Assembly: GCA_011109175.1 (NCBI GenBank)
Contig: RDEW01000039.1
Coordinates: 279,681 to 343,680 of the forward strand
Direction of reading: 5' to 3'
DNA from: Dicyema japonicum
Taxonomy: Eukaryota; Animalia; Dicyemida
Length of the DNA: 64,000 bases
The translations under genes were made by a program, and so were the position numbers. The notes beneath the pieces were generated by a model. It was not told the origin of the DNA. It made no database searches and saw only the letters and a list, made by a program, of their open reading frames with translations. This document shows, piece after piece, positions 1-64,000 of this stretch. Positions within the stretch are counted from its first letter, which is position 1. The number at the start of each line of letters is the position of its first letter.

Positions 1-649
1 TGAGCGGGATACGGCAACTTTGGTGAATGAAGGGTACATCACCGCAGAATCTGGATACCAGGTGTTTGTGAGGAATATTATCTCGGTTTTTTTCCGTTTT
101 TACTTTAGGATATTCGGAATAAACGGAAACACGCCCTTGTACGACGGAAGGAGATCTCCCACATAAAGATGACTCTGAAGGACCTGGAGTCTAAGAGACA
201 GTTTAAGTTGGAGCAGTTGGATTACTACAATAAGTACATTCAAGCAATTTTGGAGTCCCAGCCAAAGAGGCTCAAAAAGTGGGGTTTTGGTGATGATTCC
301 ACAGAAACGTGTTTTCACGTGCTCGGAAACCGAAGCTGAAGTATGTGGGGACCAAGCTGTGGGAGAAGGGAGTGCTGATGTCCGTGAGTGGAATCGTTGA
401 GAGAGAGTAAGATGTTGTGTTAGATGCAGTTTCAAAAAGCTGCAGATTGTGATTGAAGAAGGAGAGGAGGCTGGGAGCTTTACGGTAACACCGCTGTATT
501 TGGGGGTGGCTATGAAAGTGACGGGGTTTACGTTTCAGAACCTGTTGGAGTTGCAGAGAGGAGGCATTGGGACTATTTTGTTGGATAGGGCGACTTGTAA
601 TGTTAATTTGTTGATTCACCTAATCAACAAAAAAATTTATTCCAATTGA
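1..649 (+). CDS. IQGAP: IQGAP-family scaffold protein, 3' end (RasGAP C-terminal region); 5' part lies outside the window
   Basis: Removing GT-AG introns 86-108 (23 nt), 279-304 (26 nt) and 407-429 (23 nt) gives one open frame: ...ESGYQVFVRNIIS-DIRNKRKH...EQLDYYNKYIQ...KLKYVGTKLWEKGVL...FQNLLELQ...CNVNLLIHLINKKIYSN*. This matches the IQGAP C-terminus I recall (DIRNQR, EQVDYY, KLHEKGVL, VNVNLLIFLLNKKFY). Confidence 0.92.
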
Positions 650-2730
650 TTTTTGATAAAATTAATGGTTTTTTGGTTCATTTTCACTTTTTTTATTTTC
701 ATTAGTTTATTAGGCACTGGGAACAAATAAAAAACCAGATGCCAAGAGAATGTGAGCATTGTTCGAGTGATGTCAATTTCTTATAGAAGAGCACTCAGCT
801 CCGTTCATCCGAATTAAGACTCGAGTGGTGTATTTTTGAGTATTTCTTTTCTGAAGTTCACTGTTCCGTTACTCTATGCTTTTTTCTTGATGGCCACAAA
901 CTTATGGAATTAGTCCATGAGATGTACATGAATTAATACCGAAAATTTGATAACCCTAGTTCTTTATAATGTTGATTGATATTTTAGAAAAGTTAGAAAC
1001 CTCATTAGGTCACTTGGATTTAGGATATCAGTCGAATATTGTTTAAGTTAGTGGGAGTAACTACATACTAATACCACAGCTACTTTAATATAGCACCAAT
1101 TTATGATATGCTGTCAGGAGACACACAGGTTCTGTATTACTTTTAGGATAATTGACCCCACTTTCTCCAAAAGCAGGTGACCCCCATGAAAACCATGGAA
1201 TGCAGAACGGGGAAGTTGAAAGCAGACTTGATTGATTCCACAGAAAACAGCTGAGAAAATAAAAATTTAAAGATAACCTAAAAGCTTTGTGTAATTACAT
1301 CCACCTCAGGATTACTCAGAATTTTTTTAATATTTTTAACCACGTGGTGCTGCCCGTTTGGAAACCTGTATTAAAGATTAAAGTAGCGAGTTTTGAAAAT
1401 TATCATTGAAAGTCACGTGTCATGATAAAGTTGACAGGCATTACTTATCAAAGAATTTCCAGAACTTAAAGTCTTATTATCTGGTTCTCTGGAACGTTAA
1501 GGTCCCGACAAGTATGCCAGTCATAAAGGGCCACCTTCGTGCAAGTGCGTACCCCAAAGAGCTTATTTTACGTTTAAAACGCGATTAAAAGGGGATCCGA
1601 CAATCAACTAGGACTGTGCTGCATGGGGGACAAACAAAAGAAGATCGAAGACTTTTTATAACAACAGTAGACTTTAAACAACAGTCAACAGAAACTATAA
1701 GGTTGTCCACTTGGCTGTTGATACAACTCCTTTCGAGGTACTTGTGAGAATTGTGGCACTAATGGCACCTTAAAAGTGCTAATTTGTCGTTGAATCTTGG
1801 TTAATTAATCAAGGGCTTGATAGCTATCATCAGTGGAGTTGGTGACATACCTAGATTCCAAAAAATGTATACTTGACCTTCTCGTGAACATGGACTAAGT
1901 GATGGACTTGGGAGACATCGGAAAACAAATTCTGAACAAAGGAAGTGTCAGAGCTGTAGGACCTTAGAGGATCATTTGTCTTGTATGATCTTTAGGATCA
2001 GAATGATAGTAAACTTGATTCTATGTATGCTGATGATAGTCTCCTTAACAACGGATTATGGCGTCTGAACTCATTACTTATTTATCCCCTGTCCCTTTGA
2101 GAGAAAGAAATTGATGGCTATCAAGAATGTCCAGCCAAGAGCGGACACTCCCAGAGATCTGACAGGTGTGTTTTGTTATGTACAGAACTCGGAGGCGAAC
2201 CTGGACAAGAGAAGAGGTCTTCATGTCGTCAAGAAGGCTTGACGGACAAAGTGGAGAGGACGATTAACTAATTCGTATAAATATGTGACCCCCATTGTCC
2301 ACATCTTGTTTCTTCCTATGACTTGTCCTAGAGTTCTATATTAATTTCCATAAAAGAAGGGGTTCTTGTCTCGTACCTTGGGTAGGACTACATGTGGGAC
2401 CTGACTTGACAAAACTTGAGGATATTTTCACAGTTTTAAGGAAAATTGTTGAATGTTGTTCGAGTGATCTATCATTTGACAGTATTCAACGTTAGGTGCT
2501 TGTCTCGTAAGATAGAGAATACTTTCAATCACAGCTTTATCAGGAAGCTAAGTCACGAAAACGCCTTCACTGAATGATTTGTGGAGTGGGGGAGAGCAAG
2601 TGTTATATTTTGCTAGGGCGATTTTTGTTAATAAAGTTTAAAAATGTTTAAAACTTATAAAAATGTAGTTTTTAAAATATTATATAAATCAAAAGTTATA
2701 AAGTCAAAAAAGTCAAAATTTTGTGTAATT

Positions 2731-3825
2731 GAAATTATTTTCAAAGACCACAGTTAAAGACAAAAACAAGAAATTATGTGATCCCGGCGAATTTCGATAG
2801 GGGTCTTAGCTTGGCCCGGTGGTCTTCCCTCGATCCAACACAAGCACGCAGTGGACGATTGATCCTCTGGTATCGTTGAGTTTGGCCTCCTTTTTTTCTT
2901 ATTAGGTCTTCCAAGGGGGTAGGTGTAGAATTTAGATCGACTTTGATCCAGTTTTCTATCACGGAAAACGCTCTTTTTTGGGTTGCCGCAATTCTCTGGG
3001 AATTCGTCCATGAAATCGTACTGGCTGTATAGTGATTTCAGAAAGGGATGACTTCTAATCTTCTATAAACCAGATCCCCTTCAAGAGGTTGATTTTTTTC
3101 ACATTTGTTTAAAATATCTCCCACGTGGGGCGAGAAAGTCATATGGGTGTCGAATACTACTCCCAGGATCTTCTGCCATTTTGGGATGACAACTTACTTC
3201 CAGCTGCTTCTATATCCACTTTCCTGTTAAATATTCTTTTATCAGAGGTAAGAAGAGACATAGTGAGGGGATCGCATTTTCCCTTAAAGACCAATTATAG
3301 ATCTTTGTAAGGATTATGATCCCCGCCGTCCAAAATTTTTCAGCAGGATAACAGGGATTCCATCTGGGTCGTAAGAATAGGTAGTCTTTGTATTGAGCAG
3401 TGCTTCTTTTACATCCGTTTCTGAAAAGTAGGAAGATAAGCGGTCCCTCTTTGGTTTTTCCAAAGGAAGTTGACCTGTCTTGATCTTCCGTTTCTCTTTA
3501 TGGGCAATTTTCACATAATACTTCATAATGGAATTCAAATACTTCTGGCTGTATTCCGATTCGTCGTTGGTCAATCACAACCCTTGATATGTCCCGAATG
3601 ATTTTCCATACTTGGGCAGTTGTCTGATTTCGGTTCAAATCTGTGAGAACTCGTGACCATTTCGCTTTCTGTATCTTAAGTTCTTTGCCTTTATATTTTC
3701 ATTCAGTGCTTTCAGTCGGAGTTTTGCCTTTTTGAGGATATTTCTTTTCTTGACCAAAGCCATCTTTCCAAAGCCTCGTGTGTAGCAGGTGTGTCTTATT
3801 GGGACAGCCATTTCTCCTGCAGAAT
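2731..3825 (-). mobile_element. LINE fragments (CR1/Jockey-type RT N-terminus plus a LINE 3' end) nested in the hAT-like element
   Basis: Peptide VKEALLNTKTTYSYDPDGIPVILLK resembles the pre-RT SPGPDGIP region. The ORF end ACVGSREDHRAKLRPLSKFAGIT* recurs at 38904-39030. The hAT left-end sequence resumes at ~3826. Confidence 0.5.
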
Positions 3826-4419
3826 GGTAATGTCAAAAAAGTCAAAATTTAATTTATGTCAATAAAGTCAAAATTATTATTTTTATTTGATTTTTGATTT
3901 TTTTAATTATCGAGTTTTTAAATAAAATAATAGCGTGGAATCAATTACACTGCTAGTGCGTGCTGGGATCACGTGATTAGTTAGTTTGTCTAACCGTGGT
4001 CTTTGGTGTTCTTATTATTCACTGTGGTGCGTTCAATCAAGAATGACACTGAAAAGAATAAGTCTGTTGTTAGAAAATATGCCAGTGAATTTTCTATCAA
4101 TTCACAAGGAAATCTCTTTTGTAATTTATGTGGACATGTAACTGCAAAAAACAATTTTTATGAATCACATCAATCGTCTAAGAAACATATCAAATTAGCA
4201 GGTTTATTATTTTATTACTATTTTACAGGTGTCAAATATTGCAAACTGATTTTTTAAGGCTTTTGTCGAATCCGATTTTCCTTTGCATAATTTGAACAGT
4301 AACAGCTTACGAGACTTGTTTGAGAGTATTGGACATAATCTTCCATCTACTTACGCTTGCCGAAAAAGTGTAGAAAATTTATGCCAGAAGCAGCTTGACA
4401 GAATTAAGCTATTTTGAGT

Positions 4420-4640
4420 TTTATTGTCACCCCGTGCTATGGAGACTTCCGTATCCCACTCCCCATCTACACTAGAGTTTTTCGGACGTCTTGGAAACCG
4501 GATCACCTCATGCACTGGAGAAATCCTGAACGCCGCAGGCTATTTGAGCGAATTTCGCTCGCAATTCTGAGAGGAAACAACCACGCAGTGAGGTCGGCAA
4601 CTAACTTATGTTTTGATCAAATTAACATTTTATTTATTAT
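4420..4640 (+). mobile_element. 3' end of a CRE-clade non-LTR retrotransposon
   Basis: LFERISLAILRGNNHAV matches the CRE C-terminal signature (QRISLAIQRGNA) also seen at 25250. Confidence 0.6.
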
Positions 4641-5199
4641 TGATCTGAAAAAAATTTTTTGATTGACGAAACTGATATCCGGGGACAGAAATATGTCAAC
4701 ACTCTCAAGCAAGAATTTCTGATCCCAATAAAATATTTTTAATATCTTGTCGCCCATTGTCTTCTGCGGCTAACTCTTCGATTATCTGTCAGATAATTGA
4801 CAATGTTCTAAGGGATTTTGCGATAGATCGCTAGGCGCTGTTGTACACATTCAGAAATTGCATTTCGGGACGATTTATGTTGAATCGGGAAGTACTGAAA
4901 TCAAGAATTATTTGTTAAGTGGAAAAACAACATATTTTTTTTTGTATACAACTATCTGAAAAAGTGTTTTTCCATATCATTATGTCTTTAATAAATTAAA
5001 AAAAAAAGTCAATTTTTAGGTCAAAATTTCTGATTTATAAAGTCAAAATAAAAATCGACCTAATTTTAACCTACCACGATAATATTTTAGACAATCCACG
5101 TGTAATAAAGATAAGTGATCTAAACAAAATCATGAAAATAACACGTGCGAATTTTATTTCGTCACGTCAATTAATCGGAACATCGTTACGACCACTTTG

Positions 5200-5720
5200 A
5201 TGTTTTCCGACAAACGTATCCTGATGCTTGGAAGGTCAAAAGATACACCCTTCTCTTAAAGAGACATCAATCCTATTCACCTAAACTAATATCTCAAAAG
5301 CTCATTCTGAAACTGAATCGACTCCCTGTAGTTCCTTTTCAACACGAATTCGAAAATTGTATCTCAACCTTAACAAAATTCACCCTGAAGGTCTCCAATG
5401 CAAACCGAGGATCATAAGATGCTTTGCTGGTAAGGCTTTAGGCTCATTTCGAAAGCAAATTGAAGATCGAATTGGGAACTTCATAAGCGTACTGAGAAGA
5501 ATTCCATCTAAACGTCGGGTACAAGGATCTCCCTTCTCATCTCATTTACACATTTATTCCTTTCTGACTTGGCAATTGAAAGAAAAAGCTTTGATTCTTT
5601 CCTATACTGAGGACATAATCCTCGGATCCAGAAATCGATGCTTACAGACAGACACCCGAGGATCTGAAAAATCGTTTAATCAGTTGATTGGATATAAAAA
5701 TTCAAGTCACTTTTGACTCC
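5200..5720 (+). mobile_element. Degenerate LINE reverse-transcriptase remnant
   Basis: RVQGSPFSSHL and ILSYTEDII correspond to decayed GVPQGSPLSP and YADD motifs. Confidence 0.45.
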
Positions 5721-6059
5721 CCCACGAGCTTCAGACAGTACACGTGACCGTGTTACTGTCTAGCTAAAAAAAACTAAATTTTGTTGAAGAAATTAATTAG
5801 AGCGGCCATTGAGTTGGCGGTAGGGTAGAAGTTATGCGACGCGCTGGCGATAGGAGGATTAATTGCTTTAACTGATTAAGTGCGTACTGAAGGAGAGGAT
5901 CAATGGTTTCATTGTGAGAACCAACTGAGTTGAAGAGAGATCTGGGAAGAGATCAAGCCACGTGGCAGGACAACAGTACAACAATAAAGTATTATTTAAA
6001 ATTAGTTTATTTTTTAACGAAAATAAATAAATCAAATTAAACGTCTACTCGAGGGAGAC

Positions 6060-7050
6060 ACCTCTATCACTACTTAGCTTCATGGTGGATGAAAGCATTT
6101 GTCTTCCTTCATGTGAACACGGACGAGGTGACGGACTCAGATGTCAGAAACTCGAAGTTGAGAATAAGGGAGTTTTGGATTCTCTAAGGTCCGGGTTTTA
6201 ATCTCGGCCAACTTAGAGGACGTCCGCCTTCCATTATTGTCAGATGCTGCCCACACTCCTGTAACACAGTGAATCATGTCCCGATAGACTGCAAATCCGA
6301 GACCACAAAGATCGGCAGTAAAAAGGTAGAATTTGCCAAACTGTTCTGTACATTGTAGGGTCGTTTTGTCTCTTATAGACAGCAGACAGAGACGTCGTAT
6401 TTTGTTAGATCGCATGCCAGTTGGTGTTTCTTGTAAGGTTGTTTAAGTCCTCTGCAATTAAAAGATCCCAGAGTGAAAGAAGTCGGTAAGGAATACGAAT
6501 AAGACATGTGCAATAGAGTGTGAGGAGCTGCTACTATCAGGAATAGCGGAACCAACACAGGTCGCTTCCAGAGATCCTTTACTTCAAATAGAATAATCAA
6601 GAGCAAACAACAAGATCTCAAACTTATCTTCAAATAGAATAATCCAGGAAAAATCTAGAAAAAGTACCGAAAACTATAAAGGACTTGCTGTCTCCATTAA
6701 TTGGAAGTCCCAAGAAGTTTTATCTTGCATGGAAGACTCAACCCCATTTCAGACCCTTCATTACATGTTAGCGTCTGGCAGAAACACTAACCAACATAAA
6801 TTATGTGGAATCCAGAGAGAAAACATCAAACATTGTTCATGGATTCTAAGAAAGGGCTACTGAGTTGGGTTAAGTAATAACATGTCTTTGGTTCCTGTAA
6901 CTAGATGTGGGACTTTAAAGGAATTCCTTGATGATTCTGAATTGTTAAGGTTAGTGCTTATGGATATGCTTTCTTCGAACTGGGGATTTCTAACATGCAT
7001 GGATGAGATGGAAAAAAGGGTGAAGAACAGTTAGACGCTAAAACCACGTG
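6060..7050 (-). mobile_element. RTE-type LINE remnant (AP endonuclease and linker)
   Basis: LGSFNCRGLKQPYKKHQLACDLTKYDVSVCCL(QET) is an APE N-terminus similar to the element at 22620-22817. Confidence 0.6.
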
Positions 7051-8050
7051 CCACATTCTATCTATTAATGATATTTATCCCTTCACTCACTGAAAAGTTC
7101 TAATTTTGACTGTTTTCTGAGGAGAAAACGTGTGAATGATAAAACGAAGTTATACAGCTAAAAGTGCTTAAAATTACTGACAAATTAGGGGGAATACATG
7201 GTCGTCGAGTGAACCCGGTCTCCTTAAGTAGCCATCTCACCTTTACTCGGTGTTCGTCCCGAGATCTGGCACACTTTCTGTGTGCAAGTGTTACTTATGA
7301 AAACATTGAAATATCCGCTACGTAAAAATTTGAGAACGACATAAGAAACGATCCCCTGGATGGGGAATACAGAATAGACTTTTTGATGCAATCCTTGTAG
7401 TTAGTACCATTTGAGATAAGTGAACCATCATAACGTGTCACACTAATCAACTTTTCGAGTGTTACAGGAGAGTTATATTTTTTCAGTCGCTTGTGCCACC
7501 CCCGGATTATTTGGCCTGTTAGATTCTTCTACGTTCTTTTCGATGTTGCGATTTTTCGGAGGCTGTATTAATCGCCTGAGTCATCTAATACAACTTTGAC
7601 ATGCCTTAGGTCGTTATTCATCATCTATGGCATTTGTTGTTGTTTACCTATTTAAGTTCCTGGGTATCTCAGCCATTATTATTAATAAATTGTTCCAAGG
7701 ACCAAGGGTAAAACCAAACTAAATAAATCGTTGATCCTGACACGCTCCTGCAGAACCCTCATCTAAGCACAGTTATCCAGAGGGAGTTGTCGGGGGAGCT
7801 GAGGTCAATTCCAGAAGTCGTCGACAGAGATCAAAATTATCTACCGGTAGAATGAACAGATGGATCATTTTGAATACAAGCAAGGTATTGTGCGTCTCCT
7901 GAGTAGGATGCATCCAATGACGCCACTAGAGGGAAACCATTTAGATTTTATCTTAGAGAATTTAAATTGCATATTATTAAGATTTATATTATTCACTTAA
8001 TATTGAAATAATTTTTAACATTAAAATATTTAATAATTGGCACCATAGCA

Positions 8051-11000
8051 ATGGGGCTGTCTGTCTGGAACGATAAATTCGTGCAACGTCCTCCAAACTA
8101 TAAATGGCACATGGGCGGAAGACTCAAAGAACTCAGAATAAGGAATAACATTAACTTATATTTAGATTCCTCGCGAGAAAATACACTAAATTATGGAAGA
8201 GAAAGACTTTCGGGGGATTACTTTTTACAGAGGCATCACACTATAAAAATACCAAAATTTGCCGCCAAATGTTTAAACATTGGCGCCATTTTATTCTATT
8301 GAAAAGATCTGAAGTGGTTAATAAGTAAGAATGTTAATTAAAATCAAGAAAGAGACTTTACAAGTTTGGATTTTCCGCCTGGAAAAAACTCAAGGAATTA
8401 AAAAAGCAAAATGAAATAACAGAAAAAGAAAAAATTAGAAGAGACAAGCAGGATACTTTCAAAATTTGGAAAGAAACATACGACCTAAGCAATTATTTAA
8501 AAAATAAGAAAGAAATTCTAACTAAATTACACAAAAAGTATATTCTGAGTAATATGTAGACAAATGTTCATAAAATGGCTGGAAAACTTTGGTCAGGTAG
8601 TAAAGGATAGAGTAAACACTCACAGAGCAGTCAAATATCACCTAAATGCCAATTTAAAGAAGGTAAATTTAAAATTTTATAAGACTTTTGAGTGCTGGAG
8701 GACTGTGGTAGCTACGAAAAAGGACCGTTGTCAAAAAGAAGATAAAGTTAGAACAAAACACGACAAGAAGCTAGTTTTGGATGGATTTATCTGCTGGAAG
8801 TTATTCCATACTCTGGAAAGTGCCAAAATTGGTTGGTAGTCAGATAATTTTAACAAATTAGGCAAGGCTACAAGAATCGTAAATCTTAAATTAATTAAGA
8901 ATTTATTTGATTGTTGGTTAACCACTCTAAAACAAAAAGAAAAATTACAAAAGTCAATAATAAAGATAGAACATTCAATGAAAAAATCAATTAGGCGAAA
9001 AATTCTGTTAATTTGGGTGTACAAGCTGGAGCTCTCCCTGGACTTCAAACACGATCCTAATACTGAAGCCACTCTCCTTCATCACCAACAAGCACGTGCT
9101 CTTGTTAACAGAAATTTAAAAACTTCCTTTTTTGGCCGCCTAAAGAACAAATACGATTCTTTGGAGAATCACCGAGTAGGACGATCTATTAATGATAGAA
9201 ACAAATGGAGTATGCTGTGAGAAGGGAAGCTATGGTTTGTTTGTCGAAGACGTTCGATTGGTGGAGAAAATATACAGCATGGAAAAAACGGAAGAAGGAG
9301 TTTAAAATGAAAGCGGAGGAAAATTTAAAGTTAGGCGGGAAAAATAATTCATAGAGTTGCGCGATGTGGGACAATTTACTTCAGATGGAAAGAAATGAAT
9401 GTTCTGAGCAAAAACCTCGGGATTTTAGAACGAATGGTAAACGCAACTTTATATTTAAAGATCAAACTTGAAAAGATCAACAAAAACAAGCGAGACGTAT
9501 TTTTTGAATGGGACAAAAAGGCACGTGCTAAAATTAAGGAAAAAATATTTTGGGTATATTTTCGTTTATTTTTAGGAAAAAGCAGCCAGATTTGATGAAT
9601 TTAAGATTCTGACTAAATTTATGACTATTTGGAAGAAATTTATCTCAGACAAACGATTTCTCTTAAAAAATGAGCAGATTATATCCCAAAATCACTTAAA
9701 TCTCCAAAGATCCTTCTTTTTTAAGGCCTGGAAAGATGTTAGAGTTGTTTAACTAATTGCAGACGCATCGTACTAAAAATGACAGAAGATTGTTGATGAC
9801 ATACCACAATGAAGAGTTTTCCCAATTTAAATTTAAATTTTTATTTAAATTGTGGCGGGAAAAATTGTCAAAAAATAATTTTCTACGTGGGAAATTTGCA
9901 ATTTTGAGTAAAGCAGAAAATAAATATTTATTAACGTACCAAATTATATATATTATAGAAAATATTTTAACATTATTAAAGTCCACCATAACTACATCTT
10001 TTTCATTCATAAATGTGTAATGCTGACGCTTTACTATATAAAACATTCAATTTGCTGAGAAGCGTAGTAAAGGAATGGAGTCTGCAAAGCAAATACAAGG
10101 CAAATTTAAGAATTTCTAAAGGAATAATTTATAAATCAGCTAATAAGTTGATTGAGAAATGTATTTTTGAATAATTTACCTTTAGTTAGAAAAATAAAAG
10201 TTTTTAATGATTGGAAAACTTGCCTCAAAAATAAAATAAATTTAAATAAGGCGGCAAAATTCTACCGTTTAAAAGTTGAGGTGGTGACTTTTAAAAGGAT
10301 ATTACAAAACAAACAAAGTTCGCTCCACAAAAAGGTAACAAGTAACAAACTAACAAATTAGGCATTGAAAAGAAAAGGTGAAGATTTATTCCGGACATTC
10401 CTCCTGCACAAAGCCTTAATTCGGTGGATGTACTCCTATAGCCACAGTGACATACTTAATGCTCGTCATAACGTAGCTTACCACCATTGGGGAACGAGAT
10501 TAGTACATCAGGTGACTCCAATTCGTGACATTTAGACTTTTACTGCTTGGAGAATACACGTGGCCTGCAAAACGGACGAAAAGAGGAAACGAGAAGCAGC
10601 CCAGCTTGACTATTTACGCTGGCTGAGACAGTGCAGTCTAATAAAGTGGACAGACTACGCACAGTCTGTGAAGGCTTGTAGAGAGGAGTTCGTCCTGAAG
10701 GCGAATTTCCATGTCTACCCTTTGGCTGTATCTTAGGCCACTGAAAAGGCGAGAGATTTGGCCGTTAAAACTGTCAAAATTTGGCGCTCAAGAGTATATG
10801 ATAGTAAATCAAACAACAACAAGTTGAAGACAAATTCTAATTATGACATTTCTCCTGCCAAGAACTCACCAATTTGCCAAAGGAAAGACAAAGTCTGATT
10901 ATTGGTGGCAATTTTAGGCGAAGATGAATGATCAAACGGGCAAAATCAAAAATAATTTAAATACTATAAGTTCTGATAAACTGGTGGACGACGATTATAA

Positions 11001-11755
11001 GGAACATGATTCAGTTCTTCCTTTGGAAAAGAGATCAGCTTTGATTGAAGGAAGCAGGGTTATATTTATAGCGGCAATTTTAGGCGAATGTGAATTATTT
11101 GGCAGGAAAATTCGAAAATAATTTCAGCGAAAACTTCAATAAACGTGAAGCTGAGGCTTCTAGGATCTTTAATTTTGCCAATTCTGAGAACAACGAGTCA
11201 TCTATGCTGCTTGGAGAAGACATAGTATCTATTTAGGCGGTATTTTTAGGCGAATTTGAAAGATTTAGCGGGAAAAATAGTCGATAATTCAAACAATACT
11301 CATACTAATGTATTAGAACAAGAAAATTATAAGGAAACTAATTCTGGTGTTTCTGTGATGGAGTCGTCATTTTGTCCGGGTAATAGTAAAGTCTGAGTTT
11401 TCGTGGTATTTTTAGGCGAATATGAATGATTTGGCCGGAAAAATCGGAGATAATTTAAATATAAATGGTTCTTGTGGTGTCCGTTCGAGTAATGATGACT
11501 TGAAGGGAGTAAGGAGAATGTTGTATGTAATAAAAGATAGAAGGAATAAGATTGAGTGACTGTTTGTTTGTATTGTAGTGTGCTTAATAGAATGATTGGA
11601 GAGTTGGAAGGGAGAGTGACTGGGGATGTGATAAGTAAGGTGGGTGTTGTGTGTGATGGTAGATCAATGAACGAGTGGATGTGCTTAGAAGAGAGATTGT
11701 AGATGTTCAATGCAAGTGTAAAATAATGATGCTCAATGTTAAAGAGTTGTCATAA
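8051..11755 (+). CDS. SFI1: SFI1 centrin-binding centriolar protein (multi-exon, several 1-nt frameshifts)
   Basis: Spliced N-terminus ELRIRFLARKYTKLWKRKTFG matches my recollection of vertebrate SFI1 ([21 protein letters not shown]). Many F..W repeats follow; AYHHWGTRLVHQ/FTAWRIHV and LAVKTVKIWRSRV match late SFI1 repeats; a coiled-coil tail ends KELS* at 11755. Introns are mostly 21-30 nt (e.g. 8325-8348, 10893-10917). Confidence 0.85.
10893..11460 (+). repeat. Tandem exon+intron duplication, period exactly 166 bp (25-nt intron + 141-nt exon)
   Basis: Introns at 10893-10917, 11059-11083, 11225-11249 and 11391-11415, all 25 nt and phase 0. Exons 10918-11058, 11084-11224 and 11250-11390 are all 141 nt, each starting A(N/K)xxx(L/Q)(A/T)GK(I/F)xxN. 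Confidence 0.9.
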
Positions 11756-14514
11756 TAAATTTTATATGTATTTGTCTAAGATTTATTTGCATATTCAATC
11801 AAATGAATAATTTTCGATCAATATAATAAATTCAAATGTTATTTTTACTGCTTTTCTGCAGAAGAATTATATAGGGGTAAACTTTTTTATGACCCCTCAA
11901 ATTCTTTAGCGAGAATAAGTTCAAGTTCTGCATGGAAAAAACTGTTCGACATTCCCCAACGACCTTCAAAAGGGTGGCCTGTCAATTTCTATGACTCTAA
12001 TTAATATTAAACCAAGATCACTGTTAAACCAGAATAATGAAGCTAAACCCACTGTCCGGTCCCGATAGAAGGGCCAAGTACCTCCATTCCTTCGATTTAT
12101 GGATCAACACGACTGTTTCTGCTTATCATTGTATAACATTTCCTTTGGACCTATTTATGATGAACTCAATAGAGAAAACAATGGTAACGTAGGCCCAGAG
12201 ATCCAAGGGCTGTTTGGTATACAAGAAATTGTCTGTCTATAAGTTGACACGTGGGATAGATTGATATCTAACTTCGAATGAGACTCCTGAGTTTACTAGA
12301 GTAACTACCTGAGTTTATTTCTAGACAACCCAGTGGATGCAGTCTCTTACTGATGATCCTCCAAGTTCTTTTAGTGAGAATCGAACCTTGATCCTAAGTG
12401 CATCCAAGACTTCCTTTGCTCAGAACTTTGAGTTTTCGATGTCTCACGAGTCCTCGTTTATGCCTACGACAAGAGAGACAAGTGTTTAAAACATACTGTT
12501 TCTACAGTCATGGACAGCAGGCAGATGCTAAAGAAGACTCCCCCATCATCTCAAAAGTCACCGTGACGAAGACGATTTATGATTTTATATCAACTCGAGC
12601 CATTCGTTGTTTAAAGAGAAAAGCCCTTCTAGGCGACACCCCCCGCCAATAGACGATTCAGAAGCCATCTTCCCAAGGTGATTCCAGAAGAATCCTATAG
12701 CAAATCCACTAAGGACATTTTCGCCTCTGGGATGGTTCAGAGTTTTTGCTCCCCTGATCTGACCAGCTTGATCATCAATCAAATCCTTCCCTTAGTCTTT
12801 ATTATATAAAACAACACCTAAGTCGTTGGGGAACACTCAAGGAGAATTCGGGAGCTATTGAAGGCTGGGATCACCTAATTAGTAAGTTTAACCTTTTTTT
12901 CTTGATGGTCTTGGCGTTTAAACAAATAAAGAATATCAAACATACTAGAGCATTAATGAATCACTTCACCCCCTAGTTGATACAGGGAATGACCACGGTA
13001 ACACCAAAGTAACAGCCCACGTGCTGTAATAGAGACTCCAACATGGTCGATTCTCCTCCCTTGAGCCTAAACAAGCACATATCGGCCGTATAACTGGATC
13101 TTCGTAGTCGTACAGGCCGGTGGGTAAAAGTTGGTTGGCAAGCCCTACCGTTTAGTATTACTTCCCCCTAACAGGCGGGTTCCTTACAGATTAAGGATTC
13201 TAGAAGGACTATAGAGGGGAACTTTTCTGAAAGGTAATTTCTGATTTCGAATCCAGTAATTAGTGCATCCGATTCTCCTTATTTTCATAAGTTAGCATAT
13301 CCAATGTCTTCTGAGTTCAGAGAGAGACAAGAGGTTATGTCTATATTGAGGAAATAAGTGTACTATGCCTCAGTGAACCAATACTACGCCACAGTTCTAC
13401 CATTATTAACTCCTAATTTGGTGGACCTCTACATTTATGACTTTGAAACCCATATTTCAGGAGGTTATGATTACTTTATTTTCGAAAATAATCATCTCCT
13501 CCCCCTTTCGGAGTAGGATGATCTTTTCCCAGCATTACTTCCCTCCCAGGTAAGCCCTCGTTTGGAGATAGGAAAAAAAGAATCTTTTTGTGTTCCAGCC
13601 AATCATTGGGCGTTTACGGAGTTAGGTGGATCCATATGCCTCTAAGAGTGGATGAAAAAAAATCTTCGACCAACATTTTGATGCATGAGACCACACAATA
13701 CTGGATTATCTACTTCCGGCTATTTCTGAACTGTAGAAGAGAGTTTTCTTTTGATAATAATCTCATAGAACCATCAAGGACCTGTTCTTGTGTTAGAAGT
13801 GGTTGATAAGTCATTAGTTGACCTCAAATCGAGGTATCCATGCTAGAGGACATCGACCTGGTCTTCTACCCATGAGCACGGAATAGGCTACTGAATTGTC
13901 GAACTGCTCGGTTATCTTAGGAAAACTAAAGGAATAAGTTGATTTTGAAAATAAGGTTATGGAACAATCAGGGACCTGTCTTTGGGTTAGAAGAAGTCGA
14001 TTTTTTTATGTCAAATTGAGATTGGGACCAATATAGACTGTTCCTAAGTTAGAAGAGTTTGGGAAGTCATTTGAGATCACGACCACGCACAACTGTCCCG
14101 AGTAAAAAAGGTGAATATGGTCTCTTTACTAGACAACTACCAGATGGGCCACCTCTTTTCATAATCTGTCTCTGACTTCTACACCACACCAGATACATCC
14201 GACTGATCTCTGAGGATAACGGGAGAAAACAGTTAATAGGATCCCGAAAAGAACACAGTAAAGATGAGGATACTGAGAGACGCTGGGATCTCCCAGATAT
14301 AAAAGATAAATAATCATACACGTGCCAACTCAAAACTGATAACCCAAATTCCATCAAGGTTTAAAAATTAAATCCTATCACTAGGCTCTAATCCACGTGT
14401 GTTGGAAGAGAGTAATTAAAAGGGATATTACCGTATAAGATATGAGACCATCGTTAAGAGATCCATTCCACAGGGAATCCTTGACCTGATGACTAATATT
14501 ACTAATTATTTTAT

Positions 14515-15140
14515 TATTATTTATTAACCCCGGATACACCGAGAAGAAGTTAAAGTAACCAACTAATTAAGTGTATCCAGTGTCCACTTCTACAGAAACA
14601 GAGTCCATCCGGAATCAACATAAAAGGTAAGATGTCCATTACATGCAGTTGTGGAAACCCCTCCAGTGGAGTGGGGGAGAGCAAATGATCTTTTTTTCGT
14701 GCCGGCCTGGAACTGGGCGCCACCTAGACAGGTGGTTCATATGACGCCACTCTAATAGGAAGAGAGAGGAGGAATAGACAAGCAAACAGAAAAACTTCGA
14801 CCAATTAACCACACAGCACCACATGGTTTTTTAATAACTCCAAATACACAGAGAAAGAAGTTAACAGTCACAACTAATTAAGTGCATCCAGTTCCCAATG
14901 TCACAGAGTCCTTCCAACGTCACGCAAGTCCACCCTGATACACCATAAAATGTAAGAGACGTCCATTCCTTGCAAACCCCTTCAGTAGAGTGGAGGAGAG
15001 CAAATGATCCTTCCCCGTGCCACCCTGGTACTGGGCGCCAGTTCCACTCTAATAGAAAAAAAGGAGAGGAGGAACAGACGAAGCAAACAGAAATCTTTAA
15101 TCAATTAGCCACGTTACACCACGAGGCGCCACGCATGACT
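14515..15140 (+). repeat. Two tandem diverged copies of a ~310-bp dispersed non-coding repeat
   Basis: Shared blocks actaattaagtg(t/c)atccag, gtggag..gagcaaatgatc, ctgggcgcca, ccactctaatag, aagcaaacagaaa at 14515-14830 and 14835-15140. An inverted copy lies at ~26500-26755 and a fragment at 2581-2600. Confidence 0.8.
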
Positions 15141-15499
15141 TTTTTTGTTGATTAATAGAAATTTCCACGGAATAAATTGAATTTTTTTATAAATCAATAA
15201 TAAAAACAATTAAAAATATTGATTAAATAAAAAATAATTTGGTTAAATTTTCTGTCCTTGTGGGAATAGGAAAAATTATGTTATTCCGGAAGTTGCTTAA
15301 TAATGGGATTTCCATGGCGCTTTCCGTTTCCCGACAACCAAGATGTGACACAGCCTTAGAGATCTTCCCTCATTCTAACTTTTATTGAAGCTACTTAACT
15401 TTCAAGAAACTTTACATGAAATAAAAAAATAAAAATTTAAACTTAAATAAAATTTAAATGTAATAATTTATAACTATGCAAATAATTTCTTTATATGAA

Positions 15500-18400
15500 T
15501 AAATAATCCGCAGCTGGATTGCCTATAACCGCAACAATATTCGCTAATAAATTCAAGTTATACGATTAGGATACATTTATGCAGTCGTTCAGCAAGGATG
15601 ATATGACCAGAATTGAGACAGTATCTAAAAGTTAGATTGTATTAACAAATCAGCCAATCTGGAGAAGATGTGTGAGATTCAGGATTATCTTATCAACAAA
15701 ATTAATTGGGTCATCAAAATCTGCAATAGTTGGATGTCTAAACTCGATTTTTTGGAAGAGAATAACAAAAATTACCTGAATTCACTACAAAAGATCTTAG
15801 ACTACGTTCCCTCTGAAATCGTATCGGATGACTTGTAATAATCATTTATTATCCCCTTAACCTTTAAGAATATGATAGGCTAATCCAGCTTTCTTTAATG
15901 CACTGATATTGCCCCGATAAATGCATTAACCCCCCCTGTGAAATATCACAATGCAATGATGCCTCATCTGCTAGTACCTAATTGCGTTAATTAAACCACA
16001 TATCCCAGCTAGATACATTTATACATTATAAATGCCAATGATGCTATAATCCTTGTTTGAAAATAGCCTATTGTCTTTAAATAACGACACTACAACCTAT
16101 TTATTTGAATGCAATTATTACACTAATTTTTTCATAAGTATCTGATTATCTTGAATCAAGCATATACCCTCGGTAAATATTTATACACTTAAAATGTTAA
16201 TTAGATAATGTATTACGTCATTTGCCGCATGTAGTCACTACATTCATTATCTTGATCCATATAATGGCATAATTATCACTAAGGAATTTAACTTATAAGA
16301 AGCACGTGCTTATAATCATTTTACCTATATGGCACTAAGTCAAGTTCACCTTACAATTCACTTTGTATCAACCTAGAAAATGTTATTTGCACCCGCCACA
16401 TGTAAATTCAAATCTATGATTGCATTATATCTAAGGAGCGCTATTCTATTACCTAATATTATACGTATTATTATTATTATATTACCTAATATTATACGTA
16501 CTTCAAATACACTATGTACTTTCAATATATCGACTTAGTTCATTTTATTGTTAGCACATTTATCGTCTCTTCTACAGTATTTATTTACCTCTTTTTAATA
16601 ACACCATATGTACATTAAACTTTACTATTCAGCTACATAATAACTCAATTATATAGCTAACTATATATAACGATGTATCCTGGTGATAAACTTATTTCCT
16701 TTATTAAATAACGATATTTGCTGTATACCGGGGCTATATCTGTAATGTGAAAGTTTATGGTGACTAATAAATACCATTCCTAATAAATACTTTAAAATCC
16801 TATATTTCGGGAATAATTCGCTTATATTCTATTATATTACTAATTCCTAACCACCACGGTGTGTTACCACGTTCCTACAATTCCTTTTCACACAATTATC
16901 TTTTTTTTAAAATGAAATTCTTAATTTTATAGTCGGAATATCCACGTGTCGGCTGAATTCTCAAAGATTGGAGTTGTAATGACTAACCTGGCCAAAGAAA
17001 AGCATAGAATGGAGACTGAATTCGTGGATGGCTTCATTAAGCCAGTAAAGGAACAATTTAACCTCCTTAAAGACTACCAAACCATCATCACCAACACTGT
17101 ACTCCGTAGACCGACTCTTAGGTCATACAATCCACGGACATGTGCAGAATGGAGGTCATCGAGAAGGTCAGGACTCTTCTGGAAGTAATCGACCTTTCCC
17201 TTATAAACTAGAACTTCGAAAAATGCACAGAGTTGGTCCCTGCTTCCAACCGACTAAGGCAGAAGCTAACTGAGGATGAACAGAAAAACAAAAAGGTACC
17301 CCAAATAATAAACTGCTAGATTGCTGAGAAACTACACCAGGTGAACGTGAAAATACTGGAAAGCCACACCACGTGCGCCACCACAGCTATGAGCATCAAC
17401 AAAATGCTCAAGCACTTCAAGACAAGCTGTTTTGAGGAATTATTAAAAGTAAAGGTAAGATTTAGCTTAGTTTATTAACACGGGACTTCACAGGCAGGTG
17501 ACTGAGGTGGTCAATATAATCCTCGAGAAGGGACAGACCCACGTGGGCTTTGGTGAACTAACAAGAGACTCCCTTGATGCTTGCTTTACCGTGATGTTCG
17601 ACAATGAAGAACTACCTGTGGTTGAGTTTATAATATGTGAAGTCCCACCTGTTTCAGTGGAGGTTGGCTTACTTGTTATTATTAGAGGAATGAGAACTCA
17701 TATGCTTCCATTAGCAAGGCTATTTGCGACAAAATTATGATTGAAAAAACTCTTAAAGTTAAATTATTCCAGCAAACGCAAAAAGTAAGTTTAAATTAAT
17801 TTTATTTATTTATTCATTTTTATAAATTTAAAATATAACTTTTAGCAAATTAATACACTCGCGTGTAGTTTTGAATATTTGGACAAGAATTTCACCACCC
17901 AAAGCCCACCGGATTTAATTCAATCTCTCAGAACATACGGTACTGCGTATTTCCACCTCTTCGCTACAAAATGGCAAGTCAATAAATTGGACATTGAAAT
18001 AACAATTTATTCCGCGATCATTGCACTTGATCTGAGTCTGCTACCTGAACTCTCAAAGTAATCCTTATCCTTACAAGCAGCGAGCAATCTCTGGGAAATT
18101 GTGACTCACTGTTTACCCTAAAGCATATTTTTGAGACTTCAAAGATCCTCATGTTTGGGGGAAACATACAAGACGTATACGTGCTTATTTATTGACAGAG
18201 AGAGAACGGAATGGACATACACCCAGTCATTCTGGTCTGCACGAGACACATCCGCAGATTGGGGATCGCGTCTCAAGGACTTTTCAGGGTAAATGGGGGA
18301 CAAAACAGAGTGAAGAGACTTATGGCTTGTCTCGAGGCAGGTTGTTCTGTTTTCACATGCCAGGGATCGACTACTTCGACTCTTCTGTCAACACGTATGC

Positions 18401-18958
18401 CTCAACTTTAAAGACATATTTTCGGGATCTTAAGTCTCCTCCCATTTCCTTAGAAATTTTTGAGAAGATCTTCCCTCTTATTAATACACCTGAAGAAAAT
18501 GTGGAAAAAATTCAGCGGATCTTGCTTGACCTCGACTCAACTGCCTGGCTGAGACTACGATACAAATTCCATTTACTTGCTGAGTCCTATCCTCACTTAT
18601 TCTTAGTGTCGCCAACCACAGTGATGTGGGGAATATGAATGCTAAGAACCTCTCTTCTGTGTTTGGGATGCTGTACTGCTCGTATTTTAGGAATGAACCC
18701 AAAATCCATAAAATTGTGAGTAGTGTTCTGGAGTTTTTCATCTCCCACGTCTTTCTTGTCTTTCCTACGCACGTGGGTGGTATATGTTATCCTCAGGGAC
18801 TTGACTATGTGTAGTGTTGGATGGTTTAGTTTAGTACGATATCTGACTATCAAGAGGAGACATTAAGGAGGATGTCGTCTTCTTATCGTAAGAGGAGTGG
18901 CGATGACCTGCACTTGTTACAGAGATTACATTCAAGTAGGTCGACTAGAGGATTGTGA
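15500..18958 (+). CDS. SRGAP: srGAP/ARHGAP4-like F-BAR + RhoGAP protein (start approximate; one ~1.1-kb intron at ~15810-16935)
   Basis: RhoGAP motifs after splicing: MFGGNIQD...IHPVILVCTRHIRRLGIASQGLFRVNGGQ, YASTLKTYFRDL, NMNAKNLSSVFG, with the catalytic Arg in GLFRV. Helical F-BAR-like exons lie upstream. Introns of 23-26 nt, e.g. 18175-18198. Confidence 0.7.
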
Positions 18959-19409
18959 ATTCTATTGAGGATTGATGCTTTTATTTATTTTATTGTGTAT
19001 TTGAAGCTATTTAATAAATATTTATTTGTTTTTGAGTATTTTTCTGTAGTTCGATCATTGGTAATGAAATTATTAGAGAACTATGGTTTTGAGAGAATCA
19101 GTTGTTTTTTAGCCATGTATTTCTTATGGGGGCCTTTGATCCCTCGGAATAATGCTCTGAAAATCGCGGCTAACAAAAAAGGGCTTCTTGGTGACAAAGA
19201 AGTGGTTTATGGAAAAGAACATGATGCCGACACCCTTAGAGATCCTAATCCGAAGGAATAACGAAAGCACTATTAGTAGAGGATCGACTCCCTATGTCCT
19301 TCTAAAATCGTGAGAGTGCAGCAGATGCGCTCTACATCCGGAAAAGATGAGAAAGCCAAGGAGAAGAAATAAACCAAATTAAGGTCTTAATTAGTAAGTC
19401 AACAAATAA

Positions 19410-19650
19410 CTAACGATCAGCGTCTTTTGAGTCGACCATGGAATCCACGGCTTTACCGACGGTGCCAAGCGTCGATGCGACAGAGAACAGAGTTTTTATT
19501 TTCTCAATATATGGGCGTATTCGGCTTCAATAATTTAGAGAAAAACCCAAATCTCTTATCTGTTTGAACATTATCGTTCTCCACGAATGTCTGCACGTGA
19601 ATATATCAGCCTACCAAGTAATAAATGCATATAATCAGTAGTGATCGCAT
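19410..19650 (-). CDS. Candidate small secreted peptide precursor (~64 aa)
   Basis: Two GT-AG introns of the local size class (19614-19591, 24 nt; 19546-19525, 22 nt) give MRSLLIICIYYLTFVENDNVQTDKRFGRIRPYIEKIKTLFSVASTLGTVGKAVDSMVDSKDADR*: hydrophobic N-terminus, acidic spacer, KR site. No homolog recognised. Confidence 0.4.
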
Positions 19651-19824
19651 TCTCGACCAATGGGGGATACGAATTTAAGGACAAACTGGCACCAAATTGG
19701 TCTTAACATATGTTTTATAATCGTTAATTTATGCTAATTGCGAGTTAAACACGGGAATTTAACTCCCCCAGTAGAGTTTGAGTCTCCCTCAATCATATGT
19801 CGACAGAAAATGAATGACCATCCT

Positions 19825-22800
19825 ATTATTATTATTATTAAAGCACTTTCACGAAAGCCATAATGATTATAGCCCCGCATGTGCAACACTCAAAGAAACA
19901 ATATTTATAGTTAGTCTTTTCCATCTTCCTTTGTCGAATGCGAGTGATCTCAATTCGTCCAGGTCGTCTCCCGTCTTTAGATTTTTTCTCACACGATTTA
20001 AGTCTTTGTTTAGGGCTGTCGGAAGTGTCGATCTAGGTCGTCCGCGGAAGGGTTTTTCGCATCTGTCAAAGTAATCTTCCATCGCTTTGTTAGCGGGAGC
20101 GTCCGGGTTCATTCTTAGTACATGCCCAAATAGCCTCCACAGGGCATCTATCACATTCTTGCTGATGTAAGAACACATACACTTGTTGTAGATACCAGTG
20201 GTTGATATTCTATGTGGCCACTCCATTCCGAGTAAGCTTCTTAGTTTCCTTCTATGGAACGAATCCAGTTTTGATAGTTCTTTGAAAAAACTTCCCCATG
20301 TCCCAGCGTTGTACAGTAGGATCGGTTTCACGCGTTGTAAAGCCTGCATCTGATGTCAATTCCAAGTCTTTTGGCCCTTAACCATTTTTTCTTCAGTTTA
20401 GCTATTGCCGCATTTGCCAGTGTTTTCCTCCTTAGTACATCTTCAGCGTCTCCTAGTAGAGAGCCGAGCTTATTAGTACGTCTCCATCTTTCTTGAGTAA
20501 TATCGTCTTCTCTTTTGATTTCCGTAATTTCAGTTTTGTTAACATTTACGCTGAGAAACCATTTCTCAAGCTCCGCAGGTGCATTTTCTAGCAGGTGTTA
20601 GAGTGCGGTCACATCCCGTGATACAAAATCCACATCATCCGCATAAGATGTCTCTTCTATGTCTCCTATATAGCATTTACGGAGGTCGCGGAGTGCAGAT
20701 TCAAAGTATATGGTGAATAGTAAAAGGAAGAGGGAATCACCCTGGGGTGTCCCAATCGTTGTTTTGAAACTGCGGGAAGTTGCTCCTTCTGTTTTCACAG
20801 ATAGTCTTGTGTTCACAAGTAGTAGTCTGATTATCCTAACCGACGATTCATCCAATATATGCTCAAGCACATTCATTAGTTTTTGTTTGTTTATTGAGTC
20901 GAAAGCTCTGGAGAGATCTATTCCCAACACGGTTGTTGCGCTCTTGAATCTTTGGTGCGTTGCGCAGCGCCATCTGTGGCTCCATACAATGTCTGCCGTA
21001 GACCTCCCTTCTCGGAACCCACTTTGACTTGCTGGTAGGTATAGATCCGCCACACCCTTTATCCGGCTTAGTGCAATGTTTGCCAGCACCTTGCGTATCG
21101 AATTCAGAAGTATTATCGGGCGGAGATTTTCTACTGGTCCTTTTGATTTGTTCGGTTTTTGTATGGGTATTAATAATCCATTTCCAAGTCCTAGATCGGT
21201 ATTAGTTTCAAAGACGTCATTTAGGGTTTTTGCAATTGTGTCGCTAAGTTTTTTTGGCCCATATTTTAGGAGCTCAGGGCTTATGTTGTCCGGCCCAGCA
21301 CTCTTGTTGTTCTTCAGTTTATTTATCGCTAATTCCACCTCTTCCACTGTGATTGGGATTTTTAGCGCCTTTGCTTCTCCTTGGAAAGGGGGAAAGTCAT
21401 TATTTTCTTTATTCAACAGTGTTTCGAAGTGTCGTGCAATCAATTCTGCTTTTTCTTTCGGGTTACCCACGAATTTTCCATCTTTGTCTTTGATGTGAAG
21501 GATGTTTTGTCCTTTCTTTGTCCGCAGCAGCCGCAAAGCCGCATACATCCTTGAATTGTCTTTTAGGCATTCCACATCTTTTAATAGGGATGTAATAATT
21601 TCCCGTGAGTGTTTTCTGTTCATCTTTTTGATTTTCCACTTTAGTTCCCTTTGTTGGATATTAAGCTCTTTTTTTTACTCTCGTCTGACGTGTTTGCCGC
21701 TTTTAGTCGTAGCTCTCTGCAATGCTTTGCCATATTTGGCACGTTCGGGTGGTGATCCAATTTTAGGGCGTGATGATTTCGGACTCCAAGGCATATTTTG
21801 GCCGACTTGGAGATTGCCTGTTTTGTTTGATCCCACAGAGTTCGTACTGATGATTCCGGTGCGGTTTTCACCATAAGAGTCTCGATTTGTTCGTGATATT
21901 TAGCTCTACAAGTTGGCTCTAACCACAATTTTTCTGTCTGAAAGTATATATTGGGTCTTTGTCTCGCCTTCTTCGCGTTTTCAATGTATTTTTTCCCAGT
22001 CAGGTGCTTTTTTACACAAAGTTTTGCAATGACGATCCTGTGGTCGCTGTCGGTTGTTGTTCCCTGGTAGGAACGTGCATCATTTATCAGGTGTTTATCA
22101 GACTTTCGGCAGATAATGTAGTCGATTTGATTATATATATTCACGGTCTCTCCGACAGAGTTTTTTCTTTGTCCGTGCCACGTCGTCTTGTGGCAAGCTA
22201 AGTGCGTAAAGGCCGTGTTGCACAGGAAAAAGCTATTTGCCTCGCAGATATTTACCAGAGAGGCTCCAGATGCATTTCTCCTTCCGCGCTCGTGTCTTCC
22301 AATAGAGGATTCTTCGGGCCCCATTCGCATTCCGGCCTTTGCATTCATATCTCCCGCAACAAAGACAAGAGACGAGGAAGCATTGTTAGAGTATGTGCTT
22401 GATAGTTCTGAGTAGAATTCCTCGAGTTCACCAGGGTTCTTGATTACTCGTCCACAGTGTGGTGCATAGACATTTATGACGGTTAGTAGACTCTTGGACG
22501 GGCATAGTTCATTTAGTTTGACTTGTAGGACACATATTCGGTCGTTGACTCTTCAATAGCGATGTAATTTTTTGAGGTAATACACGTGTAGGGCAAATCC
22601 CATGCCGTAGTGCTTGCATTCAGTTAGGAAGTCGGTATTTGTTCCATGTCTCATCGCGTCCATTTTTGATTTTCGTCTCTTGTAGGCAGCCAATAGATAT
22701 TTTGTATTTCTCGAGATCGTCACAAAGTACTTTCCTTGTCCAATCTTTCGATATTCCACGTACGTTGAACGTCATTAGCCTGAGTTCTCGATTGTATGAT

Positions 22801-22900
22801 GAGTGTTTTTCAGACATTTTTCTTAACCGTTGTAAAGAGAAGAAACGAGGAACGTCACCACCTCACCAAAAAATCCAATGAAAACAGAAAAAATTCTGTG
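19825..22900 (-). mobile_element. Near full-length RTE-clade LINE (APE + RT), frameshifted
   Basis: APE motifs TFNVRG, GCLQET, NQIDYI, SDHRIV; RT motifs KSAGPDNI, QSGFREGRSTAD, DLSRAFDS, GTPQGDSL, YADDVDF; C-terminal RWRLFGHVLR...RGRPR; 3' (TAA)n tail at ~19825-19840. Confidence 0.9.
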
Positions 22901-23999
22901 AAAATTCTTACGCCGCCCCGATATTTTGAATGGCAAACTGAGCCCCATCAAACTAAGGACTGTAGAAAACCTTGTTGAACTGAAGAAAGTAGAAGACTCG
23001 GTCAACCTGGCACATATAGAATTTTTAACTTGGGGTTCCGCTTGGGGCAAATTTTTCACTATCTGCTCTACCATGTCCATGCAACTTTCCTCCTCGCACG
23101 TCTTTCCAGTTCCTTGATGTTGTCCACGGGGAGAATAAACAGAATAAGATAATGACGTAGACAGTATTATAGAAATGTCAACCACTCAAATAACACTTCC
23201 TTTACTTATTGAAGAAATTAATTATATTTTTGATAATCAACCACGTGATGCCATGTGGCTACTTGATCCAAGATTTCTCTTCCTTCCCTCTGGTGGCGTC
23301 ATTGGATCCCATACTCAGAAGATGTCCAATACTGGCGAATTCAAAAGGATTTATCTATTCATTCCACCGGGAGACAATATCGCTCCTGGCCCCGAGTTCT
23401 GGAATCGACCTCAGCTTCCCGGACAACACTCTCTGTTCTACTTTTTCTGGAACGCGTCATGATCCAAGAAGTAGTTAATTTCAGATTATCTATCAGAGTG
23501 ACGCAGTCATCATTGATTCATCACTGCAGAACTGGACTTTCTCAGGGCTCACACAAAAGAAAGCTAGAATTTAGAAACCTTAATCTGAGTTTTACGTAAA
23601 TAATCATTACTACTGAATTATAAATAATAAAAACTTGGATATTACAAAGGCTTATAAAAATACATTCAACCGACAATCAGCTACTGTTGTGTGGCATGAG
23701 GCACAAAAGTATCCTATAGTCACTAATGCCAACTCCATTCGAGAACATGTGAGGAGAACGGGACCCCGATTGAAATCTCCAAAATTCCGAAAAGTGTCTC
23801 ATCATACAGGAAGTGCGTCGGTTAGTGAAGTACCTCTACCTACCGCCTTTCTTTTGGTCAGAGATGGAAATTAAAGGATGATTGTGGTGGTTAATCATAT
23901 TACGTTGAGTCAATTTGCTATGAGGACGGTATTCAGACACTTGGATGGATTAACTTCCAAGAGAGTTAGGTTAAAGGTTCAAACCTAACAAAGCCAATT

Positions 24000-24500
24000 T
24001 ACCAGAAAATATTGAGAAGAGCAACGTTTTTGTGCAAAAATTAATTTTATGGTAGAGACTAATTTCCACATTTATACTTCTCGTTTTGGGGGGGGGTGTA
24101 TTAGTGCACAGGATGGCAAATGTCCATATGATTGGATGTATCGTTCCCCTGGACTCATGAAATCAAAAAAAAAGAAAATACTGAAGATGTGTTTAAGAAA
24201 AGCCTTCAATCTCTACAATGCCCCTTGTCATTCTCGTATTGAAGAAATTTTTCTGGAAAAGGAATTCAAACCACAAATTTTTCGACTGCCTCCTCACAGT
24301 ACAATTTTTGACCAATTAAATATATTTTGTGTTTAATGATGAATTCTCTCAGAAACTTTGCCGAAAACCTAGAACTTAATTAAATTGAATTCCGGGGGAG
24401 TGAAGATAAATGAGTATCGTCTACAATTTTTAGAAGATTCATTAGACTTAGAAAGCATCTAAATTGTTCCTGAGTTGTGTTGCTCTTACATCGCTCATAT
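24000..24500 (+). mobile_element. pogo-type DDE transposase remnant
   Basis: QIFRLPPHSTIFDQLNIF resembles the pogo LPPHSTHLLQPLD motif. Confidence 0.4.
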
Positions 24501-24579
24501 TCGAGGGAAAGTACCATCAGGAAGATTGTAATTTTCTAAAATAATATAAAATGATATTTTGGAGATCAATTTAGCGTTA

Positions 24580-25337
24580 CTTGGCGACTGGAAAAGTCGT
24601 CATCCCATCAGGGCGTTTTCCATCGTTTCGGGAAAGACCAGCAGGTTCTAACAGGCAATGGTGTCCAGCAGAGGCAAGGGAATTCTTTAATGTCATGTTA
24701 AGACAGGAGTGCCTGGGGAAACGACCCGCACTCATCTTGCATGACAAGGGATGATAACCAAAAGGATCGATCCAACGTCCACAGCGGCATTTTCTTTCGG
24801 CACACAATTTAAGACCAAGACGAAGCGAGGTAGCTATTCTCACAGCCTCATCATCCAACAGGTTTCCAATTTCGGCAGATGGATAAGCGTTCATCCAGGC
24901 CCCCGTCAAGTGACAACTGGCTATTTTGAGGCAGGCAAGCCTTCTTACATCTTTTGTCTTTTCAACGGACGAAACCTGATCTGGGACGCGACGTGTGTCG
25001 ATACTTATTCCCTGTCTAATTTGGTTGCTTCTGCCTTCAGACCCAGGACATGCTTCAAAGCAGGTCGAGGAACAAAAGAAGAGGAAGTACCAGAGAATTT
25101 CGGAGGAGTATCTTTTTGTTCCATTCGCGGTGGAAACGTCAGGAATCCTTGCCCCCAAGCAGATGAGTTGGTTCGTAAGATCGGCTCCATGATTCAAGCT
25201 GTGACCAAGGATCCGCGAGAGACTTGTTGGTTCCGAGAACGTATCTCGTTGGCTATTGTTAGGGGAAATAGCATGGCCATTCAGATGCCTTAATTTAATT
25301 TTTATTCTTTTTTCATTTTTATTCAAAATTAAAAAAA
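24580..25337. mobile_element. 5'-inverted, 5'-truncated CRE-clade retrotransposon flanked by a 12-bp target-site duplication
   Basis: Minus strand ~24956-24590 encodes GAWMNAYP...CRCG...HPLSCK...RHSCLN...GKRPDGMTTFP. Plus strand 24957-25293 continues FNGRNLIWDATCVDT...RERISLAIVRGN. AATTTAGCGTTA lies at 24568-24579 and 25338-25349. Confidence 0.85.
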
Positions 25338-25415
25338 AATTTAGCGTTAGGAACCAAGTGACGGGTAAATTTTCTAAAAAAGTGTTGTAGTGACAATTTC
25401 AACTTTGAATCAACG

Positions 25416-25718
25416 ACATGAACAACGTGGTCAAACACATAAAGTTATGTGTTTATTCATAAATATAAATATAGTATTTTATTGAACAGGGAGAAATAAC
25501 CATATGATGTGTTTGACCCACGTTGTTCATGTCGTGTACGTGTGTTTATTGAACAGGGAGAAAATAACCATAAAATAAAATAGTATTTTATTGAACAGGG
25601 AGAAAATAACCATATGATGTGGAAGAAGCTTAATAATTTATGCATATGCATAATAGGAGAGATCAGAGTAGCTCTTGCTAGATAAATCCCAATATCTAGC
25701 AAGAGCTACTCTGATCTC
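25416..25718. repeat. Cluster of direct and inverted repeats including a perfect 26-bp hairpin
   Basis: Inverted arms ~25416-25441 / 25507-25534; three direct copies of TTATTGAACAGGGAGAAA(A)TAACCATA; palindrome TTATGCATATGCATAA at 25638-25653; hairpin arms 25659-25684 / 25693-25718 with an 8-nt loop. Confidence 0.9.
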
Positions 25719-25759
25719 ATCTGGTTAACTTTCACAAGTTAAGGGTCTTTTAATAAAAA

Positions 25760-26500
25760 TTACTAATTAATGTGTGAAAGGATGTGTGAATTATTAATTA
25801 CATAACAAAACAGTAATAGTAACCCAGCTAGGTAATTGAGTGACTGTTCCCAATGACAACTACCAGAGAAAGCCTTTGGAACAGCTACTCGGTTTTCCGA
25901 TATCATAGACCCGAGCGATCTTAGATAAGAGACAGTCTCGGCAGAAGACTCCGCCTTTTGAGAGGCGGTCATATTTTCTTATTTTGAAATTCTTGAAAGT
26001 ACGAGCGACTTCCCTAACATTTAACGCGGAGCCTAAAAGTCTCGACTTAAAGATATCGGTGCAGGCCTTATCCAAAATCAAGCATTTCCTCGAAAGAAGG
26101 GAGGACAGTTTTAGAAGATAGAATCTCTAAAGGACAACGCTAAATTATACGGGGCTGTTGAACAGATAAAAGGAAAGAGACTCCGTCAACGGATAATGAT
26201 AAGAGATGACAAAGGAACGCAGATTGTAATTTACCATATGAAGTCGAACTTGGAATTTCAAGTTGAAAAACAACAGGATTCCTGACCCCGACGGACTTGG
26301 AGGTGAATTCTTCAAATATGGAACCCAAAACCTGTGTGAATGCATCGTTAGGATCCTGAATGAAATGTACTATTATGGTCACGCGATGACCCTGGGAGAG
26401 GGTATCTTGATACCTGTACAGAAGACGAATAAACCAAAGGCTAAGGTGGGAGAACCTCCGTCCAGTCATATTAATGAATTCACTTCGGAAAATTCTGGCG
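25760..26500. mobile_element. LINE RT fragments (minus 25760-26100; RTE-type plus 26110-26500)
   Basis: KNNRIPDPDGLGGEFFKYG...LGEGILIPVQKTNKPK parallels KNNKSAGPDNISPELLKYG...LGNGLLIPIQKPNKSK of the RTE at 21300. Confidence 0.6.
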
Positions 26501-26755
26501 AATATAACATTACAAGCCTATTAGAGTGGCTTCGTGTGATTTACCTGTCTAGGTGGCGCCCAGTGAGTGGCCGGCACGAAAAAAGATCATTTGCTCTCTC
26601 CCACTCCACTGGAGGGGTTTCCACAACTGCAAGTATGTACTTCTTTTACCCTTTATGTTGATTCCGGATGGACTCTTTCCGTAGAAGTGGAACTGGATAC
26701 ACTTAACTGTTTACTTGAACTTTTTTTCAATGTATCCGGGGTTAAAAAATTAATT
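26500..26755 (-). repeat. Inverted copy of the ~310-bp dispersed repeat at 14515-14830
   Basis: Reverse complement reproduces aaccccggatac...gtggaaacccctccagtggagtggg.gagagcaaatgatc...gggcgccacctagacagg...ccactctaatag. Confidence 0.8.
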
Positions 26756-27059
26756 AAATATCTTCTATGCGACCGTCTTCGTTACTCGTAATCACTTATA
26801 TAATTTCATATAATTTTATCCATCGTTACCTGTAATATTTTCAACTTATTCAGAATCAACAATTATCAAAACACGTGTTACTAACTAGAAAATAATTAAA
26901 CAGGAAGAAACCAACGGATTTTTACTTGTCTATGGGGCATTCTATAACGAGACACATTATGTCGAGACAAATGGTGCAATATTTTTCCAATTGACCCTGC
27001 GTGTCTCTCATTATTTTTTTAATGAAACACATTTATTTGAAGTAAAAACTAACAGTTAA

Positions 27060-27920
27060 CAACTACTGGCTGCTCTTATAATCGATTACGCATTTCTCCT
27101 CAAGATTTGCAAGTCAATGCGCTTAATGAGCCGGTTCCTTTCTCTTATATCATTTTCTTCTTCGTGATGAGAGATCCAATTCTTTTTAGCAATGTCAGTG
27201 ACCTAATTTCCATGATTCTTACGTTTCCACGGCGACTGGCTCACAAATGAACCGTTCACGGAGACATTTATATTTCTTCATATTTATGGTTCAACCTTTT
27301 CCGAAGCAGAGCCTGGGTTAGTTGCAGCCATAACAAGGTTGGAGAGAGCGGCTATCCAAAAAGGTGGCGATCCCAGGCGAGGAAACTACAACTTTCGCAT
27401 GAGAAGAGAGTTGTTCCTCTGGTCTTTGGTTGACTGAGGCCAGTCCAAGAGGTTTTAACTGGACACGAGATGGCGAGTTCTAGTGGTAAGTGTATTCCGA
27501 TTCCTTCGTAGCGAAAAGATAGATTGTTTTGGATCCTGAAAGTTTTATCAAAAAATATTTAGTGTTTCTTCAACTGCAGTACTCAGCTTCTTGTCGATGG
27601 TTCTTAAGAAGTCCAAGTCCGTGAACATGGTTTAAGTCGTCCTCTCCGCAATCAATGTTAATAATTTCATATTTTGACGGATTCAGTTCCAACCAAAGTG
27701 TTGCAAGTGCAGAGATGGTGGACTCAGGCTCTGCCAAAACAATTCCCAATTCCCTCCGATGGTCGCATCATTCAGGTATCATAAGTTCAGTGCGGTTCTG
27801 ATCACCGAAGCTGAACAATCGATTCCCAAAGCAAAGAGTAGGAGTCATAGAGGGTCGCCTTATCGGACTCCAGTCTTGGATTTGCTGATGTGTTTTTGAA
27901 GATCAGCGTGCATGGGGAAC
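27060..27920 (-). mobile_element. CRE-clade RT/endonuclease remnant
   Basis: Minus-strand GVR*GDPL*LLLFALGI, YLNDATIGG and FICEPVAVET. Confidence 0.55.
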
Positions 27921-28411
27921 CTATGAGAGTTTAACTAACTTTCGGGATCCTGGAGATGCTATATTACAATATATACATATTCTATCTCTGGAGATGCTAA
28001 ATGTTGACTTTCGGACTAGTGATGCCATTATTACCTGGCATCATCCTGAGATGAGGCTATCATTGCCAGGAATCTATTGACCATGGGATAATACTAACTA
28101 ATCATATGACTACAAGTTCTAGAAGAGAGTTCAAATAGCTACAATATGATATCCTAGAAACTCTGTTACCCCCATTCTCCACATAGATCATCCACCCTAA
28201 TTCAGTCCCAAAACGAAATGGATAAACCACTAGACATTTCCCAAGAGATCTACTATAAGCTTTACCACCAAAAACCGAATGGTGAAGGCTTGTCTAAACC
28301 TCCTTGACTTGTGACTCCATTCATTATATTAATTGAAAACGATAACCCTAAAATGTACTCACTTCAATAAATCCGCATTTAACTGAAGTATTACGGATAT
28401 TACGCATAATA

Positions 28412-28733
28412 ATGACTATAAATGGACTATATTCACTGATTCTGAATATGGGGGTAAAAACGACTATTGATTTTAGTTCGCGAGAGGTCAGCAAAAAAGT
28501 TTCCCTTGGTTACGAAGAAAGTCAAAAAGTAATCTTATAGCTTTATTAAAGGTGGATGCTATAGACTTTCTCAAATAATCGAAATGGAGGATGAATTCAA
28601 CTCCAATATGTATCCGACTGAGAGAAATATAGCAGAGATTGCTAAGAAAGTTGACCTTAGAGCATCCCAAGTAGAAGCTTGGTTTAAGGACAGACGAGCA
28701 CGGGACAAGAATCCACTCACGTGCGATCGATAA
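28412..28733 (+). CDS. Small divergent homeobox gene with an FPWL hexapeptide-like motif (K50, D51)
   Basis: Introns 28454-28476 and 28529-28551 (both 23 nt, GT-AG) give ...MGFARGQQKSFPWLR followed by a gap-free 60-aa homeodomain RKSKSGCYRLSQIIEMEDEFNSNMYPTERNIAEIAKKVDLRASQVEAWFKDRRARDKNPL. Y8, Q12, E17, F20, Y25, L40, Q44, W48, F49 and R53 are in Antp register. Start codon uncertain. Confidence 0.85.
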
Positions 28734-29149
28734 TATCATTAATTATTGGTTTATTAATTTCACGACTAAACTCTATTTTAAATGTAAAATTCCTAAGAGA
28801 GATCAACCTCCCCAACATCTTACCACGAAAACCTCTCAGATACCTTAAATCCCCCAAAAACTGAGCTGAAAATTAACAATCTTGTCCTCGACAATATCAA
28901 CCTATCCCCTATCGGTCTACGATACATAGTGGACTGAGGATTTTATGTCTCACCTTTAACCCAGTGATCTAACCGAATATCCTAACATATATTTTGTCAC
29001 CAATCTGAGCACGTGATCTATATTGGACTCCACCTTCATGATATGACTCTTAATTTTATTTCGCCACCAGCAAGCAGTGAATTAATTTATTCTTGATATC
29101 AAAAATGTTTCCAATCAATGACGTTGTAACCAAAGATATCTCGTCATTG

Positions 29150-29560
29150 AAGGCGGTTTCTGTCCGTTACTCCGTTGTTGAAGATGATCACTACATACGT
29201 AATCTCCTCACAGGGTAACCTACTACCTATGTCCAGAATGTATTTTCCTTCTTACTTCTTATGTCTGACCCGGATGGTCGGGGTACTTTTATCAGAAACT
29301 TACCTATCGGTCAGGGTACGGGACAAGTGCTCTAAGCCATTTGAAACAACATCTGGGACGCTAAAGGGGATCCGTTATCTCCCACACTATTTGTCACATA
29401 CCTGGAAGCTGCATTGAGGGAGCTAAACCATACTATTAAGCAAAAATCGATCTGGTGGGTTATGCGGTTGACGTGGATTTCATTTCTCTCGACATGAATG
29501 CTATGAAAAGCAGGGCTTTGGAGTCGGTAAATATAGCACGACTCCGACTCCGGTTATATA
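29150..29560 (+). mobile_element. RTE-type RT fragment
   Basis: Decayed GTxQGDSLSPTLFVTYLEAALREL and VGYAVDVDFI, parallel to the 20600-20800 element. Confidence 0.6.
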
Positions 29561-29589
29561 TAAAAAATTCAGACGTTGTAAGAATAACA

Positions 29590-30200
29590 GAAAAAAACAT
29601 TTAGAAAAAAAATTTAACTATTATTTTTAGAAATAATATAGCTTCGACCAGGTCTTCCTTCATAGAAGCTCGAAGGTCTGATTTGATAAATTTTAGCCCA
29701 GAAGACATCTTTTCTACGCTGACTTGTGTAGGAGGTAGACCAAGAGATATCATAGCTGATTTTTTGATAGCTTCAGGGTAATACCCAATAAGATCATGAT
29801 GTAGTATTTGACAAGAACGATCGTATTGAAGTATCACATCAGCCGCGGAATCGAATTCTTGTTTAAAAGTTGCAATTTTAAATTCAAAGGTCTTAAGTGG
29901 CCGGTTTTAATTCGTTTTGCACTTTCAATTTTGTTCAAATAATTTTCGAAATCGTCATTCGACGATGAGAATTGGTTCAATTTGAATGTCAATATTATAT
30001 GAAGATGTATCCTCACATTCTTCTATGTTTTGAGATTCCAGTCATTGATTTTTAGTTCAAGGTCAAATAATCCCTTTTTCCTGTTCATCCGTTAAGAGCA
30101 TTCGATTCCTTGGATCAACATAGACAGAAGCTAACAGGATGTCATTGTTTAGTAATTGAAGCTTTTTTTCCGTTGAATTTGTAATAAATCAACCTTCCTC
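29590..30200 (-). mobile_element. hAT transposase C-terminal dimerisation-domain remnant
   Basis: LGLPPTQVSVEKMSSGLKFIKSDLRASMKEDLVEAILFL matches the hAT dimerisation signature (P.T.VSVERLFS). Confidence 0.75.
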
Positions 30201-30399
30201 TTTTGGAATTTATATCTCTTAAATTTGCCAATTCTCAGATTTGCCATTTTTTAAGAAATATTCTAATTTTAATGGAAATTTGCCAATTCTCAGAATTGCC
30301 ATTTTTAAGAAATATTCTAATTTTAGTGGAAATTTGCCAACTCCGAAATTTGTCATAATTTTTTAAAGTTTTTAAAAATTACTGAAAATTAAAACAGTA

Positions 30400-31030
30400 A
30401 AACTTTATTCGAGTAGCATGCCCGTTGTGTTTCCAGTGGTCGATATAAAAGACTCACTAACGAACAAAAAGTGCAAATATTGCGTTATAAGGACGACAAC
30501 AACTTATTATCATTCCAAAGAATTGCCGACAGATTTTCCTTCTTGTTTAAAGTGAACATTTAACGCAATCTTAAAGAGTCGTGAGTCGATTTTGGAACAA
30601 TTCAAAACTAAAAATTCCCTAACAAAAACAGTCAAAAAGTTAGTTCCCGCAACTTGATGAAAATCTTGTTGAGTGGATGGATTCGATGGAATCAAAGGGT
30701 ATTCTAATGTTTTTAACTTTTAAGGTGAATTATTGAACGATGCATTAATATCCAGTAAAACAAAATACTTTGTTAAGCAGCTTTTTCTCCACTATTTCAA
30801 AAACTCTTATGGATTTTATCCAAATGGATTTCGGCTGAGAAAATTACACGGGAAAATGTGCACTGACTGGATGAAACTGGGATTTTTTACAAGCTTATTC
30901 CATCCAGAAGTATCTGCAAGACTCCGTTCTGAGAATACAAAAACTTCAAAAATAGAGTATCTGTGATGTTATGCACAAATATGTCTGGAAATCATAAATT
31001 AAAGCCTTTATTGATTGCAAAATCAATATT
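30400..31030 (+). mobile_element. Tigger/pogo transposase remnant
   Basis: DETGIFYK and MLCTNMSGNHKLKPLLIAKS match Tigger-type DETGLFY and LCANxxGxxKLKPLxIGKS motifs. Confidence 0.7.
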
Positions 31031-31039
31031 TTTACAGTA

Positions 31040-31423
31040 GCACCTGTGAAATACTAATTAAAATGATAAAATGTTAGTTTGAAATGTTTCTTAGACAACA
31101 GACTCAATAAAAACTGTTACTAGAAAATTCATGAGTTGTTTTCTAATAACAGTCTTAATCTATTCAACGACCTTCGTAATTTGAATGCGGCATAACAGTT
31201 GATGACACGATAGTATTTTATTCAAAAACTAAAAATTAATTAATTAAAAATCAATAAAAATTTTGACTTTATTGACCTAAAAATTAAATTTTGACCTTTT
31301 TTGACATTACCCAAAATTTGACTTTTTTGACTTTATAACTTTGATTAAAAATCACATTTTTGTAAGTTTCAGACAATTTTAAAGAACATATAAATTTTTT
31401 GACTTTATTGAAAAATCACCCTA
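31040..31423 (-). mobile_element. Left end of the CGGBP1-like hAT family (uninterrupted copy)
   Basis: Reverse complement starts TAGGGTGATTTTT and joins, without interruption, the sequences found at 2614-2725 and 3826-3900. Confidence 0.7.
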
Positions 31424-32156
31424 CTGATATACGAACCCATATCTATATTGCCTGCTTAATAAAATTATCTCTCATGTTCTTATCTTACTCTAACGTTGAA
31501 GAACATGATCTTAGTGATCATTCGAATCCTTGTTTTTTAATCCAAAAATGTTGTTTATTTAAGCTTATAAGCAACATAAAATGATATTAATCATCCCACA
31601 CGTGTTGCTTCTGACAAATGATCCCTCGACTTTTTTCAATTTCTGGTTGGATGACAATCGAACCTTGATTTTAATGGACACGACAGTTATCAAAACTTAG
31701 GGTTTACTATGTCCTCGAGTTCGCCACCTCATCCATTTTACTGCAAACATATCCAATTGAAGACGATGATAAGAACTATCGGTAATTAACTCTTCTAAGA
31801 AAAGATCGAGGATCTCAGGATGTGGAGTTCTCCGAGGCACAGAAAATTACCCCTAGACCAACTAAAGTAGTAAGGCAATTAAGTAAATCCAGTTATCACC
31901 GTCGACATGACCAAATTCATTCAGATATAGTACTTATGTCGGAACCCTCCAAGACTGCTCTGAAGGATTAGGAAGACAAAATGACTAAGCTTTTGCCAAA
32001 TAATGCTAATTTATTCAGAAATATAAAATAAGTCTGCAAATTTGTTAATTGACAATTGTTCTGCTAAGTGTTTCTGCTCTAAAGCATATGCCTATTCTTA
32101 ATTAACACTTGATGTTTCAAAATTACACTTAAATAGATTTATTCACAATTAGCCAA

Positions 32157-33691
32157 ATGTCGCTTCTTTCATTTTATCTGTAATTCAAAATTAACACTAT
32201 TTTTAGATTTTGCTCATCGACTCAGCCCAAAATGGTGAATTCCTTTGATAGAAATTTAGATAAAATCTTAACTTGCTATTACACGAACTGGGCAGTTTAC
32301 AGAAATGGGAATGCCAAGTACGACGCCAAGTACATGTACCCTTACCTTTGCACACATATAATGTACGCGTTTGCGAATATCGACTACCAAACTCTGACTA
32401 TAGTACCGGCTGATCCCTGGTCTGACATGCCAAGTGTTAGTCTATGACTCAATTTAGATGGACTTGGTAACTTTGAAAAAGTCACATCGCTAAAGAAAAT
32501 CAATCCTGACTTAAAGGTCCTTGTGTCTGTTGGAGGATGGGCGAGACAGATAAAGGAATTCACCATGCTCGATGAAAAAAACAGAAAATTATTTGCACAA
32601 AATGCAAAAAAATTTCTTAAAAAATTCAACTTTGATGGATTAAACGTCGATTGGGAGTATCCAAATGACAAGAACAAATTCTCTCTTTTGATCAAAGTCC
32701 TAACATAAAAGTAATCCTAAGGCACTTCATGAGGAATTGAAAATGGACAGTTCGGAATCATATTCGCTGACGGCCGCAGTTTCCCAGAGCATGGACGGCT
32801 TCAGATTCCTATGACATTCCATCGATTTCCAAGTAAGGTGTTCTCGGATTCAACTAGATATCTTGATTACATCTACGTCATGACTTATGACTTCTATGGC
32901 CAATTTTCAAGCGTGGTTGGACATCACAGCGGGTTGTACTGCTCAGATACTAACGACCAATTCTGCACAGTATTTAGAATATTCAGTTTAGGATTTTGCC
33001 GTAAAATATTGGAACAAACACGGAGCTCCACTATCAAAGATTTCGATTGGCGTCCCTACATATGCTCAGGGATTTAAGACTAATACAAAAAAACCACGTG
33101 CTGGAGATGAAAAAATTGGTGGAACTCCACAAGGAAGTATATTGTACAATAGCGGGATCCTGGCTTATCTTGAAGTCCCTGTCTTTGATAAATTTAGTAC
33201 TGCAATGAAGGATATAGAAATGTTTGGGACGACACCCAAAAAGTGGCTCACGGAGAAAAAGATCACTATTGGCTCGGATATGAGACCATCGAAAGCATTC
33301 GTGAGAAAGTTACAAATTCAAATATCTTAGGCAAATTATGTCAAAGAGAAAGGATTGGCTGGAATGTTTGTGTGGACTCTAGATTTCGACGACTTTACGG
33401 GAAAAGAATGCAACAACGGAAAGAGTCCATTGATTGGGGAGATCCACAAGGAACTCAACATTTATCCAGGAATTGTGATTAATTTCTCTAAATCAAGGAC
33501 TGGGAATCACGTCAAAAAGAGACCTCACGTGGGCAATCTATTACTCAAAAGAAATACTCGACTAGTGAAAGTCAGATGACGCGCAATAAGTCCCCGATTA
33601 CTCAAGAACCGCCAACTGAAAGTGCTGACGTCAATAATAGTGATTTAAGTTTTTGTTATAATAAATTTTAGACGAAGATTGCACTAATTAA
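32157..33691 (+). CDS. GH18 chitinase (secreted; no chitin-binding domain seen); one frameshift
   Basis: CYYTNWAVYR, LCTHIMYAFA, KVLVSVGGW, FDGLNVDWEYP, YLDYIYVMTYDFYG, LAGMFVWTLDFDDF. Introns of 22-27 nt (e.g. 32434-32457, 24 nt). The unspliced tail stops at 33579; two more short introns would extend a Pro/Thr-rich tail to 33691. Confidence 0.93.
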
Positions 33692-34099
33692 TATTTAATT
33701 ATTTAAATTAGTCATGTTTATGTTTTTGTGGTACCTTTTCCGTCTTAATTATTGTTAGTTTAACAGTTAGCTTTTAGACATTGTTGTTGGTTTAAACGCT
33801 ATGTTTACTGAATGTCGTAGTTCTTGCCAAATACATTTAATTACTTGTTGTAATTATCCGTCATCTTAAATTGTTAAAGAACATTCGGGAATAACTAATA
33901 ATCCCCTTGTTCCTCCTCGGGACAGACACATCCCCTTGAGTCCAATTTGCGAGAATCTAACCAAATACCCGATGTTTATTGTGTCCTTGTATACTCAGTC
34001 GCAGAATGGTGACGATATTGGTGAGATATTAAGTTTACTAGAGCGGTGTCATAGTACACCAAAGCTACATCAAATATTAATTTAACCATAGTAGCCGTT

Positions 34100-34860
34100 T
34101 GACTTGTGTGACGGAAATACGAAAGATATATCAATAGAATCCACACTTCTTCCCAAAAAAAGAAATGTCATACTAGAGCCACGGTTTACTATATTCATTG
34201 CGAGTTTTCCACGTCCGAGGAATATTAATAATTGTCTTTTTATTTATGCGGATGACGTAATTGTGATGGGCACATTTCTAAAATCTTCTATATCTGAAGA
34301 AAGAATCCGGGAGTATGTGGACCAGATTGAGCAATGGTGCAACATGAGAGGGTTAAAGCTCTCTACTGAAAAAATCATCGCACTCCGAATAAGCAGTGTG
34401 AAAAAGCACCTGAATCAAGAATACACACTGGAGTAAACAATCCACACAGCCTGCGTTACTTGGGGTCGACTATGGACACGCAGGAGACTACATGGACGAT
34501 ACAAAGGAGAGGAGAAAGAGAGCTTTTCAGTCGCTCCTATGTACACGGAAGTCACACGTTAGTGGTGAACCTACCTGTTCATTTTTAAGAGAGTAATTCT
34601 CCCTAGTCTACTTTATGTGTGGTTTTTCTCTCCCAAAAGGGAGAAGATATTATCCCTCCTAGAGAAAACTAGAAAAGCTGAAATTAACTCTCCTTAAACA
34701 AGAAACTGAAGGACCGTTTAAGCGAGGACGAAAACAAGCTGTTAGAACCGATTTACAGGATTGTAGAGAATCGGATCAGTGGTTTCAGGAGGAGATCAAA
34801 GACCCAGGAAACGTATATAAAGCTGAGAGAAACGTCCTGAAAAATTTTTAAAAAGGAGGA
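34100..34860 (+). mobile_element. CR1/L2-type LINE RT remnant
   Basis: LFIYADDVIV...IEQWCNMRGLKLSTEK, then LRYLGST. Confidence 0.65.
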
Positions 34861-36639
34861 AAGCTCCAAGTGTGGAGTTCAAGCCTTGTGGTAAGACTCA
34901 GATGTAACACCTTCCAGAAAACTCTGTTGATAAATCGTTATTATGAGCCACGTTGGGAACGTTCCTAACAGATACAACAGGGAATTGAGAAAGTCGCGGC
35001 TTAATTCAGTCGTAAATTGATTGAAAGTTGGGAAATAAGTTTTGAATGTTGTATATTGGTGGAATAATTTCATAAGTAAATTCAAGATATCTCCAACCTC
35101 TTTAAACACAGACCACCTGTCAACTCTACATGTCCTCACATGGAAACAACCGTGGATTTGTTCTTGTTGTAAAATATCTTAGCAAATCTACCCATTAGCA
35201 CAACTATCCAGTGACTTTATGGTAGAGGGAAACATTGGAGGACACGCACAAAAATATTAATTACGGAAATAAGGATCCCCTAAATAGTTTCCTCATTGAA
35301 CCGTTTTATTATTAAGTCATAATAAATGTCTCTTAATAAATAATTCAGGAGGATTGAACCTCATAACAAATCCACAAACCCTTCTGTGGAACTCATCATT
35401 ATGTTTTCGTCTCCCTCTGTGGTCATACAACATCGGCACTATCCAACTCCACTATTCACTCTCACAATACACCCTCAATTCATTCCACAATATTTCCTTC
35501 GGGCACATGTTTGAACATCTATAATAACCAACAGCCCCAACCTTATGGAGCTCTTCCAACGAAATGTTTCTCGTCTCCCTAGAAGCAAGACTAACTTTCA
35601 TTATCCTCCGGTACTTTTCCCTCACTGTCTCTGCAGACTCTGTTTTGAATTGTTTCCATATTATTGCCAACAGTGAGTAAATTCCTCTTGTATCCCTCAA
35701 CCTGTGAGTCGACGATGAAGTCTCTAAGAGCCTGTGACCTCTTCGAGAGGTCAGAAATGCCGAAAATGTGGGAGATCCTAAAACTCTGTCATTTCAAGAA
35801 AGGCTTACATGTAAATCACTCAAGGGGACAAGGTCGTTGACCTGCTCATGGACGGACGCTGAAGGACAGCACTCCTTCAGATAGCGAATAAAATGGGAGA
35901 CGGCGGGTAGACGATGAAAAATCTTGTCATTCAAAAGTTTTTGTGCAGATAAGCCAAAAGGGAGATAATCTCGTCCCCAAGTACCTCACAATCAGAGAAT
36001 TTAGAGTGCATATGCAGGTTGAGAACTTCCATAAAATGACAGCTTTCGGTTTACTTGAAATCCCTGTAAAAAATGACTACCCACTCCTCGGATTTTAGAA
36101 TATCAACATTTTGGTTGACCATATCCCATTATTTGTCTTGCTTGTGGAGATCTGGTCGAAGTTGTTTGTCAGGGAGATGCCGTCTTCCCTGTATTTCTGT
36201 TTAGTGATTACGTCCCGTTGAATTTAATTTTGATGAGTCCCAAAAATCAACACCATCAGGATAAAAATTAATTATATTTAAGTATTTATTCTTTTAAATA
36301 AGTATTTTATTTTTTAAATAAATTTTATTGCTTTACTTTTCTAAAATTAATTTATCTTGGGAACATCGTGATCAAAGACAAGAGTAACTAACTATTGGGT
36401 GATCCCATGAACTATAACCGCCCATTTTTTTCAGGTAACCTATGTTTTATATTTCTACGAATAAACTCAATTGGTATAAAGGTTACTCTAGTTTTGGTTT
36501 ACCATAGTTCACTTAATGTCTTCATCTTATCAAAAAATAGATTTAAATCTGTTCCTCTTCTTTATTCTCTAAAGGTACATCGGATTGGCAACTTTTGAAA
36601 AATAAGGAAGCTATGTATAACAAAAATTTCCGAACTAAC

Positions 36640-36870
36640 AACGCTTTCTCATAAAACACTCAGTGGATATAGCTTTTTCCAAGAGACGAAACTTAACCCA
36701 CAGCGACCAACCCCCAACTTTCCGGGATACTCCGTTTTCAGACGAGACAGAAGTAATGGAAAGGGAGGAGGCCTTATTACTCTAATCAGGAAGCATATAA
36801 TGGCCAGAAAATATCTGGACGACATCCGGACCCCTCCCACCAAGACGACACATTGGAACAGCTAACTCTG
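36640..36870 (+). mobile_element. LINE AP-endonuclease fragment
   Basis: ETKLNPQRPTPNFPGYSVFRRDRSNGKGGGLITLIRKHI, a typical GY..FRRDR...GGG motif. Confidence 0.7.
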
Positions 36871-36875
36871 AGAAT

Positions 36876-37230
36876 ATGCCTACCATCTCTTCGATTAACA
36901 GTTGTCAATATGATGAATACGTCGTATCGGGATCTGATTGCGACTGGATTAAAAGTCTGTTTCACATCCGTGCCGATGCGAAGACAAGATCGACTGTTTT
37001 GGAATACACCCTCTCTCCTGCAGGAAGAGTGCAGCAGATTTCCAGATATATGGCCTTGAACGAAGCGTGTAGGCGAGCTTGGACGCTTCCGGACACCCCT
37101 CCATGCTCGAACTGTCGGTCCTTTGCAGGCGGGACGGGAGAACGACCAGATGGAATGACAATCTTCCCTTTTGAATCCGCGAAACCTCTTGTCTGCGACG
37201 TTACCTGCACCGACATGTCGCCTCAAAAGA
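36876..37230 (+). mobile_element. CRE-clade restriction-like endonuclease fragment
   Basis: RPDGMTIFPFESAKPLVCDVTCTD; nucleotide similarity to 45430-45600. Confidence 0.7.
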
Positions 37231-37639
37231 TTATATTTTAATAATCTTCCTGCCTTTCTCCCTGACCAAATCTCTGATGAAGATTGCATTATGAAAACTA
37301 TTCCGTAAATGAAGTGATGTCCGCGACGGTAAAACGTGGACAAAAATGGAAGAGGGTAGACCTACTTCTTCACCTTTCTTTATAAGCGAAAGTCTGTATT
37401 GAAGTATTGGAAAATGGATTTGGTCGGCACAAGCAGATGTTCTCCCTTTGTTGCTTCCTTGGCTTAGTTATGACTGTTTTGTACTGGGCTTACAATGGTA
37501 AGCCTGGGGTTAATAATAATTGGCTCGCGGGTCAATGGCTTTTTTTATTTCCTCGTGGGCCGCAAATTGCCGACCCGTGATCTAAATTTTAAATTTTTTG
37601 GTTATATCTTTATTGTCAAAACAAAATAAAATAAACAAA

Positions 37640-38010
37640 AAGGTCATACATCGTCCGCCTGACTGTGTGGCTATTCCCTTTCAAGAGCGAGATTCACTCG
37701 AATTGACATCAGCGATCACGGAGATCTCATGTTCGTGCAGAAATCCATTACTAGACTACTCCAGCATTCCACCATCGCAGGTGTAAGGGAACCACATATT
37801 TCAACCAAAAGCTGAACAAACAAAAATCCTTTTGTAGGACCGCGTACTTTTTCCCGTTTTGACCTCTCTGCCTTCTCACCGACAGAAGAAGCTCAAGAGG
37901 CAGTCAGAAGTACGTAGTATGGGACAAATGTGTCAGTGCAGTTGACGTAATAGACTTGACGATTCCTTGTTTTAAAATAAGATGGTCATCCTAATGGTCA
38001 ATTCCCATCA
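37640..38010 (-). mobile_element. CRE-clade 3' end remnant
   Basis: Nucleotide similarity to 53800-54050 and a decayed RISLA.xRGN terminus. Confidence 0.5.
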
Positions 38011-38859
38011 CGTCTGCAACTTAAATAAAACTTTAAAATATATGGACATGTTTTCTCAAAATTTAAATGGATTACAAAATTGGATGATAACAAAAAAACT
38101 CTGAGACGTGCTCTGTGTAATATGGATGTATCCATTATGTCAAAGCAAACTCTTTAACTGGTTGGAATCAACTATCAAAGAAAATTTGTTTAAAAGAGGG
38201 GTTCCGCAAGGATCTGTCTCAAGTTCACATTTATTTAGTTGTGTGATGTGTGACATTCCAAAAGTGGAACAGTCAAATAAAAATGATATAAAGGTTTATT
38301 TTTATCTCGAATGATGTACTGTTTCCTGGATTGTCAACAACGTAGAAGTCTAATATTAGTATGAATACTGGGAGATCAAATCTATGAATCAGTCACAATA
38401 TTTGGAATATTGTGAATTCAAAGGGTTCCTTTAAAGATCATATCAAGAACAGAAGGAAAAAAACTACCGCAATGTTGAAATTGTGTCTCTCTATAGCAGA
38501 CCCCATCAACTAGTACAAACTCGTTGGTTTCGTCCTGTTTATTTAGTTTCTAGTTAGCAACGAGTTTTTTTTCTGATATTAAAATATCTGTTTGTCTGCC
38601 GCCTTGTTTTTCTGTACAAATGAGAGTAAGATGCTTTGTCAAGTTTCGATGCTTAATGGCTCGTATTGTACAGTCTCAACCAGTAACCATTAACTTTCAG
38701 TCATATGGTTATACGTTAGATTGACATGAGACCAGTGGCTTCTCCAGTTGATCTCCGTTGTGATCATGAAACAAAGCAACCTCGATATGTCAGTGGTGAC
38801 CATTTTTTATGAATAAATTAATTTTATCAAAGAAATAAAATTAATATTAAAGTGAAAAA

Positions 38860-39030
38860 TCTTATAGTCAACCAAGGAGACAACGGTTACACGAACTAAC
38901 TTATCACGTGATCCCAGCACGCACTAGCAGGGACCTTATCTTGGGTCGATGTTTTTCTCTCGACCCCACACAAGCACGTATCAATCGAATGACTGGACCT
39001 TTGCAGTCACGACGGCGCGTTCCATGGTTC
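38860..39030 (-). repeat. LINE-derived 3'-end repeat family (other copies at ~2740-2900, 3950-4010, 12860-12930, 36360-36410, 46345-46410)
   Basis: Shared core (CT)GGGATCAC(G/C/A)T(G/A)A..TAGT followed by a T-rich tract and AATAAA; about 60 bp nearly identical between 3952-4010 and 38870-38930. Confidence 0.7.
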
Positions 39031-39209
39031 ATTCGTATCAAGGCTTCAAATAAAAAATTAATAAATAAATAAAATAAGGCTTCAAGTGGCAATTGTGTCT
39101 GGAAAAATTATTAAGAATATTTAAAAATCATCTGAATTTAACAATATTTTTAATTGAGAAAGTAAATGTTTATAAAATAAATTAATTAAATAATAAAATA
39201 AAATAATAA

Positions 39210-40450
39210 ATGGACGACGCCACAATAGCTAGCCCATGGAGAATGTATATCAGAATATTTTATCAACCATTCCAGCTCTAAACGAATTGGGTTTAAGTGT
39301 CAATGCTATGAAATCGGAACTGATCAATATTTCCTGCTCATCTCCAAGCTTTTCTATTGCCTGCCAAGAATTCAGATCACTACTTCCAGGTTTCAGCATA
39401 TTCTACTTAAAACAAGGCACACTTCTTTGGCTGCCCTCTCGGAAGCGACGAGCTGGAAAACTGCCTTACCAGAAGGATATGAAGTTGAAGCCTTTACAAA
39501 GAGAGTATTATATTTGGATCCACATGTGTCTTTCTTCTTGCTCAAGAAATATATTTCCATGTCGAAGATGATCTACATTTTGAAATGTTCACCATGTTTT
39601 GAACACCGGAGAGCACTATTGTTGGCTGATGGGACTCTGAGACGATCGGCGGAGTCAATACTGATTGTCAAATTCGATGATTTGGGCTAGACAATGTGCA
39701 AACTACCTGCGAAAAATGGAGGCATTGGGTTAGATACCCCCTTGAGGCCGCCCTGCCTGCCTACTTTTCATCCCTTGCGAGCTGCAGTCGCTTGATCCAA
39801 GCAGTCCTACGTAACGCAACCGGACATACCTTGGACTCGGAGCTTGATAGAGTTAGCAAGTTGTGGGGAGAGTTGGGCTTGGAATTCCCGTCGAACTTTG
39901 CTTCCAGAAGAGTTGGACTCAATTGCATGTATGAGCACTCTGGAGGTCGCGAAGACAAGCGCCAACCAACACCGACTAGCAAGCATTAAGTCGGCCGCAC
40001 ATAGCGGAAATGGAGTCTGGCTCGAGGCCCTACCGTGTCCACATCTGGGGACCCTCCTTGACGAAAACAGCCTGAGGATCGGGGTGGCACTGCGCCTAGG
40101 ACTAGACTTATGCCAGAGACACAAATGCCGTAGCGGTGAGGACGTTGATAAGAAAGACTTACATCCACTCTTTTGCCGACTAAGCGCTGGTCGAGCCCCA
40201 CGCAGCCCTCTATGACATCATTTTTCGAGCCCCCAAGGCCGCGGGATTTGTGGCCCAATTGGAACCTTTGGGCTTAGGCAGAGGCGACGGGAAGAGACCG
40301 GATTGCATGACGCTATTCCCATACTCCCACGGAAACTCACTCGTCTGGACGCAAAGGTGTGTGGACACCTTTCAGGGGCCAGATCGCTGACGGCGACACA
40401 CTCTCCTGGAGACGCAGCGACCAGGCGGAGGCCAAGAAGATCCGTAAGGT
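39210..40450 (+). mobile_element. CRE-clade retrotransposon, RT C-terminus + Zn knuckle + REL endonuclease
   Basis: GVWLEALPCPHLGTLLDENSLRIGVALRLGLDLCQRHKCRSG...HPLFCRLSAGRAPR, then LEPLGLGRGDGKRPDCMTLFP. Confidence 0.8.
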
Positions 40451-41989
40451 TTTGAATTCCGAGATTACTAATTTGGCTACTGGCAATGACTGAATGTCCG
40501 ATAATTTTTTGTTTGTTCTTCCACTATTACTTCTGCATAACTTGGAGGTATAAAAATACTGTAAGACTTTAAAAGAAATATTGAGAACGAGTTGGATATT
40601 ACAATGAGTGCCGGACCAAATCCAGAAAATTCATAATATAGACACTCTTGCTTGGGAACCAGCCCAGGTTATTCGATCCGACCATGATATCTTAAAAATC
40701 ATTTTTACCACATTTGGGGTAATGGAAATTTTGTGTCAAAAATCGAATCGGACTCAACCAGATGTTAAAAATCAATTTTGATAATTTAACTGAATTGACC
40801 AATGGTTAACCATAGTTTATCAAGAGTTAGTGTTGTCATTAGCATTACTTCTTTCTGCTAAGTGGATGGGTTCCACAATGACGAATCTTAAAGAACAACA
40901 AATAATTGTAGTGACTTTGTCGAGTCTAAAGTGGATTCTATTTTCTTACAGAGAATCGTGAAGTTCAAGACATTTCGAATGTTCAGAACTCGTGGTTTTC
41001 TGATTTAACCTGAGACTGTGAACTCGGAATAAAAACGTGGACTTTAAGCATCATAACTTTAAGCCCATGCTCTCAATGTGTGTAGGCATATCGAGGTAGT
41101 GTGGAGTCTTCATCGTCTACCATGCTATAAGTATGGTATTCGCCAAAACCAGAAAGTTAAGTGTAAAATATTCACTTTTTAGTTTTTTGAAAAAATAAAA
41201 TTGAAGAATGGGTACAGTATAAAATACTTAGTTTTTTAATAAATAAATTGTTTTATAATAATAATTAATTTAAATTATTTAAAATTATTTAGCACGCTTT
41301 TATTAACAATTGACTGATGGTTTATGTTGTTCGCTTGTTTCTGAAAATAATTAAGGAATTTAAAGAGTTTGACTTGTTCCCTTCAGAATTGGCAATATCC
41401 GAAAAGAGGCTCTATGAATGGCTTGCCAGTAGTTTTACGTCTGAAAACGATGTGCCTCTACGTATATTTATAATTGCTCATTTGTAGGAAACAAATTATA
41501 AATTACGATTTTTTGCAAACGACGAACTAGAGCTAAAACGATTAACTATTGAGGTATATTCTATCTTAAGTTTTAGTCTGAACACAACAAATCCCACATG
41601 GGCAGGAACAGACTTTTTAGTATTTTGAAAAAGCTGTACTACAATGTGACAAAGAACAAAGTTGGAGATATTGTAAAGTGGTCTCCATTTTGTGTGTCGA
41701 AGAGGCTTTAGGAAACAAAACTCCCGATAACTCCAATTGTGGCAAAATACCCGCGCGACAGATATATAGTCGATCTGATCGGTTTGCGACGTTATCTGAC
41801 AAAAACTTGGGTTATTCATGGGTATTTTTTCTCATTAATTTTCTGTAGCTCTTGACAGTTGTTGATTGTTTCAAAAAATTTAATAACTTATTGGTCTTTG
41901 GCAGTAAAAATTAAAGGATTAAATTTTATTAATCAAACAATAAGTAAAAGTAATTTTTTATATGCCCGTCTAACTTAACCTTCTCTTCT

Positions 41990-44830
41990 TGGGGCCAACC
42001 CCTATTGACTTTATAGGCGTGTTCACGTCGCTGCACACCTTACATTCAGAGACTAACCTAGGTTGACATTCCCTGCCGTCTTCCTAATCAAAAGGCATCG
42101 ATACTCCATGCCTCTCCTCAGCTTGCATACTCTCCAAAGTCTTCCGTAACACTAGCGTCTGTATATAAGCTTTGAATCTCTCCTCCACTTTGAGAGTATC
42201 CAGGTGGCCTTTGAAGAATCTGGAGACAATTCCATCCCATGTGATGACAACTGGGTCTTATCATAAACGAAAATGTCGGGTTTGTTATTCGTTACAGCCA
42301 TATCCGCACTGATCGTCGTGTCTACACGAATCTCCACAGATTCATTTTAGCCAACAGATTGTACTCAATGGGTCTTCAGTTTCTTAGTTTTTCTTATTCC
42401 ATATTGACGGCAGAGATGTAGGTGTAACTGACCTCTCTTTATGCCTTTTATGCCGCTTGAGATATGAGCTATTCAGCATTCTCCCACACCTAGTTGCAAC
42501 TGATCGACGGTCTTCTTTGATAAGTTACAATGTCCGCACTTAGTTTCTCTGTTATCAAAAAACATGTTAAGTTCCTGACGTAGACACAGTCTCACCTCGG
42601 TTATAGGGGAGTGATTTCAATGCACTAGCCATCCAGAGGATTCAGCAATGTTCACTTCTATGTCTTTCAAACACGTGTGTGATTTCTTTGAATTAATGAC
42701 CCGTAGAATTCCCGCTCTTCTTAGGCAGTAATTTGCCTTATGTCACCATAAAATCAGAAAAGCATTCGTTCTGCTTTGTTACTGACAGACTCAAGGCCTC
42801 TTCCAAATTTATTTCTTGATAATAAAGTCTTTCTTTGTCTGCCGGTTGCAAGTGTATGTGACTATCCACAAGAATTCTGCGATGTTTTTATCAATCTGTC
42901 CAAATTCTGGAGGCTCGATATCGATCAATCCAATGTAATAGAGTGATAGTACATACTCGTTCATCCCCTTCAACAGGTTTACTGAGTTTAAATCCGTCTT
43001 TGTCAAATTTTTAATCCGCTTAGATGCTTCTTCATAGATTTTATCCATAGTTTCTTTTTTTGTATGGATAAGATATCGTATCCATACAATCCATCAAGGA
43101 AACGGGCTTTCTCGGACAAGGACTTCACGTTTGTTGTAGATTTGTCAAAGTTTCTCTCCAACCCAGCTGCATCAAAAAACGATTCAACTTCCTCCAACAT
43201 CATTTCCATAGAGTGACTATGGCGAGAAAACAACTTCATATCGTTTATACATAGTATGTGATTCGTCGAATAGGTTGGTTCCCCACTTCCAGTACTTCCC
43301 GTCGTTACATTCGGAGATTTTCCGTTCAGCATTTGACAGAGAGGGTCCATTAGAAAAGCAAAGATCTGAGGAGAGAGTCCCCCTGCAGAATTCCTGTTTT
43401 AAATTTTACTTCTAACGTTTTGTTTCCCAAATTCAGACAAATCTTCCATTTTGTGACAAGTTTCTGAATGAACCTGACAATCCAGAAGAAGACCAGAATT
43501 TTGTAATAACTGATCCAGAAAATGGTGGTCGACCGAGTCATAAGCTTTTTTGACGTCAATCCAAGTGGAATTCAAACTGTTTACATTTTGTTGATTTACG
43601 CACTTGTTGACGATAGCCTGTTCTTTCGCACCTTTGAAGTTAAGTTCTTGATAAAATAGTTATGGACTCCATCACTACCAGATGCCTCCAATTTGGAAGC
43701 ATCTTGATAGTCTCGGTGATTTCCTCATCAGTAAAGTCAGCGAAAGAGTTCTCTGATCCAGTCACTCTTTTGCTAATAAAGAAATTGCTCATCTTTCGCT
43801 CTTCCTTATTCCAAAATGGAAGACATTCCTCCCCACTGAACTTGATGACTGCCTTCTTATTATCTTATTTTATAAATCACCTTCTATTCAATTCGAAGCA
43901 CCAGTTGGCACTTTTAAAACTCTTTCTCGATTCGTAGACTCAAACTTCTCAACAATCTTTATTTGATCGCGAACATAAGAAGAAATCCTTTCGAGTTCTT
44001 CCCTCTTCGATTTTTTAAAGCCTATGAGCATAAGGTATTGCGTTTTCTTCGTCAAATTGATTTTCCTGTTCAATTCACTAGCCATTTGAATTTGCTAAAG
44101 TTTTTGCTAAGTTTAGGGAATTTCCTTTTCATTGATTCTTCCCAAATACTTTTAGTGTTTTTCTTCTTGGTAGGAGCCTCATAAGTACACTGCCCAGCAT
44201 TTATGATATCAGTGATATCGTTGATATCCAAGCTTGGCAAGGAATCAATATATTCCTTGATTGCTGCATTAATTCCACACAGAATCTCCTTTCTAAGTAT
44301 TTGTCTGAGAATTTTCCTAGTAGGAATACGAAGGTTCCTTACTGAGGTGAGTAATTTCGCAATTTAGCAACGAAACTTATCAAAACATTTTCCGAAATTT
44401 GAAACTTCTACCAACTGTTTTTCTTCCACTGATAAGCCACAAAGTGATTCACTGTACTTGGAGGAGAGCAAGCACTTGAAATTGCCAATGGACTTCAATG
44501 TCCCGAATCTCAAGTTAAAAGCTTCCATAATCAGAGGCTAGCCACCACAGAGAATACTCTTGAATCTGGATTTTGCAGACTCAACGACTTCCACAGCCCA
44601 TTGTTTCCGGTCCACAGTGTGAACTTTGTCAACTAGACATTGCAGAGAGAGAAGATGTTCTTTAAAGTCAGTATTGACAACTTCTTGCGTTTTTGGCAAG
44701 TCATCGACCACATTCTCTACGGTCCTTTTGTTTTTTCTTTTAGTAATTTTCGTAGATGGGTTGAATGAAACATATTTTTTTCTTTGATTTTTTTACTTTA
44801 ATCTTGGAAAGTAAATAACGAGTTTGTAAT
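41990..44830 (-). mobile_element. R4/Dong-like non-LTR retrotransposon (RT + REL endonuclease), frameshifted
   Basis: GILQGDSL, DPLCQMLN, NHILCINDMKLF (decayed YMDD region), NEYVLSLYYIG, EIRVDTTISADMAVTNNKPDIFVYDK (PD-D/ExK). The 3' end is duplicated at 46060-46233. Confidence 0.8.
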
Positions 44831-45059
44831 AGTTACGGAGTCTGATATAGCGAGACACAATGTGTCTCCTGTCACATTCCATTACTGTTACGCTAGCCAT
44901 TACAACTACAATAAAATAAACGTTACATTACTTGACCTCCTTTTTTTAATTATAAAGCCAATTAATCAGAAATTTTATTATAATTAATAAAGAAAAGAGA
45001 GTTAACGAGATCTTCCATACGACAGCGGAACGTATCTTTAACGTCCGGCTCGAGGATTA

Positions 45060-45660
45060 CTCATGGAAGCAAGCCACGCTGACAGTGAGACTCGGGAGAC
45101 TTGGAATTCGGAACCCTGTGGACCTTTCACTCCCTTCATGCCTATCTTCACTAGTGGCTTGTAACTCTCATGTCAAGAGGATTCTACACTCTCTACCTGA
45201 ATTCTCTATTGACAAGGACGCCGGCCATGCTTGTAAGGCCTAGAGCCGCACTTATAAGCTTTCCCTGCCTTCCTCGTTCTCTCAGCGAGGCTCGGACGAT
45301 GCTATATGCTGGAATTCTTTCAAAGATTTGCTAGTGTCTTCTAGCCAACATCACCGTGCCTGTTTGTTGTCGGGGGCGTCTTCCGAGAGCAGTGCCTGTC
45401 ACAACGCCATTTCCAATGGAGTTCTGGGTTCTATCCTGGATGATGAATGCGTCCGTATTGGGATCTCATTGCGACTGGGATTAAAAGTCTGTGTTCCACA
45501 TCCGTGCCAATGCGGAGACAAGATCGACTGTTTTGGCATACACCCTCTCTCCTGCAGGAAGAGTGCAGGCAGATTTCCCAGACACATGGCCTTGAACGAA
45601 ATCGTTTTTATCTGTTTGAAAAACAAATCCTTCTGCTTCATTGCAAATACAAGGCATTGT
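45060..45660 (+). mobile_element. CRE-clade fragment
   Basis: LGIRNPVDLSLP...LGSILDDECVRIGISLRLGLKVCVPHPCQCG...HPLSCRKSAGRFPRHMALNEIV. Confidence 0.8.
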
Positions 45661-46059
45661 CTTAGAGTAAACTCCACTTGGAATACAACGACATTGTTCA
45701 TTTCCCGTTGGATTACCTTGAATTAAATTTTGAAGTTCCATTGTCTAATTGTATCCACTTAACATTACGTCCAGTTGAACTTACCATCAAAAAACCAATT
45801 ATCGTTCTTATAGTATCCAGCAAGGTACAATAATATATCTCTGTTTCCTAATAAAAGTTCATTAAGGTGTCTATTTATTTCAAGAGAATAATTTTCCCCT
45901 AAAAACTATTTATGGCTTAAAAAACTTTATTTTTTCACATTCCGATTTTGACTCATTATTACTGCCACGATGTAATTTGTAAATGAAGCATATTCCATTT
46001 ATTACATTAGGAAAAATACGGTGGTGGAAATAATCTGGACAAAGACGAAAAACTAAAAT

Positions 46060-46233
46060 GACGACTTGGAGCCAAATCCTATTGACTTTATAAGCGTGTT
46101 CACGTCGCTGCATACCCCACATTCAGAGACTACCCTAGGTTGACATTCCCTGCTGTCTTCCTCATCAACAGGTATCGATACTCCATGCCTCTCCTCATCT
46201 TGCATACTCTCCAAAGTCTTTCGTAACACTAGC
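46060..46233 (-). mobile_element. 5'-truncated 3' end of the R4-like element
   Basis: Near-identical to 41990-42158. Confidence 0.8.
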
Positions 46234-46599
46234 GTGACTTGAAAATGTTTTTATTGGCCAATTTTTGAAAGTCTTGAGGCATTTCCGTTCGACAGTGTGA
46301 ACAATGGAGACGCACAGGCTATGATGGCACGTTTGGTTGCGGGATCTGGGATCACCTAACTAGTTGACTTTACTTTTGTCTTTTTTCTCGGTGATCCCGT
46401 GGTTAATAAATAAATTTTTAATTATTTTTTAATTACACGTTTCCAATGCGTTCGTTGAATTGACTAAGGAACAACTTGAAAAATTGAGAAATTTCAAAAT
46501 AATGGAAAAATCATTAGACAGGAAACAACGATTTCGATTAAAAGAACTATCGAAAAAATTTGTTTTTTTTCACTGTTAGTTAGTTAATAGCACTCCCGC

Positions 46600-47090
46600 G
46601 TTGCCATAAGCACGTAAAATGTCTAGGGTTTCGCTCGTGCCGTACACTCTACTATCCTCCTAGTCAGCCCTCTCCATCTATCTCTGTTCCTCGCGCGTTT
46701 ACGCTCAAGATCGTCTCCAGTTTTGAGTTGACCGCCAATTCGTGCGTAATCGTTATTCAGGCAGAGAGGAAGCGTACATCTTGGCCGACCCCGAAATCCA
46801 ATTCCGTGATTTGAATAGTATCTTCCATGATTGCAAGGAATCACTTCGTCCATTCTCAGAACATGTCCTAAAGGTCGCCAGTGTGAGGTAATTACTTCTC
46901 CGCTTATCGGTTTTCATTTACATAATTTGTAGAGAGTTTCGTTTTTGATAACCTGTGGCCATTTGATTCCCGCGATTTTTCTCGATTGATTTCTATGAAA
47001 TGTGTCCAGTCTGTCAAGGTCCGTTTTTGATGTTCCCCATGTTCCCGTTATAAATAGGACTTGTTGTATGAACGCGTTTTATAAGCGCAT
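46600..47090 (-). mobile_element. RTE 3' fragment
   Basis: FRGRPRCTLPLCLNND...LKTGDDLE...RDRWR parallels the C-terminus at 19867-20349. Confidence 0.7.
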
Positions 47091-47660
47091 CCGAAGATTT
47101 GATGAGATTATCACTGAAGGATGATATAAAATTACGGTTTTTTGCAGTTGAGGATAAGGAACTGAAATTAACGATAATTGAGGTAGTGTATCTGCTTTAT
47201 TGGAGTCTGAGCATAATAAAAACCATTTTGGCAGAGATAGACTTAATAGTATGGCGGAATAGTTTCTACAACATAATGAGATGAGATATCCGCTTTGTTT
47301 TAAACAAATGTGTTTATTGGCAAGTATTGGTTATTTATTAGCCAGTCAAAAAATGATGGCAACAAAGCCACCTATTATTCCAATTATTGCCCGAGGTCCA
47401 AGAGACCGTTATATCGCAGATCTTATAGATCTAAGAAGATATTCAGAAGTAAATCGATCAATCTCGTGGGTAAACTTTAATAATTATTTATATGAAGGTT
47501 TTAGTCGTCGTTGACTCATTCACTAAGTTTGCTGTTGTGGAACTGGCAAAGAATAAAAGTGTATTGGAAATCTCATCTCTAATTCTTCAAACTGATAACA
47601 AAAAGGAGTTTCGAAATTTGAAATGGATTAGCTCTGTGAATTTTTTAAAATAGAAATTTC
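47090..47660 (+). mobile_element. Ginger/KRBA2-like DDE integrase remnant
   Basis: PPIIPIIARGPRDRYIADLIDL, VVDSFTKFA and LQTDNKKEFRN are rve-type integrase core motifs. Confidence 0.7.
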
Positions 47661-48082
47661 GTTTTTTAGAAATTTCGACTGGAAAGGTCACATTAATTCA
47701 GTTTAGATAGCCACGTGTGACAAGTTACTGTTCTCATGGCGCGCCTTCATGCGGTTAGTATATGACTTTCAAGACTATATGAACAGAATCATACAATAGG
47801 GTTCGTGTTTTGTTACCTCGTGCTAGACGACCTCAAGGCGACAAAATTAACTCTCTTGTCCTGGTCCGTTTCTTTTGCCAGTCCTGACTGGTCCCAGGAC
47901 CTCTGCTTTTGATTGTAACTATTATGTCAGCAAGCTATTTTATTCACTTGAAGGAATTGGGGGTAAATAAATCATGTCTGTAACACTAATAAAAACGAAA
48001 AATTAAATATAATCGATTTATAAATAAAATAATAAAGTTAATTTATTTTTTTAATTTGTTAACTTTAAGTTAAACATGTTCC

Positions 48083-49486
48083 ATGTGGGGCATTTAAGAA
48101 AATTCGAAAAGATCATTACAAGGAGTCGATACGTTTCATACTTTGGACGGACAGTGCGACCTTCTACAGAGATACGCTTTTGGACGAAGGAGACCAAAAC
48201 ATCGAGGATAAACTTAAATGTACAAAACTTTAGCTAACACCTAGCCATCTTCCCTGAGAAGAACGTGGAGAAAAATTATGTTGACATTGGACTGAAGCAA
48301 AGTGCAAATATTACGCCTCACAAGCACCAATAAGAAGGCGGGAAAATAAACATTTAAAATATTCAGGAAAAGAATTAAGTAAATGATAAATTTAAAAATA
48401 GAAAATTTGTTTAATTTTAATAAAATGCAAACTGAGTACTTCAGAGAGGAATATTTTCAACATTTGGACAAAATTGCCCAGCATTACGGCATCTTCAAAG
48501 ACCTGTTCACGATTTGACATTTTTCCCGCCTTAAAACTTTTCATCAAATTTCCAACTAAAAATGGTCGATTCTTCACTGTTGAGAGTGGAAATTACATAT
48601 CTCCTACTGAAGTGAGGAATAATGTTTATTTCAGTGTCAACTAATTCCAACTGTAAGTTTTGACGGTTCAAATGTGGCAGAAAACAATGATTTCTTTACT
48701 CTGATGATGATCTCCCTTGATAGTAACGTTCTAGAGGACTCTGAAGGACATATTCTCCACTGGATGCTGTAACTTGGGTCGTAACTCATATAGTGGCAAT
48801 ATTCACGCATCTGAAGCAAAAGACGGTGAAAATTTAAATTTAAGCGGGAAAATTAAGCGACAATATTTCCCGCCAATTCCTGCACGTGGCACTGGCTATC
48901 ATAGAATCGTGTTTTTGTTGTATAAGCACTCATCTGAACTGGATTTATCGGATTTTGTGGTCCCTGAACTTACTGGAAGGTTTTAATCGGTTAACTGAGC
49001 TGTTAGGGATTTCATAAAGGCGAGGATTTTCCATTCACGGAGCTTCTTTGAAAGATTCTCCGCAAACGGGTTGAAACCCGTAGGTCTGGCCTTCTTTCAG
49101 ACCACATGGGACCTCTCAGTGAAGGATTTCTTTCATAAGAGACTGAGTAGTCGTGTAGCTTAGTCAAAGTGACTGAGGAGCCTGTGTACGAGTACGACTG
49201 GCCTGAGCCGATTTACCCAAAACAAGAGGCTTTTCCTGCTAAAAAGTCGTTCTGGGCGTAAGATTGGAATCACGTGGGTAGATATTTGGACAGATATAAG
49301 GACAGAAAGGAGTTGGCTGAAGAGGTTCTGAAAGATCGGATTGCACGGGAGAGTCCATTCCAGAAGCAGTCTTGGGAGATGTCTAGTGTGGACAAAATTG
49401 ACCGTGGAATGCCTACTTGGTGGAAGGAGGTTGAACGGCTGAGACGTCTTAAGAAGGGGAAGTTCTATGATGAGGAGCCTATTTGA
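48083..49486 (+). CDS. MRPL38: Mitochondrial ribosomal protein mL38 (PEBP fold), invertebrate-type C-terminal extension; several frameshifts in the 5' half, start approximate
   Basis: VDIGL, IAQHYGIFKDLF, GNYISP, HILHWMLGNI, YFPPIPARGTGYHRIVFLLYK, LAFFQTTWD, PVYEYDWP, YLDRYKD, MPTWWK. Seven introns of 23-27 nt (e.g. 49258-49281). Confidence 0.9.
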
Positions 49487-50724
49487 CTGATATTTTGTTA
49501 ATTTTACGTTTTTATCAACTTTTAAGGGAATTAAACACCTTCCCGCACCATGAGTCCGTGGTGGTATGCTAATATTTAGCTCCTTGAATGACTAATAATT
49601 GAGGAAATGTCTTTAAAGTGAGAACATGAGGATGTGATATCTAAAATTTTGTCTTTTCTGCAAATGGGGGGAGGGGCTGTGAGTATCATGGCTTTCGTTT
49701 TAAGCGGTCATTGGAAATATCTCCCACTAACAGCTTTGGATTGTCAGTCTTTGACTACTGTCCTCTGACCAACTAGTGTCTCTTATAGAGATTATATTCA
49801 TCCTCGGCCTCCCCCGTTTTCATTAACGGGTTTATGGGATCCCTTAGCGTTGACAGCTTAAAGACTACAGGTATCGTACGTAGTGAAGAGGCTGGAGTAA
49901 CTAGGTAATATAAGGACTCAGTCCCTTCAATCGAGACTAATATTTAAGGATCTTTTCCAGATTCAAGGGAGTTGAAACGACAGAACCTGGGCGGGTTTTA
50001 GCCTCGAGAATTCTTGATGTCGTGGAGGTATATGTTCTTGAAGAGGTCATCTGCAGTTATTTTGCGGTTTATATTGTTTGTGCTTTCTGACGTCTTATTC
50101 GGGTCAGAGAAACAATTTCGTAAAGACAAGCTCATAGGCAGGATTATGGTTAGGCAAATGTCTCGTCTCCCTAAATTTTACTTAACTACTAAAAATACTT
50201 CTCCACCAAATGTGGAAGGGTACACATGAGATCACTGCTAACAATGAGGAGCGTGGAAGGGAAGATTAAAAAGGCCCAACTTTCAAAGGAAACTTACCAT
50301 TCCCATGTACTATGGCCAAGACTGTCGAGACCATCTCCACTCATGGGGTATCTGGCTGCACAGCGACTGTGTTTTCGATCTCCATGTGTTTCGAAGGCGA
50401 TTTGGAAATTTTTTCAGTCGACAGACTCGGTGTAAGACACTCCACGTTGGTAGACACGCAACCGGAGCAGGACTCGGCCCACGAGAAACAAAACTAAACA
50501 GTTAATCCATGTGCTCCATCATTAACAAAATTTTCAACCCACGTGGGGGACAAAAAGGACTATCCAAATTAAGGAGTGAATGGGCATAACAAATTGACGT
50601 ATAAGCATTAATGTGACGACAGATGCTCGACTAATTAGATGGCACTTAATACTAATAATTGTAGTGACGGAAAGTAATCAAAAATAAATAATTCAATTAA
50701 TTCTTCAAAGATTACAAAAATTAG

Positions 50725-51181
50725 TCAATAAAACTGTCGAGGCTTTTTAAAAAGGAAGAAAAAGTTGGGATGTACCAGCCTTTTGAGCACGTGCTGTTTA
50801 TATTCTGGGTTTATTGAGTAGAGAGGCAAGCGATCCGGTCTTTTGGTGACTTGGAAATGTTTTTTATTGGCCAATCTTTGAAAGACTTGATGCTTCCAAT
50901 CAGGTCTTTGACAAAGTTGAGGACACGTGAGAATCCACTGAAAAATTTGGCTTTTTGTTGCTTGGCCGGTAGGGTGGGACTCAATTGCAAGGGAGATTGA
51001 ATAGTCGAGAGATCGAGTAGTGTACTTTATGCATTGTAAGGGGAGGGTAACAAAATTGAGCTTCTTCTGGAGATTTTGTGGACTTTTATGAAGTCGTGTA
51101 AAAGCCAGTTTAACGGCTGAAGGTCTTCTTGTGAACTGAAGAAGTTATTTCTTTGAACGTTATTGTTTGATTTTTTCGCAT
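50725..51181 (-). CDS. Divergent forkhead-box gene, FoxN2/3-like; two apparent 1-nt frameshifts near the 5' end
   Basis: EDLQPLNWL (cf. FoxN2/3 EELTNLNWL), then SISLAIESHPTGQATKSQIFQWIL...PDWKHQVFQRLANKKHF...LYSINPEYKQHVLKRL (cf. MAIEDSPTKRL.VKDIYNWI...GWKNSVRHNLSLNKCF...LWCIDPEYRQNLIQAL). In-frame 27-nt GT-AG candidate intron at 51051-51025. Not in the ORF track. Confidence 0.75.
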
Positions 51182-53779
51182 TTGGTGGAATATTTCTCAA
51201 AATTATTTTATTTTAAAATAAATTAATTATTATTTAATTTATCACAATAAATTTTTTAATATAATAAAAATTATTAATTAGCGATTCTAAGTTCAAATAA
51301 ACTCATTTTTTGAAGAATTTCATTTATCAAATAAGTGTCTTAATGCCTATCTAACCAGACCGGGCAGCAAAGTCGTGGCTTTTTCCTTCATGCTCACTTA
51401 TGAACAGGATACAGATCACCCTTTCTCGCGTCCTGGTCCGCCTTCTGATTTTCTTTTAGCTGGGATAACCATTGGATCTCTAGTAACATCCATTGTTGGT
51501 AGTTAAGTTCATGTTAGCCACCGTTTCCTTCACTTGAAGGGACCGGGGGTAAATAAATAATAAATACCAAGTAAGTACGTGGTTTGCAGTTAATTCTTAA
51601 AATAGCGCCTTAATGAGGAATCTATTATAACTACTAAAAATAATATTGAGTCTAAAAATAAATATATTGAGTCTATGATATGGATGTCTGCGGTCAACAA
51701 TTGTCTTGGGTCTAACCTTAAGGCCTCGGAGACCAAGGAATCTCTTCGTTCTTATCGGCTAATATTTCTCCTCGAAAATTCTTGAAATGCTGTTCTAAAT
51801 ATTTTTGTATTGATTTTTAGAGAATTCTAAAAAAAGATTTTTTGGGTCGGAAATACCGGACAGCATCAACCGATGACTCTCAGATTTCCTTAGCGCGCAC
51901 AGGAGAAAGTGTAGCACCTAGGGATTTCTCCTGCCGGTCTCTAGCCTGTTTTGAACCACCTACTTAACCAATTCTGCTATAAATAATAATGTCAGCATCT
52001 TCACGAGAGCCATAATACTTAAGGTCCGCATAGACAGGGGACACAATATGTCTTAGAGTTACGTTATACTGACTAATCGTTGTATGGGGAATGTTCTTAA
52101 TTTCTTTGTTGCCTGTGATTCCATGTAGACAATTTAGTTCCGCTGTGAGGTATCACTGACGACAACATCACTCGTCAAACCAAAAAGCTTGGAAGATTGT
52201 GTTACCTTCAGGGGGAATGGACAGTAGTGAGATTCAAACACGTGCTCATTTGTCTTCGATTCCTAAAATTTTTGAAAACACGAAAAATTATTCACTTCCC
52301 CCAACTCAGATTCCTCCAAATTCCCCCAATTTGTTAGGGGGAGATTCGAACTGAATCCGACGAATCCTACGATTCACTGACTCCCGAGTCCATCATCTCC
52401 TCAAGGTGGATCGAGGGGTTACATCCATCTTGTGGTGGAAGAGAGGTTATGTCCAATAGAGAACGTCACCACCTCAACCTAAGGAGCAATTCACCATTTT
52501 AGTATAAAAGACAAATTTATTAGTACTTCCAAGTTAAATCCATTTTCTCCACTAAACAAATAAGGAAAATCATACATCCTTCACGACATTCAATAAGTCT
52601 TTCTTGTGCTAAACTGATAATTAGGACTTACAAGGATGACGAGCTCGTGCGAGTATTCAGGTATCTAAAATAAGTCCAAGCACTTACTTGTCTCCTGGCA
52701 TTTGTCAAAAATTTGTAATATAAGGTCAAAAGAATGAGAAAAGCTCCACCAGCCGATAAAATGTAAATGAAATGACGAATCTTCAGCATCAACGAATATA
52801 ACTATAATAATTATTTATTTTTATTTTAATGAATTACATATTTTAAATATAAATTTCAATTAATCTTGGTGGCCGGTCAGCATACAAAAAGAATCTCCCT
52901 TTTTCTACTCTACTTGAGGGGTTCTTACAATGGCGATATGGATGGAATTGATGCTTTGGAAGAACACGTCTTACCGTGGGAGCTAGGATCACTTGGTTAT
53001 TAGAAGAGGTCGGATATTTTTTTCTGAGGAATGAATAGCTTATGATGTAATGTCACTACCAATGGTCCGTAGATTCGAATCCTCCCGCTAGCTATGTTTC
53101 CTTATCTGCCCTCGTTCAAATAGAGTGTTTCCATTTGATCCACCTGGCACAGTTTTCGACCATTCCCATGGTGGTGCGAAAAAGTACCATTTTCTCTCCC
53201 CCAATCTACTGTAGGGTACCCTCAACTGCAAGAACTAGCTGTTTTCTTTCCTTTATGCGGTTATAAAGATTAAAGCTATCTGTTAAGTTTTGATGATAAA
53301 TTTGTTCATCTTGTTGACCTATAAACCTGATCTTTGTGGTTGCCATGGTTACTAAGGATGAGGGAAAATGAGACTTATTTTAACGGTATTACGTATTTAT
53401 GGGTCCATTTGAGTGAAAATTCAATTGAGTGTTCGTCTTTTAATGAAACCATGACTCTGATTTGACTGATAAGATTCAGGTGGATGTTACTTGTCAAGAT
53501 TTGTTTGGATAATTACACTTTAGTCTGCCTTTTGAGCCTCTGTTGTGTCTTCCACTTGTTTTTGCTTCTGTGGCAAATTTAGGTTATCTGATGTCTGGAA
53601 TGACTTATTTACTCCTGTCTCTTCAAGAAAAGGAAACTGTGGGTAACTGAAGGGTTCCATGTTGGATGCTAGCTTGCAAAATAAACTGACTATATTTTTA
53701 GTGACCAGACACAGCCTCTCCCTTACCAAGTAACTTCCATATAGCTCAGTTGGTGGAGTCTACAGGACAAGAAACAAGC

Positions 53780-54140
53780 TACCGTCCCCAGATTTCATTG
53801 GTAGGAATCAGGATCCTAACGAAAATAAAGCTCTGTCCAACCTCCCATTGCCGACTTATCTCAGCAACCTCCTCTTTCAAGTGTGAGCTGAACAAACAAA
53901 AAATCATCTGGTAGGACCGCGTATTTTGCACGTTTTGACCTTTCGGCCTTCTCAGCTGCAGAGCAGGCAGGGGGTGAATGTGTCTATGCAGGTGACGTCC
54001 CATACAAGAGGTTTCCCTGCTTCAAAGGAGAAGATGGTCATCCCCTCGGGTCGTGTCCCGTCATATTTGCTAAGACCTGATGGTTCGAGCATAGAAGGGC
54101 GTCCAACAGGGTCCAATTTGTGGGGTATGTCATCTTGAGA
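53780..54140 (-). mobile_element. CRE-clade REL endonuclease fragment
   Basis: Minus strand: LEPSGLSKYDGTRPEGMTIFSFEAGKPLVWDVTCID. Confidence 0.7.
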
Positions 54141-54260
54141 CTAGCACCGTATAGTCCAATGCTCAACCCAATCGAGAGTGTCTGGTATTTTGTGAAGGAA
54201 TGGTGTTTCTATTGCTGAGTACAGACTGAGATACTAGATGAGGTTAATACAACTCTTTCT
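54140..54260 (+). mobile_element. IS630/Tc1-type transposase fragment
   Basis: PYSPMLNPIESVWYFVK matches the P.YSPDLNPIE..W motif. Confidence 0.7.
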
Positions 54261-55099
54261 AGTAATTTGTTCTAGAAATTTAGGTTTGTGTGTCAAACTT
54301 TAAGTTTTTATTCAGAATTTCGATACCACCGAGAAAGAAAGACAGAAAAAACGTCAGACAGTTAGGTAATCTATCGCACGATCTTTGCAGAAACACGTGA
54401 AACCGCGGCTATGGTTCCTCGTGGATTCCTTCAAGTTGCTAGGGCGAATAAGACAATTTAGACGGTTAAATTGATATTTCTTACTGTTCTGTGCCTCTTT
54501 CGAATCCTAAGAAGAGTCTCAGGAGACCCCCAGTTCCTGTCCGGTGAGCGAAGGTCGTCATCAAAGTCAGAAATTTGACTGCGGCGCAACTCAGAGACCC
54601 TCACTAATTTGATATTGTTTTCAAATAGCCTGGGTATGTTAATCGTCCGAGGCAATGTCCGAAGAATATTCCATGGCTACTTTTCAAAGATTAGTTAGTA
54701 TAACTTTTTTTTACTCTAATAAAGTGTATTTTCTCTCCAGAGAGAATTGGAAAGACCGGGAGATGGGATATAATGTTTGTTGTTCACAAAGATCAGACTC
54801 CAAGTTAAATGAGGACCAGGAGAGATTACATAGACCAGTGAGAGTGACTGTGGGAGGGAGAATAGCGACCTTCTGTATGAAAGGGCCTTCCTTCTTACAA
54901 GTGATTGACTGGCTGAAGAGGGACCCCAGTGAAAAGTTAGACCCTTCGAGACAGTCTCATGTTATATGAACTGTCTTATCTTTAACCTTAGTTAATTCAG
55001 CCATAGTGATTAACTCATATTGCGGATCAATGAACATTTACTCCAATCATGCGTAAAGTTGATCGACACTGTGACTTGACTAGAACTTGGCTCTGGAGT

Positions 55100-55500
55100 C
55101 GTGTGCTACTCCAACCTCTTGAGGTGGCTGCAGTAAACCTTCCCAGGTCTTTTTGATATAAAGTTGCCTAAGTATACCTCATGTTCGCTTGAATGTTCGT
55201 TGCATAAATTTTCCAAACGAGATTGTACTATGGCGGATTGATAACAATTAAGACGACCGCAGACCGCATATAACCAGGTACCCACTAAAGCCATTACGAC
55301 AGTGTTGACAGGTGTGTAGTGGGCGATCTTCCTGGACAACCGTGTTAAGAACGGGTAAACTCAAAAATATGAGTTTTTCGAGACCTCTGCTATTCGAGAA
55401 CTCTATTTCTCCTCTGATCACCGAATTTGACATTGAAGAGTACCAAAGAGGTATACATGAACCTACATCGGATTTTCCTCGATCGCAAAGTACAGTAAGC
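55100..55500 (-). mobile_element. CR1-type AP-endonuclease remnant
   Basis: LVGTW...LENLCNEHSSEHEVYLGNF resembles the WYRPP...ILGDFN region. Confidence 0.4.
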
Positions 55501-55656
55501 TGAAGGTTCGTCAAAGGATATGACTCAATAACAAAAAATAAATTGAAAACTTTAAATTTTTGAATAAATATTAATAATAAATATAAAAATTATATTTAAA
55601 ATAAAAATTAAATAATATTAAAATTAAATAATAACAACACATCATAAATTATCATC

Positions 55657-57276
<1,620 letters not shown>

Positions 57277-58114
57277 GGAATTTTATTAATATTTGTTGGT
57301 TAAAGAGTTTATTTTTGTTATGTTATCTTAACTTTTCCCAATTATGGATAAGAAAAGAGATGTCCCTTTTTTGTCGTCTTGTAAATTAACATGAATACCA
57401 CATGGCTATGAATTAACATGGATAGTTCCAGGTCACGGAACGGGAACCGGTCGAGAAGCTTTTGGTATTTCTCCCATTAAGGCTTCTTGCTTTTTCTGAA
57501 ACGGATATGCTTTCACCAGCCTCCAGATGATGTTTGTAGGAAATAGTGCCGTCTCATACAGAAATGAAATTACTCACTTTTTTATTTTCAAGTAACGCTG
57601 ATGACAGCCGACTTCCAACATGTTAGTTAAGTTGGTAACAAACTGTAACCAAGCTCAGTGGACAAGGATTCCCAGTAACTGTCTATTGATTTCCACAGTC
57701 CGTACACAGCCTGTCCCCCGAGGTATGGAAAATCTAAATATGAAAATATTGAACTTCAAAATGACTCATAGAAATATTTTTGTTTATTTTTTATGAAAAT
57801 AAATTTTTTACTACTTGTTTCTTTTCTTTAAAATGTTCTTATCGTCAGTGAATCCACACCACAAGAAAACTATCTGATAGTAGGTAAATGGGAGAGGTCA
57901 ATATCTTTCTTCACGAAGAGAAGACCCATATGATAATCAGTCCTGGTCCATTTGCACTTATTTGATATTAATCGTTACGCTTTCATAAGCCACTGGTTTC
58001 CTTCATCTCAACAGCATGCAAATCAAAGCCGAGAACCCTGACTCCATCACCACCTTAAAGCGAAAGCATATCTCTCCCCAGGCACTAGAACTGATAGCTC
58101 ACTTATTCAACACA

Positions 58115-58560
58115 TAAGGCGATTTTTGTCAAGTCAAAAAAGTCTTAATTTAATTTTTTAGGTCAATTATGTAAATTTTTTATTGATTTTAATTTTTTAA
58201 TTTTTAGAGTTTTGAATAAAATACTAGCGTGTTATCAACTGTTGTGTCTCGTTCAATCAGCAAGATCATTGAAAAGGTAAAGACAGAAAGAAACATATCA
58301 AACTTGTAGGTTTTCATTTTTACTACTATTTCACAGATGCCACTGTAAAAATATCTGATTTTCTCATACCATCTACCGACTCTAGGATTAATAAGATCAC
58401 TACTGCTTAGTCGAATATTATTTTCCTTGCATGAATTGAACAGTAAAGTCTACAATACTTGTTTGAAGGTATTGGATATCATTTTACTACTTCCTACGCT
58501 TCCCAATAGTGTAGAAAATTTCTTACCAGAACGATAAGTTGTTGAATATCATCGTAAAAA
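58115..58560 (+). mobile_element. Third, internally deleted copy of the CGGBP1-like hAT family
   Basis: Starts TAAGGCGATTTTTG; 58130-58280 matches the reverse complement of 31150-31310; 58420-58530 matches 4280-4390. Confidence 0.7.
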
Positions 58561-58648
58561 TCTTAATGAAGTAGTGCCCTCACGCGATCAGTCAACGCCT
58601 AGAAACGTGGAAGTGCATAAAGACTCCAAACTCTTAAAGTGGTTTAAG

Positions 58649-59289
58649 ATGCCTGACTTGCCGGTTCAACCTCTTCTTGTTTGTATGAGACCGTTTCTTT
58701 AACTGTGAGATTTGTTGTCCCCCAGAAGCTTGTCGATACAAAGGATTTTGAGGGCATCCGTGTCCTTAGGCGTGGAAAATCTCTTTCTTTTGGGGATAGA
58801 GAGTGGAGGCTTCGGACTTTGTCCAATAGGGAAAGTGAGATCTCTCTTATATTCGTCATGCTCCGGGGATCTGTAATCATCTGAAATTTTGAACTTTTCG
58901 GGGATCTGTATGTCCAGAATGAGAAAGTGATCCCGGATGAAAAAAATCTTCGATTAGCAGTGGAGGTTATTGGTTGGGGGATACAGGCATTCGGTTATTG
59001 TTCGGAGACGAGTGATCTGAACCCTCTGGATTTTCTCGAGGTTACTTGAAGATATACAAATTCCCCAAGCAGGAACGGCATAGCTAGAGTCACCATGTTC
59101 TCACCAAAAAAATTGAATTGCTTCAAGAAAGACAGGAAGGGTCAAAGAGGAGACCGATTATTTGGGGGTTCATGTGAATGGGGAGGGGTTATCACTCAGC
59201 CACATCATTGGTTTCAGATTGAACTGACGGTGGTCACTTCTGGAAGTGTCACATCATACTTCTCTCTTGCGGTGATGTCCAAGTTCTGA
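58649..59289 (+). CDS. Putative host gene of unknown function (faint MATH-domain resemblance)
   Basis: Coding-like composition; ATG at 58649; open segments YETVSLTVRF...SLSFGDREWRLRTL and GSCEWGGV...FQIELTV; converges on mab-21. Exon structure unresolved. Confidence 0.3.
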
Positions 59290-59372
59290 AGCGACTTGAC
59301 GGGAGATGGACAGAATTACTTAGTCACCCCCACCTCAACTAAAAAAATAAAATAAAATAAAATTTTAAATCC

Positions 59373-60425
59373 TCAAGAAAAAATAAAATTATTCAAAATC
59401 CTCAAAAGTTTCCCCGCCATGAGTTTCTTCACTTTCAAGTCTGCAGTGAGGATAATGTTTTTTTCACAAAACGGGCTTTTGTATGAATTATTTAATAGAA
59501 TCGCAATCATGTTAAAAATTACCATGTTAATTACTTCCCCTGTCGACGTTTGTGAGGGATATCTTTGCACAATTTGCGTCATCCCCCGTAGCACAACCGA
59601 ACTGATCAATTCGTTCATAAAATCCCCCGGAAATTCACTTGTAATGTAATAATTCGCCAAATCCGATATAATTCCGACATTTTCACCAATCGTGGGGATT
59701 TTATTGAACAGCACGTGAACTTTATGAACGTCAAATCTCCAGTAATCACCAGTGGAGGTCGAATCGATCTCTTTGGCGTGAACTAGGTGAAATCCTGTGT
59801 TGATTACTTCCTGGAAACTCAGGTTCCACTCTCTGCAGTAGTATTCGAGGTATCTCAGCGAGGAAATGGGCCAGTATTTCCTGAAATAAAACGTTGGTAT
59901 GACAACAAGAGTGACCCCATTTGGTAAAATGAGTTCAACCCCCACCGAATTGGTCCCCAATGAAATCTCCGAGAAGGTTGGGACAGTTTTGATTACGTAT
60001 TCAGCTAATTTGATAAGGTAGTCCTCGATTTTTGTGGGAGAAATATTCGATGGGGGACAAATAAAGTCAGACCATAAACAAAAATGTCTCTTCTTGACAT
60101 CATACGGGCGAATAAGAGCAATATCCTCCCACGTGCTGCTTTTTTGATGTTCAATAACGAGTCCAGCCTCATCGAGGCATAAATAGAACTTGTATTTGTT
60201 TACAGAAATCACTTCGACGTCATCGTCCTCAATGAGGAGACACGTGGATGAAATTCTAGGGTCCTTTCTCTCCACGTGCGCCATAAAATCAATCAAGAAT
60301 GCTTTGCTCTGCCATATTTTTGTCAAATACCTGAGAAAGCCGGGATTTGACAGTCTCCTGTAGTTGTACCCTGAAATTGTCTAATTTTTTACTCCACGTG
60401 CAATATTGTTGTAAATGCCCATCAT
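59373..60425 (-). CDS. mab-21: Divergent Mab-21 family protein (nucleotidyltransferase fold, probably non-catalytic); apparently intronless with two 5' frameshifts
   Basis: Colinear with MAB21L1 as I recall it: VERKDPRISS/VEVQEPRFISS, VEVISVNKYKFYLCL/LEVISPTEFEVVLYL, CLWSDFI...ISPTKI/SLWVEFI...LSARKI, VIPTF...YWP/ITPAF...IWP, TGFHLVHAKE/EGFNLLSKE. Confidence 0.8.
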
Positions 60426-60559
60426 AAGAATTTGGTTGGGAATTACTTTTATAGATGATCATTCAGATTAGATTGATGATAGATTACTGGTTAATTACGA
60501 TTCCTTTGATTTGCGAATATTAATTCTCCCCCTGCTGGGATTCGACTAAGGACATTGCG

Positions 60560-60830
60560 CGGCTTCATCAAAGGGCGAATTTGGTTGATGAACATATTTC
60601 TTGCCGATGAAGAGGACGAGTCAAAATACGCGGTCCTACCTGAGATGTTTGTTTGTTCCTTGCAGTTAAAATATCCAGCATTTTGCTCTTTCGACGCTGG
60701 GATTCCTGGGTCGTCTAGGGAATCTGATTTCTACACGCACAAGAGATCATCGTGAGCGTTGTTGGATGTTTGAGTGAATCTGAGAGGGAATACCCAGGCA
60801 GTCAGGCGGCTACTGTATGACCCTCAGATT
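60560..60830 (+). mobile_element. Old CRE-clade 3' remnant
   Basis: EDESKYAVL...FLGRLGNLISTRTRDHRERCWMFE parallels the CRE terminus at 25070-25290. Confidence 0.5.
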
Positions 60831-61591
60831 AATTGTTTCTTAATGTAATAATTTTTGTTTCTGTCATAAATGAGATATTATGATTAATTATGACATTCCA
60901 CGTCTACTTAGTAATTTTATTTCAAAGTCCGTAGTTTCAAGTTTATTCAGAAATATTCTCTCTGTGCCAATCACCCTTCTCTAGAGCCAAACAAATTGAA
61001 CAGATCTTTTGGATCTTAGAAAGTGAGAGATCTTGGAAAAATAATAACACTTATTTTTTTTCATTTAATTGTTTTGATTCCCTTTTCCCATACAGATTCC
61101 CCCAGGTTTCGAGCTAGACAGAGATCGAAACCAAATATTTTCTTATCCAACATTCCTTCACCTTCATATCGAGTTTTGTTGATCCAATGCAGGCAAAGAG
61201 ATCCAAAACTTCTCTTCCATGCAAATATAAGTCCTTCATTGATGGTCTTTGGGAAAAAATTATGGAACGCTGATCTCAGGAGGTCGGGACCCAATATTTT
61301 TGTTTCTTCAAGGAACCGTATAGCAAAAGTGGAAACAAAGTCGTGATTTCATTGGTTTAGGTTGTGTTTTTTGGCAAAAAAATTATCCCGACTTTAAATT
61401 GAGTAAAACACGTGTTGATTATTTATTAGCTATTTTATATTAGTTATGTCAGTTAGCGATAGTAAGTCATTGAGTCAGTCAGTAAATATTATCGTGAACA
61501 CAATTATGAACCACAGATAAGCATTCCCTGGGACAGAATTTGTTTTTCCCTTTGGACAGCTACTATCCCCAGTGGAAGTCTAAATGTCGAT

Positions 61592-61740
61592 ATTACAAGC
61601 TACAGTCCTCGTTGGAGTACAATTCCCAGAAGAAGCCTAAACTGGTAATATTATAAGCTACAGTTGTCGTTGGAGTACAACCCCCAGTAGAAGCCTAAAC
61701 TGGTAATATTACAAGCTACAGTTGTCGTTGGAGTACAATC
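61592..61740 (+). repeat. ~58-bp tandem repeat, about 2.6 copies
   Basis: Unit ATTACAAGCTACAGT(CC/TG)TCGTTGGAGTACAA..CCCAG.AGAAGCCTAAACTGGTAAT. Confidence 0.85.
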
Positions 61741-61839
61741 ACATATGCACGTGGTAGTAATAGCGGCAAATATGACTAAATTATGAGTGAGAATAAACCC
61801 AGGAATCTAACAAGCATATCGAAGACTTATATTTACTAA

Positions 61840-62779
61840 ATTCCGCTATTTTTGATTTTTCTGTTTTAAGTATTTGAGTCGTCGTTCGTGAGTGCACACA
61901 GCTGTGTGGAACTCTACTTGTTGGTTTCGATGATCATTATAGGTCAAGTTCTCCCTTTGAAGTAATTTGAATTAATTAGGTCAGTGATACCCTTTACAGA
62001 TGATTTCCCTCAAAGTTCCTCCACTAAGGATGTTGAACCATCCTCTCCCACGTTAAGGTTGTTAAAGAAGAACTTCAAGAATCCAATCATTCTTAGTCAT
62101 TTAGTACGGAAAATGACGTTTGTGGGAGAACTACATCATCAGCTGAACTACTACCCCATCAGTCGACTGGTGACCGAATTAACTTTATGAACATGGAGGA
62201 TTGAAGTCATCGTCCTATTAAGTGATCCCGGTGCCTGCGCCTCTTCACATTTCGGTGTAAGGTCACTCGGAAACCCACTAGAGAAGAATCTTTCATAAGC
62301 CTCAGTAGGGGGAAGGTTCCTTTCAAATCTAAATGCATATTTCAAGGAGGCAAGAATCTCTTCTTTAGTGGGTTTCTGGGTGACCTTGCTGTTTTCAGAA
62401 AATTTCACTGCCTGTCCGTCAGATATTAAGTTGTTTTGTGCGTACAACGATGTAATCCATTCATGCCTGTTCGATAGTTGGAAAGATGTGAAATTGGTAT
62501 AACGATTCATGGAAAAAATAGAAGAAACGGAGGATCTGGAAGAGGTTTTGAGAACTCCCATCTTCTTTTGGACTCGAGATTAAATCCACGTGACGTGTGA
62601 ATGTCAACACTGAGTATAAAGTAATTAGGAGGTCTTCTTATTGGAATGAGCTTTCCGTTCAAAGTATCTTTTCGATGTATCTTTTCTGAATGTTGGGGAT
62701 AATGGAGATCCTTGAGAGACCATATTCGGGAGGTTACAAGGCTTTCAAGAATTATGAGTTTTAGGAAGAAAAAACCCAA
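61840..62779 (-). CDS. Putative secreted or membrane protein of unknown function (multi-exon, frameshifted)
   Basis: Signal-like start MGFFFLKLIILESLVTS; long open segments 62779-62507 and 62561-62151; further exon-like blocks towards ~61840. No family recognised. Confidence 0.35.
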
Positions 62780-64000
62780 CCTCGACTCATATCAGATCTT
62801 GAGAGGTACTTTAAAGAGGAGGACAATGTCAAAAGTGTAATCCCTAAAGTAGGACTCTAGAAACAAGAAAAACTTTTACCATTCATTCTTTAGAATGAAG
62901 GTCTATTTCTTACAAATCAGAGACAAATGATGAAAATATCTATCCGATCAAAATGAGAATATTTCATAGTAGACTATTATTGTACAATTACTGATAAACT
63001 AATAACTCCCTCGTTCCTCCTCAAGGCAGAGAGTTTAACCAAGTCCCTTTTACTTGGGCAGATGAGATTGGAACCCTTACATAGGTGTATCCAATGCTCC
63101 TTTATTCCTAAAGTTCACGTATCAGGTGTCTCTTGTGTCTAATGCGAAGACGAAGGGTTCCTCCTGAGGCGATGAAGACATTAGTATTGAGACATCCGCT
63201 TTTTTCGCATGCGCCACGTGGAGCCTATCAAAATGCCGAGAAGACAAGATATCCAGAAGGCATACAGAATGAAGAAACAGTGGGTCACGGGAAAGAAACA
63301 ACTGCCATCAAACACTAAATCTCCTGCCTTTTAAACGCTGCAAGGTACCTATTACTTCGTGACCAGCCAGTTCTACTTCCACTACATGTTTCTGTAGTCT
63401 GCTGAATTCGCGAATTTAAAAACGTATCCACAAATCTAGAAGCATCCAGACTTAACGGGCGAATCTTCTTCCAGCCATTTTCAGCTGAGAGCCCTTGAGT
63501 TTTTAATCTCTGCAATGTTCTGTTCAATGAGAAGGCTCGCCGTCTAACTGGTGATACAGGTAATCCATCGTCCTACGGTTTTGAGGGAACTCAATCCATT
63601 CTTTAGATAGCCATTAATTAATTGTTTCTGTCGATTTGTCCACAACTATCAGCAAATTCAGTTAATATAATTTTCACATATCGTCGATATCACCACAAGG
63701 AAAGTTGGGAAAATCTTACCAGTTGGGTTGGTCTTGTTCATTAATCCACCAAAAGTGCATTCCAAGTGGACGATCTAGTCCGTTAGTTCGCTCAATGATC
63801 CAAAATCTCACCAGAGATCTACGTGAGACTGGATGGCTTCGAGAGCGTATCTCGATAGCCATTATCACAGGAAACACTTGGTAATTCAAACTCCCTAGAT
63901 TATTTAAATTATTTTTTTGATTTAATTATAATAAAAATAAAATTAATTAAAAGTACATTAATTTGTGTGTTTCATTGTTAAAATTATTTTTATTATTAAA

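Follow-up and report, generated by a model that had tools for sequence, protein, structure and literature searches.

In the resident, non-transposon DNA of Dicyema japonicum, a parasite of octopuses, the hexamer CACGTG is genuinely a highly iterated palindrome. In the window, the single 64,000-nucleotide stretch from which all figures here derive, it is 14-30 times too common in both coding and non-coding host DNA, but not in transposons. As the original prediction proposed, it behaves as a highly iterated palindrome: it is dispersed, shows no dependence on reading frame, belongs to no repeat, is found in coding and non-coding DNA alike, and is rare in transposons. Literature text searches recovered a comparable pattern only for bacteria and no published description of the excess, in keeping with the original remark that none was known from an animal.

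Excess and specificity of the hexamer

An exact word count gave 56 CACGTG, with every site at the position originally assigned to it. The expectation of about six was also accurate: dinucleotide-preserving shuffles (n = 100) had a mean of 6.13 (sd 2.41, maximum 12) and an order-1 Markov model expects 5.7, for an overall excess of 9.9x, while an order-4 model, in which 5-mers are already included, predicts 34. When all hexamers in the window are ranked, CACGTG is the most deviant (z = 29.9). GC content, previously put at about 35%, is 38.3%, and CpG is mildly depleted (observed/expected 0.81).

Enrichment is found only for the exact hexamer. Among the words of the form NACGTN, C..G occurs 56 times and each of the remaining 15 occurs 5-14 times, so the earlier estimate of about 4-10 for each near-miss word was about right. 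The near-cognate E-boxes CACGCG and CATGTG show no excess in the window, and other GC-rich palindromes there reach at most 2.3x expectation. Inter-site spacing within the 64 kb is exponential, or Poisson-like (KS p = 0.75, CV 0.90). At position -1 of the motif, T occurs 18 times, compared to 35 expected (p = 0.001); no conservation was found beyond plus or minus 1 around the 56 sites, nor any longer surrounding repeat.

Distribution among transposons, genes, and ORF-free DNA

Transposon-labelled DNA has 3 CACGTG with 1.95 expected (0.17 per kb, 1.5x), while the other 53 of the 56 sites are in non-transposon DNA, where 3.77 are expected (1.14 per kb, 14x). Enrichment is as strong in ORF-free AT-rich DNA (13 sites, 0.43 expected, 1.5 per kb, 30x), defined as having no ORF of at least 50 codons in any frame, so that "non-coding" is set by this threshold and not by annotation, as in verified CDS/exons (11 sites, 0.40 expected, 3.0 per kb, 28x). 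The counts in the transposon, non-transposon, and ORF-free compartments give a binomial p = 6e-5. The description of the motif as gene-associated holds in part: verified genes are densest, with 2.7 per kb compared to 0.9 per kb elsewhere in non-transposon DNA (p = 8e-4), but ORF-free AT-rich DNA is itself 30-fold enriched.

The reported poverty of the transposons was confirmed, with one site in the RTE element and two in the 14-kb block. The RTE-type LINE (19870..23185, minus strand; Pfam RVT_1 and Exo_endo_phos_2) has long open frames and a single site at 22583, and its reverse transcriptase (RT) and endonuclease ORFs have no CACGTG in 823 codons. The transposon-rich block (33577..47711) has sites only at 38905 and 42672, and contains degenerate RT fragments matching Pfam RVT_1 at 34095-34433 (plus strand) and 43006-43659 (minus strand). 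No CACGTG occurs in a high-copy repeat at 58000..58600, where contig depth is 12-85 times the single-copy level, or in a second high-copy repeat, also recognized by depth, at 60600-60800.

Integrity and origin of the sites

Contigs of DNA (four runs) and RNA (one run) from another sample and study span 55800-61790 and cover 13 motifs. These contigs are Illumina-derived, represent two studies, and include spliced RNA as well as DNA. Compared with every read set, the assembly of the window contains homopolymer indel errors. None of the 40 base differences listed (188 were found) and none of the 12 indels listed (61 were found) is inside any of the 13 motifs, and the motifs are not an assembly artefact.

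Self-BLAST found only 4.6 kb of the window to be self-similar. One dispersed repeat has an internal CACGTG (3950..4007, plus strand, site 3970) and a second copy on the opposite strand (38871-38930, site 38905; 90% identity over 60 nt); this one common repeat accounts for 2 of the 56 sites. Five sites could be aligned to homologues, and all show substitutions with no 6-nt insertion or other indel at the motif. A transposon-derived repeat or excision footprint was therefore rejected as the source, and the sites arose by substitution, at times at conserved residues.

Sites within genes

Codon bias had been claimed to be insufficient as an explanation, with the motif in all three frames, and both points are borne out. 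The 11 sites in verified exons occupy codon phases 5/2/4. Synonymous shuffling of verified CDS gives an expectation of 1.56 and a maximum of 7 in 5000 shuffles, none of which reached 11, and codon-order shuffling gives 0.68. Peptides permissive for the motif are filled with CACGTG in 9 of 12 cases in host genes but 0 of 7 in the RTE element, and transposon ORFs have no CACGTG, compared to 0.5 expected. His-Val dipeptides number 7, compared to 1.8 expected.

The earlier counts of six sites in UAP1 and two each in the chitinase, MRPL38, and Fox genes are all correct. UAP1 (UDP-GlcNAc pyrophosphorylase; 55657..57275, plus strand) is identified by Pfam UDPGP, a PDB match (E = 1e-32), and alignment to AGX1 (E = 3e-31). 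The host genome has tiny introns; those of UAP1 are 22-44 nt, and one of them (55923-55966) is skipped by the spliced RNA contig. The six sites are at 55884, 56729, 56836, 56941, 57100, and 57250, with 56941 inside a 27-nt intron; all are within the transcription unit, and the 1.2 kb upstream has no CACGTG. The site at 56729..56734 (plus strand, phase 0) encodes His-Val where homologues have His-Phe or His-Tyr ("nicihvfs" compared to "nicnhyfs" and "nianhfft"). By alignment to homologues, the site at 56836..56841 (plus strand, phase 2) encodes Ile-Thr-Cys, with loss of the Pro from the conserved stretch KKIP(C/Y), giving "kkitcl" where a fungal sequence has "kkipci" and the human sequence has "kkipyv." Contigs show that the 3' part of UAP1 occurs as two haplotypes differing by about 4%.

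The five sites attributed to mab-21 are present, four (59712, 60130, 60241, and 60273) in an ORF of 335 codons (59376-60380, within a feature at 59376..60400, minus strand) and one (60395) just upstream of it, adjoining a homopolymer error in the assembly; the contigs cover the sites with 0-1 differences. The gene name is less secure, as the ORF has no Pfam match and no homologue by sequence search, and only language-model atlas features, with a score of 0.94, suggest that it is Mab-21-like.

The GH18 chitinase (32184..33576, plus strand; Pfam Glyco_hydro_18, E = 1.7e-21) has sites at 33095 (phase 1, Pro-Arg-Ala) and 33526 (phase 0, His-Val). The mitochondrial ribosomal protein gene mL38/MRPL38 (48402..49483, plus strand; Pfam PBP; PDB mL38, E = 1.6e-6) has sites at 48883 and 49271. 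The former encodes the conserved Ala-Arg-Gly ("pargtgyhr" compared to "pargsgihr") with the Arg codon CGT, which is rare (4 of 56 Arg codons), and is thus a purely synonymous fill. A Forkhead-domain ORF (50728..51144, minus strand; weak Pfam Forkhead match; PDB FoxN3, E = 7e-5) has Leu-Thr-Cys at site 50924, where homologues have (E/D)-x-F, and His-Val at site 50788, where FoxN3 has Asn-Leu.

Neighboring words and a model of word turnover

Words one letter away from CACGTG are at baseline, and at the same one in both compartments, although their counts are small: in transposon and non-transposon DNA, transitions are at 0.91 and 0.97 of expectation and transversions at 1.34 and 1.20. CATGTG/CACATG number 17 in non-transposon DNA with 16.7 expected, and 8 in transposon DNA with 7.0 expected. 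In a Markov model of word turnover, which treats every hexamer site as independent of neighboring sites, CACGTG reaches at most 4.8x when only the central CpG is repaired, and CATGTG is then emptied; it reaches at most 18x when every transition is repaired, which holds transition neighbors to 0.57 or lower. A bias for the whole hexamer of S = 2.6-3.4 yields 13-30x and leaves neighbors at 1.00. Under this model, we infer that the pattern is the equilibrium signature of a whole-hexamer fixation bias with S of about 2.6-3.4, and mutation or repair bias confined to part of the hexamer's six positions would be unable to yield it. Because selection and gene-conversion drive share the same equilibrium, the model does not discriminate between them.

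The model also bears on the transposons. At S of about 3, elements whose divergence since insertion is below about 10% would still be too young to have gained a detectable excess, so the low CACGTG content of the transposons may be simply because they are young. The deficit does not demonstrate the suggested mark separating genes from transposons, as youth could account for it.

Selection, drive, and other explanations

The reading preferred here, held tentatively and at somewhat less than even confidence, is a whole-hexamer fixation bias in which CACGTG is kept for a symmetric dimeric DNA reader. Alleles carrying CACGTG would win over any alternative, and the perfect palindrome would be kept because the dimer uses it. 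The obvious candidate class for this putative reader is a Max-like bHLH-ZIP protein, with which the avoidance of T at position -1 is consistent. The effective quantity would be the density of CACGTG over resident DNA, as a chromatin or "resident DNA" mark, rather than any single promoter site, and transposons would be without it since they are young, unmarked, or both. A suggested expansion of bHLH genes did not materialize: of the species compared in a table of the D. japonicum genome paper, this one has the smallest number of HLH-domain genes, 14, among which a reader might lie. Two observations run against a reader: a blind drive would be expected to overwrite conserved residues and to leave the sites without even spacing, as is seen, and transcription factors usually tolerate near-cognate E-boxes, yet CACGCG and CATGTG are not in excess.

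A neutral drive favoring the whole hexamer through gene conversion, with the chromatid that has a perfect CACGTG as the preferred donor in heterozygotes, is on balance unlikely but is the strongest rival. In one variant, a bound dimer could locally protect CACGTG from breaks in meiosis or repair, turning the recombination-hotspot paradox around. Spread of the motif would bring the animal no benefit, and transposons would lack the motif only through youth, which fits a lag in time as long as they have diverged by no more than 0.1 since insertion. Drive gives the same exact-hexamer excess with baseline neighbors as selection does, it would ignore the protein cost seen where the conserved Pro of UAP1 and the Forkhead aromatic residue were lost, and the Poisson-like spacing has no sign of regulated density. 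However, we know of no hexamer-specific conversion bias in any eukaryote, and literature text searches found none either. Dicyemids are also reported to self-fertilize, which would weaken any conversion drive, and the protein-constrained verified exons are densest (3.0 per kb), while a blind drive is expected to fill unconstrained DNA best unless exons are oldest. The heteroduplexes required are possible because diversity is high, with the UAP1 haplotypes described above and a heterozygosity of 1.24% given in the D. japonicum genome paper.

Repair directed by methylation, similar to very-short-patch repair, would act on a central CpG methylated by a site-specific enzyme, restoring T:G mismatches to C:G so that the motif accumulates; the E. 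coli precedent is Dcm with Vsr at CCWGG. The palindrome, its central CpG, and the enzyme-like, all-or-none specificity are suggestive of such a system, HIP1 is tied to orphan methyltransferases in cyanobacteria (PMC4390886, PMC13756078), and one study reports that TET enzymes favor CpGs within bHLH sites (PMC9451156). This explanation is nevertheless very improbable, and the methylation-directed or other partial repair drive originally offered is disfavored: the modeled ceiling for a CpG-only process, about 5-fold, is well below the 14-30 fold observed, CATGTG/CACATG would need to be emptied but are at baseline, just as in transposon DNA, the other transition neighbors, which a transitions-only process would deplete, are at baseline too, and CpG overall is only mildly depleted. 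A skew of the very-short-patch type was rejected on the same counts. No methyltransferase appears in the main text or the searched supplements of the D. japonicum genome paper.

CACGTG is also the canonical E-box, and the sites could be ordinary Myc/Max/USF-type promoter or enhancer elements that are dense only through genome compactness. Genes do have the greatest density, and an exact core is found together with a factor-typical flank preference, the bias against a flanking T resembling that of Myc/Max-type factors. Placement argues in the other direction, making this reading about as poor as methylation-directed repair or slightly poorer: sites lie in exons, an intron, and the body of UAP1 with none in its 1.2 kb upstream, the 11 sites in verified coding exons occupy three phases and in some cases cost conserved residues, and spacing is Poisson-like instead of one per promoter. 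With 65-67.5 Mb and 5,012 genes in the D. japonicum genome paper, a density of about 1 site per kb would extrapolate to some ten or more sites for each gene.

That the excess is an artefact, whether of composition, of codon usage, of assembly, or of an unnoticed repeat family or transposon footprint, is scarcely credible, since beyond the homopolymer errors and the single repeat with 2 of 56 sites, the count is unexplained by dinucleotide shuffles, Markov orders 1-4, or codon shuffles, the sites are carried by DNA and RNA contigs of two studies, flanks are unconserved in a window with little self-similar DNA, and homologues differ by substitutions and not 6-nt insertions.

Comparison with known systems

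The closest likeness is to HIP1 (GCGATCGC) of cyanobacteria, also a short perfect palindrome whose center is a CpG-type core and whose excess likewise amounts to one to two orders of magnitude (15-300x for HIP1; PMC5861425), present in genes and spacers in all frames and outside longer repeats, and rarer in recently acquired DNA. Three hallmarks of a HIP-type palindrome were found for CACGTG: excess beyond Markov expectation, dispersal through coding and non-coding DNA, and survival of codon-preserving shuffles. The published conclusion for HIP1 is selection rather than biased repair, which agrees with the CACGTG neighbor analysis, although the latter excludes only partial repair bias. HIP1 differs in being a bacterial octamer with two cognate orphan methyltransferases and a periodicity of 10-90 kb (PMC5861425, PMC13756078), while CACGTG is an animal hexamer with a eukaryotic E-box sequence, no known methyltransferase, and Poisson-like spacing within 64 kb.

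The E-box or G-box bound by dimers of Myc/Max, USF, TFE, and yeast Cbf1 and Pho4 has the identical sequence and palindromic dimeric recognition. Myc/Max-type factors disfavor a 5' flanking T, an avoidance shared by the dicyemid sites, and yeast Cbf1 is a general chromatin-organizing factor and not just a gene-specific activator. Known E-boxes, however, are promoter or enhancer elements that are not enriched through coding exons, while the dicyemid motif, at about 1-3 per kb, saturates both ORF-free DNA and the bodies of genes, with no enrichment of near-cognates. Chi in E. coli and PATC (periodic A/T clusters) in germline genes of C. elegans are short features that, like CACGTG, are commoner in resident than in mobile or foreign DNA, and both work through density rather than single sites. 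Chi is asymmetric and follows replication orientation, and PATC, which occurs in introns, is an A/T signal with a 10-bp period; neither is a palindrome entering coding sequence in all frames, and a marking function of CACGTG is hypothetical. Very-short-patch repair skew and GC-biased gene conversion likewise operate at the level of DNA, moving the frequencies of words or bases in opposition to selection on proteins. The Dcm/Vsr signature is a modest rise of CCWGG with strong loss of CTWGG, a product loss not seen for CACGTG, and GC-biased conversion is not motif-specific, while other GC-rich palindromes here stay within 2.3x.

Possible significance

Within the preferred reading of a dimeric reader, a further and distinctly improbable step is that the CACGTG array is an animal "resident-DNA" mark, through which a Max-like dimer would license expression, retention, or amplification, and newly arrived transposons without CACGTG would be treated differently. 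Somatic DNA elimination and extrachromosomal circles have been reported for dicyemids. If true, such a mark could tie in with both, and would be the first animal sequence-encoded self/non-self DNA system working through a highly iterated palindrome.

Excess of the complete palindrome

A pattern search of the window recovered 56 exact copies of CACGTG, the canonical E-box, at coordinates identical to those of the original prediction. In 100 dinucleotide-preserving shuffles of the window (GC 38.3%; CpG observed/expected 0.81), the expectation was 6.13 ± 2.41 copies and no shuffle exceeded 12. CACGTG was the most deviant hexamer of all under an order-1 Markov model (z = 29.9), and the next most deviant hexamers were words overlapping it; an order-4 model, in which 5-mer counts are included, predicted 34 copies. 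No other palindromic hexamer in the window exceeded 2.3x. Among NACGTN words in the window, the combination C..G occurred 56 times and each of the 15 other combinations 5-14 times, so half-matches sit at background and the enrichment is confined to the complete palindrome.

The 30 bases on each side of the sites have no shared sequence. A T directly 5' of the motif is avoided (18 observed versus 35 expected in 112 folded half-sites, p = 0.001), and base composition departs more weakly from expectation at -2 and -6 (p about 0.01). The palindrome does not extend beyond the hexamer: 19 of 56 sites form palindromic 8-mers, versus about a quarter expected if the four flank bases are equally frequent. 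On the + strand, position -3 is A in 32 of 56 sites and in 13 of 56 at the mirror position, a strand asymmetry around the palindrome that may come from mostly + strand genes and codon position. When CACGTG was masked, no second iterated word was found in the window, only AT-rich words such as AATAAA being prominent. The masked window also contained the 8-mer GTGGGAGA (or its complement) 12 times versus 2.0 expected and GGGAGA 63 times versus 32 expected, a surplus that may come from part of a repeat or from another iterated word of lesser strength.

Genes, repeats and read support

De novo gene finding was unsuccessful: a spliced-ORF dynamic programme ran its gene models through random DNA when introns were penalised lightly, self-trained gene finding was captured by the codon usage of a LINE, and host codon usage is too near background for exon scoring. 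Only Pfam- or PDB-verified exons and ORF-length classes were therefore used. The verified host genes are UAP1 (Pfam UDPGP; PDB AGX1, E = 3e-31), a GH18 chitinase, mL38/MRPL38, a Forkhead ORF, and a RhoGAP exon; a protein-homologue search with a UAP1 exon returned none. Introns in the window are 22-44 nt, and among animals introns this short are found only in myxozoans and D. japonicum (PMC13644364). A 335-codon ORF (59376-60380, minus strand) has no Pfam match and no sequence homologue by protein search; its ten best protein-language-model neighbours all belong to Mab-21 families, which suggests a highly diverged protein of the Mab-21/cGAS-like nucleotidyltransferase fold.

An RTE-type LINE at 19870-22552 has reverse transcriptase and endonuclease and keeps long open frames, and reverse-transcriptase fragments lie at 34.1 kb and 43.0-43.7 kb, inside the block that the original prediction called transposon-dominated. 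Short high-copy repeats at 58000-58600 and 60600-60800, with contig word depth 12-85x single-copy and many contigs ending at their edges, are probably miniature transposons. Two tandem units of about 290 nt each (14517-15112) are 70% identical, and a third copy on the opposite strand (26517-26760) is 85% identical.

Contigs from five runs of the same organism were compared over 55800-61790, a stretch with 13 motifs. Four runs, all of one sample, date from 2019 and behave as DNA. The fifth, from 2017, belongs to a different sample and study; its contig omits a 44-nt GT..AG intron, so this run behaves as RNA. The motifs are present in the contigs, with none of the 40 base differences listed (of 188) or the 12 indels listed (of 61) falling inside any motif and the closest listed variant being a flank variant at 57099. 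Site 59712 lies within a contig of zero differences and four further sites within single-difference contigs. The check is strong but not exhaustive support for genuine motifs. An assembly or composition artefact as the source of the excess is disfavoured on the basis of the shuffles, the Markov orders, and the read contigs.

Relative to contigs of all or most read sets, the window lacks single bases, mostly in homopolymers, at 56022, 56234, 56377, 57192, 60384, and 60621-60658; those after 56022, 56234, 57192, and 60384 are missing against every read set. UAP1 and the N-terminus of the Mab-21-like ORF are consequently frameshifted, so ORFs in the window understate real exons. Homopolymer errors fit the published D. 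japonicum assembly, in which PacBio RS II and Illumina assemblies of pooled animals with 1.24% heterozygosity were merged (PMC6736024). The 3' part of UAP1 (56786-57211) has two segregating haplotypes about 4% apart, with about 20 linked differences, while the adjoining stretches differ by <1%; one run's contig is window-like and the other runs and the RNA run have the second haplotype. The 2017 contig also joins 58728 to 59143, skipping 414 bases with ends CT..GT on the + strand, which could be a long non-canonical minus-strand intron or an insertion polymorphism.

Distribution of sites

Transposon-labelled DNA (17.45 kb) has 3 sites versus 1.95 expected (1.5x, 0.17 per kb), whereas all other DNA (46.5 kb) has 53 versus 3.77 (14x, 1.14 per kb; binomial p = 6e-5). 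Verified coding exons (3.7 kb) contain 11 sites versus 0.40 expected (28x, 2.96 per kb). The proposed gene association holds in that verified gene spans have 2.7 sites per kb versus 0.9 in other non-transposon DNA (p = 8e-4), but the excess is not restricted to genes: non-transposon DNA without an ORF of 50 or more codons in any frame (8.75 kb, GC 31%) has 13 sites versus 0.43 expected (30x, 1.49 per kb). In the read-compared stretch, all 13 sites are in single-copy DNA and none in the two high-copy repeats.

Distances between sites in non-transposon DNA cannot be told apart from an exponential distribution (KS p = 0.75, CV 0.90), with dispersion slightly over Poisson at 1-2 kb owing to the richer genes. 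Non-transposon DNA of the window shows no sign of a one-site-per-promoter pattern, even spacing, or strong clustering. Ordinary promoter E-boxes are disfavoured by the first of these and by the presence of sites in coding exons; given their locations, the CACGTG sites are not members of the regulatory E-box class.

Sites in coding DNA

The 11 coding sites occur in 1237 verified host codons with phases 5/2/4, which bears out the claim that the motif falls in all three reading frames. Synonymous-codon shuffling gave 1.56 expected sites (maximum 7 in 5000) and codon-order shuffling 0.68, so the excess outlasts codon as well as Markov correction. Transposon ORFs have no sites in 1153 codons versus 0.5 expected. 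Where a peptide can be spelled with the motif, 9 of 12 instances in host genes use CACGTG, compared with 0 of 7 in the RTE element.

His-Val dipeptides are 3.8x too common in verified host exons (7 versus 1.8 expected), and His-Val without the CACGTG spelling is at expectation, which implies that most coding sites brought amino-acid changes rather than recoding existing His-Val. In alignments to solved structures, one UAP1 site encodes His-Val where homologues have His-Phe or His-Tyr, and another encodes Ile-Thr-Cys in place of the conserved Ile-Pro-Cys/Tyr. A Forkhead site encodes Leu-Thr-Cys where homologues have (Glu/Asp)-x-Phe (structure alignment), and a second encodes His-Val where FoxN3 has Asn-Leu. 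The mL38 site retains the conserved Ala-Arg-Gly, with Arg encoded by CGT, a rare codon (4 of 56). No motif coincides with an alignment gap, so the sites are substitutions rather than six-base insertions or excision footprints; a repeat or excision-footprint origin is disfavoured by this and by the unshared flanks.

Nature of the force

Words one letter off CACGTG (neighbours) occur at similar levels in both compartments: transition neighbours at 0.97 of the order-1 expectation in non-transposon versus 0.91 in transposon DNA, and transversion neighbours at 1.20 versus 1.34. The motif excess therefore comes with neither a loss nor a gain of neighbours, and the gap between 0.97 and 1.20, being equally present in transposon DNA, is a Markov-model baseline and not a motif property. 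Near-miss depletion, as a sign of drive, is absent from the window.

Stationary distributions were obtained for a hexamer chain of 4096 states, with transition/transversion ratio set to 3 and base composition close to that of the window. Repair of the central CpG only, of the very-short-patch type, raises the motif at most 4.8x and empties CATGTG/CACATG; such repair is disfavoured by this ceiling and by neighbours being at baseline. Correction of all six transitions toward the motif reaches at most 18x, with transition neighbours at 0.57 or lower. A fixation bias favouring whole-hexamer alleles, of scaled strength S, gives 13x at S = 2.6 and 30x at S = 3.4, with each neighbour at 1.00. The neighbour baseline and the model together argue against the suggested methylation-directed or otherwise partial mutational or repair bias. 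Of the models compared, only whole-hexamer fixation bias matches the data, which points to a force that favours the perfect-hexamer allele over any alternative; such a force would be natural selection or a conversion-type transmission advantage.

At S about 3, the 17 kb of transposon DNA, with its 55 neighbours, would be expected to gain about 50 sites for each unit of neutral divergence. The 3 transposon sites are compatible with this at divergences since insertion of up to about 10% (P = 0.06-0.12 at 10%, 0.3-0.4 at 5%) and incompatible at about 15%. A repeat family that carries the motif (sites 3970 and 38905) accounts for one of the 3. When repeat copies in the window were compared for gains, one pair shared the motif and the other differed at three letters. 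Since repeat pairs in the window are 70-92% identical and the RTE frames are open, age alone may explain the deficit. Transposon DNA is motif-poor, as a mark separating genes from transposons would require, but the contrast is weaker evidence than is apparent.

All-or-none recognition of a perfect palindrome implies that a symmetric dimer reads the double-stranded DNA. Myc/Max-type factors disfavour a 5' flanking T. The reading tentatively preferred is that the sites are maintained by a candidate dimeric reader that uses them densely over resident (non-transposon) DNA. Such a reader, possibly a Max-like bHLH-ZIP protein, would bind double-stranded CACGTG symmetrically, and sites would be kept through its use of high motif density. 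The D. japonicum genome paper lists 14 HLH-domain genes, few in absolute terms, yet among the largest transcription-factor families left (PMC6736024). The main rival, a drive in which conversion neutrally favours the whole hexamer, is somewhat less likely; it accounts for the indifference to protein cost and for the Poisson spacing, but fits less well with constrained exons being the richest compartment.

Comparison and implications

In cyanobacteria, highly iterated palindromes have been a known puzzle for thirty years. The proposed likeness to HIP1, the cyanobacterial palindrome, holds, judged on the window's sequence, for palindromy, large excess, dispersion, frame independence, and survival of codon shuffling, and HIP1 is the closest known counterpart (PMC5861425, PMC4390886, PMC13756078). 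In full-text literature searches, no paper connected dicyemids with CACGTG or E-boxes, and none described CACGTG as a highly iterated palindrome; literature searches for Dicyema with DNMT1 found nothing, and broader ones gave no comparable hexamer excess in a eukaryote among the matches listed. The D. japonicum genome paper has no mention of motifs, palindromes or methylation (PMC6736024).

The occurrence of an iterated-palindrome signature on the canonical E-box in animal DNA would mean that the force behind it does not depend on bacterial enzymes and processes alone, and it opens the choice between selection and drive to test in a eukaryote with sex and polymorphism. In practice, motif density may provide a simple clock or classifier of resident versus recently arrived DNA in the D. 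japonicum genome. Dicyemid proteins are well known to evolve fast. A force whose strength (S about 3) suffices to overwrite conserved residues would contribute to this fast evolution and could distort phylogenies.
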